A stretch of DNA of 64,000 nucleotides, from NCBI RefSeq assembly GCF_963921235.1, contig NC_086121.1, positions 17,546,001-17,610,000 of the forward strand, written 5' to 3'. Each line of letters opens with the position of its first letter. Position 1 is the stretch's first letter. Below the pieces are notes generated by a model. That model was not told the origin of the DNA. It made no database searches and saw only the letters and a program-made list of their open reading frames with translations. Of this stretch, positions 1-64,000 are shown piece after piece. The translations under genes and the position numbers were made by a program. The stretch comes from Mobula hypostoma. Taxonomy: Eukaryota.

Positions 1-3000
1 CATCATGGCTGAATCCAATTTTCCTCTCAGCCCCAATCTCCTGCCTTCTCCCTGTATCCCTTCTTGCCCTGACCAATCAAGAATCTGTCAACCTCTGCCT
101 TAAATATACATAAAGATTTGGCCTCCACAGCAGCCAGTGGCAAAAAAGAATTTTACAGATTCACCACTCTCTGGCTAAAGAAGTTCCTCCTCATCTCCAT
201 TCTAAAAGGACCCCCCCTCTATTCTGATTCTGTGCCCTGGGGTCTTAGACTCTCTCACCATAGGAAATATCCTCTCTACTCAATCAAGCCTTCCACCAAT
301 TGATAGGTTTTAATGAGATCATCCCTCATTCTTCTGAATTCTAATGAATACAGGCCCAGAGCCATCAAATGTTCTTCATATGACACGCCGTTCAATCCTG
401 GATTAATTTTTGTGAACCTCCTTTGAACCTGCTCCAGTTTTAGCACATCCTTTCTAAGATAAGGGACCCAAAACTGCTCACAGTACTCCAAATGAGACCT
501 CACCTGTGCTTTATAAAGTTTCAACATTACATCCTTGCTTTTATCTTCCAGTCCTCTTGAAATGAATGCTAACATTGCATTTGCCTTCCTCACCACAGAC
601 TAAACTTGCAAATTAACCTTTAGGGGATCCTGCACAAGGACTCTGAGGTCCCTTTGCACCTCAGATTTTTGCACATTCTCTCCATTTAGAAAATAGTCAA
701 CCCTTTCATTTCTTCTACCAAAGTGCATGACCATACACTTCCTGACACTGTATTCCATCTGCCATTGCTTTGACCATTCTCTTAATCCAAGTTCTCCTGT
801 GGCCTCTACTTCCTCAAAATTACCTTCCCCTCCACCTATTATCTGCAAACTTTGCAGCAAAACCATCAATTCCATCATCCAAATCATTGACATATGACAT
901 AAAAAGAATTGGATCCCAAAGGATGGGAACACTGTGAGTCACTGACAACCAACCAGAAAAGGCTCTTTTTATTCCCACTCTTGCCTCCTGCCAATCAGTC
1001 TCTGCTTTATCCATGCTACAATCTTTCCTGTAATACCATGGGCTCATAGCTTGTTAAGCAGCCTCACGTGTGGTACCTTGTCAAAGGTCTTCTGAAAATC
1101 CAAGAACACAATATCAGCTGCTTTTCCTTTGAATTGACCTAATTACTTACGTCCTTCATATACATGAAGAGTAAAAATCTTTATGCTGCGTCTAAATGTG
1201 CAATGTGCAATTTATTGTAATTTATAATAAGTGGTATGTACAACAAGATAGTCAATGTAACATACAAATACAGTTGTGTCAGCATGAATTAAGCAGTCTG
1301 CGGCCTGGTGGAAGAAGCTCTCCTGGAACCTGTTGGTCCCGGCTTTTATGCTGAGTCCTGCAACTGAGGGAAGTACATTTCCCATACCAGGCAGTGATGC
1401 AGCCAGTCAGGATGCTCTCAATTGTGCCACAATAGAAAGTTCCTGCTTGTTATTTCTTCAAAGAATTCCAACAGATTTGTCAGGAAAGATTTTCTCTTGA
1501 GGAAACTACGCTGACTATGGCCTATTTTATCCTCCAAGTACCCTGAGACCTCATCCTTAATGATCGACTCTAACATCTTCCTAATCAGAGGTCAGACTAG
1601 CTGGCCTATAGTTCCCTTTCTTCTGCCTCTCTTCCTTCTTGAAGAGTGGGGTGACATTTGCAATTTTCCAGTCTTCCGGAACCATTTCAGAATCTAATGA
1701 TTCTTGGAAGATCATTACTAATATCTCTATGAGCTATTCAGCCACCTCTTTCAGAACTCTGGGGTGTACACCATCTGGTCCGGGTGATTTATCTACCTTC
1801 AGGCCTTCCAGACCTCCCAAGAACCTTCTCTCTAGTTATGGTAACTTCACATACTTCATGCCCCCAACACGTGGAACTTCCACCACACTGCTAGTGTCTT
1901 CCACAGTGAAGACTGATGCAAAATACTTATTTAGTTCATCTGCCATTTCCTTGTCCCCCATTGTTGCCTCTCCAGCATCGTTTTCCAGTGGTCTGATATC
2001 CACTCTCACCTCTCTTTTACACTTTATGTACCTGAAGAAACTTTTGGTATTCTCTTTAATATTATTGGCTAGCTTACTTTCATATTCCATCTCTATCTTC
2101 TTAATGACTTTTTTAGTTACCATCTGTTGGTTTTTAAAAGTTCCCAATCCTGTGACTTCCCACTAATTTTTGCTCTATTATATCTCCTCTCTTTGGCTTT
2201 TATGTTGGCTTTGACTTCTCTTGTTAGCCACGGTCATACCACGTTTCCTTTAGAATACTTCTTCCTCTTTGGGATGTACATATCCTGTGTCTTCCGAATT
2301 GCTTCCAGAAATTCCAGTCATTACTGCTCTGCCGTCATCCCTGCCAGTGTACTTTTCCAATCAATTCTGGCCAACACCTCTCTTATGCCTCTCTAATTCT
2401 CATTACTGCACTGTAATACTAATACATTTGACTTTAGCTTTGCCTTCTCTAATTTCAGGATGAGTTTGATCATACTATGATTACTTTCCCCGAAGAGTTC
2501 TTTTACCTTAAGCTCTCTAATCAATTCTGGTACATTGCACAACACCCAGTCCAGAATAGCTGATCCCCTCATGGGCTCAACCATAAGCTGCTCTAAAAAG
2601 CTATCTAGAGATTCCCTTTCCTGGAATCCAGCACCAACCTGATTTTCCCAGTCTATATGCATATTGAAGTCCCCCATAACCTTTGTAATATTGCTCTTTT
2701 GGCATGTATTTTCTATTTCCCATTGTAATTTGTAGGCCACATCCTTACTATTGTTTTGGGGTTTGTATACAACTCCCATCAGGGTCTTTTTACCCTTGAA
2801 GTTCCTTAGCTCTATCCACAGTGATTCAACCCCTTCTGACCCTATGTCACCTCTTTCTAATGATTTAATTTCATTTTTTGCCATCTGAGCAACACCCGTT
2901 CCCTATGCCCTTTTTGCCTATTATTTCGATACAAATGTGTATCCTTGGACATTAAGCTCCCAGCTATAATCTTCTTTCAGCCATGGCTCAGTGATGCCTA

Positions 3001-4600
3001 CAACATGATACCTGCCAATCAGCAAGTTCATCTACCTTATTCTGTATACTGCACATATTCAAGTACAACACCTTCAGTCCTGTATTCACCCATTTTGTTT
3101 TTGTTCACCTTTTATGTTGCAACTCATCCAGTTGACTGCAATTTTGCCCTATCAACAACCCCTCCTCAGTACACATTTCCTCTACTTGTTAACCAGCTAC
3201 CTCATCTTCCATATTATCCGCCTTTCTTACAATACTTCTTGCATTGAAATATATACAGCTCGGCACTAGTCAGACTGTGCTTAACCTTTTGATTAATAAC
3301 TTTGAATAAGGTCTTACCAACATCTGCCTCCACAACCTCTCCACTATCTGTTCTGGCACTCTAGTTCCCACCGTCCTGCAACTCTAGTTTAAACCCCACT
3401 GTACAGCATCAACAAACCTTCCCACTAGGATATTAGTCCCCCTCCAGTTCAGATGCAAACCATCCCTTTTGTACAGGTCCCACTTTTCCTGGAAGAGAGC
3501 CCAATGATCCAGAAATCTTATGCCCTCCCTCCTACACCAACTCCTTAGCCCTATATTGAAGTGTATAATCTTCCTAGTTCTTGCCTCAATAGCACGAGGC
3601 ATGAGTAGCAATCCTGAGATCATAACCTTAGAAGTCCTGTCCTTTAACACCTATCTCCATGAACTGCCATGTAGAACCTCATCACTCATCCCACCCATGT
3701 CATTGGTACCTACATGGACCACAACCTCCGGTTGTTCACCTTCCCACTTAAGAATACTGAGGGCTTGACTTGAGATATCCCGGACCCCAGCACCCAGGAG
3801 GCAATATACCATCCAGGAATTTTGTTCTTGCCCCCAAAACCTCCTGTCCATCTGTCCATTCCCCTAACTAACAAATCCCTATCACCACAGTGAGGCTCTT
3901 CTCCCCCATTCCATTCTGAGTCACAGGAGCGGCTGTGACTTCTCTCCGTTAGGTCATTTCACCCCCCCCCCCCCCGCCCCACTGACAGTATCCAAAGTGT
4001 TGTTGAAGGGGATGGCCACAGGGGTACTCTGCACTGGCTCCTTAACCCTCTCCCCTTCCTGACTGTCACTCAACTTCCTGTGCCCTGCATCTTGGGTGTA
4101 ACTACCTCTCTATATGTCTCATCTATCGCCCCCTCAGCCTCCTGAATGATCTGGAGTTCATCCAGTTCCAGCTTCAGCTCCTTGGCACAGATTGTGAGAA
4201 GCTGCAGCTGGATGCACTTCTCACAGTTGTAGTTGTCAGGGACATTGGAGGTCTCCCTGCCTTCCACATCCCACAAGAGGAGCATTCAACTATCCTGCCT
4301 GGCGTATCAACTGTCCTAGCTGAGCAGACAGAAAGAAGGATAGGGGAAAAAAAAATCATCCTAGAGCTTTTCTTTCCTTTGCGTTCTCTGACTGAAGCCT
4401 CGAAGAGCTGTAGCCTCACCACTCTGACTGTGCACTCAGACGACAGCCGCTGTGCTTACCACTGCCTTCCTTTAACTTGCTTTTGCTAATCAATCTCAAA
4501 CGCCGATTGGCTACTGGTCAGAGCTCTTTTTCACTGTAGTGAACCTCTGCTGCCTTTTGTACTTGGGCCCAGTTGAAGCCCCTTCTCTCAAAACTTACAA
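1..4600 (-). mobile_element. Near full-length decayed CR1-type LINE (ORF1 zinc finger/leucine zipper plus SGNH esterase; ORF2 APE-RT) in a DNAJC11 intron
   Basis: Fragments: VECSSCGMW/CEKCIQLQLL (ORF1 N-terminus), VVVHVGTNDM (esterase), VESLWIELRN/VMGDFN (endonuclease), KFADN/SHLEYCEQFW (RT and C-terminus); many stops and frameshifts; 3' end runs off the window. Confidence 0.9.
1131..1441 (-). mobile_element. Short non-LTR retroelement 3' fragment (Rex1/Babar-like) inserted in the CR1 RT region
   Basis: CR1 sequence breaks at ...ttttccttt| and resumes at |tcctgcttgttatttc; the insert resembles 53300-53600 (gaagaagct, cccataccag-cagtgatgc). Confidence 0.65.
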
Positions 4601-6294
4601 TATCCAGATTGGGTTCTGGTCAAAGTTCTTTTTTTATATATATAGGTAGCATAATTTCTCTCCTGAAAAACAGTTACCACAACTTGGTAGCTTCACAGTT
4701 GCTGCTACTGAGATGATTTTTAATTGCAGATTTAAATACAAATATACAAATACAAATTTTTCTGCCATTTTGTGATACAAAGTTGTGTGTTTTTGGCCCA
4801 ATAAATTAGTTATTGTGTTCTGATACCCCACTAAAAGCAGCACTAGTATCGTGGAAGCTAGGAACAGAAGAAAGCCATTTAAGCTTAGTTATGTTCCACT
4901 ATTCATTGACATGTGTCAGCCACAGTATAACAGTTTCATCCACCTGTGCCTCCATCCCCTTTGAAATTCTTAACTAAAGAAAAAAGAATAGCAATCTTAA
5001 TGTGCTGTACTTGTTGATCAACAGAAAGTATTGATCAATTCCTTAAAAGACTCTTACAAGCACAACCAAATCACCCTTAACCTTCTGTATTCCAAAAATG
5101 TAGCTTGGTTTGTTACCTAACCCCTGAAACTCTGGATACATACTGACATATCTGAGAATATTCCCTCCAAAGCCAATGTAAACTTTCTAAATAATGAACT
5201 GCACAGATGTAAATGGACCAGACTTGCTTTGCCTCAGTTAAACTAAGCTTAGCTGTGGCCAGGGATCCGACTGTGACTCGCTAACCCTTTACATTTGGAA
5301 TGACTGTTTAAACAAAGAAAGAAACTGTGAAGAGCAACTGTGGTACAGTACTTTCACAAGGATTGAGCACCTTTTAAGGAGATTTGTAATTCCAGTGAGA
5401 AATCTGTTATTTTAAGTCCCTATGCAGTAGCTTAGCTGGGTATGGCTTGATGCATTAGAAAGCTATGCAGTTGTGGAGTCATTCTTGAATAAAATAGAAT
5501 TTTTAATTCTGTTAACATGAAGCTGCTGAAATGTTTAGTTGTCTTTCAAGGAAGAAATTCTGCCCTCCTTGTCCATTTTGGCTTGTATAAGGCTTGTGTC
5601 TTGTCAATGTGGTTGATTTCCAGCTGCCTCCTTAGTTTTCAGGCAAATAAGGATACCAGTAAGTGCTGGCATTGTGATCAACATCCATGTTCTGTGAACA
5701 ACTAAATTTTAAAACAAAATCGAACAACACAGGAAGGTGTCCTTTTCTAGTCTTGCATTGTAGTACAAGATTTCTTCCATTGTGTGGCACCAGAGAGCTT
5801 TGTTCCAGCACTGACCAGTTTCTGTTTCGGAGGCTGATCATCAGGATATTTTTGAAAAGTAAGGTATTGTTGAACCAGAAAAAGTTGTTACTGGGTGAAT
5901 GGAACTTCATGTTAGCTAGATATTGGATGAGCTCCAGTGTAAAGGTTTAGAATGGAGAGGCTGGATGGAGACTGGTGGCCTTAATGAAGTCTGAAGACAA
6001 CCAAAATACCCTGCCTTTTAGTTTTTCCACAATCCTGCCAAGTGTTTAGATTTTAACTTGGGGTGCATACCATTCCAATTTCTATTGAAGAGAATGCTTA
6101 GAACAAAACAGTTTTAACATTTATATCAGTTTATTATTTTTCTCTGGCTACATATAATTCAAGAAATTCCTTGCTAATCACAAATTTATCCTGAACTTCC
6201 TATTGAGCTGATAGTCAACAATTCCAGCATTTTGATATAATCTGCTCCTTGTAGTTTGAGTGGACTGATAATCTTTTAACAACTCTTGTTTTAG

Positions 6295-6352
6295 GTTCGG
6301 TTGATGCAAGAGTCTGTGAAGAGAATAATAGAAACAGAAGAATCTAAAATGG
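6295..6352 (+). CDS. DNAJC11: DNAJC11 internal coding exon (4th from last); upstream exons apparently outside the window
   Basis: ttttag|GTTCGG...ATGG|gtaag; translates VRLMQESVKRIIETEESKM(G), matching the vertebrate DNAJC11 C-terminal region; 58 nt, phase 0 to 1. Confidence 0.93.
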
Positions 6353-6749
6353 GTAAGAGTGTTGTTGCTGATTGTGTGGTGTTTGTCACTCATTTTATTT
6401 CTGTCCCATCAGCTCAGACACAATTTGTGAATTGCTTTTGACCTGAACAATCTAAGCGCAGTGACTGATGTTGGAAAGTATTTTTTTTTAATGAACTTCA
6501 GTGCATGGAAAAATTGATTACTTAATTTTTTTTTTAAGTCCGTAAAAGGAGAGTGCTTTGTAGTAGAGGGAATAAATTATACACTAGTGATTGAACTTTT
6601 GTGCTGAGTGACTATCTTTAGTCCAAAGTGGAGGGCTGCAGGTCGTAATTGTCCCCAGCATCTATTTTGCATGGCACAGAAATAAATTTGTTCTGCACTC
6701 TCTCATGCTTCTATATTCTATTTGTAATTACTTTATACATCTATTTTTT

Positions 6750-7560
6750 GAGATCTTGCCATTGCTACAAGGTCATCGTTAATTGGCCATCCCTAAATGT
6801 CCTTGAGAAGATGGTGGTTTGTTGACGTTATTAGTCACTCTGTTAAAAGTGCTCCTACAGTGGTGATAGGCAGTAAATTCCAGGAGTTAGACCTAGCAGT
6901 GATGTTTCCAAGTCAGAATGATGTGAACTTGGAGGGGAATCCTACAGGTAGTCATATTCCTATATGCTTGCTTCCTTTGTCCTTTTTGACGATAGAGGTC
7001 ACATCTTTAGGAAATGTTCTTGAAGTTGTCTGGGTGTTTCTGGAAAATACACACTGAAGCCACTGTGTGCTGATGTTGGAGAGAATGAACACACATGGTA
7101 ATTGATTGGGTGGCATCAAGTATTGAGATTGTTGAGATATATTGGCATTGCACTTACCCAGGCAATTTGAAAGTACTCCAACATGCTCCTGATTTATGTC
7201 TTCTGCATTGTGAAAAGAGCTTGGGGTTGTCAGGAGGATTCCCAGCCTTTGAATTTCTCTTCTCGCCACGGTATTTATGCAGTTCATCCCGTTGGGTTAC
7301 TGATTCATCTTGACCCTAAAGTTATTGATAGTGAGGCACTCTGCAATGCTAAGGGAATTGACTGGCAAGTGTCAGTGGTTAGATTCTATTTGAAGGTAAT
7401 CATTTGTAGTGCGGATATTATTTGCTACCTATCAGCCCATGCGTAAATGTTTCTTGGTCATACTACTGACAGGAATAGCCTTATTCATTTGTAGAGAAGT
7501 TGCGATTGAAATTGAGTACATATTGTGCTATTCACGGCGAATATCCTCACACTTAACCTT
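6750..7560 (-). mobile_element. Old LINE 3' fragment
   Basis: Degenerate terminus ccatccctaaatgtccttgagaagatggtggt, related to 13195-13250 and 25330-25640; broken ORF on the minus strand. Confidence 0.45.
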
Positions 7561-7885
7561 ATGATGAAAGGAAGGCCATTGAAGGAGCTAATATTGGCTT
7601 CTCGATCTATCTGTGATGCTTTTAATGGTCTGACCAGCACTCAATACCTAACTTTCCATGAGTTCAATTTCCTCCCTAGAAACATAAACCTGATTTATTT
7701 TTTGTATGGCCTGTGACCATAAGCTTTAATTTCCAAACAATAAATTACCTCTCTAGTCTTCCTCTCAAAATAACCTCCTTTTATCTGTAAACAACAGGAA
7801 TTCTGCAGATGCTGGAAATTCAAGCAACACACATCAAGGTTGCTGGTGAACGCAGCAGGCCAGGCAGCATCTCTAGGAAGAGGTA

Positions 7886-7925
7886 CAGTCAACGTTTCAG
7901 GCCCAGACCCTTCGTCAGGACGAAC
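7886..7925 (-). ncRNA. Minimal hammerhead ribozyme motif (left arm of the inverted PLE)
   Basis: minus strand: cgtc CTGACGA AGG-gtctggg-CCT GAAA CGTT gactg; stem I shortened to 3 bp, GUU triplet. Confidence 0.6.
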
Positions 7926-9464
7926 TGAAGGAAGAGTTAATAAGAGATTTGAAAGTGGAAGGGGGAGGGGGAGATCCAAAATGATAGGAGAAGACAGGAT
8001 GGGGAGGGATGGAGCCAAGAGCTGGATAGGTGATTGGCAAAAGGGATATGAGAGGATCATGGGACAGGAGGCCCAGGAGGAAAGATAAGGGGGGGGGGAA
8101 CCCAGAGGATGGGCAAGGGGTATAGTCAGAGGGACAGAGGGAGAAAAGGGAGAGTGAGAGAAAGAATGTGTGTATAAAAATAAATAACGGACGGGGTATG
8201 AGGGGGAGGTGGGGCATTAGCAGAAGTTTGAGAAGTCAATGTTCATGCCATCAGGTTGGAGGCTACCCAGACGGAATATAAGGTGTTGTTCTTCCAACCT
8301 GAGTGTGCCTTCATCTTTACAGTAGAGGAGGCCGTGGATAGACATGTCAGAATGGGAATGGGATGTGGAATTAAAATGTGTGGCCACTGGGTGATCCTGC
8401 TTTCTCTGGCGGACAGACCATAGGTATTCAGCAAAGCGGTCTCCCAGCCTGCATCAGGTCTTGCTCCCGATGTGGCCTTCTATATACTGGCAAAATTTCA
8501 CGCACATCTGCTCTCACTCCATCCTCCCGCCACCCCACTAGGAATAGGGTTCCTCTGGTCCTCACCTACCACCCCACCAGCCTCCGGGTCCAACATATTA
8601 TTCTCTGTAACTTCCGCCACCTCCAACGGGATCCCACCACTAAGCACATCTTTCCCTCCCCCCCTCTCTGTGCTGTCCGCAGGAATCGCTCCCTACGCGA
8701 CTCCCTTGTCCATTTGTTTCCCCCCCACCCCCTTCCCTCCCCTCTGATCTCCCTCCTGGCACTTATCCTTGTAAGCGGAACAAGTGCTACACATGCCCTT
8801 ACACTTCCTCCCTCACCACCATTCAAGGCCCCAGACAGTCCTTCCAGGTGAGGCGACACTTCACCTGTGAGTCGGCTCGGGTGATATACTGTGTCCGGTG
8901 CTCCCGATGTGGCCTTCTATATATTGGTGAGACCCGACGCAGACTGGGAGATCATTTCGCTGAAAACCTATGCTCTGTCTGCCAGAGAAAGCAGGATCTC
9001 CCAGTGGCCACACATTTTAATTCCATATCCCATTCCCATTCTGACATGTCTATCCACGGCCTCCCCTACTGTAAAGATGAAGCCACACTCAGGTTGGAGG
9101 AACAACACCTTATATTCCGTCTGGGTAGCCTCCAACCTGATGGCATGAACATTGACTTCTCTAACTTCCGCTAATGCCCCACCTCCTCCTCATACCCCAT
9201 CCGTTATTTATTTTTATACACACATTCTTTCTCCCACTTTCCTTTTTCTCCCTCTGTCCCTCTGACTATACCCCTTGCCCATCCTCTGGGCTTCCCCCCC
9301 CCCTTTTCCTTCTCCCTGGACCTCCTGTCCCATGATCCTCTCATATCCCTTTTGCCAATCACCTGTCCAGCTCTTGGCTCCATCCCTCCCCCTCTTGTCT
9401 TCTCCTATCATTTTGGATCTCCCCCCCCCCCACTTTCAAATCTCTGACCCACTCTTCCTTCAGT

Positions 9465-9502
9465 TAGTCCTGACGAAGGGTCTCGGCCTGAAATGTCGAC
9501 TG
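9465..9502 (+). ncRNA. Minimal type-I hammerhead ribozyme motif in the Penelope terminal repeat
   Basis: tagtc CTGACGA AGG-gtctcgg-CCT GAAA TGTC gactg: core boxes, stem II, stem I tagtc/gactg, GUC cleavage triplet. Confidence 0.72.
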
Positions 9503-10401
9503 TACCTCTTCCTAGAGATGCTGCCTGGCCTGCTGCGTTCACCAGCAACCTTGATGTGTGTTCCTTTTATCTGTGTTGAACTTTGTCAATTATTGCCACC
9601 CATTCTACACGTATATTAACAACATAATTTATTGCTGCTCTCCTCAGAAGTGAATCTTGCCCATTGCATCAGCATATTTGGAAGTTGTGTTTTTGATTCC
9701 AAAGTCTAGATCAGATGTGCAAAGCAATGGTCCCTCCATTAATCTTTGTGAAACGGCCTTCTACTGCAAATGGCTACCTTTTACTCCCAGTCTCTGCTTT
9801 CTATCCTGAACCCAGTTAGCAATCCTCTCTGCAATATATCATCCTGCAGAGGGCATGTTTGATCCTTTGCTAATTTTAATCTTGTTCCATTGGATTTTGT
9901 TTTTCTTTTAGATGTGTGTTATTTTATTCCTTTTGTGATTTTTGTTAACAATAAAAAATATTCTACTACTTTTTATCACTCTTTCCTTAATAAATATCAT
10001 ACTTTTAAATCCCATTTGATCTTTTTTCTTTATTGAAGTCATTTTCCTTTCAACCCTACAATGTCTTCTTTCCAAAACCTGATTGTTTCCAGTTGCCATT
10101 TTATTATAGGTATTGTGTATTGCTGTCTTGACAGCTTAACTTGTAAGATGGTTAGCTGCCTAAACATCTGTTCTAAAAGTCCTTTGACCACCCTAATTTA
10201 TTCTTTCCTATGCCTCTATGTTTTTATATTTGATCTATTTGCAGTTATTGTAGATCCTTCCTGTTTCTACCTCTGCTCCTTTCCTTCACCCCTAGTATCT
10301 TGTTTTCAGATTCTCCGTTCTGTGTTCTCATTAGCTTGTGCAATTTATTGGGAATGTAAGCAGTGTTGCAGAAAGGCACATATCTACCTGTCTTCTCCCA
10401 G

Positions 10402-10544
10402 GTTTAATCATCACCAATGCCTGGTATGGGAAGTTTGTGACTGACAGCAGTGGTAAGAATGAGAAGGCAAAGGTTATTGATGTGACTATTCCTCTTCAAT
10501 GTCTGGTGAAAGAGTCAAAACTCATCCTTACTGAAGCATGCAAG
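10402..10544 (+). CDS. DNAJC11: DNAJC11 coding exon (3rd from last)
   Basis: cccag|GTTTA...AAG|gtaagg; (G)[47 protein letters not shown]; 143 nt, phase 1 to 0. Confidence 0.96.
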
Positions 10545-10728
10545 GTAAGGTTAATTTTTATATCTACAATGTTGACTTTCCCAACTTGCCTTTAGGCAGT
10601 CCATGAGCAACTTACTCCCAGTGCAGAACTTGGGATATTTTGCCTATTTTTTTGCCTTCACATCTACAGCTATGTTTAAACTTCGGGTTGTTTGCTATTC
10701 ACTGATGACATCATTGACACTGGCATTG

Positions 10729-11685
10729 TAAGACCATAAGATATAGGAGCAGAATTAGGCCATTTGGCCCATCTAGTCTACTCCATCATTTCATCATGGC
10801 TGATCCATTTCCCCTCTCCGCCTCAATCTCCTGCCTTCTCCCCAGATCCCTTCATGCCCTAACCAATCAAGGGTCTATCAACCTCTCCCTTGGCCGCCAC
10901 ATCCACCTGTGGCAAAGATCACCACTCTCTGGCTGAAGAAACTCCTCTTCATCTCAGTTCTAAAAGGATGCCCCTCTATTTGGGGGCTGTGTCCTCTAGT
11001 CTTCGACTCCTTTACCATAGGGAACATCCTTTCCACATTCACTCTATCGAGGCCTTTCAACATTTAGTAGGTTTTATTGAGATTACCCCTCATTATGATG
11101 TGGGTGATTTGATCTTTCAGGTGATACAAGAGACTAGAATGCAATACACAACTTTTAAAACCTGCATATAAGACCGGAAGACATAGGAGCAGAATTAAGC
11201 CATTCAGCCTGTCGAGTCTACTCTTCCATTCTATCATGGCTGATTTATTATCTCTCTCAACCCCATTATCCTGCCTTTACCTTGCAACCTCTGATACCCT
11301 GTCTAATCAAGAACCTATCAACCTCTACTTTAAATATACCCAATGATTCGGACTCCACAGCTGTCTGTGGCATATTGGTTAGCACAGTGCTTTACAGTAC
11401 CAGTGACCTGGGTTATCTGTTATCTGCTCCTGGCTTATCTGTAAGAATTTGTACGTCCCTGAGACCACGTGGGTTTATCTCCAGGTGTTCCAGTTTCCTC
11501 CCACAATTCAAAGATGTGCTGGTTGGTGGGTTAATTGATCATTGTAAATTATCCCGTGATTAGGTTGGGGTTAAATCGGGGGTTCTGAGTAGTGAGGCTG
11601 GAAGGCCCTATTCCATGCTGTGTCTCAATAAATAAACAAATATAAATAATTCACTCTCTGGCTAAAGGAAGTCCTCATCATCATA
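10729..11685 (-). mobile_element. Two CR1 3'-end fragments (10729-11090, 11169-11685), the second interrupted by a V-SINE
   Basis: Repeated tail taagacc-aagaYataggagcagaatt; ORF MLKGLDRVNVERMFPMVKESKTRGHS is the CR1 ORF2 C-terminus. Confidence 0.8.
11370..11650 (+). mobile_element. tRNA-derived V-SINE
   Basis: A-box-like tggttagcac; V-domain cgtgggtttatctccaggtgttccagtttcctcccacaattcaaaga; A-rich tail. Confidence 0.75.
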
Positions 11686-12555
11686 TGATGTACTGCAAGC
11701 TTCATCATTGCTTCTGGCTTAGGATCCCATTGTATAATTTTGTTAGTTTTACTGCTAAAATGATGTACAGTGTGCTGTCATTATAAAAGAAAGACCTTGC
11801 AAATATACAGTGCCTTTCACGACTGCAGGATGTTCTGGAACATTTCACAGCCAAAGTACAATTGTTAGACAGGGAAACAAAAGCTCAGTTAATCTGATTT
11901 GATGGGTTTCGTCGTGACTCTCGTTTTGAGGTAATTTCCCACCTTGTAACTGGAGCTTTAATTCACCACTTGAACCCACCATCAGCAATATCATGTCTAC
12001 AGTAAGTGCTCATATACTGTTGTGGAGGACTCAAACTTGTGATTTATGTCAGGGAACAGAGTGCTATCAACTAAGCCAAATAGCTAGAGAGCAAGAGTCA
12101 TGTTCTAGCAACATTTTTGTAACTAAAATGATTTGTTCTCTAAACTTTGTTAATATCTTCCTAACATGATCTTCGATAGATCCCACTTTCTGTAATTGTG
12201 AATTAAAGTAGGATTATTGCTGTGATATTGGACCACGAAAAGCATAACAGCTAAGCATATTTTTTTTAAATTGCATCAATAAGTGTGTGTTCATCATCTG
12301 CCATGATCAAAAGTAAAACTTGGGAAGATTTATCTTCATTCCCCTTTCCACCCAAGCTTGTCACCAAAGCAGCTTCTCAATTGCTGCTGAAAAGTGAATA
12401 AAGCTGAGGATGTTCTAATCTGCGTGACCTGTTGCTACCCCAACTCCTTCTTCGTTGTAACATATGGGGCCATGGGGACCCCACTCTGTACTTGCCAAGT
12501 TTCTTCCTGCTCGCAATCCATTTGCATTGTTTTGCATATCTGACATCTTTTACAG

Positions 12556-12685
12556 GTTGGCGTGCCAGGATTCTATGACCCATGTGTCGGGGAGGAAAAG
12601 AGCCTAAAAGTGATTTACCTGTTCCGGGGAGTTCTGCATCAGGTCATGGCAGCGGACAACGAATCTCTCAGGATACCAAAGCAAT
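12556..12685 (+). CDS. DNAJC11: DNAJC11 penultimate coding exon
   Basis: ttacag|GTTGGC...CAAT|gtatg; [43 protein letters not shown]; 130 nt, phase 0 to 1. Confidence 0.96.
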
Positions 12686-14390
12686 GTATGTTCAAAGTGA
12701 ACCCTTTCAACCATTGCAAAAATACTCAGTTAATATATACTCTTAATAATGTGCAAAGTACCAAATTCAGGATTTTAAGTCCAGCAGGAGGTACAAATTC
12801 CCAGTGTTTTGTGGTCATTTTAAATGAAGTCACACTTATACTTCAGTAGCTGCCTTTTTCAGCACTGTTTGATGAGTATTACAGTACATTGCTGGGATCA
12901 GGCTTGATGCACAAGATCTTGGTGGATGAGTTGCCAATGAAGCAAAGATGGCGAAGGCAGTTGGTAAAGTGGTAATGGGAAATGGCTTGGCTCTTTGGAG
13001 ATAAATGTTTGGTACTTGTCTGTTAAACCTTTGTTTTTAAACCTTTGCTTCACTGTTGTCCTGATCTTACCGCATGCAAATATAGAGTAAATTATTACCT
13101 AAGAAATAGCACACAGCCACACACTTAAACACTTTCAACTGTGACATTATTATAAACAGAGGATCACTGATGATTCTGGTATTCTGATGCTCCTGGAGAG
13201 GCCAGAATTTATTGCTTATTCAGCCGCTGAGAAGGATGTGATGAGATGGTTTATTGGTGCATTGTAAGAAAAAGCTTGTGGGACTGGGCGTTAGAAAGTA
13301 CATGTTAGCATTCAAGGTTAAGAGTTACAGGGAGAAGACAGAAAAATGGCAGTTAAGAAAAATAATGAGCCATGACTGAATGAAGAAGAAGACTTGATGG
13401 TCTTGAATGGTCTAATTATTTAATTAAATCTTATGGTCTTAACTAAGACAAAATAACAAAGTTATTTACAATGGGTTTAAAATGGGAAATGGAAGATTGT
13501 TGAGTGTTATCCACCACCTTTTGTTTCTCAGCTCCACAGGAAAAAATAATTTCCCTGTTAACCAGAGTTCCTCTTGTCCTCTCTCAGCACCCCATGAGCC
13601 TCCACATCCAGCACATCATTCTCCGCAACCTCCACCATCTTCGACAGGATCTTACCACTAAATACTTCTTTATCTCCCCCCGCCTGCTTTCTGCAGGGGT
13701 CGCTCCCTCTGTGATCCCCTTACCTATTCGTCTCCGCCACCCCCCATCGGTCTCCCTCTCGGTACTTATCCCTGCAAGCGGAGGAAGTGCTACAGTGTCC
13801 ATTCACCACGTCCTCTCACCTGGAAGGACTGTGTAGGACCTGATTCTATTCAGGGTCCCAAACAGTGCTTCCAGCTGAGACAGCACTTTACTTGTGAATC
13901 TGTTGGGGTCGTCCACTGTATCCACTGCTCCCAGTGAGGCCTCTTCTACATTGGTGAGACCCACCGTAGATTAAGAGACCACTTCGTTGAGCAGCTTTGC
14001 TCCATCCACAAAAGAGAAGCATTTCCCACTGGCCAACCATTTCAATTCCAATCCCCATTCCCATCCCAACATGTCGGTCCATGGCCTCCTTTAATGCCAC
14101 AATGAGGACGCTATGAGGTTGGAGGAACACACTTTATATTCCATATGGAAGGCCTCCAACTTGATAGCATGAACATCGATTTCTCTAATGGTAATTTTTT
14201 CCTCCCCCTTCCCTCTTCTTTCATTCCCCACCCTGGTTACCCTCTGGGCTCTTCTCTTCACCTGCCTATCAGCTCCCCCTGGTGCCCCTCCTTTCTCACA
14301 TGGTCCACTCTCCTCTCTTATCAGATTCCTTCTCTGTCATTTTACTTTCTTCACCTATTACCTCTCTGCTTTTTACTTCATTTTGCCTAT

Positions 14391-14494
14391 CCTCTCCCAC
14401 CTCCCGCTCCGTCCCCTCTCCCACCTCCAGCTCCGGCCCCTCTCCCACCTCCCGCTCCGGCCCCTCTCCCACCTCCCACTCTGTCCCCTCTCCC
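14391..14494. repeat. 24-bp minisatellite, ~4.3 copies
   Basis: Unit cctctcccacctcccgctccgKcc starting at 14391, 14415, 14439 and 14463. Confidence 0.9.
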
Positions 14495-14522
14495 TCCTTC
14501 TTATTCCGCTTTGTCCCCCTTC

Positions 14523-14560
14523 CAGTCCTGATGAAGGACCTCAGCCTGAAATGTTGACTG
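14523..14560 (+). ncRNA. Minimal hammerhead ribozyme motif
   Basis: cagtc CTGATGA AGG-acctcag-CCT GAAA TGTT gactg; perfect 5-bp stem I. Confidence 0.65.
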
Positions 14561-14909
14561 TTCATTTCCATGGACACTGCCTGACCTGCTGAGTTCCTCC
14601 AGCATTTTGTGCATGTTTCTCTGAATTTCTGCAGTCCTGTTCAGTAGCTCAAGTCTTATCCCCCCTGTGAGCATTGTCACTGTTTGCTTTGGCAGTTATC
14701 CTTTATAGGGAAGCAAAGGGAATGGTGGATATATTTGTAGCTTGAGATTTCTAAATTTGTATCTGATTTGTATTTCAATCTGGCATACTACTTAATAAAG
14801 GATGTTATTGTCTCATCAACATTTTTTTAAATAATCAACAACTATTTTTTATCTGCAATTAATGTGTGGTTTGTGGCTGAGTAACTGCTTCCTCTGATTC
14901 CCTTTACAG

Positions 14910-14935
14910 CGCACAGGGTTGACACGGATCGTTGA
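14910..14935 (+). CDS. DNAJC11: DNAJC11 terminal coding exon
   Basis: ccctttacag|CG CAC AGG GTT GAC ACG GAT CGT TGA = (S)HRVDTDR*; human protein ends SHRIDTDG*. Confidence 0.92.
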
Positions 14936-15252
14936 GGAGGAGATGTGCTACGATATGGGGTTGGACCTGAACAGAGATCAGCTGCTAAACATCTCCATAT
15001 ACCATAAATTAAAGAGAGAATGCACATATGATTATTTTTATGTATGTAGAGTTTTTTTGTTCTTTTCTGTGTATAGAAGATTAAAAAATGCTTTTACAGA
15101 TCACTAAAACATTTGGTCATGGATTTTCCATGTCATTTTTGTCACTGGATGCTGTAACAGTCTGAACTATTTCAGACCTTGTGTAGCAATTCCTGTGCTC
15201 TGGAAAAAAAAAGATTGTTTTAAGTCTATTTGATGTACAAAGAAATTAAAAA

Positions 15253-15282
15253 AATAAACCCAGATACTATTGCCATAATAAA
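15253..15282 (+). terminator. Tandem AATAAA polyadenylation signals of DNAJC11
   Basis: AATAAA at 15253-15258 and 15277-15282, ~320-345 nt after the stop, followed by a T-rich tract. Confidence 0.6.
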
Positions 15283-15768
15283 ACTTCCTTTTATTTAGTT
15301 TCCATTCTCCATCTGCAAATCTAGGCAGGTTATTTCAGCATTATGTGAAGGAAGATCATCATGTCTTCAATATCAGACTAGAAAGAGCCTTGTTCTAAAA
15401 GTATGTGTCTTTAATATCCTTTTAAAAGAATGTGCAGTAATTTTTCAGAAAACCTTATTTTAAGATGATTTCCTGGGAGAGAAATTTTACATTGTTATGA
15501 TCAATGGCTACCCATAACAAGACTCATTAAGTTATGATCCAGTTGGATTCTCTTCTGGGATAGTGAAGAGTTTTGCTGGATATTACTTGCTTCAGCTGCT
15601 CTGGGATCTGGAAATCTGGCAAAAACCAAAGTCAAAAAATGGCTAACAAGGTGTTAAGCATGAACAAAAATTGCTTGCATTTCTAAAGTGCCTTTAAAAG
15701 AGAGGTATGTACAGGCATAATCAGAGAAACATTGAGGGGCCTGGGTAATGATCTTGGAGGCCGGGTTA

Positions 15769-16845
15769 GAAACATAGAAAACCTAGAGCACAATACAGGC
15801 CCTTCGGCCCACAAAGCTGTGTCAAACATGATCTTACCTGAGAAATTACCTAGGGTTACCCATAGCCCTCTATTTTTCTGAGCTCCATGTACCTGTCCAG
15901 GAGTCTCTTAAAAGACCCTATCGTATTTGCCTCCACCACCGTTGCTGGCAGCCCATTCCACGCACTCACCACTCTCTGAGTTTTTAAAAAAAAACTTACC
16001 CCTGATAACTCCTCTGTACCTACTTCCAAGCACTTTAAAACTGTGCCCTCTCATGCTAGACATTTCAGCCCTGGGAAAATGACTATCCACATGATCAATG
16101 CCTCTCATCATCTTATACACCTCTATCAGGTCACCTTTCATCCTCCGTCGCTCCAAGGAAAGAAGTCCGAGTTCCCTCAACCTATTCTCATAAGGCATGT
16201 TCCCCAATCCAGGCAACATCCTTGTAAATCTCCTCTGCACCCTTTCTATGGTTTCCACATCCTATAGTGAGGCGACCAGAACTGAGCACAGTACTCCAAG
16301 TGGGGTCTGACCAGGGTCCTATATAGCTGCAACATTACCTCTCTGCTCCTAAGCTCAATCCCATGATTGATGCAGGCCAATGCACCATATGATTTCTTAA
16401 CCACAGAGTCAACCTGCGCAGCAGCTTTGAGTGTCCTATGGACTCGGACCCCAAGATCCCTTTGATCCTCCACACTGCCAAGAGTCTTACCATTAATACT
16501 ATATTCTGTCATCATATTTGACCTACCAAATGAACCACCTCACACTTAACTGGGCTGAACTCCATCTGCCACTTCTCAGCCCATTTTTGCATCTATCAAT
16601 GTCCCACTGTAACCTCTGACAGCCCTCCACACCATCCACAACACCTCCAACCTTTGTGCCATCAGCAAATTTACTAACCCATCCTCCACTTCTTCATTCA
16701 GGTCATTTATAAAAAATCACAAAGAGGAGGGGTCCCAGAATAGATCCCTGAGGCATACCACTGGTGATTGACCTCCATGCAGAATATGACCCATCTACAA
16801 CCACTCTTTGCCTTCAGTCAAATGCCTTGCTGAAATCCACATACA
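15769..16845 (-). mobile_element. 5'-truncated CR1-type LINE (RT C-terminus plus 3' tail)
   Basis: ORFs QRDLGVRVHRTLK...LVRPHLEYCAQFWSPHY and IERVQRRFTRMLPGL; aaacatagaaaac tail. Confidence 0.9.
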
Positions 16846-18203
16846 AATAACAATTGTAATCAGATAACAATTCAGCATTGCACAAGAGAAGTTGACATTG
16901 GGTTGGGTGTCTGAAGTTTGTTTCCAGTATACGTTTGGCAGGGTGTTAAAAGAGCAGTGAGATTTGGAGAGGTTTTAAGACATCATTTAAAATCTTAAAG
17001 CCTAATAGCATAGCTGCTGCTTACAAGGAAATGGAAATTCAGGTCTATGAAAAGTTTGAGTTACAAGTTTTTGTAAAGTTCTCAGAGGAATGTGTAAAGT
17101 CAGCTGAGGCAATAGGGTTTTTTTTAAAGGAGTATTTAAAATCCAGGCCCAAGTAATTTAGCAAGGAACCAGGGTGATTGTTAATTGTGAGTTAGGACAG
17201 AGGCAGCAGAATGGAAGGAGTCTGAGTTAGTGATAAATGGAAGATGGCATGTCAGTCAGGAGAACATTAAAACTGAGTCTATAGGAAATGAAGGCACGTT
17301 TTGGGCTCAGGTAATGACAGAATGAAGATGGGCAATATCATGAAGGTGAAAGTTGCTTGTCTTTGTGAATTAGTGTTTGTCAAGTCAGAAGGTCACCAAA
17401 AATGCTGATAATGCCATCAGTCCAGTTCAACCTAAGACAAGCCATGTAGATAATAAGCATTGTATCTTTTTCTTTTGTGCCTCCAAATTTTCTGGGAGAA
17501 GATAACCACCTTTAATCTCCAAATATTTTGTACACCAAGTTCATAAATCATAATTCTCAAACACAAAAATGGTTATAGTACTTCATACTCTACAATGAAA
17601 TTGAAGTATCACTTTTCACAAATGAGGTATTATGAATTTTTTTTATAGACCAAACATTACACCTGGTCTTTACATAGACAGTGTGAGGTGCAAGACAAAT
17701 AATTATTTTGGACAATGGAACCAAAGCACAACCTATCCCTTCAATAGTTTCAAATGAAGGAGCAAATGTATCTGTTCTCAATGTAGGAATGTTGATCATG
17801 CTATCTGCAAGATCAATAGAATAATAGATTGAAAGAGGGAATCCCACACAGTAGCTGCAGCTTCTAACAGACCACGTTCAGCAGTTGGAGCTGGAACTGG
17901 ATGAACTCCAGATCATTCGAGAGGCTAATGGACAGGACATACAGGGAGGTAATTACACCCAAGGTGCAGGGCATGGGTAACTGGGTGACTGTCAAGAAGG
18001 GAAAAGGGGATAGGCAGCTCAGTGGCCATTCCCCTCAACAAAAGGTTGGATACCGTGGGGGGAGGGGAGCTGTACAGAAGAGACTGCTGGCACCTAAACT
18101 AGAGGGGGACTAACATCCCAGTGGGAGGCTTTGCTAGTGCTGCACAACAGTGGGAGGTGGGGTGTTAAATTAGAGTTGCAGTGGGATGGGAACATTGGAT
18201 ACT

Positions 18204-18232
18204 GTGTGTGTATGTGTGTGTGTGTGTGTGTG
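18204..18232. repeat. (TG)n microsatellite
   Basis: gtgtgtgtatgtgtgtgtgtgtgtgtgtg. Confidence 0.9.
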
Positions 18233-19750
18233 GGGAGGGGGGGTGGTGTGACCTATTAGAGGATAGCCATAGCAGTCAGGTCTCTGGCACTGTCTAGCTC
18301 TATGGCTCAGAAGGGAAGGGATGAGCTGTAGTGATAGGGGACTTGTTGGTTAAGAAACAGAAAGGAGGTTCTGTGGGCGAGAGCAAGATTCCCGATAGTT
18401 TGTTGCCTCCCAGGCGCCAGGATCTGTAACATCTTGGATTCTTAAATGGGAGGGTGAGCATCTAGAGAGATTGTGGTCCACGGCGGTACTACTGACATAG
18501 GCAGGCGGGGTGACGAGATGCTGCAAAGCGAATTCAGAGGGTTAGGTGCCAAGTTAAATGATAGGACCTCCAGAACTGTGATCTCAGGATTGCTAGAGGC
18601 CAGAAATAGGAAAATCATACAATTTAACTTGTGGCTAACGAGTTGGTGCAGGAGGGAGGGCTTCAGATTTTTGGATCATTGAGCTCTCTTCCAGGGAGAG
18701 TAGGACCTGGACAGTTTGATCCTGAACTGGAGGAAGACTAATATCCTTGCAGGAAGGTTTGCTAGTGTTGCATGGGGAGGGGGTTAAACTAGAGTTACAA
18801 GGGGATGGGAACCAAAGTGCCAGAACAGATAGTGGAGAAAGATATTGTTAAGTCGACATACAAGGTCAGGAATCAAAAGGTTGAGTATTGTGGGACTAAT
18901 ATTCTGAGTTGTGTGCATTTCAATGCAAGAAGTATTGGAGGAAAGGTGGATGAGATTAGGGCATGGATCAGCACATGGAATTATTACAGTGTAATCATTA
19001 GTGAAACTGAATTGCAAGAGGGGACAGGACTGTTGGCTCAATGTTCTGGTGTTCTGTTCTAGATGTGATAGAGCAGGAGGGATTAGAGGGTAAGGGGTGG
19101 CATTACTAGTCAGGGAAAATGTCACAGCTGTGCTCACTCAGGACAGACTGAAGACCTCATCGAGTGAGGCTTTCTGGATAGACAGTGCCTATAAAAAGCA
19201 TTCAACCACCCCCCCAGAAGTTTTTGTTTTTTTATTGTTTTACAACATTGAATCACAGTGGATTTACTTTGGCTTTTTTGATACTGATCAATAGAAAAGA
19301 CTTTCTTGTCGTGAAAGCAAATTTCAACAAATTGGCCAAACTTATTACAATTATTAAACACAATAGTTGATTGCCTCACCCCTTCAAGTCAAGACAAGTA
19401 TTTAGTAGATGCAGCTTTGGCAGCAATTAAAGCTTTGAGTCTCTGTGGATAGGTCTCTATCAGCTTTGCACATCTGCACACTGCAATTTTCACCATTCTC
19501 CTTTACAAAACTGCTCAAGCTCTGTCAGGGATTGTGAGTGAACAACCTTTTTTCCAAGTCCAGCCTTAAATTCTCAATTGGTTTGAAGTCTGGACTCTGA
19601 CTTGGCCTCTCCATGGCATTAACTTTGTTGTTCTTAAGCCATTCCTTGATAGCTTTGGGTTTATGCTTGGGGTCATTGTCTTGCTGGAAAACATTCTTCT
19701 CCCAAGTCAGTTCTCTTGCAGACGGCATCAGATTTTCCTCCAGGATTTTC

Positions 19751-20016
19751 CACTCAGCCAACACACTTTTCGTCCCTCTTCCCTCCAGGAGCAGGTTCAG
19801 GAGCTTGAAGACTCGTATGGCCAGATTTGGGAACAGCTTCTTTCCAACTGTGATAAGACTGCTGAACAGATCCTGACCCGGATCTGGGCTGTACCCTCCA
19901 AATATCCGGACCTGCCTCTCGGTTTTTTTGCATTACCTTACTTCCCATTTTCTATTTTCTATTTATGATTTATAATTTAAATATTTAATATTTACTAATT
20001 TTAACAATTTTTAATA
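19751..20016 (+). mobile_element. Non-LTR retroelement 3' fragment (Rex1/Babar-like) inserted in Tc1 A; tail resumes at 21447-21460
   Basis: HSANTLFVPLPSRSRFRSLKTRMARFGNSFFPTVIRLLN; flanked by the near-duplicate gattttcc / gatttccc. Confidence 0.75.
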
Positions 20017-21446
20017 CAAACCCCATTTCTAGAAAAGTTGGGATATTTTCCAAAATGCAATAAAAACAAAAATCTGTGATATGTTAATTCATGTGAACCT
20101 TTATTTAACTGACAAAAGTACAAAGAAAAGATTTTCAATAGTTTTACTGACCAACTTAATTGTACTTTGTAAATATACACAAACTTAGAATTTGATGGCT
20201 GCAACACACTCAACAAAAGTTGGGACAAACCCCTTTGTGCCAAAATTCGTGAGAGAATTGTTAGTCAGTTCAAAAGGAACATTTCTCAACTCAAGATTGC
20301 AGAGAATTTAGGCCTTTCAACATCTACAGTACATAATATAGTGAAAAGATTCAGAGACATCTCAGTGTGTAAAGGGCAAGGTCGGAAACCACTGTTGAAT
20401 GCGCGTGATCTTCGAGCCCTCAGACGGCACTGCCTAAGAAACCGTCATGCTACTGTGACAATTATAGCCACCTGGGCTCGGGAGTACTTCGGAAAACCAT
20501 TGTCACTCAACACAGTCCGTCGCTGCATCCAGAAATGCAACCTGAAACTGTATTACGCAAGGAGGAAGCCATACATCAACTCTATACAGAAACGCCGGCG
20601 AGTTCTCTGGGCCCGAGTTCATCTCATATGGTAGAAAGACTGTGGAACCGTGTGCTGTGGTCAGATGAGTCCACATTTCAGCTAGTTTTCGGAAAAAACG
20701 GGCGTCACGTTCTCCGTGCCAAAGATGAAAACGACCATCCAGATTGTTATCAGCAAAAAGTGCAAAAGCCAACATCTGTGATGGTATGGGGGTGCATCAG
20801 TGCCCACGGCATGGGTGAGTTGTACGTATGTGAAGGTACCATTGACTCTGAGGCGAATGTTAGGATTTTAGAGAGACTTATGTCGCCATCAAGGCGATGT
20901 CTCTTCCCGGGACGTCCATGCTTATTCAGCAGGGCAATGCCAGACCACATTCTGCATGGGCTACAATACCGTGGCTTTGTAGACACAGAGTGCGTGTGCT
21001 TGACTGGCCTGCTGCCAGTCCAGATCTATCTCCTATTGAAAACGTATGGCGCATCATGAAGAGGAGAATCAGACAACAGAGACCACGGACTGTTGAGCAG
21101 CTGAAGTCTTATATCAAGCAAGAATGGACAAAATTTCCAATTGCAAATCTATTACAATTAGTATCCTCAGTTCCAAAACGATTAGAAAGTGTTAGTAAAA
21201 GGAAAGGTGATGTAACATAATGGTAAACATGCCTCTGTCCCAACTTTTGTTGAGTGTGTTGCAGCCATCAAATTCTAAATTTGCGAATGTTTACAAAATA
21301 TAATTAAGTTGGTCAGTAAATCTATTGAAAATCTTTTCTTTGTACTTTTGTCAGTTAAATAAAGGTTCACGTGAATTAACATATCACAGATTTTTGTTTT
21401 TATTGCATTTTGGAAAATATCCCAACTTTTCTGGAAATGGGGTTTG
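20017..21446 (+). mobile_element. Tc1-like DNA transposon B (IR/DR type, ~210-bp TIRs, disrupted DD34E transposase)
   Basis: TA|caaaccccatttctagaaaagttggga ... tcccaacttttctggaaatggggtttg|TA; ORF pieces GQGRKP, VLWSDES, VMVWGCIS, QQGNARPH, WPAASPDLSPIENVW. Confidence 0.95.
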
Positions 21447-24400
21447 TATAAAGTATAAAGATTTCCCTGATTTTGCTGCATTCATTTAACCTTCTATTGT
21501 TACAATCCTTCCAGGGTCTGCTGCAATGAAGCATCTCTCACTCATCTCCTTCTTGCACAGTCAATCAGTTTTTGAGTACAGCCTGCTCTAGGCAGATTTA
21601 CAGCTGTCATATTCTTTACATTTTTTGATGATTGACTTGAATACTCCAAAGGATATTCAGTGACTTGGAAATTTTCTTGTATCCATCTCCTGACTTCTGC
21701 TTTTCAATAACCTTTTCATGGAGTTGCTTGGAGTGTTCTTTGTTTTCATGGTACAGTTTTTGCCAGGATACTGACACATCAGATGTTGGACCTTCCAGAT
21801 ACAGGTGCATTTTTAATACAATCAATTGAAACACCTTGACTGCACACAGATGATCTCCATTTAACTAATTATGTGACTTCTGAAACCAATTGGCTGCACC
21901 AGTGATGATTTGGTGAGTCATATTAAAGGGGATGAATACTTATGCAATCAATTATTTTGTTTTATATTTGTAATTAATTTAAATCACTTTGTAGAGATGT
22001 TTTCACTTTTTTTTGTTGATCAGTGTCAAAAAAAAGCTAAATTAAATCCACTGTAATTCAATGTTGTAAAACTATAAAACATGAAAACTTTAAATTTAGG
22101 GGGGGGTGAATTCTTTTTATAGGCACTGTAACTGAGAAATAAGAAAGGTATGACCATATTAATGGGATTATCTTATAGACTATCCCAAAGTCCGTGGAAT
22201 TTAGAGGAGCAAATTTGTAGGGAGTTTGCAGACTGGCAAGAAATACAAGGTTGTGATAGTAGGTGATGTTAACTTTCCACATATTGACTGGGACTCCCAT
22301 TCTGTACAAGGGCTGGATGGGAAAAGAGTTTGTCAGATTTGTTCAGGTAGGTTTCCTTAATCAGTACATAGAAATCCAAACTAGAGAGAGTGTGATACCA
22401 GATCTCCTATTAGGGAATGAGAAAGGGGAATTAACAGATGTTCGTGTAGAGATCTCTTTGCCTCTGGTGACCGTAACGTCTTCAAAAGTGAAATATTGAG
22501 AACAGAATTTATATGTTCCTGTCCGAAATAGACTTATGGAACCTTGGTTTTCGAGAGATATTGAGACCCTAGTTAGGAAGAGGTGCAGAGCTGGTATAGG
22601 CAGGCAGGAGCAAATGGGGTACTGAAGGAGTGAAAGAAGTGCAAGAGAACTCTTAAGAAGAAAATCAGGTGGGCTAAAAGAAGACATGAGGTTGCTCTAG
22701 CAGACAAGGTAAAGGAATCCTAAGAGATTCTATGGTTATATTAAGAGCAAAAGGATAGCAAGACACTAAATTGGTCGTCTGGGAGATCAGACAGGTAATC
22801 TATGCATGGAGCCTAAAGAGATGGGGGAGACCTTAAACGGACTTTTTTGCATCTGTATTTACAAACACAGTTGATAGGTGTGAGGCAATTTAGCAGCAAA
22901 GTCATGGTCCATATACAGAATATAGAGGAGGAGGTTTTTGTTGTCTTGAGGCAAATTGGGATGGATAAATCCCCAGGGCCTGACAGTGTGTTCCCTCAAA
23001 CCCTGTGGGAGCTAGTGCAGAAATTGCAAGGGCTCTAGCAGATATTTAAAACATCCTTAACCATTGCTGAGGTGTCAGGGGATTGGCACCTAATGATGTT
23101 CTGATGTTTAAGAAAGGCTCCAAGAATAAACCAAGAAATTATATGTCAAGTGAGTTTGACTTCAGTGGTGGAAAAGTTATTGGTATAAGTATTTTGATGG
23201 AAAGGAAAGGAACTGACTAGGGATAGCCAACATGGCTTTGTGCATGGTAGGCAGAGTCTAACTAATCTTATAGAGCTTTTTGACAAATTTACGGGCGTAG
23301 TTCATGGAGGCCTGGCAGTGGATGTTGTCTACATGGACTTCAGCAAGGCATTTGACAAGGCCCTGCATGGGAGGCTGGTCAAGAAGTTCAGTCACTTGGC
23401 ATTCAAGATGAGGCGATAAACTAGTTTGGACACTGGCTTCGCGGAAAAAGCCAGTGTAATTGTAGATGATTGCCTCTCTGACTGGAAATCTATGACTAGT
23501 GGTGGGCTGCAGGGATTGGAGCTGGGTCAGATGTTGTTTGTCATCTGTATCAGTGATCTGGATGATAATGTGGTGAACTGGATTAGTAAATTTGCAGTTG
23601 ACATCAAGATTGGGGGTGCAGTGGATAGCAAGGAAACTTGCAGCAGGATCGGGATCAGCTGGAAAAATGGCAGGTGGAATTTAATACAGGCAGCTGTGAG
23701 GTATTGCACTTTGGTAGGACCAGCCAGGGTAGGTTTTACACAGTGAGTGGTAGGGCACTGAAGAGTGTGGTAGAACAGAGGAATCTGGGAAACCATAATT
23801 CCTTGAAAGTGGTGTCACAAGCAGATAGGGTCGTAAAGAAAGCTTTTGACACACTGGCCTTCATGGGTCAATGTACTGATTACAGGAGTTGGGATGTTAT
23901 GTTGAAATTGAGTAAGATGTTGGTGAGACCTAATCTGAAGTATTGTGTGCATTTTTGGTCATCTATCTACAGGGAAGATGTAAGTAAGAGTGCAGACCAA
24001 ATTTACAAGGAAGTTTCTGGGACTTGAGGACCTGAGTTTAAATATTGGGAAAGGCTGAATAGGTTAAGAATTTATTCCCTAGAACTTGGAAGACTGAAGG
24101 GAGATTTGATAGAGATATACAAAATTATGAGGGGTATAGATAGGGTAAATGCAAACAGGCTTTTTCCACTGAGATTGAGTGGGACTGCAACTAGATGTCG
24201 TGGGTTAAAGAGGAAAGGTGAAATGTTTACGAGGAAAATGAGGGGGAACTTCTTCACTCAGAGGATGGTGAGTGTCTGGAGCGAGCTGCGAGCACCATTG
24301 GTGGATGTGGGTTTGATTTCAAAATTAAAGAGAAATTTGGATAGGTACATGGATGGAGATCTGTGGTCTGGGTGCAGGTCAATGGCACCAGGCAGATTAA

Positions 24401-24511
24401 TGGCTTAGCACAGTGTAGATGGGCTGAAGGGCTTGTTTCTTTACTGTAGTGTTCCATGATAATAATGAGCCACCCTCTTTTTTGGATAAAACAAACAAAA
24501 TGTTATGACAA

Positions 24512-24721
24512 ACAAGAGAAAATCTGCAGATGTTGGAAATCAAAGTAACACACAAAATGCTGCAGGAACTCAGCAGGCCAGGTAGCATCTATGGAAAAGA
24601 GTACAGTTGACGTTTCAGGCCAAGATCCTGATGAAGTGTCTTGGCCCAAAATGTCGATTGTTTTCTCTTTTCCAAAGATGCTGCTTGGCCTGATGAGTTC
24701 CTCCAAAATTTTGTCTGTATT
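24512..24721. mobile_element. Non-coding palindromic Penelope-derived mini-element with 15-bp TSD
   Basis: Two inverted terminal-repeat arms; TSD AAAATGTTATGACAA (24497-24511) / AAAATATTATGACAA (24722-24736); degenerate hammerhead halves at the centre. Confidence 0.82.
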
Positions 24722-26462
24722 AAAATATTATGACAACTGGTGAGATATGTAATGTCAAGGATTACTTGAAAAGCCAAAACTAAAGGAAAAGAAATTTAGT
24801 GACTAATCATTTTGCTCCTCACTTTATAACATTAGTGTTTCAACAGGTCTCATCTGTTAGGAATCTGCATCATCGTTCAAAGCAACTCATGCCAAATTTG
24901 AGTGATATTACAACATTAAGATTAGGTAGCAGAAAAAAAAATAGTCCTTTATGATAACTGGTCAAGCTGGATTATGATATCCTCCAATATTAACAGTGCC
25001 TTGGTCCACACATGGAGAATCATGGCTTTGGAGAAAACCTGAGACCTGCTTAAAACCAGTTTGAAGTCTATAGACAGAAGATTCATCAATGGAAATAGCA
25101 TACAGTAGGACAAATCCAGAACCCTCCAAGAACCATGACCAGTAATTATCCATCGACTTCTGTGTGTTGGGGTCACTTGTGTAATTGGGAGTATTTTCCC
25201 CCAATGTTAAGCATTCTAACATGGTAGTAGCTGTCATGTGACCATTCACTTTCTCCACTTGTTGGTTGATGAAATATCAAAAGCAGAGTCTCAAACTCCT
25301 TAATGAGAAAGAAGGTACTGGTGATATTGAAACAGCCCCTTGCCATTCCAAATGACAGTGGTTTTGGGCTTGAAGGATGCTGCCAATGAATTTTTACTGA
25401 ACTGGTACAACACATCATATAGGTGGTGTGCACTACAGATGATGAAAGGAAATTATACACAAGGTAATGGATATGCTGCCAGTCAAGTGTCCTAGATGCC
25501 ATTAGGCTGTTGTTGGAGCTTTTTATTTGGGAAAGAGGAGATGATCCATCACACCTCTGACATGCTTTGTTGATGGGGTAAAGGTTCTGAGGATTAACAA
25601 GGTAAATCAACGCCCCCAGGATAACAAGCCCTTGTCCTCGTATTATCATTCAGCTTGTCGTACTATGTTTCTCATTAACCTACAGGGGAGCATCAAAAAA
25701 CTTTCAGAATGAGCAATTGGCAAATGAAGATTCAACATAAATGTGGAATAGGGCAATATTGGCTTGAAGGATAGCAAGGCCACTTATTTCATTTAAAGTA
25801 CAAGGAACGTGTACCCATCACTAAATTTTAGCATTAAAGATTAACAAAAAGGCAGACACTAAAGGTTATCACTACTGGCATATAATTGAAAATCAGCAAA
25901 GTTATATTATATTGAACATCAGTTTTACTATACTGAGATTACTGTATATCATTCAGGTCACTGATATGGATTTAGAAGCACTGATTTTTTAGCCCATTCT
26001 TGGTTTAGGTGTTAGGCCACAGATGATAGCTGAAGAACTGAAACATCCCATGGCTGTGAGGGAGTTGCTGCATCTTCTGTGCTTCCTCTGGCTCCGCCTT
26101 CAGGTGCCTGTTTGATCTGTCTTATCCCCCAAAACAAAAGTTAAGTGTCTTGTCCAGAGCGGCTTACATTTACTGTGAATTAGGTCCTTGATTCTCATCA
26201 ATCCAGTCCTGGTTCTTTCTGTTAGCGAAGCCAAGAGTTTCTTCACATTGGTCGATTATGGTGCACAGGGTAGTCCATAAGCTCCGGTCAGTTGGTGGGT
26301 CCAGCGATCTGGGAGTTGATAGGTTGTTTATGAGGAGCTGTGTGAGAAGAGCCAGTTCTGTAGGGAACTTGAGAGCATTGAAAATGAACTTCTTGTGGCA
26401 ATACTCCTACTGACACTGATATTTTGAGGGCAAAGTTTTGGAGAAAGTGCAGATTAGATGAT

Positions 26463-27015
26463 AAACACGAGAAAGTTTGCAGATGCTGGAAATCCAAAGC
26501 AACACACACAAAGTGATGGAGGAACTCAGCAGGTCAGGCAGCATCTATGGAAATGAATAAACAGTCAGTGTTTCAAGCCAAGACCTTTCTTCAGGACTGA
26601 AAAGGAATGAGGAAAGAAGGTGTTGGAGCAACACTTTATATTCCATCTAGGTAGCCTTCGACCAGATGGCATGAATTTTGATTTCTCCTTCTGGTAAAAA
26701 AAAATCCCTTTCCCCTCCCCTCTTCTTCTATCCCCACTCTGGCCTACCTCTCTCACCTACTCCTGGGTCCCTTTCTCCTTTGGTCTATTCTCCTCTCCTA
26801 CCAGATCCCTTCTTCTACAGCTCTATCTTTCCAACCTGGCTTCACACCTTCATCTTCTAGCCAGCCTCCTTCCTTTCCTCCCACCTTTTTATACTGGTGT
26901 CTTTCTCCTTTTCAGTTCTGAAGAAGGATCTCAGCCCAAAACATCAACTGTTTATTCATTTCCATAGATGCTGCCTGACTTGCTGAATTCCTCCAGCATT
27001 TTGTGTGTTTTGCTT
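26463..27015. mobile_element. Inverted Penelope-derived element with GIY-YIG C-terminal remnant and 13-bp TSD
   Basis: Minus arm 26463-26620, plus arm 26621-27015; TSD CAGATTAGATGAT (26450-26462) / CAGATTAGGTGAT (27016-27028); degenerate hammerheads at 26562-26599 (-) and 26913-26950 (+). Confidence 0.85.
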
Positions 27016-29039
27016 CAGATTAGGTGATGGTCAGTCAAAAGTCATTGGTATCTATGGTGTGCAGATCCAAAGTTATCTTTGCTGTTTCTCACTTAGGCAA
27101 TGAATAATTCTGCAGGTTCCAGTTGGATCAGATATTCTGCTTGTCCCTCTGATGAAACATGAAGTTAATTATGACAAGGCTGTGCTCCAAGCACCCTACT
27201 GGAATTAGTCTTCCCTATTCCTTGCTTGCTCATCATACCTTGACAATGGGGTACATCCTTTTCCATGCTGCCACTGAAGTCCCTCAGGAAGATCAATTTG
27301 TTTCCCTTTGGGATGCAGATCAGATGTTTTTCTTTTTGAAAATGGAAACATTAATCCCCAATTCATTTGAAGTTTCAAGGGTTGGTCCTTTGATGGGGTT
27401 GAGCCCAAAGTTCTTAAGACTCTCAATAATTCTGCAAAGTGAGTTGCTGAAATGGTGGCTGGGATCATTCTAGATGGCAAAGCCCACCTCATGAACGTGG
27501 TGCTTATTTTACAGGTTTGTCCCTCAACTCATACCTTGTTCTTTACTGGATCAAGATCTTGCTTTATGAAGTCCTCATGAAAGCTGATTTAAAAAGTACA
27601 CAGAGACAACTTTTACACCACAAAAAGAAGTTCAGGATCTGTAATGTTACGATCTTCATACACAATCCCAAAAGTTTTGATTCTGAACACTTCTCCACCA
27701 TATAGCTCATAAATTCAGAAGCTTTAACATCAGCTTTACTGTCCTACATGAGCTAATCCTAGTTTCAGTGGAATAGGGACATTAAACAATAATCAGCATG
27801 ATTCGTGCTTCTAACTCTTGGAACGAGAAGAAATTTTAAATGTATTTTTAATCACTTTTCATGATCTAAACCTGTCTTCCTGTCCAGTTAGATACAGTGC
27901 AAGAAAGACCTGCATTTTCATAAAACCTTACATGACCTTCCAAAGCACTTAACAATTGGTAAAATACTTCTGTAGTCATTGCAGTTAGCTCAAAAATTAT
28001 CTCAGAGCAGTGCATAAAGGAAAAGGAAATTCTTCAACCCAACATTCCCATTTCAGTCAACGATTAAAAAAGCACATTGGCCTCAATCTTCTTTTGCGGG
28101 ATCTTAGTATGAAAATTATTTGCGGTGCTTGCTTTTATTCCTAGATTGTCTTCACTTCAAAATAATTAAATGACTGCAGCATTCCTTCCTTTTTTGAACA
28201 ATCTGTTTGAAATTTTCTACTTCCAATCCATCCTATGTATTTAAAGCAGGTGTTTACTATTCTTTGCTATCTTTCCAGTGCCAGCACATCTGCTGGGCAT
28301 TTTGTACTTTCACTTCATATTTAAACTCTATTGTACATTTGGCATAGTGTCGGTTTGAGTAACACTCAAATTCCCTGCTCTGATTTAGACCAAAATAAGA
28401 TATCAGATTCAGTGACACACAATGGGCTCCCTACAAGAAAATGATATTAAACAGGAATTTGGCACCATTCAATGTATAGTTTACATTTGCAACAAGATCA
28501 ATCTCCAGTACAGTTAAAGCCCAAGCCATGTTTAATCCTCAAACGTTCATAAGTCTTTGATCTGTGTTTAAGAATGTTTTCATTAACGGAAAAAGATACA
28601 CTTAGATTTGGATGTACGTGTTCCACATTCACTGAATAGAAACAGCAGTGACTTAAGCTTTAATGACATCAGTAAATAAATCACAGATCCGTGCACCATC
28701 AAATAGGCAATAATTTCATGCCAACTCTCCATGACAATTGTTCCCTTACTTCTTCCCCTCCAAATATTCCAGCTGTTGGAAAGTGGATATCCACAAAGAT
28801 GAATACGCTCTGTAGTTATCCAGTCTGTCTGCACATTGTCCAGGGTAAATCGTAGCGTAACTTGGCTTTTCTCTTTCCTGATTGCCACCCATGCTGTTTT
28901 AATCATCATCCGGTGAAGAAATGGTATTGCCAGTTGATTTTTTTTTTTTGCAAGTTCAGTGAAGACCATCTTTTTGCAAACCCAACTGTAGACACAACCA
29001 AGATCAGCAAACTGGGGATAGTTTACAGTTATAACTACA

Positions 29040-29300
29040 CACTGTACTACACTACGTACATACTTGGGAGAAAGTGCAGAGGAGATTTACTAAAATGCAA
29101 TGAGAAATGAGGGACTTCAGATTTGCTGAGGTAATAGAAAAACTGGGATTATTCTTCTTCATACAAAGGTGATTGAGGGATGATTTAATTAAGCCTAAAA
29201 TTAAAAACAGTTCAATTGAATAAATAACAAGAAACAGTTTCCAATGGTCAGAGGGTCGAACCACTGGGGACAGAGTTAAAATAATTAGATGTCCAAAATG
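29040..29300 (+). mobile_element. Old CR1 3' fragment
   Basis: agaaagtgcagaggagatttac...gaggggatgatttaatt resembles the CR1 ORF2 C-terminus (KVQRRFT...LRGDLI). Confidence 0.6.
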
Positions 29301-31250
29301 ATTTACTTTAAAGGATGTAGATTCATTAGTAATCTTCAAACAGAAAATCCAGCCTCCTAACTATCACTATTATAGCTGTTTTCGGTGCCCCAGACATGTC
29401 AGGCAAAACATTGGCAGGTGTCAAGGTGGAGAAGGGTCCACTGGTGGATAGATGTGGTGGAAATGGGGTACTGACAAAGGTGGGTGCATTACGATGAAAC
29501 TTCTAGATCAATAGTCAATAACAGCCTATTCTCATTTTCCCCCAGTGTACATTCCTATGGAAGACAGATACAACTAAAAACTGAAACCACAACCAAATAA
29601 TTCAGTTATAGCATGAATCTCAAATTCACATTCTAATTGATCAGTTTATCTCCTTGACTAATGTTCTCTCTCCACCTCTCCCAATGACGACAATTTGAGT
29701 TGGGAATGACCAGCCCCAACAATGAAATGCTTACATCTGCTCATTCACAGCAAGCACAGACTCATTGTTCATAAGAGTTTCTAGAAATTAATACAGAGCA
29801 GGAATTTCACTTCTCCTTAATCATGATGGTTTACTGTGACCTCATGTAGCTCCAATTGCTGTCTAAGGCTGAGATTAACGAAGCGTAGATTGGGAAATGA
29901 GAGTCTACCAAGACGGAAGCCATATGAACTCTATACAGGCTGTCCCTGGGGAACAAATGAGTTCCCTTTTCACAGATGTCTGTAAATTGATTCTGTCCCC
30001 AAGTTGGAAGATTCACAAAAATTACTTGATATGGTAACCATACCTCCACACACTGCAATGAATGGCATCAAAATCATATAAAACTGACAAGAAAGAACAA
30101 TGATTAAAAGTCAAAAGTAAATTAGTTCTACTTTTTATGGGAATGAATGGATACAAGTATGTCAGACTTTTGAATTTAATATCAAAGTAGCTCTTTTGTA
30201 TGTTGGTGCGTCCATAAATTGGGCATTTATAACTCGGGGTCAACCTGCATATATTCCCCGAAGCAAATGTCTTTTTTTAAAAAGGGGTTGATTTTTGATG
30301 TTCAAATGAGAGATACTTTATAAAAAGGCTTTTCATTTTGTACATCCATTGTAGGCATCAAATGCTCCAGGGTTTCAGTACATCATAAATTCAATGAAGA
30401 TTAAAATTCTCCATGCACTGCCTCAAACATGCTGGTTTTACACTATGGACAGTTTTGTACCCTGTTCAGTAAAAGTGTCAACTTGGTGTCAGCTCAGGTT
30501 GTTGGGAGCAGTTTTGTAAATTCCTCCTTGAGAGGGGCAGCAAGGATTTTACAGTCTGTAGACTGAGGGAGCTGCTATCGAGTTAGCTGTGTGATGTGCA
30601 AGGCTTGACCCAAACTGCATCAAAATTATGTTGCAACACAGCAGATAACCACCAATGATACAATTAGGTCAACAGTACTGCCCAGAATTCATGACCTGAC
30701 AACAAGTCTATGCTTCCCCACTGCTTACATTTGATTATCTGAGGGATTGCTGTGATACATAAATAGCCTAAGGGCTCAGAGAAGGCCTTGAGCACAAACT
30801 GAAAAATAAACTAAGGAGTTCACAGTTTGCAATCAAGGCATCTTATAACTAAGACAGTAAAACTAACTCAGGCATGAAAGGATAGGACAGGTTGCAAGTC
30901 ACATTGCATTCTAAACAGTCAGACTTTTAATCCTAAACTGGCTACCAACAGAGCACAATTCTGACAAGTTCAGTCTCTGACAACCCAATTGCCAGAATTC
31001 TTTATGACTCAGCTTCAGAGATATCTCGATGGACTAATAAAACAGCATGACATGTTTCAACCATGCTGTATTGTGGCCAGCTCAATCTCCTGCACAAATA
31101 TAATTTCCAGATTATCATAAGTCTATCCTTCTCCTTTTAAATTGTTCCAGCATCACTTAATGCAATTCGTTTGCACCAGCAAGTTTCGCCTCACAGAGAT
31201 TGTGAGAACTCCCCACTCACTCCAGTCTTTGCTCTCCGCACACATGTGGT

Positions 31251-31571
31251 TTAATTTATACAGTCCTGCAGGTGAGCTATGTCTGTGAGGGTCACCTCGC
31301 TGGGTGTCGACAGGCTCTTCGCTCTCAGGGTCTCCAGTTCATCCTTGACTGCTTGCCACTTTTTCACCATCCTCCTCATCTCCTCCTGCTTCACCTTCAG
31401 CCGTTTCCGCAGCTTCTCATTCTTTTCCAGGGCAGCGAACAGTCTCCTCTTCATCATGCTGAGATTGGTGGCAGCGTAAGTATGATCTGCACTGCCTTTG
31501 GTGGAACCATCTTCAGCAGCAGGTGCCAGAGGCAGTTTCTCCTCTTCTCCACCCAGCACCAGCTCAGGCAC
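31251..31571 (-). CDS. THAP3: THAP3 terminal exon (HCF-1-binding DHxY motif and coiled coil)
   Basis: tgttttcag|GTG CCT...; contains SADHTYA and MMKRRLFAALEKNEKLRKRLK (human SDHSYA...LKENEKLRKRL); stop at 31251-31253; total CDS 768 nt = 255 aa. Confidence 0.92.
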   Translation of the reverse strand: MPELVLGGEEEKLPLAPAAEDGSTKGSADHTYAATNLSMMKRRLFAALEKNEKLRKRLKVKQEEMRRMVKKWQAVKDELETLRAKSLSTPSEVTLTDIAHLQDCIN

Positions 31572-31929
31572 CTGAAAACAGGAAGCCATAGTGACTCGAC
31601 AGTGATGCAGTCAACAGGACAAGCACAGGTCAAAGGGAGAGATCGTATCACCTTACTTGTGTAATAAAACTCTTCTGCAAACACAAATGACCAAGGCAAA
31701 CACATCCACGACCATCTACTCACCTGCAGACAGATGAAATGTACATGTGCGTATACTTCATATAACATGAGATACCTCCTCCACCAAACAGGACCCTCTC
31801 TAGGATTCAGATTTTATGAACATACCTAACTCTCTGTTTTCCTTAGAAGCTTAACACTCATCAGCTTTATAATTATGCTTACTGTTTCAACATACCATCT
31901 CTATCACTTTGAATAAGTACATTTAAAAT

Positions 31930-32285
31930 AGTTATAGAGCACAACAAGCCCTTCTGCCCATCTAGTCAATGCCAAAATGTTATTGTGCCTCGTCCCTTCA
32001 ACCCAACTTGGGCCATAGCCCTCGCATTCATGTACTTATTCAAACTTCTTTCAAATGTTGAAATCAAACCCACATCCGTCAGTCCCTCATCCCACACTCA
32101 CATTACCCTCTGAGTGAAGAAGATCCCCCCTCAAGTTCCCTTAAATATTTCACCTTTCACCCTTAACCTACGACTTCTATTTCTAGATTCACCCAATCTC
32201 AGTGGAAAAAGCCTGCATTAACGCTATCCATACCCCTCATAATTTTGTACATCTCTATCAAATCTTCCCTTATTTCCCTATGCTA
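31930..32285 (-). mobile_element. CR1 3' fragment in THAP3 intron 4
   Basis: Reverse-complement similarity to 24100-24450 (cctttcacccttaacct, atacccctcataattttgtacatctctatcaaatc). Confidence 0.75.
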
Positions 32286-32432
32286 GGGAGATTAGCAATT
32301 GCTTACAACCAGCAGGGTGTGTTGATTAACCATTTAGTATTTGTATCAGCACCAATTTCAAAGTTTTCTGGACTGCTGTTTTATAGGCCTATTGACTTCG
32401 GCGAGAACTGTTGCTCTTGAGCAACACACAAC

Positions 32433-32531
32433 CTGCTGCAAGAACGCAACAGATCGAGGAGCATCACTGAGAGGAAAGAAATTGCTGGTGTTTTGGGGCC
32501 CACCCAAACCTTGTTGTTCTTGCTCACCAGT
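32433..32531 (-). CDS. THAP3: THAP3 probable coding exon 4 (linker)
   Basis: gtgcag|ACT GGT...CAG CAG|gttgtg; TGEQEQQGLGGPQNTSNFFPLSDAPRSVAFLQQ; 99 nt, phase 0-0; acceptor choice uncertain. Confidence 0.55.
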
Positions 32532-32833
32532 CTGCACTTGGTTCAAAAGAACTTGAATACAACAAATATAAACCAGCAAATGCCTATCTTCATACGAGAG
32601 GGTGTAATGTTTCACTCAAAAATAAAATGGCACTGCCGACAGAACAGTACCCCCTGCCGTGCTGCATTAGAAGGTCAGCCTGAACAGCAGCGTCCTTTGA
32701 TTCAAATGGGAGGGATATGCACTACAGGTAAATTCTAATGTTCCCCATTGAAGCGAACATTCTGCTCCCACACCCCCACCCAAATTCTGAAGCAGTCAAG
32801 ATTTCACGAGTTCTGACTTGTCCAAATACCCAC

Positions 32834-32914
32834 CATTTCAGGCTTCTCTTCAGCCATGTCAGTCTTTGTTACTTCACCGATAACTTTCAGCTTTTTCCTT
32901 GCACGATGTCTCTG
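32834..32914 (-). CDS. THAP3: THAP3 probable coding exon 3 (linker)
   Basis: tgtttccccCAG|CAG AGA...ATG|gtgggt; QRHRARKKLKVIGEVTKTDMAEEKPEM; 81 nt, phase 0-0; poorly conserved region, called from splice signals and frame. Confidence 0.7.
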
Positions 32915-33196
32915 CTGGGGGAAACAAGCAAGGTCAAACAATGGACTATCACTTTAGAATGGGGGAAGAAAGGATAAAGATTCTCAAACTGATTCACAAT
33001 TGTAAATAAAATTTTGGAACAAGCCAGAGACATGAGGGGCAAGTTGCAAGTCAGATCTTAAATAGTATCCGGAAGGAGGAGAGGGTTGAGGGAGAAATTC
33101 CGTAGGTTAGCTGATACACAACAAGGCATGGCTGCAATTTTTGAAGCAGTTAAAATTCAGGATGGCCAAGTGGACAGAATAGGACTAACACTGTAC

Positions 33197-33389
33197 CTTC
33201 ATGTTATCTGGGTAGTGGAAGACTGTGGGCACGGCATTATGCTTCAGATTTTTTCGGTTCCCCCAAGTGTTGAAACATTCTGGTTTGAAGTGGTCTGAGC
33301 AAATGACCGTGTGCTGGTTGGGTTTGAATTCAGCTCTTCCGACATTGTTCATCCACTCTATCAAAAGGTCCGGCTTGCTGAATGGAAAC
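33197..33389 (-). CDS. THAP3: THAP3 coding exon 2 (rest of THAP domain)
   Basis: ttcag|G TTT CCA...AAG|gtacag; FPFSKPDLLIEWMNNVGRAEFKPNQHTVICSDHFKPECFNTWGNRKNLKHNAVPTVFHYPDNMK; completes the C2CH ligands and the AVPTxF box; 193 nt. Confidence 0.95.
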
Positions 33390-33629
33390 CTGAATAATTA
33401 GGGAAGAGCACCTACAAATGAAACAGTTTGTCCTTTCAATGGTACATATTACCCTCCCGCTTATGCCATCTACATACATCTCAGTCTCTACAGGACACAG
33501 AAATAACACCCTCTACCTTCCGATACTTGGACCATTGTTACCCCCTCTCTTCCCACCACAAGCCCCGCCTAATCCTGTTTCCACCTTCCTCCCCATTCTA
33601 GGACACCAGTAAGCACAAATGCCCTATGT

Positions 33630-33980
33630 TACTTTGGGCGGTGGGGTGGAGATTCGTCTCTACAGAGGAGGTGTAAGACGCTCCTTCCCTCGGCTAGCCT
33701 GCAGGTCACCCTTGGGCAGGGTGTAGCACCTGCTTATCCCCTGAATCAGGGTCACGTGAAGCCATGGGAATAGATGGTGAATGGTCGTATGAGCAGCTGA
33801 CGCCAGGCAGACAATCCCTGAAGAGTATGGATGATGGCTGGGGTCATCTCTCTTGTAAAGACACTGCCGAGAAGAAGGCATTGGCAAACCTCTTCTGTAG
33901 AAAAATTTGCCAAGGACAATCGTAGTTGTGGAGGTCAGGATCACCTATGTCGTACAACATGGCAGATAATGATGATTATT
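33630..33980 (+). mobile_element. RTE-related short interspersed element in THAP3 intron 1
   Basis: gaagaaggcattggcaaacctcttctgta resembles the RTE-family motif; ends in a (gat)n-like tail. Confidence 0.45.
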
Positions 33981-33984
33981 TTAT

Positions 33985-34215
33985 TAAATTATTTTTTTCT
34001 TATTGAGATACAATGCAGAGTAGGCCGTTTGAGCCACGCCACTTAGCAACCCTGGATTTAACCCTAGCCTCATCACAGGACAATTAACTATGACCAATTA
34101 ACCTACTGACCGGTACGTCTTTGGACTGTGGGAGAAAACCAGAGCACCCGGAGGAAATCTACGTGGTCATGGGGAGAACGCTGCCTTACAGGCAGCAATG
34201 GGAATTGTTTATGCT
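33985..34215 (-). mobile_element. V-SINE
   Basis: ttggactgtgggagaaaaccagagcacccggaggaaa is the reverse-complement V-domain. Confidence 0.75.
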
Positions 34216-34624
34216 AACTCTTGGTAGCACTATGAAGGATGCTACTTTATACAGGTTACCTGTGACAGTGAATCTACTTGTCTCTGGTGTGCTATTATAA
34301 TTGTACAGCAATTTTACATTTTTAAATTATCACTACATTCACATAAAGAATATTCATTTTATGAATCCCTGACAGATTTACTTATGTGTCGGGTGAACTA
34401 CTGGTACCCAAAATGCTGTGGCAGTCGTACAGTATTTCTGCTTATTCGTTCATTGAAAGTGATTTCTCTGTACACATGCACACCGATTATGAATACGTTG
34501 GATCTCTGACAGATTTACCTGAGCTGTAGGTAGTTATAACAGCATATTGCAACATTATTTCTATCATCTAACACTGTAGGCTGATTAAAATGCTGCGACT
34601 CTGAGAAGCCTCCGCTTGTTTTAC

Positions 34625-34698
34625 CTGTGGAAGGTGAGCTCCTTGTTCTTGCTGCTGTACCTGTTGGTACAGTTGAAGGCAGCGCATGACTTGGGCAT
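34625..34698 (-). CDS. THAP3: THAP3 coding exon 1 (THAP zinc finger N-terminus)
   Basis: ATG at 34698; MPKSCAAFNCTNRYSSKNKELTFH(R)|gtaa; 74 nt; synteny between PHF13 and DNAJC11 as in human. Confidence 0.94.
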
Positions 34699-35230
34699 GT
34701 CCCAGCCGCGGCCCCGCTCTTGCCCCCCACAATAATGGCGGCCTGCCGGCAACACCCGCCTCGCCGCACCCCTCACCACAAAATGGCGCCACCGCTCGGC
34801 CGCTCACCGCTCATCAACCCGCAGGAAAACTGACAAGAAGGATAAATGTCAAATCGAGCCTTTCCGAACTTAATTTACTGGGGAGGACACAACTGCATGT
34901 CGAAGAGGTCCGAATCCCTTGCCTCAAAATCAGCTCGGATTTTTTTCGGTGAGGGTGGAATCCGCTCAATGACGTATTTTTTACGTTATGCGTGATGACG
35001 TTGAGACGGTCTTCAGGTAGAAGTGATTTGGATTTTGGCGCAAATTCTGTTGTGGTTTTGGATTATACAGTTTAAAAGTCTCTGAATTATCAGACGTGCC
35101 CAGAGGCTACCGCAGTGTGGAAGTAGACTTAAGGATCTCAAGTGTGTGTTGCGTTTATCAGTGACAGCACGGTTCCTGTGCCCGGTTTCCCTCAGGCAAT
35201 GCCTTCGCCGCGGCTGGGTTTCTGTATGCT
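34680..35230 (-). promoter_or_regulatory. CpG-rich THAP3 promoter / 5' region
   Basis: High CpG density; YY1-like AATGGCG near 34734 and 34782; TGACGT CRE/ATF half-sites at 34970 and 34996; E2F-like TTTGGCGC at 35034-35041. Confidence 0.7.
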
Positions 35231-35619
35231 GCCTTCCCTACTCAGTGTGGTATCCTCACACTAGGCAGATTTACTGAACTCTTCCTATTTGAAATGTGCG
35301 CTTCATTGCTACTGCCACGCTTCAACTTATTCTAATGAAGGAAAGTGAGAGCTCAAAGTGTAACATCTCTTCTTACAGCTGCGCTGTACAATGGTGAACG
35401 TTGAATTTAATCATTTTAGATGTAATCACGCCTGTTTTCTACAGGTTTTTTAAAATTGTTTCTCACTTGCCTGTAAATATTTTGAAATTCCACAAATTGC
35501 GATTCACTTGAACTGACAGTGCCGACTGCTTTCAGGAACTTCGATTTACCCAGGCCTCCACTGGTTTCTTTTTACTCTTTAAATTTATGGACACCTGATT
35601 AAGGAGCACAAGTACCCCA

Positions 35620-36080
35620 TTAAGACCCTCAAAACTGGTCTGTCATTTAATAAGATCACAGTTCACCTAACTAATCTCAACTCCACCAACCCAATAACCT
35701 ATCACTCTTGTTCATCAAACATCTATCCACCTTTGCCTTAAAATATTAAGACTTTTATTTTATCACACTTTGAGGAAGAGAGCAAACTCTGGAAAAAATT
35801 GACTCAAAACTCTTTAAGTGGATGATTTATTTTTAAAAAGTAATCCTTCATTCCAGATTCTCCAAGGAAAGGAAACCCTTCCCAAATCTGCTCTATCAAG
35901 ATCTTTCAATATCTTGTACATTTCAGTCAAGTCTTTTCCCACTTTCCTAAAATCCATTAGATACAATCGTATCCTGTGCAAATGTTCCTCACAAGACAAC
36001 CTGCCTGTGTCAGTTAATCGTCTAATCCCAGAACTGCTTTCAATACATTTTAAAAGTTTCTTCTTTAAATGTCTCCCAGA
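35620..36080 (-). mobile_element. Old CR1 3' fragment
   Basis: ORF ...GRLSCEEHLHRIRLYLMDFRKVGKDLTEMYKILKDLDR is a degenerate CR1 C-terminus. Confidence 0.7.
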
Positions 36081-36159
36081 ATTTAACACACCCTTCCTTC
36101 CTTCAACCAGTTTAAAAGCTTTCCTTTGCCATTTCAATTCTTTACATTTTGGATCTGTC

Positions 36160-36440
36160 TTTTTATTTATTTATTGATTGATTTGATTTGATTTAGATTT
36201 GCAGCATAGAACAGACCCTTCCCACCCAATGAGCTGCAGCACCACCAACCCACCTATTTAACACAAGCCTAATCACAGGACAATTTGCAATAACCGATTA
36301 CCCATCCTGTTGGTACATTTTTGGACAGTGGAAGGAAACTGGAGCACCTGGAGGAAACTCGCAGGGAGAGCATACAAACTCCTTACAGATGGCGCTGGAA
36401 TTGAACTCCAAACTCTGAACTGTAGTACCATGGCTCCTTA
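36160..36440 (-). mobile_element. V-SINE
   Basis: ttggacagtggaaggaaactggagcacctggaggaaac; ggaattgaactcc (reverse B-box). Confidence 0.75.
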
Positions 36441-36681
36441 AAAGCGTATTTAAAAATACACCTTTCACACTTTTTATCACATTAGTCCCGATGAATTAAA
36501 ACCAAAAATGCAGAAACATTCAGCAGGTAGAAGTATTAAAAGGTTGTGCAGCATCTTTGTAAAGATAAATAAAGGCAACTTTTCAAGTGCAGACTCTTCA
36601 TCAAAACTGGGAAAGTGAGAAAATGAATCTGTTTTCTGTTGCAGAGAGGGTGAGGGAACTATGGGTACGATAAAGGGAACA

Positions 36682-37420
36682 CAGTGGATTCAGGTTAGTT
36701 GGGCCATTGGTTAATTGGGACAGCTGCTTATTTGGGACAACTCAAAGAAAAAAAGCTAATCAAGAAAATAGCTGGATTCTCTTCTTTTATTTGGGACACA
36801 ATTCCGCTTAATTGAATCAGGAGACTGTTGCTGAACAGTTTGCAACTAACATCAGTTGTGTGCACTCGTTTGGCTGTGCTTTAATCGAACAGTTTTTAAG
36901 TATCTTCAGCTCTGTGTGTTTGTGTTCAAAGGAAGCTGTTCTGTTTCTAGCAAATTGTCAGGAGTGAGATTGAAACTATTTCATTACTTCAACAAGTTAG
37001 GAACTACAAAGAATTTGAAGTTATCGACTATCATCTTGGATGTTACAATGAAGATGAAGATTTGGAGGATGCAATCGTCGAAAGCATTATATGAAGGCAG
37101 TCCATCAGCTACACTAGATGTCTTTGCTGATTTTGTTCAGTTGCAGTCAATCAAAAACACAGCAGCATACACTGAATGAATTCCTCCATCCATAACTATT
37201 AGGAACTAATACACAATTTTATAGTAATGTAGTAGTGTTGACAGTATTCTATTTTGTTCTATATTTCATTTAAATACGTAATTTGTTACTCAGTTAAACA
37301 ATAGTTTGTCCTTTTTTGTACCTTTTTAATTATTTCCTTGACTTCGGCTAATTGGAGCAGCCACTCAATTGGGCCAAAATGTATTAGACCTGATGTGTTC
37401 CAATTAACCGGAATCCACTG
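36682..37420 (+). mobile_element. Tigger/pogo-family MITE (internal deletion derivative of the 56362-58677 family)
   Basis: TIRs cagtggattcaggttagttgg / ccaattaaccggaatccactg|TA; both subterminal regions align with the longer copy. Confidence 0.88.
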
Positions 37421-39769
37421 TACATCTGATTGAATGAGGCCAGGATTGCCAGGATGATTCCAATAGTTATAGAATTGGCTGATTAAGAGAACAGAGGACA
37501 GAGAGAGAAGAAACAAACAAAAGAATATGTAAAATCATGAAATGCAGGCCATCGTTGGTGTATAATAGGAAACCAGGAATGCTGAAAATGCACAGCAATG
37601 TCCATAGAAAGAGAAATAGGCAAGTTAATATAAAATGGATCATCTTACAACAGGACTGGCCAGTTCTGACACAAACAGAAGTGTGTTACTGAAACTGCTG
37701 AGTTTGATTTTAATAATCAAAGGTTGTCTGTTGCTAGAAAGAAGAGTGCTTATGTGGATCTGGTCGAACACAGTGCAGGAGGTCAGAGATGTTTAGGATG
37801 GTGTAGTGGGCTAAGGAAAAGCAAGAAGCTCAGGCCTGCCAGTTTAATTTCTTTTATCCCACTCGCACTCCAACCTAGACATCTCTGACCAGATGGAATG
37901 GAGGTGCTTTGTAAATTGGCCATCTGTTATGTTTATGGCTTGTTCAATGTCATGAGCACATTAGATTGTAAAAAAAAATACAGATGTATTACTGCTTCAC
38001 CTGGAAGGTCTGTTAGGTTCCTGGATGGTGGGAACAGTGAAAGTAAAAGAACAGATGTTGCACCTCCTATGGTTGCGTGGAAAAGTGCCATGACTGAGGT
38101 GTACCAAGGAGTCACAAAAGGAACAATCCCTTCAGAAAGCCAAAAAGGAGATGTGTCTGCTGGTGGATTTCGTTTTGAAGGTGGTGGACCTTATGAAAGG
38201 TGGTCATTGAGGAAATGGCGTTGAGAGGGAAAACAGATCAGCCATGATCAAATGATGGAGACTTGAGGGGCTGAGTGGCCCAATTCTGCTCATATGTCTG
38301 ATGATTTTATGGGAAAAGAACACTGGCGTGAGGTATCCTAGCCATGCTTGGAGAAAATGAGGTGAGAGCAAAGTTGTGGGAAATAGGTGAAATGTAACTG
38401 TGGTATGGGTCCTAATGCCCTTCCCTTGGACAACATTGGTGTCATGGAGAGGGGAGACTTGCATCATGGGCAGTTGCCAGTCTTCCATACAACATTGCCC
38501 GGAGGTTGAAGACTTTCCAGCCGCAGATCCATGGTCTCGCAAGACTAACAGATGCCTTTATTTAACTGTGGAATATGTATTGCAAAGGATTCTGTGTGGA
38601 AAATATCATCAAAGCAATTACAACAGAGATGGAAGAATTGAGAAAATGGAATGGAGTTCTTATAGAAAGCAGTGTGGGAGGAAATATAGTTAACATTGTA
38701 TCTGTGTTAGATATCAGCTAATCTATCCCACTGAGATGGAGATGGAGAATATGTAAATCAAGTAATTGTGAGAACAAGGTAGAAATCAGCAGCAAGTGTA
38801 ATGACATTTCCAAGTTCTGGATGAATGCAGGAAGCTGCCTCAGTACTGAAACACAAAATGAATTGAGGGAAGGAACCTGAGCCAGATGAAACAAACTGTT
38901 CCAACCTATTCCACAAAGGTTTGGGCAAAGCTTTAGATTACACAAGTTCTTATAGCTCCATTTTTAATCTGGAGAAAGTGAATGAGGATGAAGATGTCAT
39001 TCAATGTGAGCGTAATTTCATCTGGGTGAATAAATATGCCTCTAAACAGAAGCTATTTGGCTTCTGTTCAAAGAAGTGAAAGGTCCTCAGACCACCACAC
39101 CTGGGATGGATGTGCAGAGGAACTGTATGTGCGTGATGAAGGCGAGCCTGTTAGGAAATAGAAAATTGACAAAGAAATTGAGGGCATCCGAGATGTCATA
39201 GAGTAAAAGCAAGATCAAAATAGGAAGAAATAAGTTTAATAGAGCAACAGCAGACAGAAAACAATGTGTCTGCCTCTGCAGTCCTGCTTATGGGGAGAAG
39301 GTAAAAGTGGCTAAGCCAGTGGGGAATACAAAGCTGACGGTGTTAGAGGAAGATCTCTCTAGTGAGTTTTTTTTGATATGCAGGGAATATTGGTGGCCTA
39401 TATGGTTCCATATAGAATAATTAGATTTCATTGCTTATAATAATTCTTAAGTCTTGCACAGACTGCTGCCGCAAAATAACACATTTCACGGCATTTTTCA
39501 GTCATGATAAACTTGATTGTGATTCTGATCTCTTATTTGTCTTTGTAAATTGCCATGGGAACTTGTAACAATAGATATATCCTTATTTTAATCTCTCACT
39601 CAAAAAGACAGAATTTCCGACAAATCATACCTCCTCTACCTGCCATGATCAGGCCGCAAAATTTGCTTCTTTACCTTTTTAAATTGAGTCAAATAAAGCC
39701 AAACAACTTCTAGTATTATTTTCATCCATTGCTATATTACCTAGTCCTGTCACTGTCTATATATCAAGT

Positions 39770-40410
39770 GTTGAGGTTGAGAGTTTTAAGTTCCTAAGAG
39801 TGAACATCGCCAATAACCTGTCCCTGTTGAACTACGTCAATGCCACAACCAAGAAAGTTCACCAGAGCCTAAACTTCCTCAGGAGGCTAAATAAATTTAG
39901 CATGTTTCCACTGACTGTTAACAGTTTCTATTAATGTACCAGAGAAAGCATCCGATCTGGATATATAATGGTTTGGTATTGTAACTGCTCTGCACGTGGT
40001 CAAAATAAACTGCAGAGTTTTGATCACAGCTCAGCACATCACGACAACCAATTTCTCCTCCGTGGACTCAGTATGTATGTCTCACTGCCTCTCTAAAGCA
40101 GCCAAGACCCACCCACCCTGGACATCAATTCTCCCTTCTTCCATTGGGCAGAAGACACAAAAGTCTGAAAGCAAGTACAAACAGGCTTGAGGACAGCTTC
40201 CATTCTACTGCTATAAATCTATAAAATGATTCCTTAATATGATCAGATGGACTCTTGACCTCAATCTAACCTGACCTTATTTGTTACCAGCATTCTGTTA
40301 AGGTTTTATTTTGTTCTCCCTCAGCATAATGTGTAATTATTTGATCTGTATGAACAGTATGCAGGACAAGCTTTTCACAGTACCTTGGTACACAAGATAA
40401 CAATAATAAT
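39770..40410 (+). mobile_element. Rex1/Babar-like non-LTR 3' fragment
   Basis: gttgagagttttaagttcctaagagtgaac (VESFKFL-V), cttcctcaggaggctaa (FLRRL); ends with cttttcacagtaccttggtacac...aataat. Confidence 0.7.
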
Positions 40411-41060
40411 CCAACTCCAATCTACATTGTGTTACTTCTCATTGGATGTATGCAAACTTTCACTTTCAGGGGAGCAACCTTATTTGTTCTGCATCTTACC
40501 TCCTTATTTTGCTGTACCCCTACCTTTGTGTCAGGTCAAAATAACACCTTGATACCTTGAGCCGTCAGATGGCTGTACTAATTGCTGCATCTACTAGATA
40601 TTTAATTTTTCTTCTTCTGTAGAACTCTGTGGTAATTCTATAAATGACCCTGTACTTGCTGGTTGGCAAATAACACTGCAGTAAGACTTTCCACCAAGAA
40701 CAATTATTCTACACTATTTGCATCTACGCATCTACCAACATGAATAAAGGCAGGTATTTTCATCCAATACTTTTTCTCTCACCAATGCTCACGTGTTAAT
40801 CTGAATATATAAACCATCTGTCAAGAGTGAAAATGTAAGAATACTTATTAAGGGGAACCATTGAGGTTAGGTGCAAAGTGTATCATTCTACATCTAATAG
40901 TTCCCTACCTGATCTAGGGTCTTGAGAAATATAGTGAGAATTTTACTCAGGATCAGTCCCTTGTGCACTTGTTCCTTTGGTTTGATTTCCTTTAATATGG
41001 TGTGAGAAAGGGAAAAAGAGTCATAACAGGTTCATCAATTAAAATACCAATAGTTAAATC

Positions 41061-41066
41061 TTTATT
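41061..41066 (-). terminator. Probable distal PHF13 polyadenylation signal (3'UTR ~2.8 kb)
   Basis: AATAAA on the minus strand within TGTAAATAAA, followed by U-rich sequence; the intervening region is AU-rich and repeat-poor. Confidence 0.55.
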
Positions 41067-41692
41067 TACAAAATAACTTCCGATATACACGTACAAAGTT
41101 TCACAGAAACAAGGTTTTCTTTGTTCCGCTTTGATAAACCTTCCATGGAGACATTTCAACATTCCTTGCAACATCACTGCAAAGTGTCCCTAAATCAGAG
41201 ACTTGTTAGTCTTGCATGACAAAGTACTGCAGATATTCCCATTGGGAGCAAAAGCACCCACCAGTCCTTGTAAAGTTGCAAAGCTGCTTTATAAAAGTCA
41301 CCCTCATTAAAATAACTAAAATGGGGTTGCGGCTAGGATAAGTTTTCCTCTGGAAGAGTGTGATAAAATGAGTTTTGATCACATACCAAGGAACATTTTA
41401 CAACTATGATTTACTACGATAGATTTCTGGGATCCTTATGAATTAAATTGTATATGTGTCAGATATGGGTTTTATCTCCTGATAAAGTTGACTTTCTTTC
41501 AACAGTTCTACAGGGATCAGTCACCTTCCACCTGCTGGCCATTCCAGCTATTATTTACATCTCAAGCCTTGAGAGTGAGAGAGAGTGTGTGTGTGTGTAT
41601 TAATTTTCTCTGATTAACACACCTGACCCCATCTCTGTCCTTGCTCACTGTCCAACAATGCAAACGCTAGCAATCACAACTAGGACTAAAGG

Positions 41693-41878
41693 GACAAGAG
41701 ATTCTGCAGATGTTGGAAATCCAGAGTAACACATACAAAATGCTGGAGGAACTCAGCAGGTCAGACAGAATCTATGGACCAGTCCTGATGAAGCATCTCA
41801 GCCTGAAATGTTGATTCTTTATTCCTCTCCATAGATGCTGCCTAACCTGCTGAGTTCCTCCAGCATTTTGTGTGTGGT
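41693..41878. mobile_element. Palindromic Penelope-derived mini-element in the probable PHF13 3'UTR
   Basis: Inverted arms caaaatgctggaggaactcagcagg / cctgctgagttcctccagcattttg; TSD ACTAAAGG at 41685-41692 and 41879-41886; hammerhead remnant at 41780-41816 (+). Confidence 0.82.
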
Positions 41879-43892
41879 ACTAAAGGTTCTGAATCTTATC
41901 TGATTTTCAATGGGAAATGAACCTAGGCTTTTCCCCTCATAAAATGATTGTTTCCTCACATCCCAATCCTAAACATGGGGAAAGTAAGTCTGAGGAGGTA
42001 GTTTTATTGACAAGGGAGACAACCAGTTCACACTTTTCTTGTAGCGGCAAAATATGGGGTGGGGGAAAAGGGAATATTCTGGCGGATGAAATTTTGTATT
42101 ATTTGAATGAGTGACTGAGGAGGCAAATTAATCTTGTGTGCATTAGTGCAAAGGGGATTGATTGTCAGACATCTTTTAGTACCCACTATATCTTTTATCC
42201 CCATAATTACATCTAGCTAGCCTAGATCATTGGTTATAGTGGTAAGACACAGAAAACAAAGATGGGCAAGTAGGTGAGATGTACAGTAAGGGGAGGATTC
42301 TCATTTCATTTACTTTATCCGTAGGCAAAAGTTTGGGAGCTATTTCTCGTAAGTGAGTTTACTAATGTCAGGATTGAGAAGATCCAAATTGGCAAATATC
42401 CGTAGGATAAAACAGAAAATAAAAATGCAGGTACAATATTTTACGGCAATATACATTTTGCAGTATATAGAGAAGGAAGGTTGCACAAGAAAGACAATCC
42501 CCTTCATGTAGCTAGAAGACCAGATTAAAAAAAAACAGATGAATGATATGGGGACACTTCAATAGACAGTGATCTCCTACTCACATAAACTTTTAGCTGG
42601 ACTTACTATTCTGAATTAATTCCAGTACGTTGCCATAACAGATCTAATGTACCATCAACAGATAGGATTTTAAAAAAACACATCTGAACTAAATTGTAAA
42701 CAGACTTTTTAAACAGCTAACTTTCAACCAGCAGTTTAATGTTATTGTCTGTAAACAACATAAAGATGGAGATCAATTCAATGACCATTTAAAAACTAGC
42801 TCCTAAGGATCTCATTTTCTCCTTCTCACTGTAGGAGTTTGTTTTTAAGTACCAAATGTTAGGCATCAGAAACTGTGTAAAGTCTGCTCAAAAATAATAA
42901 AAAAGAAATAATCTTAAAAAAGAATTCCAAGTTGCTTTCCCCATTCCAAATCCTTCTAGTAATGTCAGTCACACTACAAAAAAAAAATGAACCCACCCAT
43001 CAAATGTTTTAACACAGTTATCTACCTTTCCAGAAAGAATATTTAGTTCTGGTTCAATTGTTATTGACTTTTTTTAATGCAGGTGGGCAAATTATATCAT
43101 TGGTACCAAAAAGGGCATTGTTTTCTCTTGATACAACAGTAAAATCCAGGAAATATGAAAAAAAAAAGGCAAACATCACTTGTGAAGAGAGATGTTATAG
43201 CATCAAATGTGTATCCTGGCTGGAAATTAAGATACTTTAACCCACCTTTACTGACTGAATATGAAAGAGTTGAAGTGTATTTACAGCATCTTTAGGTTTT
43301 ATTGCACTGTTAAATGCCAGGCTACTAGTTAAAGGTATTACTTATTTTTCCCCCTTTCTCAATTTAGAGTGTTTTAAGGCTTTGTCTATTGCACTGGGCC
43401 CCTTTTGTTTGCTTGAGACTCTTAATAACAAAGGAGTGCAGAGGAAGGAAGATGAGAACGATGAACTAAGATTATTGCCATCTTTACTTTCTCTTGTGGA
43501 TTTTCTTATTTTGAACTCAGAGGCGGTGGAGTCAGGGTGATAACCAACAGAAGGCTCAGAAGGGTAAAGGAAATGTTGTTTGTAGTTGGCATGTTTGCCC
43601 CCACCTCCCACACCACCCCACCCCCGATGCCCAAATTCCATCCCATGATAGACTAGCCAAGACTATAATTGATATAGTAGTCTTGTAGGTTCTGAAATGG
43701 AAATCATGAGGGTGTGCAGAAAGAAAGTCAAAAAAGCAGGCAATTCTTGCATGAATGGGTGGAAGTCTCCAAGCAAGTCCATCAGGATCTTTTGTCTTAA
43801 AAAAAGGCTTGTTTTTTTGCCTCATTATCATTTCAAGATTCTCTTTTCTCTTTCCCAGGTATAAAACAAATCAAGAAAAAGCTTCTGACACC

Positions 43893-44119
43893 TCAGTCAA
43901 GGAAATGCTTTCTGCAGCCGGTCCGGGACCGGTTTGATCGTCGAATATCACATTTGGAGTCTCGGCACCTTTGACAGACATACACCTCCGGGACATTGGA
44001 CTTGCGGATTTTTGCACAGGACAGGTGGATCCAGGTACCACACTCATTACACTCTATCATTGGACGTCCAGCAAATGGCTTCATGCAGTAACACGTCACC
44101 AGATCCCAAGAATCATCAT
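43893..44119 (-). CDS. PHF13: PHF13 terminal exon (PHD finger, H3K4me reader)
   Basis: gaacag|AT GAT GAT TCT TGG; [55 protein letters not shown]...HFLD*; C4HC3 PHD; total CDS 966 nt = 321 aa. Confidence 0.97.
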
Positions 44120-46042
44120 CTGTTCAGGGGAGAACTTTCAAAAGTTAATTATCTCACATCAGGTAATAACATCTTGCAAATATTCACATCAGTTTTCACA
44201 AGGTGAGGAACTCCTTGACAGTTGACTTGGATTGTATTTGTTATTATGAAGGAGAAAACTACACATTCCTTTGTGCATAACTGTTTTCATATATAACAAA
44301 GTGACAATAACCAGGTTAACCGATGACAGTGAAGAGATAAATATTGATGAGTATAGTGGTTAGGAATTTTTATTTTTACACCCAACTCAGAAGGCAAATG
44401 AAGCCTCAGTTTGCCATCTCAATTTAAATGTCACACTCATTAAAATGTTGCACTTTCTCAGTATTGACACTATAAATGTAATCCCAGATCTTTTGTTCAA
44501 GTGCATGGAGTGCACCTTGATCTTGAGGCAAATGTTATCCATGCACTGTATTGGGACCTGTATGGTCACTGAAGTGAAGCATAAAAGGGCAGCCAGAAGA
44601 CTTAATTTTAAGGACATTAATCAATGGCCAAGGACAACAATATTTCTCAGTCCTAGTTTGAGCAGGACCACCTCTACTTTGACTGTTTGACCAAATTTCT
44701 GCTTTTCTGATGAGAATTACTACATCTGTGGAAATAGGTTGGGGTAACAGCTGTCATATCAAAAAAAAGCATGAGAGCGAATGAAAATGATGCTGACCTA
44801 TTGATCTGCTTTGATTTGTAACCTTCAATATCCTGATCTTAAAGATTAATTGAAATAATTCATTACAGTTTTCTATAGACTTTCTATACCCTTGTATGAT
44901 TTGCTTTCAGGTCATCCTAACAGCCAAGTTCTAATGTCAAAGTTATTCCCCTTTCCTCCAGACCAGGGATTCCCAAAATTTTTTAAACCATGGACCCCAA
45001 ATTGAGAACTCCTGCTCATCACTAAAGTAAATAGCTTCTATCTAATTTCTTTCTATCAGATCAAACCTTTTATTATCTTACATACTCTGAATAGATCATA
45101 CATAATCTGAACAAATATAATTTTAACATTAGAGCAAAATGGGAATCAGCTTTGCCCAATAACCATCAAGTGAAGAATTGGCTTAGTGTGAAAATACATA
45201 AAATCTTACTAACCAAGAAGACCTCAAGTTGTCACAGAGTTTGTTGATCTTAAGAAAGGCTCAAAGCAAGTTAAAACCAGTCTTGGTAAACTGAGGTACA
45301 AAGAGATCGCTCATGTGCCCTCTACTGGAAGGTGCCTGTACAATCATAATTGCCATATAAAAAAGACTGGATGTGATTTCCCCACAAGTTTAAATTCCAA
45401 GTGGCTTAATTTATAAACTACAGAAAAAGGTGAAGGGAGGGAGGAGCTGGTATGCTCCAAACAACAATAGAATCAAACCCAAGCAACGTTCTAGAGATAG
45501 AGTTTTGGACATGATTGCTCATGAAGAGAGCAAGCCATTTAGTTTTTGTAAATTGAACTCCAGAATTTACTGCATGATGTACACTAAACGACAGGGATTA
45601 ATAAGTGAACCTTTTAGTCTATGTGCATTTGTAATGGGTAAGTAGTTGCCAAACACACGAACCAATGATAATAATGAACGGGCTCCATGCAATAAAGCGA
45701 GTGCTGTCACTAGTTATTTGTATGTTTATGACATATTTATTCCAAACACAAGAGTCATGGCCTGATCCTTGCTAGTCCTAGAGATTACAAATACATCCCA
45801 AGAATTGATGAGGTACCATTCATCACATGGGTATGGCAATCAAAAGCTGGCCTTTGTCACGATGCTTAAGGGTTAATTCTTATGCCACGATGCTCAAGGG
45901 TTAATGCTTAATTGGTTATCAATTTGTAAATCATATAATCTGCTGTTAGTTTTGGTGGTTAATAGTTTGAAAATAAACCACCTATTTTTAGATTTATCAT
46001 GGTGTGTTACTCCATTGATGATTACACATTACTAAGGACAGA

Positions 46043-46140
46043 GAAACACACACCAAAGTTGCTGGTGAACACAGCAGGCCAAGCAGCATCTGTAGGAAGA
46101 GGTGCAGTCGACGTTTCAGGCCGAGACCCTTCGTCAGGAC
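46043..46140 (-). mobile_element. Solo ~100-bp Penelope terminal-repeat fragment in PHF13 intron 3
   Basis: Near-identical to 7825-7921; flanked by AGGACAGA at 46035-46042 and 46136-46143. Confidence 0.85.
46105..46140 (-). ncRNA. Minimal hammerhead ribozyme motif with intact core, sense to PHF13 pre-mRNA
   Basis: minus strand: gtc CTGACGA AGG-gtctcgg-CCT GAAA CGTC gactg; palindromic ACGT; stem I only 3 bp. Confidence 0.65.
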
Positions 46141-46318
46141 AGACATGTGTCACCTCAGTTAACCCAGTCAACCAAGGGGACATTACTTGTCCACACAACC
46201 TAACCTCAGGTTTGAACAATTGTACCAGCCAAAGCAGAAGACACACATTGAGTCTGTAACACAGAGACATACACACAAGGATGACCATCAGTAACAGCCA
46301 TCAGTACATGGCACTCAC

Positions 46319-46919
46319 CAGAATCCACCATGATATCCTCGTCATTGCCTGTTGTATCCACATCCCTGAACACAACCTGCTTTCCCTGACGGAAAACAGT
46401 TCTGTGTCGTTCCACTTTTTCACTTTTTATCGTCTCATTTATTGTTTCTGTTGCAGTAACTGGCACAAAAGAACCGTCCTGGCCTTTACTTGGGAAGTCT
46501 GTGAGGGGCTCAGGGGCAAGAGATACTGTGTTAATAGGAAGTGGTGCTGTGTCCACTGCATCATGTTCAGTGAGTTCTTGTTTGGTCACTGGATCCAAGT
46601 TGGGTGATTCCTGCTTGACAGATTCCTCAACGTGCTGTTCTTCTATCCTCGGGCTTTCCTCTTTTGTCCTCACCTTGTGCTTCCTCTTCATCTTGTCAGA
46701 CTTCCTACGATTGAAGGCAGGCAGCAGGAAGCCACCAGATTTGTGATGCTTAAGAAATGAATAAGGTTTGGCTCGCTTGAAGCTTGTTAGAGTTTTCCTG
46801 CGTTTAGCCTTGGAAGGAACAGACAATGGAAGATCATTGTAGCGAAGATCCCAGGGCTCACTATCTGCTGTGCTGCCTGTGCTGTTAGGAGGACTGGAGC
46901 TGGTCCGTAGAGGCAAATC
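46319..46919 (-). CDS. PHF13: PHF13 coding exon 3
   Basis: ttcttttcag|GAT TTG...TCT G|gtgagt; DLPLRTSSSPPNSTGS...RTVFRQGKQVVFRDVDTTGNDEDIMVDS; 601 nt, phase 0 to 1. Confidence 0.94.
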
Positions 46920-47931
46920 CTGAAAAGAAAAAAAGGTAACACATCTTATCAGGTCAAAGAATAACGAGGAGTCCAGCATTGTGCAATAGAAAGAACTCTC
47001 ATCTAACAGTCAGAAAGATGTGCGATCAAGTCCAACTTAAAAATCTTGAGCGCACAATCTGGGCTGACAATCTTGAGCTGAATGGAGAATGGGAGCAGGC
47101 TACTTGGGGCATGCATCAATTTTCTTTAGCCCTTACACAATTATTTTTGAATCCATGACCTGAGACAGTAACACCTCTATCAATAAAAATGGATCATTTT
47201 GGTGCAGCACTTGCATGATATTTGCAGAATCTGGTTAAAATTTGTTTTGACCATGGTTGGGGGGTGGCAGTGTGGTGAAGAAGAAGATAGAGAAATTCAG
47301 GAGGGGTCAGAGGGATGGAGAAACAAAGATGTAGTTAGTGAGTGGGGAGTGAAATGAGCTGGCTAAAAGATAAGGGGAAGGCTAAATGAGGTGGGGGGAA
47401 GCAGGAGGGGGTAGGGAAAGGGTGAGAGGTATTGAAGAGAAAGGAGGGAGAGGATGAGGAGTTGAGAATGGAGTTAGTGAGGATGGGCAGTTGGTTGTTC
47501 GAGGGAAAGAAAGGACAGAGGGACTGAAGAGGTGGGCATAAATGAGTGAGGTCGAGGCTGATTCACCTCAACATTTTCCTTCCTCATCTCCATCTCCTTC
47601 AATTTCTTTCATAATCAGAAATCTATAAATCGCAGATTCTGTATGGAATCAGCATTTGAATCTTTATAGCACTCAAGGGTACACAATCTCCAAGATTTGG
47701 GGAGAAAACAGGGGAATGGAGTTTTAAAAAATCAGCCATGAATGAACGGTAGCCGGACTCGATGGGCTGAATGGCTTAATTCTGCTGCCATATCTACTGC
47801 CTTAAGGAATTTTGATTCAATGAAGTTATCTCTTATTCTTTTAAACTCCAGAGACCTAGAAGACACGAGTTTCTCAAATGTGACTCACTGTCCCAGGGAC
47901 CAGCCTGACAAATCTTCATAGCAGGTGTTTA

Positions 47932-48478
47932 CACTCAGTGGCATTCACTTTATTAGGTACACCTGCTCATTGATAAATATCTAATCGGCCAATCATGTGG
48001 CGGCAACTCAACGCATAAAAGCATGCAGACATGGTCAAAAGGTTCAGTTGTGTTCAGACCAAACATCAGAATGGGGAAGAAATGTGATCTCAGTGACCTT
48101 AACTGTGGAATGATTGTTGGTGCCAGACGGGGTGGTTTGAATATCTCAGGAACTGCTGATCTCATGGGATTTTCATGCAAACAATCTCTAGAGTTTATAG
48201 AGAATGGTTCAATAAACAAACAACATCCAGCGAGTGGCAGTTCTGTGGATGAATAAAACACCTTGTTATTGAAAGAGGTCAGAGGAGAATGGCCAGACTG
48301 GTTCAGACACCTTCAGACTGGAAGGTGACAGTAACTCAAGTAACTACATGTTACAACAGTGGTGTGCAGAAGAGCAAATCTGAATACACGTTACTTCGAA
48401 CCTTGAAGTGCATGGGCTACGGCAGCAGAAGACCACACCGGGTTCCCCTCCTGCATGTAATAAAGTGGCCACTGAGTG
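47932..48478 (+). mobile_element. Non-autonomous Tc1-like element retaining the N-terminal HTH region
   Basis: TA|cactcagtggcattcactttatta ... taataaagtggccactgagtg|TA; MGKKCDLSDLNCGMIVGARRGGLNISGTADLMGFS. Confidence 0.9.
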
Positions 48479-48581
48479 TATATTTTTTAAATAGGCAGCA
48501 TTACCAAAATTTGTACACAGTATTAGAAATGCGGTCTCATCTAGCTGTACATAAATTGTAGTAAGAATAACCAAAACTCAC

Positions 48582-48683
48582 TTCCTGAGGACAAGGGATA
48601 TACCCAGCATAAACCAACACAAAAGTGCAGAATTTGTTAAAGTCTTCCACTGTTCTGCTCCTCTTATCAGATGGGGAGTAATC
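48582..48683 (-). CDS. PHF13: PHF13 coding exon 2 (conserved N-terminal domain)
   Basis: ttcccag|GAT...GAA|gtgagt; [34 protein letters not shown]; 102 nt. Confidence 0.96.
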
Positions 48684-49899
48684 CTGGGAAGATTCAGAGA
48701 GACAAAGAAGGTTAGCAATGTATTTATTCAACACTAGATCAGTGGCATTCTGTATGTGTATTGGTAGTCAGGAGTCTTAAAATGTATTTTATGAGTCCTC
48801 TTCACTGCCTTTTTCCCTACCTCATTAATAGTCCAAACATTACTTTCTCTAATCAATGAGGTACAGTTTCTGCTATTTACCAGTTTAAACTATAGTGTTT
48901 TACAGGGACGGTGTGGGCAAAGCAGATTATTGCTTTGTGTCAGCCATTATTGTGTCACAGTGAATGAAGTTTTCAAACTGATTTCTGTTAAATGTCAGCT
49001 GAATTCATTGCAGGACTTTTCTTCTGTCTAGCTGAAATTTTGTAGATAAAGAGTCAGTCCCTCCACAAGTGCTGCCTGACCCGCTGAGCTCCTCCCGCAT
49101 TCTAAGTTTTGTAGAAATCTGGGCAACTGTCCATAGATACTGCCTCGCCTGCTGAACTCCTCTAGCATCCCGTCTGTTGCTTAACATTTCTAGCTCAATG
49201 AGTTTGTCCTAAAAATACGATTAGGCGTTTGTAAAATGATATTAAATGCAGCAAGTAAAATAAGCTACATTGGAAATCAGTGCAACTCCTAACTGTGTGG
49301 AGAAAAACTGTAAACTGAACTCTGATTTTGTCAGGAAATGAGGAGAAGGGGAACTGGCGACATCAGAACCCATTAAACATCAAGCAAAAGTGTCCACAAT
49401 CCTGGCACTCTAGACTTTCACAGCACCGTGTTTTATCAGCCTGTGCGTAATTTAGATTAGCGCAGAGAGTGCCGACTTCAACAGGAGACACACGCTCATT
49501 TTCCCCAGTTGTAAAATGCCACCTACATCGTAACTTCTCGGTCTAAACATTGTCTACGGCACCACAGATTTAAAGCTGAGCTACCCTGGCAAGCATCCGT
49601 TTCCATCAAATCTCACTTTTAGTACTTCCCCAGGGCTGACCTGCTTACTGTTAACACTCGGTTACACACACACGAGCACATTTTATACGGTGGGAATTAA
49701 CAAATCCAAGGGGTCCATCTTTCCTTATACAACAGCTCCGAGTGACTGTACAAACAAAGGGGCCGATTTAGTCTCGTATATTTTAATACAATTTATTAGT
49801 AGTAGATCTTTATATTTGACTGAATTAAGTTGCCACCCAGAGTACCGCCGAAAGGATTTTTTAAAAAATACATGGAAGTAGGGACATTCAAGCATTGGT

Positions 49900-52250
49900 G
49901 AAATTACCCAAGATAAGTGACGGGTGGGGTGCTGTTGGAGTTCGGGGCTGAGGGGGAGAAGAGCGGAGGTCAGTGGATGCAGGAACCATTAACTAGGAAA
50001 ATGAGATTATTATTTTCAAAAAGGGGGGGGAGACAGAAAAAGGGAAGGGTCAGAGGCAAGATGGCGAATATTCATTATTTTTAAAAAACACACACAGGGA
50101 TTGGCGATCTCCCAGGAACAGACAGGCAGCAGACATATGAAGGGAGGACATTAAAAACCGGTCTAAAAGGGTAACGTTCCCCCTCCCTCAACAAATCCCC
50201 AACTTCAGACAGGCAGCAATGAAAGGCGGTGGGCGACACGTTATCGCCAACCTATCTCTCCGATTAATAAGGGGTTTAAATATATATGCAAATCAACAAG
50301 ATGGCGCAAGGCGCTGTACTATACTCCGAAACCTCAGGGTCTGAAATCGAATCGCCTGCCGACAGAAATCGCCGAAAAATTTCATCTTATAAGTGGAATT
50401 TCTTGATTTTACATATACATAAAAATCAAACACAAGGAGATCCCATGATCTTCAACCGCCCCACCCCCAACCTCAATGCTGTTTAAATCAGATCTTACCT
50501 CCGAGTCGAAAGTTGAAGGCGATTCAGAATCCATCTCTATAATTATAAAAAGATACAATAATTATAGATTTTTCCGCTGCTGAAGAGATTTGAGCGAGAG
50601 AAGCATAATCCTGCCACGAACCAAACGAGTTCAGGGTTGGGGGGGGGGATCGCCATGGAGGAGGAAGAGGAGGCGGCGGCAGCGGCGGCGGCAGGTCAAA
50701 TTTAAAAGTTACCCGAATTTCCCTAACCTTTTTCTTTCATTTTATTCCTGCACATATTAAGTCTGATATTAAACTGGAATTTAATCGCGTTAGAAGCATT
50801 TCGAAAGCCGGTTTGCAGTTAAAGCAACGAGCCCAGATCGGTGTGGAGCGCTGGGGTGGATCCTATACTAGAAACCTCCTGATTTAAACACAGGAAAGTG
50901 TCTGCACACAACTAAAATGAAAAAAAAAAGAGTCGCTGCTGATACTTCGAATCGATGCTGCCATTTCCCTCTCTTTCTCCGATAAATGAATACGGGATAA
51001 ACGTTGATCGCGCCTCCAATTAAAGAGAAAATCCCTATATAATATTGACGACCGTGTTTTTTTTTGCCGGCGATCTCCCAAAATAAAGCTTCTATATAAG
51101 GGATAAAGTTAGTTTTGAATCCTTTAACCATAGCATTTAGAAAGGGGGGAAAATTCCAGGATCTGGAGCCCACCTTGGAAAGATCCCCTGGCGGTGCGGT
51201 TTGTCATTTCTGAATAAAAAGATTTCTCACATTCGAGGCTCTACGGTATCCTTGCAAAATTTAATCGCTATCGAAGGAAGAAAATTATAATTAAAAATAA
51301 ATGGATACCTTTCTCCGGTCCGAATGATACAATGTAACAAAATCCTGATGTCAACCCTTAATCTCCATGCAAATGAAGCCCCGACCATTCTATTCCCAGT
51401 CCGGGGTGGGAGGGGTGTAGGAAGCGTCCATTCATCTTCTTAAAACATGAACTAAAACAATGGGATTCATACATATATATTAATTATATCCTAAATTAGA
51501 TGTATCTGTGCTATTTTGTTTACTGTGAACTAATAGTTTCTGTTAAACAAGGGGTCTCTCCTTCGCCTTTACCCCCTCCTTTCGTTGGTTTGTGTTTGTG
51601 ACCGGACCAACCCCCAGAAATAGTTGCAAACTGGAATTTGCAATAAGTTTTTTTTCCCCACCCTTATCTCCAAATTTATTTCTAAAGTATAGAGAGGGGG
51701 TTGGCGAGATTAGTTGGTCGTGAGGCTATCGGGTTAAGATTTCCGGTAAGTGCAAATGATTTTACTCTTCGTTTTCTACGTCGTTTCTCGGGACTGCCTC
51801 CCCGCTCTTGTTGCAGGGGCGGGGAATGGGGCAGAGCAGAGAAATCCCAGACGCGCCAGGAAACGGATCCCGTCAGTTTTGTCGTCTCTTCAGTCTCCCA
51901 TGTCCTCCCTCCAGCAATATAGCCTGCACCTCCAGGTAGCCGAGGGTTAACCGGGGAAATTTATACCTTACAGTTATTTTTATTTTGCTGTCGTTCAATA
52001 TGCAGGAATCGTTTTAAATTGTGTATTTCTTTTTTCTAAAGAATAGGGATCGTGTTTTTTTGTTTTGCATTGCTGATCATTGCTCTTAACGACGAGGTTG
52101 TATCGAGGTTCCAGTATCTTGTGGATTAGCGATATCCACGTGTTGGGGAGACAGCGACAGGGTGTTTCTGGTGACGTGTGCCCTTCTGAGACTCCAAGTC
52201 TCTCATTCACTCTCCCTTGTTCGTACGTGTGGGCTATTTTTGGCTTTCAT
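49900..52250. promoter_or_regulatory. CpG-rich PHF13 promoter / first intron region, possibly bidirectional
   Basis: Elevated CpG; (GCG)n tract ~50672-50692; YY1 motif CAAGATGGCG at 50057 and 50297; octamer ATGCAAAT at 50286 and 51367. Confidence 0.7.
50499..50534 (-). CDS. PHF13: PHF13 coding exon 1
   Basis: ATG GAT TCT GAA...GAG|gtaaga; MDSESPSTFDSE (human MDSDS...PE); 36 nt, phase 0. Confidence 0.85.
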
Positions 52251-53075
52251 TTACCCAGATTTTTATATTTAAAAAATTGCTGATTGTTATAGTTCCGCCA
52301 GGTTTATTTATTAGCTTTTATTAATTCGAGAATTTCCTTCCAAACTAATATCGTAGTGATTTCGTTTTTCATCATTAAGCTGCCTGTTATTCTAATTCAG
52401 TTGCAATGTTGGGGGTTTATATATAGAATACCAGAGGATGACTTACAGGCCTGAGATTTCATGGGGGATGGGAGTCAGATGATTCTGGAGTAAGGGAAGA
52501 AATGAGTGGCGGGTCTTTGCGTGGCTGGTTTCCGATGTGAAATGTTTTCACTTCAAACCGACCACAGGACAGTTAAGCGCATGGAGGCCATCGGCCTGTC
52601 GAGACTATAGAGGCACGATCTAGCTGGTCTCTGCAAATATTTTTAGATACTTTTCCGACTCCTTTTTGGTGACTGCAATTGATTCTGAATGTAACTTGTG
52701 ATGCATCCAGATTTTATTCGCTTGCTACATTGTTTCCTTTGTCACAATCATCTTCATCCTTTGCCCCGCTTTCCCTCCCTCCCCACTCTCCCTCCCTCCC
52801 CACTCTGGAAGCCTTCTGCAACGGTATACTTCACGATTTTAAATACCTCTATCCGATTTCCTGTCAGACTTCAGTGTTCCGAGAAGCCAATCCCAACATC
52901 AGTCCTTGTACATTACCAAGGTCCCTCATCCCTGAAATACTTTTAGCAGATCTCTTACGCACCCTTTCCAGTGCACTTTAATCTTTATTGAAGTGTGGCT
53001 AGAAATGGATATGGTACTGTTCACAAACTCTTCTGTTAAGACAATGTAGCAGGACGGACTTGCTCTCTGCGTCCA

Positions 53076-53930
53076 TAATCAGAATCGGGTTTATTATCAC
53101 TGGCATGTGTCCTGAAAGTTGTTAACTTAACAGCAACTGTTCATTGCAATACATAATATAAAAGGGGAAAAATAGTAATAAATAAATAATAAATCCGTTA
53201 CCGTATACGTATATTGAATAGATTAAAAATCGTGCAAAAACATAAATAATATATATTAAAGTGAGGTAGTGTTCAAGGGTTCAATATCCATTTAGGAATC
53301 GGATGGCAGAGGGGAAGAAGCTGTTCCTGCATCGCTGAGTGTGTGCCTTCAGGCTTCTGTACCTCCTTCCTGATGGTAACAGTGAGAAAAGGGCATGTCC
53401 TGGGTGCTGGAGGTCCTTAATAATGGAAGCTGCCTTTCTGAGATACTACTCCTTGAAGATGTCCTGGGTACTTTGTAGGCTAGTACCCAAGAGGGAGCTA
53501 ACTAAATTTATGACCCTTTGCAACTTCTTTTGGTCTTGTGCAGTAGCTCCCACCCCCCCCCCCATACCAGACAGTGATGCATCCTGTCAGAATGTGCTCC
53601 ATGGTACATCTATAGAAGTTTTTGAGTGTATTTGTTGACATACCAAATCTCTTCAAACTCCTAATAAAGTATAGCAGCTGTCTTTATAACTGCATCAATA
53701 TGTTGGGACCAGGTTAGGTCTTCTGAGATCTTTTACACCAAGGAACTTGAAACTGCTCACTCTCTCTACTTCTGATCCCTTTATGAGGATTGGTATGTGT
53801 TCCTTCGTTTTACCCTTCCTGAAGTCCACAATCAGCTCTTTCATCTAATAACTTTGAGTGCCAGGTTGTTGCTGCAGCACCACTCCACTAGTTGGCATAT
53901 CTTGCTCCTGTACGCCCTCTCGCCACCATT
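53076..53930 (-). mobile_element. Rex1/Babar-like non-LTR 3' fragment
   Basis: Tail aatcagaatcgggtttattatcac; gaagaagctgttcctg; aggaacttgaaact (reverse of SFKFL). Confidence 0.75.
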
Positions 53931-54214
53931 TATAAAGGCCATTTTTAAAAATCACTTTCTTCTTGATTTGGAGTTGTTTCAACAAACTGTATATGTATCC
54001 ACAGATCTTTGTTCTTGAACAGTACCATTTTTAGAACTATGCTACTTTGTGTACATTGCCTCTCATTTTTCCTATGACTTGTAACATTGACAGCATTAAA
54101 TTTAATCTATCACCTACCAACAGCCTACCAACCTGTTTCCTTGGAACCCATTGTAATACCTTAACACAAAAGAGGAGGGAGATGAAACGCAGGAAACTAC
54201 AGCCTGTTTGCTTA

Positions 54215-54660
54215 ACGCAAGTCAACAGCATCCATCATCAAGGCCCCACACCAATCCAGGCCATGCTCTCTTCTTGCTGCTTCCATTGGAGTGGAGGTAC
54301 AGGAGCCACACCACCAGGTTCAGGAACTGTTATTACCCTTCAGCCACCTGGCTCCCAAACCAGCATGGATAACTTCACTCCCTTCAGCACTGAACTGATT
54401 CTACAATCTATGGACTTACTTTCAAGAACTGTACAACTCATGTTCTCAGTATTATTTTATTATTATTTGTTTTTCTTTTTGTATTTTCACAGTTTATTGT
54501 CTTGTGCACATCGTCTGTCTTTGTTTTTCATTGACTTTATTGTGTTTCTTCATATGTACTGTGTATGTAGTAGTGCAGAGACACAACACTTGCAAGAAAA
54601 TAGATCTCAGGATAGATGACATATACATACCTTGATAATAAATTTACTTTGAACTTTGAT
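54215..54660 (+). mobile_element. Rex1/Babar-like 3' fragment
   Basis: ccaggccatgctctcttc...accaccaggttcaggaac; ends with aataaatttactttgaactttga tail. Confidence 0.7.
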
Positions 54661-54778
54661 CTGTCGTTGGGAAAATATTAGAAGCTACTGTTAAAGGTGT
54701 AACAGGGCAGTTTAGAAAATTCAAGGTAATTATGCAAAGTCAAAATATGTCTGTGAAAGGGAAATTGTGGGCACCCTC

Positions 54779-55105
54779 AAGGCACAGTGGTGTAGCTAGA
54801 AAGAGCTGCTTACGGTTCCACAACCCGGATTCAGTCCTGATCTTTGATGTTTGGAGTTTGCATGCTTTCACTGTGACTGCATAGGTTTCTTCTAAGTGCT
54901 CCTGATTCCTCCAGAAATGTGCGGGTTGGTAGGTGAATTGGCCCCTATAAATTGCCCTGAAGTGTAGGTAAGTGGTAGGATATGGGGGAGTTGACAGAAA
55001 TCTGGGGGGAAACTAGGAGTAATCTCGGATTAGTGTAAGTAGATGCTTGATGGCTAGCACAGACTCAGTGGGCCAAAGAGCCTGTTTTAATCTATCACTC
55101 TCTGA
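54779..55105 (+). mobile_element. V-SINE (HE1-like, with LINE-derived tail)
   Basis: ggcacagtggtgtagc (A box), ggattcagtcc (B box), degenerate V-domain, tail gcacagactcagtgggccaaagagcctg. Confidence 0.72.
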
Positions 55106-56361
55106 ACCACATCAATTTACAAGCCATTAGACTTATAAATTCAAGTGTCTGTACATTGCGATGGAGTCATAAAGCAAAGATTTTTACTCCCTCACGTTGT
55201 GGGATGGACGTAAGATTTAAATAAATTCAATTCAAATTCAAAGATTATTACTGAAAATAAAAATTCATTGTGTAGAGGTTACTTATGATCGACAAGAAAA
55301 GGTACACATCAATAGATCCTTTTCTGGTTGGCAAAATGTATCAGTGCTGGAGCGTGGACTTTTCTAATTTCTATGAATGACTTGAGTGAAGGCATCAGGT
55401 TTGGTTGTTGAACTTATAGGTTAGCAAGTAAGTTGTCAGGGTGCTACAACGGGCCACAGATAGGTTAAGAAAGTTGACAAAGATCTTGCACATGCAATAT
55501 AATGTGAAATTGTTGATTAGGTTTTGTAATTTCTTTTGGAAAGTGTGAAAGCAAAGTCTATAAGTCTTGTATTTCAAATTTTCAGTATCTGTAATATTTT
55601 GATTTTCAGTTATAATTTTCTTTGCAAGCTTTGTTTCCATTTACCTGTGCTATATTGGTTCCCAAATCATTGAAGTTGTCCTTTCTCCAACTGATCATTT
55701 TAACTTGTAATGGTATATATTCTAAGCTTTACAAAATCATGGTCACTCATCCTAGATGTTCCTCCATTACCTTCCCCCTTGGGACAGAACTATACCAATC
55801 AAGAACATTCTCCTGAACACATTCCAGAAACTACAGCCCTCTTTACCTATTGTTATTGCTATCCAGATATGAATTTGAATAATTGAAATCACACACTATC
55901 ATTACTCCATGATTTATGCACATCAGTGTATTTCCCTTGAAGGTTATAAACCTCTAATATTTATTGCTCAGTTGACACTGCTGTTCTGTCCCTATGCAGC
56001 TGAGCCAGGAATGTGATCCTTTGTTTTTTGTGATCTTTTGTTTTTCATGGAAACAAACCATTCAGTCCAAATCATCAATACTGATCAGTAGGCAGCCTTC
56101 TGAATGAATCCCATTGCACAGCATATGGTCCATTGTCTTCCATGATTAAGTGATTCAGGTGCTATGTAGACACTTCTTAAATGCCATCAGTTTAACCACT
56201 CTCTCAGGCAGTGCATTCCAGGTACCTGCCACTCTCTGGGTGAAGGTCTCCCTGATATCACCTCCACCTCTCTTCCCCCTCACTCTGAGCTAATATCCTC
56301 TCGTTTTATCTACTTCTGCTATGGAGTAAATGCTTTCTTCAATCTACATATACCCCATATA

Positions 56362-58677
56362 CAGTGGATTCTGGTTAATTGGACAGTTACTTATCTAGGA
56401 CAACTCTTAAAGAAAAAGAAACAAATCAAGAAAATAGCCGAGATTCCCTTCATTTACTTGTGACATTGTGCCGCTTAATTGGGGCAGGAGAAGGTCAGTC
56501 ACAGACCGTGAGAGCAAACAGTTGTGTCAGCTGCGGTGTGCTTATGTTATGTTACCCATTTGGGTCAACGGAAGCCAATTCAAAAAGCAGTGATTTTTGA
56601 TAATATTTTTTATTTTGGTCCTTGCTAAGATGCCATGAAAGCCTTTGATCTTAGCTGAAAAAATTACCTTACTGGACCAAATTGAAAGCCATCCGCCCAA
56701 CACCGCTCTTCGTCAGGTGGCAGAGGTAACTGGAGTGCCGAAATCTACAATTTCATGCTTGATACATCAGCAAGATAAACTGTGAGAAGAATGGGCATTA
56801 CACGAGGGACAACAGGAAACATCCCAAAAACAGTATGGCACCACGCAGTGGTTAGCATGAAGCTATTACGACTTGGTGTTGGAGTTCAGAGTTCAATTCT
56901 GATGTCATCTGCAAGGAAAATGTACATCCTCCCCATGGAATGCATGGGTTTTCTCTGGGTGCTCCGATTTCCTTCCACAGTCCAGAGACATTCCGGTTGG
57001 TAAGGTAATTGGTCATTGTAAATTGTCCCGTGATTAGGCTAGTATTGAATCGGGGTTGCTGGGGCCGAAGAGCCTACTCTGTGCTGTGTGTCTCTAAATA
57101 AAAATGGAAGTGTGAAGGTAAGATCCAGATGTTGAAGACGCCATTGTAACTGGACAAGGTGTGCATGACAGTGGACCAGTGTTAAAAAGCAAATCAGAAG
57201 AACTAGCTAAGAAGCTGGGTCACGAAGACTTTAAAGCAACAGATGGTTGGTTGTCTCAATGGAAATTTAGGTACACATTAAAATCAAGAACATTCACGGC
57301 AAGAAAGGTGGTGCAGAAACATGGAAATCTACAAAACTCCCCGACTTTCTTCAGAAATTTTCTGCAATGTCGATGGAACAGGCCTTTTTTTAATCATGCC
57401 ACGCTGGATGGTTCTCTTTGCTACAAACATGCAGTACTATCAGGTTCAAAGAAACCAATGGATTATGTAACTTATGTTGTGCAAATATGTCAAGAACAGA
57501 TAAAAAGAAATAGTTGGTTAGTTGGATAAGTGTTAAACTTTGATGCTTTAGTGCTAAGAAGAATAATTTATCCATTGAGTTTATGCTAATGTGTGGATGA
57601 CTTTTGAAACTTTTAAGAAATGGCTGATAGGTTGGGATATGGAGCTACAGCAGAAATTAAGCAAAATTCTTCTGCTTGTGGACAATTGTACAGCACACCC
57701 TGATGTAGAATGTTGGAGAAACATCCAGATGGAATTTCTGCCTGCCAATACAACATCCTTGGTACAACCGTTGGATATGGGAATCATAAAAAATTTAAAG
57801 ACATTGTATCGCAGAAGGTTGGTGAACCACATTCTCGAAGCAAATGAAGAACTGACATCTTCACCAGCCAAGGAAATGAATGTAAGGGTTCAACTTTTAC
57901 AGTTTGTCAATGATGAGAAATAAACATCAAGACAATTCGGAAGTGTTTTGCTCACTGCGGTTTCAAGCATTCAAGCTTGGAGATGCCCGAAACGGCCAGG
58001 AGTGAAAACGAAATGATTTCACTACTACAATGAGTTAGGAACTTTGCAGAATTTGAAGGTATTAATAATCATCTTGAATTTTACTATGAAAAAAAGAATT
58101 ATGAAGAAAAAGAATTTCAGGATGTATATTGTATACATTTTTCTGACATTAAATGTACCTTTTGAAACCTTTGAAATGAAGATTTTGGGGGATGTAATTG
58201 TCAGAAGCATTGTATCAAAACACCAAGGTGGGGAAAATGAAGACAAGGAAAATGATGAGTGTCACATAGTTGAACCTGAGCTCGCGACCACACGAGATGC
58301 CAGGAAGTTTATTGTTTAATTTTGACATCACTTCATTTCCAAAGCATTGAAGGTAGTCCATTAGTTGCACTAGGTGTTTACGCTGATTTTGTTTATGTAC
58401 AGTCAATCAAAAGAACACACCAGCATATACTCGATGAATTCCTCTGTTAGTAACTATTAAAAACTACACAGTTTTATAATACTGTAGTAATATTGATAGT
58501 ATTCTAATTTCTTCTGTATTTCATTTAAATGCATTTTTTAAACTCTGTTAAACGGTAGTTTGCCTTTTTTAATATATCTTTTTAACTGTTTCCATGAAAC
58601 TTCGGATAATTGGGACAGACAATTAATTGGGCCAAAATGTACCGGTCCCATGTGCCCCCAATTAATCAGAATCCACT
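56362..58677 (+). mobile_element. Tigger/pogo-family DNA transposon with decayed CENP-B-HTH/DDE_1 transposase
   Basis: TA|cagtggattctggttaattgg ... ccaattaatcagaatccact; FKATDGWLSQWKFRY; WMTFETF..WL; ILLLVDNCTAHP; FLPANTTSLVQPLDMGII. Confidence 0.92.
56836..57101 (+). mobile_element. V-SINE inserted in the Tigger transposase
   Basis: cgcagtggttagc, gagttcaattc, V-domain tgggttttctctgggtgctccgatttccttccacagtcc. Confidence 0.78.
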
Positions 58678-59739
58678 ACCTCAGTCATTCCCCACCTTAA
58701 CCTCCTCCAGTCCAAGGAGAATAAACCTACTTTCTACAGTCTTTTCTCATGACTAAGTTGCTCCATCCCAGGCAACATCCTGGTGAATTTCCTCTGTGCC
58801 CTCTCCAACACTATCACATCATTGACACTTGAAAGGATCCATGGACTTGTGCCTCTGTTTCTCTATACTCCCTAAAGCCCTTCCATCTATTGTGCCTAAC
58901 CTAGTCTCTTTAGTGCCCCCAAAATGCATCACTGCAGATTTGTCTGGATTAAATTCCATCTGTCGTTGTTTTTCAGCCCATTCCACCCATCAGTATCTCT
59001 GCAGCCTTTGCCCTCCACACTGTCAACAATTCTGCCAATCTGTCATCTATGAATTTTTCCTCCCACATCCAAGTAACTCAAGTACATGGCAAACTGCATG
59101 GGTTTTGTTGCTTTGTTGGGGGTATCCATGATATTCGATCACAAAAACAACTCTCACCTTTCTGACTCCTATTGCCAAGCCATGTTGGCTATCTGATTAA
59201 TCCCTGCCTTTCCAGTTGAGTGTTAGTCCTCTCCTTCAGAATGTTTTCCAGTATCTTCTGTACCACCGATGTTAAGCTCACAGGTTTATCTTTACTAGCC
59301 TTTTTCCTGCTACATTTATTAAAGAAGGTGACCACATTTGCTGTCCTCCAGTTACCTGGTGTCTCACTTCCGTCCAGCAGTGTCTTCCTTGCTCCCTGTA
59401 GTATCCTGCAGTAAATCCCACCTGGTCCTAGAGACTCAGCCACCTCCAATGCTTTGAGTATCCCATCTTTATTTATGGAGATCTGTACTAGACCTTTGCT
59501 ATTTTTCTTTTTCAATGGATTTTTCAACTACAAAGGCTTTAATTTATAAGAATACTGATTTTTAAAACACTATTTAGGACCTTGCCTATACCTTCTGGCT
59601 CTATGCACAGATGGCCTCCATTGCCCTTAATGGAATCACTTCTCTGGTTATTCTTTTGCCCTTACTGTACTTTAGAAAGTCTTCAGATTTACCTGGTGAC
59701 CTCTCATGACCCCTACAGAAACATGTTTGCCTTGAAATC

Positions 59740-59814
59740 ATGCTCTTTCCCCTTGGAGTGCTACTTGCTGTGTAGATGCTCTTTCCCCTCGGAATGCTAC
59801 CCACTGTGTAGATG
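59740..59814. repeat. 36-bp tandem duplication
   Basis: atgctctttccccttggagtgctacttgctgtgtag followed by atgctctttcccctcggaatgctacccactgtgtag. Confidence 0.85.
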
Positions 59815-60783
59815 TAGACCTACAAGTAGATGCTCCCAATGTACCTTTGCCAAGTCCTCCCTTATGTTAATGAAATTAGTCTTCCAATTTTAAAATCCTT
59901 ATTACTGATCCAGATCTATCCTTTACCGTAACTATTTAAAAAGACAAATAAATCTGAGTACCTCCACCTCAGTGGAGTTATGTTCCGTATAACCCTCATT
60001 CCACTTGACTAGTTAGATTCTGCAAGATGAAACTTCATTCACAGAGTTTAGCACTTACTGCTCTGTCTATATATTGTGCCAAAAAGCTCCTCTGGATACC
60101 TCTCAAAAAAATTTTCCCCTTCAGAACCTTTAACGAACAGGCAATCCCAGTGAAATCGCCCAGTATGATTATGACATCCACCTACATCTTTGTTTCTCTC
60201 CCTCCTGTGAACTGCTGGGAGCTCTGTAAGTATAGACCCAGCAAAGTGATAACTTTTTTTTTGTTTCTAACTTACCATTTATGGCCTCATTTGAAAAGCT
60301 TTCTGGAACACTCTACTGAAGTAATGTAATATTTGACGATCAGTGCAATACCATCTTTCCTTTCCCAGCCCCACCCCCACCATCTCGCTGATACTCTGGG
60401 ATGTAAAGTTGCCAGTCCTGCTCATCCTACAATCATATCTCATTAATTACATTAATATCATAGACACTTATGTTAATTAAAGCTTTAATTTCATCCTTGA
60501 CTTCTCACTTGTTGAATCTACTGGACTTGCTGTTTTCCCTCTTGGCCAGGGTTCCCAACTTGGGGTCCACAGGCCCCTCGGCTAATAGTAAAAAAGGTTG
60601 GGAACGCCTGCTCTCCGTGATTGTATCTCTCCATTCTGCTTTAAATATTTATTTAGTCAGTAACTTTCTGTAATTTGTGCTTTTTGATGGGTTTATTCAT
60701 TGTGAAGATGTGCAGTACTTCACTCTTGTTTTAAGTAGGTAAACTTTCTGTGTAGTATTATTTAATTAAAGACATCTCATGTA

Positions 60784-62397
60784 CAGTGGCATGCAAAAGT
60801 TTGGGCACCCCTGGCCAAAATTCCTGTTACTGTGAATAGCTTAGCAAGTAAAAGATGACCTGATTTCCAAAAGGCATAAAGTTAAAGATGACACATTTCT
60901 TTAATATTTTAAGCAAGATTACTTTTTTATTTCCATCTTTTACAGTTTCAGAATAACAAAAAAGGAAAAGGGCCTGAAGCAAGAGTTTGGGCACCCTGCA
61001 TGGTCAGTACTTAGTAACACCCCCTTTGGCAAGTATCACAGCTTGTAAACGCTTTCTGTAGCCAGCTAAGAGTATTTCAGTTCTTGTTTGGGGAATTTTC
61101 ACCCATTCTTCCTTGCAAAAGGCTTCTAGTTCTGTGAGATTCTTGGGCCGTCTTGCATGCACTGCTCTTTTGAGGTCTATCCACAGATTTTTGATTATGT
61201 TTAGGTCAGGGGACTGTGAGGGCCATGGCAAAACCTTCAGCTTGCGCCTCTTGAGGTAGTCCATTGTGGATTTTGAGGTGTGTTTAGGATCATTACCCTG
61301 TTGTAGAAGCCATCCTCTTTTCATCTTTGGCTTTTTTACAGACGGTGTGATGTTTGCTTCCAGAATTTGCTGGTATTTAATTGAATTCATTCTTCCATCT
61401 ACCAGTGCAATGTTCCCTGTGCCACTGGCTGCAACACAAGCTCAAAGTATGATCGATCCACCCCCATGCTTAACAGTTGAAGAGGTGTTCTTTTCATGAA
61501 ATTTTGCACCCTTTTTTCTCCAAACATACCTTTGCTCATTGCAGCCAGAAAGTTCCATTTTAACTTCATCAGTCCACAGGACTTGTTTCCAAAATGCATC
61601 AGGCTTGTTTAGATGTTCCTTTGCAAACTTTTGATGCTGAATTTTGTGGCGAGGATGCAGGAAAGGTTTTCTTCTGATAACTCTTCCATGAAGGTCATAT
61701 TTGTGCAGGTGTCACTACACAGTAGAATAGTGTATCACCACTCCAGAGTCTGCTAAATTTTCCTGAAGGTCTTTTGCAGTCAAATGGGGGTTTTGATTTG
61801 CCTGTCTAGCAATCCTATGAGCAGTTCTCTCAGAAAGTTTTTTTGGTCTTCCAGACCTGAACTTGACCTCCATCGTTCCTGTTAACTGCCATTTCTTAAT
61901 TACATTACAGACTGAGGAAACGGCTACCTGAAAGCGGTTTGCTATCTTCTTATAGCCTTCTCCTGCTTTATGGGCATCATTTATTTTAATTTTCAGAGTG
62001 CTAGACAGCTGCTTAGAGGAGCCTATGGATGCTGATTGTTGGGACAAGGTTTGAGGAGTCAGGGTATTTATAAAGCTTTGAAATTTGCATCACCTGGCCT
62101 TTCCTAACGATGACTGTGAACAAGCCATAGCCCTAACAAGCTAATTAAGGTCTGAGACCTTGGTAAAAGTTATCTGAGAGCTCAAATTTCTTGGGGTGCC
62201 CAAACTTTTGCATGGTACTCCTTTTTACCCCACTCTAAAATTGTATAAAACAAAAATAATACACTAATCTTGCTTAAAATGTTGAAAAGAATATTTCATC
62301 TTTAACTTTGACTTTTGGGGATCAGTTCATCTTCTACTCAACTATTCACAGTAACAGAAATTTTGACTAGAGGTGCCCAAATTTTTGCATGCCACTG
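60784..62397 (-). mobile_element. Full-length (1614 bp) Tc1-like transposon, IR/DR type, inactivated transposase
   Basis: TA|cagtggcatgcaaaagtttgggcacc ... ggtgcccaaatttttgcatgccactg; internal DRs near 60981 and 62192; AGEGYKKIANRF, RSGRPKKLS, LLQQGNDPKH, WPSQSPDLNIIKNLW. Confidence 0.95.
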
Positions 62398-63684
62398 TTT
62401 GTCCTTAAGATAGCCTTTTTATGTGTAAGTCAAATTTCAGCACAGTCAATATTAAAAGCAAATATAAACAGATTTCTGGAATGTGAGACACCAACAACAG
62501 CCAAAATATTTGTACTTACATTTAACATGTTTATAAATTGTTAAACTTAAAATACTGCTCATTTACAGTTAAGACAGTAATGCATTGTATTTCCCTCAAA
62601 CATTTTTTTTCTTTCTGTCACTTTGTATTGTTAATTATTTATCAAGAAGCTAAAATTTGCAGATGTTCTCTACCTATTGGTGATACCTTAAGATCCTCCA
62701 GTTTAAAGAGGTACAAATTATAATAAATGAAGGAACCTTTTCAACTTGAATCAGCAAGTGATCTTATAAACCACTGACGGATCTCCCCACATTGTAGTGT
62801 GGTTGCTGAGTCCAGTCCATCTATTGGCACAGGTTGGGGGGTGGAGGAAAAGAAACTTTATTTAAAAGAATTATACAAACTCCCAAGTAAAGAAACTTAT
62901 TCTTGTTAAGGATGAGGAGTGTAAACATTAGTCTTCATGGTGGAACAGCACAGATGGTGTCTGTGAAAATCTATGGAAAGAATGCTGTTTTATTTTATAA
63001 ATGAGCTCTCTTGTCAGTCTGATTCCAGACAATTCATTATTTTTGACAAATTTTCCTTGGGTTACTGGGTTTCGCCTTCGATGGCTTAATGAAATGTATA
63101 AGCTTTTAATTTCATTGGTGGCAGGATGGATAAATGTACATTGGGCACTTGGAGTGGAAACATCAGCTGCTCAGGAAACCCCATTACCACTTCTGTGAAC
63201 AACTGGCCTTGTCTGCAACATCCGTGTCCCCAAAATTAATTTTTCAAATGAGCCGGAAACTTCAGGTTCGGCGGTCTGTGCTGCATTAGGTGTCCAGGTT
63301 GGGGCTCATTGTCTCCATTCTAGGAGTAGAAGTGATAATTAGCTGTGCCCTTGCTTGAAGTAGGTGCTGAGTGATTTTCCAAGATGCACTGCACTTGTGG
63401 GCATTGGATGCCAATAGGATTGAGGTATGAGCGTAAAGCCTGATGCTGTCAGGCACCTTTAAAATAACTGAACATCTCGTGGATGTTCAACAAGATTTAG
63501 TAACAAAGTTCAGTCAACATGGAGTGTGTTTAAGCAAGTGGGGGAAATCGCAAGGAAGCCTATATCAATGGTGAAGAGATTAAAATCTTGTTGTCCAGAC
63601 CCTGTTGTTTATAATAACTACTTGTGGCATTGGAAGTATCGAAGTCCCTTGGAAACTTGAGTGTGAGGCAAAAAATACCTGCAT

Positions 63685-64000
63685 ATTGCATCACTGATAT
63701 CTTTAACCTGTCACTTCGGCAGAATGAGGTAGCCACTTGCTTCAAGCAGGCTTCAGTTTTACTGGTGCCCAAGAGGAACGGGATAACCTGCCTCAGTGAC
63801 TATCATCCAGTAATACATCCAATGTGATGATGTTCTTTGAGAGGTTGGTGATGAAACAAGTCAACTCCTGTCTGAGAAGCTACTTGGGTCCTCTTCCAAT
63901 TTGCCTACTATCACAATAGGTCAATAGCACATGCCATTTCATTGGTTCTTCATTCAGCCCTGGAACATCGGGACAATGAAGATACAAACATTAGGATGCT
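63685..64000 (+). mobile_element. Rex1/Babar-like RT fragment, runs off the window
   Basis: ITDIFNLSLRQNEVATCFKQASVLLVPKRNGITCLSDYHPV; later caatttgcctac (QFAY). Confidence 0.8.

What the first reader, a model, noticed from the sequence alone, without database searches (positions are those of the whole stretch)
7789..46143. Family of hammerhead-ribozyme-bearing Penelope-like elements forming a size series down to non-coding palindromes
Seen: one terminal repeat occurs in six insertions, 7789-9561 (1.77 kb), 13550-14632, 26463-27015 (553 bp), 24512-24721 (210 bp), 41693-41878 (186 bp) and 46043-46140 (~100 bp). Each carries CUGANGA-AGG-loop-CCY-GAAA-NRUH flanked by a cagtc/gactg stem, or a decayed version. 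Five have their own flanking direct repeat. Established: Penelope-like elements carry minimal type-I hammerheads lacking a stable stem III that can cleave as dimers. Inference: the short palindromes are either extreme truncation products or an independently mobilised non-autonomous, retrozyme-like family that uses the PLE machinery in trans. I cannot tell from this window whether it has been described in this lineage.
Basis: partly seen in the sequence, partly recalled or inferred. Interest (0 to 1): 0.8.

Follow-up and report, generated by a model that had tools for sequence, protein, structure and literature searches.

The report
Truncated fold-back Penelope retrotransposon insertions
The six repeats are real but ordinary: they are dead, 5'-truncated insertions of a Penelope-like retrotransposon in a ray genome, carrying that class's known minimal hammerhead motif and inserted in its known hairpin shape, not a new ribozyme-driven mobile family.

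Summary
All six insertions share the last ~100 nt of one retroelement. Four are two-armed fold-backs (A 7789-9561, C 26463-27015, D 24512-24721, E 41693-41876). Two are single arms (B ~13559-14641, F ~46045-46135). Five have 10-15-bp target duplications; B has none that convinces.

The element is a canonical Penelope-like element (PLE). The coding remnant is 45% identical to the C-terminal GIY-YIG domain of 800-920-aa proteins that also carry a reverse transcriptase domain. The 38-nt motif matches the published PLE minimal hammerhead, although no Rfam model detects it.

The size series is explained by independent 5' truncation of each arm. Every fold-back has its own central junction, and one arm only carries a ~38-nt tail. 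Inverted 5'-truncated copies, a one-sided 30-40-bp tail, and cleavage plus extension of both DNA strands are all published for PLEs.

A retrozyme-like reading fails on architecture. The two ribozyme motifs lie on opposite strands, so no transcript holds two in the same sense. Short copies also arise in both subfamilies.

One residue remains: three arms start within 6 nt of the ribozyme's 5' edge.

The scan had already found this on other DNA of this genome, and earlier follow-ups reached the same verdict.

The parts
7776..7788 (.). Target-site duplication of insertion A, left copy (right copy at 9562-9574)
   Evidence: 13/13 identical direct repeat
7789..7827 (-). A: ~39-nt tail, present only on the inverted (left) arm
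   Evidence: Alignment of all arms. The right arm ends at ..TGTGTGTT without it.
7789..8461 (-). A: inverted arm (3' end of the element, 5'-truncated inside the GIY-YIG coding region)
   Evidence: 7822-8461 pairs with 9566-8930 at 93%. Mismatches are 6.1%, mostly transitions.
7886..7923 (-). A left arm: minimal hammerhead motif, core intact
8462..8490 (+). A: 29-nt direct micro-duplication of 8899-8927 at the central junction
   Evidence: 96.6% identity. Read as a template-switch scar; that reading is inference.
8491..9561 (+). A: sense arm. Contains the linker, the GIY-YIG coding remnant (frameshifted near 8720), a ~300-nt CT-rich 3' UTR, the hammerhead and the untailed 3' end.
8848..9174 (+). 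A: 108-codon ORF remnant, the GIY-YIG endonuclease C-terminus of the PLE protein
   Evidence: Pfam GIY-YIG E=0.0085, below cutoff. 45% identity over 103 aa to the C-terminus of an 891-aa RVT_1+GIY-YIG protein, E 5e-26. Atlas GIY-YIG clusters score 0.96.
9465..9502 (+). A right arm: minimal hammerhead motif, core intact
13559..14641 (+). B: single 5'-truncated copy of the second subfamily, with a tail carrying small deletions and no convincing TSD
14523..14560 (+). B: minimal hammerhead motif, core intact
24512..24721 (.). D: 210-bp fold-back. The tailed inverted arm (24512-~24629) is truncated inside stem II. The sense arm (~24622-24721) starts 2-4 nt before CUGAUGA. TSD at 24497-24511 and 24722-24736.
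   Evidence: Arms are 18% diverged and G12 is lost in the sense arm.
26463..27015 (.). C: 553-bp fold-back. The tailed inverted arm (26463-~26620) has its motif at 26562-26599(-). The sense arm (~26621-27015) starts ~25 codons before the stop and has a decayed motif at 26913-26950. TSD at 26450-26462 and 27016-27028.
41693..41876 (.). E: 184-bp fold-back. The tailed inverted arm (41693-41778) is truncated ~45 nt downstream of C3 and has no ribozyme. The sense arm (41779-41876) starts 6 nt before CUGAUGA, with the motif at 41780-41817. TSD at 41683-41692 and 41877-41886.
46045..46135 (-). F: single untailed arm of the A subfamily, starting at the hammerhead's 5' edge (motif 46105-46142). The TSD at 46035-46044 and 46136-46145 overlaps that edge.
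   Evidence: (92.6% to A)
36541..36609 (-). Older decayed copy of the terminus with a degenerate hammerhead (UUGAUGA)
37570..38250 (-). Older decayed PLE copy (coding remnant at 38009-38140 plus a degenerate 3' end)
   Evidence: tblastn; sequence read
49061..49177 (+). Two head-to-tail fragments of the 3' terminus (old partial tandem)
32423..32497 (-). Weak old remnant of the terminus
   Evidence: nhmmer E 4.7e-06

Best explanation
These are dead-on-arrival insertion products of autonomous Penelope-like retrotransposons. At least two subfamilies are present.

Proposed mechanism:
1. The element's RT-endonuclease nicks both strands of an ordinary genomic site. The stagger becomes the 10-15-bp target duplication.
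2. Each nick primes reverse transcription of the element RNA from its 3' region.
3. One cDNA starts at the internal start site, just after ..UGUGUGUU. The other starts ~38 nt further downstream, which gives the one-sided tail.
4. Both cDNAs stop at arbitrary points.
5. The two minus-sense cDNAs are joined in the middle, giving an inverted two-arm insert whose length depends only on the two truncation points.
6. If only one strand is extended, the product is a single 5'-truncated arm (B and F).

The hammerhead motif is present simply because it lies 60-100 nt from the 3' end. Any arm longer than ~100 nt includes it.

Shown here: the anatomy, the target duplications, the tail asymmetry, the unique junctions, the PLE protein relationship and the motif.

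Taken from published biochemistry of another PLE: cleavage and extension of both strands, and two RT start sites.

Inferred: the order of events and how the arms are joined.
For: - Shared 3' terminus in all copies.
- Inverted arms.
- Target duplications of 10-15 bp.
- The ~38-nt tail sits on exactly one arm in 4 of 4 fold-backs.
- Each fold-back has a different junction and different arm lengths: A 640/1071 nt, C ~120/~395 nt, D ~72/~100 nt, E ~49/~100 nt.
- Arm divergence is 6-18%, so the events have different ages.
- The two subfamilies (A+F versus B, C, D, E) each contain long and short copies.
- The coding remnant is homologous to the C-terminus of RVT_1+GIY-YIG proteins of 800-920 aa.
- PMC8557442 describes the adjacent inverted 5'-truncated copy and a 30-40-bp tail at one end only.
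- PMC11167929 shows that a purified PLE protein cleaves and extends both strands and starts reverse transcription at two sites, with the tail lying between them.
- PMC4209133 describes minimal hammerheads in PLE terminal repeats.
Against: - No full-length or RT-coding copy lies in the window, so the autonomous source is inferred from database relatives.
- Only four fold-backs were examined.
- In vitro, the published enzyme used both start sites on both strands without preference. That does not by itself predict exactly one tailed arm per insertion.
- Three arm starts cluster at the ribozyme's 5' edge, which pure random truncation does not predict.
Confidence: 0.85

Rival explanations
1. A discrete short RNA is a preferred template that the PLE enzyme copies in trans. 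It would start at the 5' base of hammerhead stem I and end at the element's RT start sites (~100-140 nt). It could be made from a promoter in the terminal repeat or by RNA processing. The shortest units would then be a SINE-like, ribozyme-headed non-autonomous lineage and not random truncations.
For: Three of ten arms (D-right, E-right, F) begin 0-6 nt upstream of C3. Under a smooth truncation model I estimate this at roughly p of 0.01 after allowing for the post hoc choice of position; this is my own arithmetic, not a tool result. The sequence at that edge (YCAGTCC) fits the loose initiator consensus YYANWYY in both subfamilies. Earlier scan notes report the same pile-up elsewhere in this genome; that is a lead, not independent evidence.
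Against: The three starts are not at one identical base. The initiator match is weak, about 1/128 per position. The nucleotides involved are already constrained as stem I. The short arms belong to both subfamilies and do not form their own clade. No expression data could be examined. Published data show HHR cleavage is dispensable for insertion in vitro, and no reads were found ending at the cut site.
Confidence: 0.2
2. The short palindromes are a self-standing non-autonomous fold-back family. A palindromic insertion would be transcribed and re-copied as a whole unit by PLE machinery, in a retrozyme-like or viroid-like way.
For: Each palindrome keeps an RT-recognition 3' end on both strands, so read-through transcripts could in principle be templates. 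An earlier scan note (s1-141886) suggests that one 242-bp fold-back elsewhere was re-copied.
Against: All four fold-backs in this window have different junctions. D and E are no closer to each other than to the long copies. The hammerheads are on opposite strands, so no transcript carries two sense ribozymes and no unit-length RNA can be excised or circularised. Transcripts fold into -108 and -91 kcal/mol hairpins. The ribozyme core is decayed or missing in most arms of D and E. Recurrent ~240-bp palindromes elsewhere are also what two arms that both start at the ribozyme edge plus one tail would give (100+100+38).
Confidence: 0.06
3. The palindromes are DNA-level products: MITE-like DNA transposons with terminal inverted repeats, or post-insertion inverted duplications.
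For: They have inverted termini flanked by direct repeats.
Against: Target duplication length varies from 10 to 15 bp. The arms are the 3' end of a retroelement with variable inner truncation. One terminus carries a 38-nt extension that the other lacks, so the termini are not symmetric. Single-arm copies with the same ends exist (B and F).
Confidence: 0.02

Closest known systems
[quoted passage not shown] 2021 (PMC8557442)
   Same: C-terminal GIY-YIG domain downstream of a reverse transcriptase in the nearest full-length relatives. Heavy 5' truncation. An adjacent inverted 5'-truncated copy forming inverted repeats. A 30-40-bp tail at one end only. A hammerhead in the terminal region.
   Different: Nothing essential differs. 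No full-length copy or direct pseudo-LTR pair lies in this window, and the clade within PLEs was not resolved.
PAc (Poseidon of Anolis carolinensis) in vitro system, Frangieh et al. 2024 (PMC11167929)
   Same: Cleavage and extension of both DNA strands would give two opposed arms. Two RT start sites spaced by the tail would give arms with and without the ~38-nt tail. The hammerhead lies ~60-100 nt upstream of the start sites.
   Different: In PAc the start sites lie inside the beginning of the ORF, in an AC-rich stem-loop, and both sites were used on both strands. Here the sites lie after a GU-rich run in non-coding sequence, and every fold-back has exactly one tailed arm.
Minimal PLE hammerheads (min-HHR), Cervera and de la Pena 2014 (PMC4209133)
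   Same: Intact catalytic core. [quoted passage not shown] Short stems I and II. No closed helix III but a palindromic ACGU at 15.1-16.1, so an active fold needs a dimer.
   Different: Position 11.1 is U (or CA-decayed) in all window copies, giving G.U or A-U instead of the usual G10.1-C11.1. No cleavage data exist for this family.
Animal non-LTR retrozymes (Cervera and de la Pena 2020; Li, Clavereau and Pollet 2026, bioRxiv 10.64898/2026.07.22.740005)
   Same: Non-coding, PLE-terminus-derived sequence with a type-I hammerhead, presumably dependent on PLE enzymes.
   Different: Retrozymes are head-to-tail tandem units with ribozymes in the same sense that release unit-length, circularisable RNA. 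The units here are inverted, with ribozymes on opposite strands and unique junctions.

Membership tests
Penelope-like elements (canonical EN+) | C-terminal GIY-YIG endonuclease domain | tested here: met
   The 108-aa remnant has a Pfam GIY-YIG hit at E 0.0085, below cutoff. It is 45% identical over 103 aa (E 5e-26) to the GIY-YIG C-terminus of P0162. 2992 relatives were found and 493 have E<=1e-10. Atlas GIY-YIG clusters score 0.96.
Penelope-like elements (canonical EN+) | PLE-type reverse transcriptase upstream of the endonuclease in one ORF | tested here: inconclusive
   No RT-coding sequence is in the window, because all copies are truncated downstream of it. In 6 of the 7 long relatives scanned (609-924 aa), RVT_1 lies upstream of a C-terminal GIY-YIG; P0089 showed GIY-YIG only. 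The PLE clade of that RT was not tested phylogenetically.
Penelope-like elements (canonical EN+) | Complex insertions: 5' truncation, adjacent inverted or tandem copy, 30-40-bp tail at one end | tested here: met
   Four fold-backs each have a one-sided ~38-nt tail. There are also two single arms and one old partial tandem.
Penelope-like elements (canonical EN+) | Target-site duplication of variable length from staggered nicks | tested here: met
   10-15 bp in five of six copies.
Hammerhead ribozyme (minimal type I, PLE variant) | Catalytic core C3 U4 G5 A6 N7 G8 A9 ... G12 A13 A14 A15.1 ... U16.1 H17 | tested here: met
   The core is intact in A-left, A-right, B, E-right and F. It is decayed in C-right and D-right, where G12 is A, and C-left has a decayed helix III segment.
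Hammerhead ribozyme (minimal type I, PLE variant) | Base-paired stems I and II flanking the core, with covariation | tested here: met
   87% of cells are paired, against at most 44% for slid controls. Three pairs change on both sides (6/500 shuffles reach this). Only 9 related, decaying copies were available, so support is modest.
Hammerhead ribozyme (minimal type I, PLE variant) | No stable helix III; palindromic 15.2-16.2 that allows a dimeric helix III | tested here: met
   ACGU is retained in A-left, D-left and F, and is CpG-decayed to AUGU or ACAC elsewhere. Co-folds of two copies are more stable than two monomers, but they were not checked for the catalytic fold.
Hammerhead ribozyme (minimal type I, PLE variant) | Match to a curated hammerhead covariance model | tested here: not met
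   There is no Rfam hit at gathering score over the whole window and none at E<=10 on 9380-9600. This is expected, because Rfam models include a closed helix III.
Hammerhead ribozyme (minimal type I, PLE variant) | Self-cleavage after H17 | not testable with these tools
   This needs in vitro transcription of monomer and dimer constructs, ideally with the element's protein, since the PAc ribozyme was protein-assisted.
Retrozymes (non-LTR, animal) | Two or more hammerheads in the same sense, bounding a unit that is excised and circularised | tested here: not met
   In every fold-back the two motifs are on opposite strands. Each strand has at most one sense motif.
Retrozymes (non-LTR, animal) | Copies share one unit structure (same boundaries and junctions) | tested here: not met
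   The four fold-backs have four different junctions and arm lengths.

The most novel reading that the evidence does not exclude
The clustering of arm starts at the 5' base of hammerhead stem I reflects a discrete ~100-140-nt RNA: ribozyme head plus RT-recognition tail. It would be made from an initiator-like site in the terminal repeat or by processing, and the PLE enzyme would copy it preferentially in trans. This would be a minimal ribozyme-headed, SINE-like parasite of Penelope-like elements. It would also explain the recurrent ~240-bp palindromes reported elsewhere in this genome (two such units plus one tail).
Probability: 0.15. Interest if true: 0.45.

Novelty: new member of a known kind. 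Interest (0 to 1): 0.15.

Why it matters
It matters mainly as annotation. About 7.6% of this window, and by the scan's other notes a comparable share of many windows of this ray genome, consists of truncated Penelope-like insertions whose hairpin shape can be mistaken for MITEs, viroid-like RNAs or retrozymes.

The set is a clean natural illustration of two published properties of this class: reverse transcription primed on both strands, and two RT start sites. In all four fold-backs exactly one arm is tailed, and it is the shorter arm. This is a small regularity that the in vitro work does not predict. It could constrain models of how the two cDNAs are coordinated, but that needs a genome-wide count.

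Tried and rejected
- Rfam at gathering score on the whole window and at E<=10 on the best copy gave no hammerhead match. I attribute this to the missing helix III, not to absence of the motif.
- Two metagenome scans, one for the conserved terminus and one for the ribozyme, found nothing, so no outside copies were available for covariation.
- The look-up of encoding contigs for the stingray protein P0028 returned no DNA because the file was too large.
- The atlas search with the 66-aa linker piece was uninformative; the best score was 0.56.
- Folding single arms with the tail gave no energy beyond shuffles (z of -0.06 and 0.43). A tempting 8-bp pairing between AGAUGCUG after the ribozyme and CAGCAUCU in the tail showed no compensatory changes in D and E and was dropped.
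- A splice-acceptor reading of the CT-rich tract plus CAG just before the ribozyme was set aside, because the whole 300-nt 3' UTR is CT-rich.
- The search of earlier findings by sequence and by words returned nothing.
- I could not decide between the two stem II registers, A-U first or a bulged A with G.U first.


Full report
**What is there**

Four insertions are two-armed inverted structures:
- A, 7789-9561. Arms 7822-8461 and 9566-8930 are 93% identical.
- C, 26463-27015.
- D, 24512-24721.
- E, 41693-41876.

Two are single arms: B (about 13559-14641, + strand) and F (about 46045-46135, - strand).

Target-site duplications are clear for five copies: A 13/13, C 12/13, D 14/15, E 9/10 and F 9/10. 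B has none that convinces. The CCTGTT near its 3' side belongs to the element's own tail.

There is also a small head-to-tail pair at 49061-49177. Together these make about 7.6% of the window.

**What element it is**

The long copies A and B, and the inner end of C, carry coding remnants (tblastn).

- The 108-codon remnant in A (8848-9174) gives a sub-threshold Pfam GIY-YIG hit.
- It has 2992 relatives in the 1.8-billion-protein library.
- Among these are proteins of 600-920 aa in which the match sits at the extreme C-terminus. Six of the seven scanned have RVT_1 in the middle and GIY-YIG at the end.
- The remnant is 45% identical over 103 residues to one of them, E 5e-26.

Reverse transcriptase followed by a C-terminal GIY-YIG nuclease is the architecture of canonical endonuclease-positive Penelope-like elements (PMC8557442). 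No RT-coding part lies in this window, so that feature rests on the relatives.

The closest named database hit is a stingray gene model. Earlier scan notes call the host a devil ray.

**The ribozyme motif**

About 60 nt before the untailed 3' end, each sufficiently long arm has a five-base stem I strand followed by:
- CUGAYGA;
- one extra A;
- a 3-4-bp stem II with a four- to seven-base loop;
- GAAA;
- CG (or its CpG-decay products UG or CA);
- UC or UU;
- the complementary stem I strand.

The core is intact in both arms of A, in B, in E-right and in F. It is decayed in C-right and D-right (G12 lost) and cut away in D-left and E-left.

Across nine copies, 87% of cells in stems I and II form standard pairs, against at most 44% when the partners are slid. 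Three pairs show changes on both sides. The sample is small and the copies are related, so this is modest support.

There is no closed helix III. The four bases A-C-G-U are self-complementary, so a second copy could supply helix III. [quoted passage not shown]

Rfam's hammerhead models do not see the motif, even at E<=10. I attribute that to the missing helix III. Cleavage itself cannot be tested here.

**Why the sizes form a series**

Aligning all ten arms in element sense shows that every arm is the same 3' end cut off at a different 5' point.

| Arm | 5' truncation point |
|---|---|
| A-left | ~640 nt from the 3' end |
| A-right | ~1071 nt from the 3' end |
| C-left | ~25-30 nt upstream of the ribozyme |
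| C-right | ~25 codons before the stop codon |
| D-left | inside stem II |
| D-right | 2-4 nt before C3 |
| E-left | ~45 nt downstream of C3 |
| E-right | 6 nt before C3 |
| F | 0-4 nt before C3 |

Each fold-back therefore has its own central junction.

In A the junction carries a 29-nt direct copy of the sequence that lies just upstream of where the inverted arm stops (8462-8490 = 8899-8927). I read this as a template-switch scar; that reading is inference.

The arms of one insertion differ by 6% (A), 8% (E), 15% (C) and 18% (D), mostly by transitions. These are separate events of different ages.

Two sequence subfamilies are present: A with F (about 90% identical), and B, C, D and E (74-90%). 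Each contains both long coding copies and short non-coding ones.

**The one-sided tail**

In all four fold-backs the inverted arm continues ~38 nt beyond the point (..TGTGTGTT) where the sense arm ends and the target duplication begins. The extension is conserved between subfamilies. Single-arm B has it, with small deletions. Single-arm F does not.

This matches two published descriptions:
- The biochemical finding that a purified PLE protein cleaves and extends both DNA strands and starts reverse transcription at two sites, with the tail being the sequence between them (PMC11167929).

**Most likely mechanism**

The most likely mechanism is two opposed target-primed reverse transcriptions at staggered nicks, one from each start site. 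Both abort at arbitrary points, and the host or the enzyme then joins them.

- The anatomy is shown here.
- The enzymology is borrowed from the Anolis element.
- The joining step is inferred.

Two regularities go slightly beyond the papers. Exactly one arm is tailed in 4 of 4 fold-backs, and that arm is always the shorter one. With n=4 this is only suggestive. The in vitro work saw no strand preference for start sites.

**Why it is not retrozyme-like**

Retrozymes and the animal tandem forms need ribozymes in the same sense on one transcript, so that a unit-length RNA can be released (bioRxiv 10.64898/2026.07.22.740005).

Here the two motifs of a palindrome are on opposite strands, so each transcript has at most one sense motif. 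Transcripts of D and E fold into near-perfect hairpins of -108 and -91 kcal/mol (z of -14 and -10.5). Most motifs in D and E are decayed or truncated.

The caveat is that there are only four fold-backs, of which two are short.

**What remains open**

Three arms (D-right, E-right and F) begin within 6 nt of the 5' base of stem I. Smooth random truncation makes that unlikely. My rough estimate is p of about 0.01 after allowing for the post hoc choice of position; this is my own arithmetic, not a tool result.

Earlier notes of this scan report the same pile-up and recurrent ~240-bp palindromes elsewhere in the genome. Two ribozyme-edge arms plus one tail would give about 240 bp, so identical-looking junctions elsewhere need not mean re-copying.

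A discrete short template RNA starting at that edge is possible. The edge fits the loose initiator consensus. I could not test this without expression data or genome-wide copies, and I give it about 0.15-0.2.

**Comparison and verdict**

The structures work like, and pass the testable membership features of, canonical Penelope-like element insertions with minimal hammerheads. They fail the defining features of retrozymes.

The kind is well described. This ray family is at most a new member of it. The scan had already met the same thing on other DNA of this genome, and earlier follow-ups reached the same conclusion. Interest is low.

Noticed in passing
window 7789-9561, 24512-24721, 26463-27015, 41693-41876: In all four fold-backs the tailed arm is the shorter arm (about 640 vs 1071, 120 vs 395, 72 vs 100 and 49 vs 100 nt), and exactly one arm is tailed. 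This hints that the two reverse transcriptions are coordinated and not independent.
   Followed up: partly
window 8462-8490 and 8899-8927: A 29-nt direct micro-duplication sits at the central junction of insertion A. It copies the sequence immediately upstream of the point where the inverted arm stops, and looks like a template-switch scar.
   Followed up: partly
element termini, e.g. window 9530-9561 and 7789-7830(-): A CCAGCA hexamer occurs ~15-21 nt upstream of each of the two inferred RT start sites, in both subfamilies. It is possibly a positioning signal and possibly chance.
   Followed up: no
window 14391-14498: A 24-nt tandem repeat (4.5 copies, 91% matches) lies inside the CT-rich 3' UTR of copy B. 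It is absent from copy A.
   Followed up: no
window 20011-20242 / 21221-21452, nested in 19222-19279 / 22030-22087: There is a pair of 232-nt inverted repeats (93%) 978 nt apart, lying inside a second pair of 58-nt inverted repeats. They are unrelated to the Penelope family and are probably nested DNA transposons with long terminal inverted repeats.
   Followed up: no
window 60783-60952 / 62234-62398: Another inverted-repeat pair (62 nt at 89% and 53 nt at 77%) lies ~1.3-1.5 kb apart. It was not examined.
   Followed up: no
window 46206-46979 (-): A 257-aa ORF lies right next to copy F and has no Pfam match. A 190-aa ORF at 54047-54619 is equally blank.
   Followed up: partly
protein P0028 (Hypanus sabinus, named ATP synthase F(0) subunit C3-like isoform X1): Residues 107-168 of this 168-aa stingray gene model are ~80% identical to the Penelope GIY-YIG C-terminus. 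The annotated isoform probably ends in an exonised or mis-called transposon fragment.
   Followed up: no
window 49061-49177: Two head-to-tail fragments of the Penelope terminus lie ~65 nt apart. This is an old example of the partial-tandem arrangement, next to the inverted ones.
   Followed up: partly
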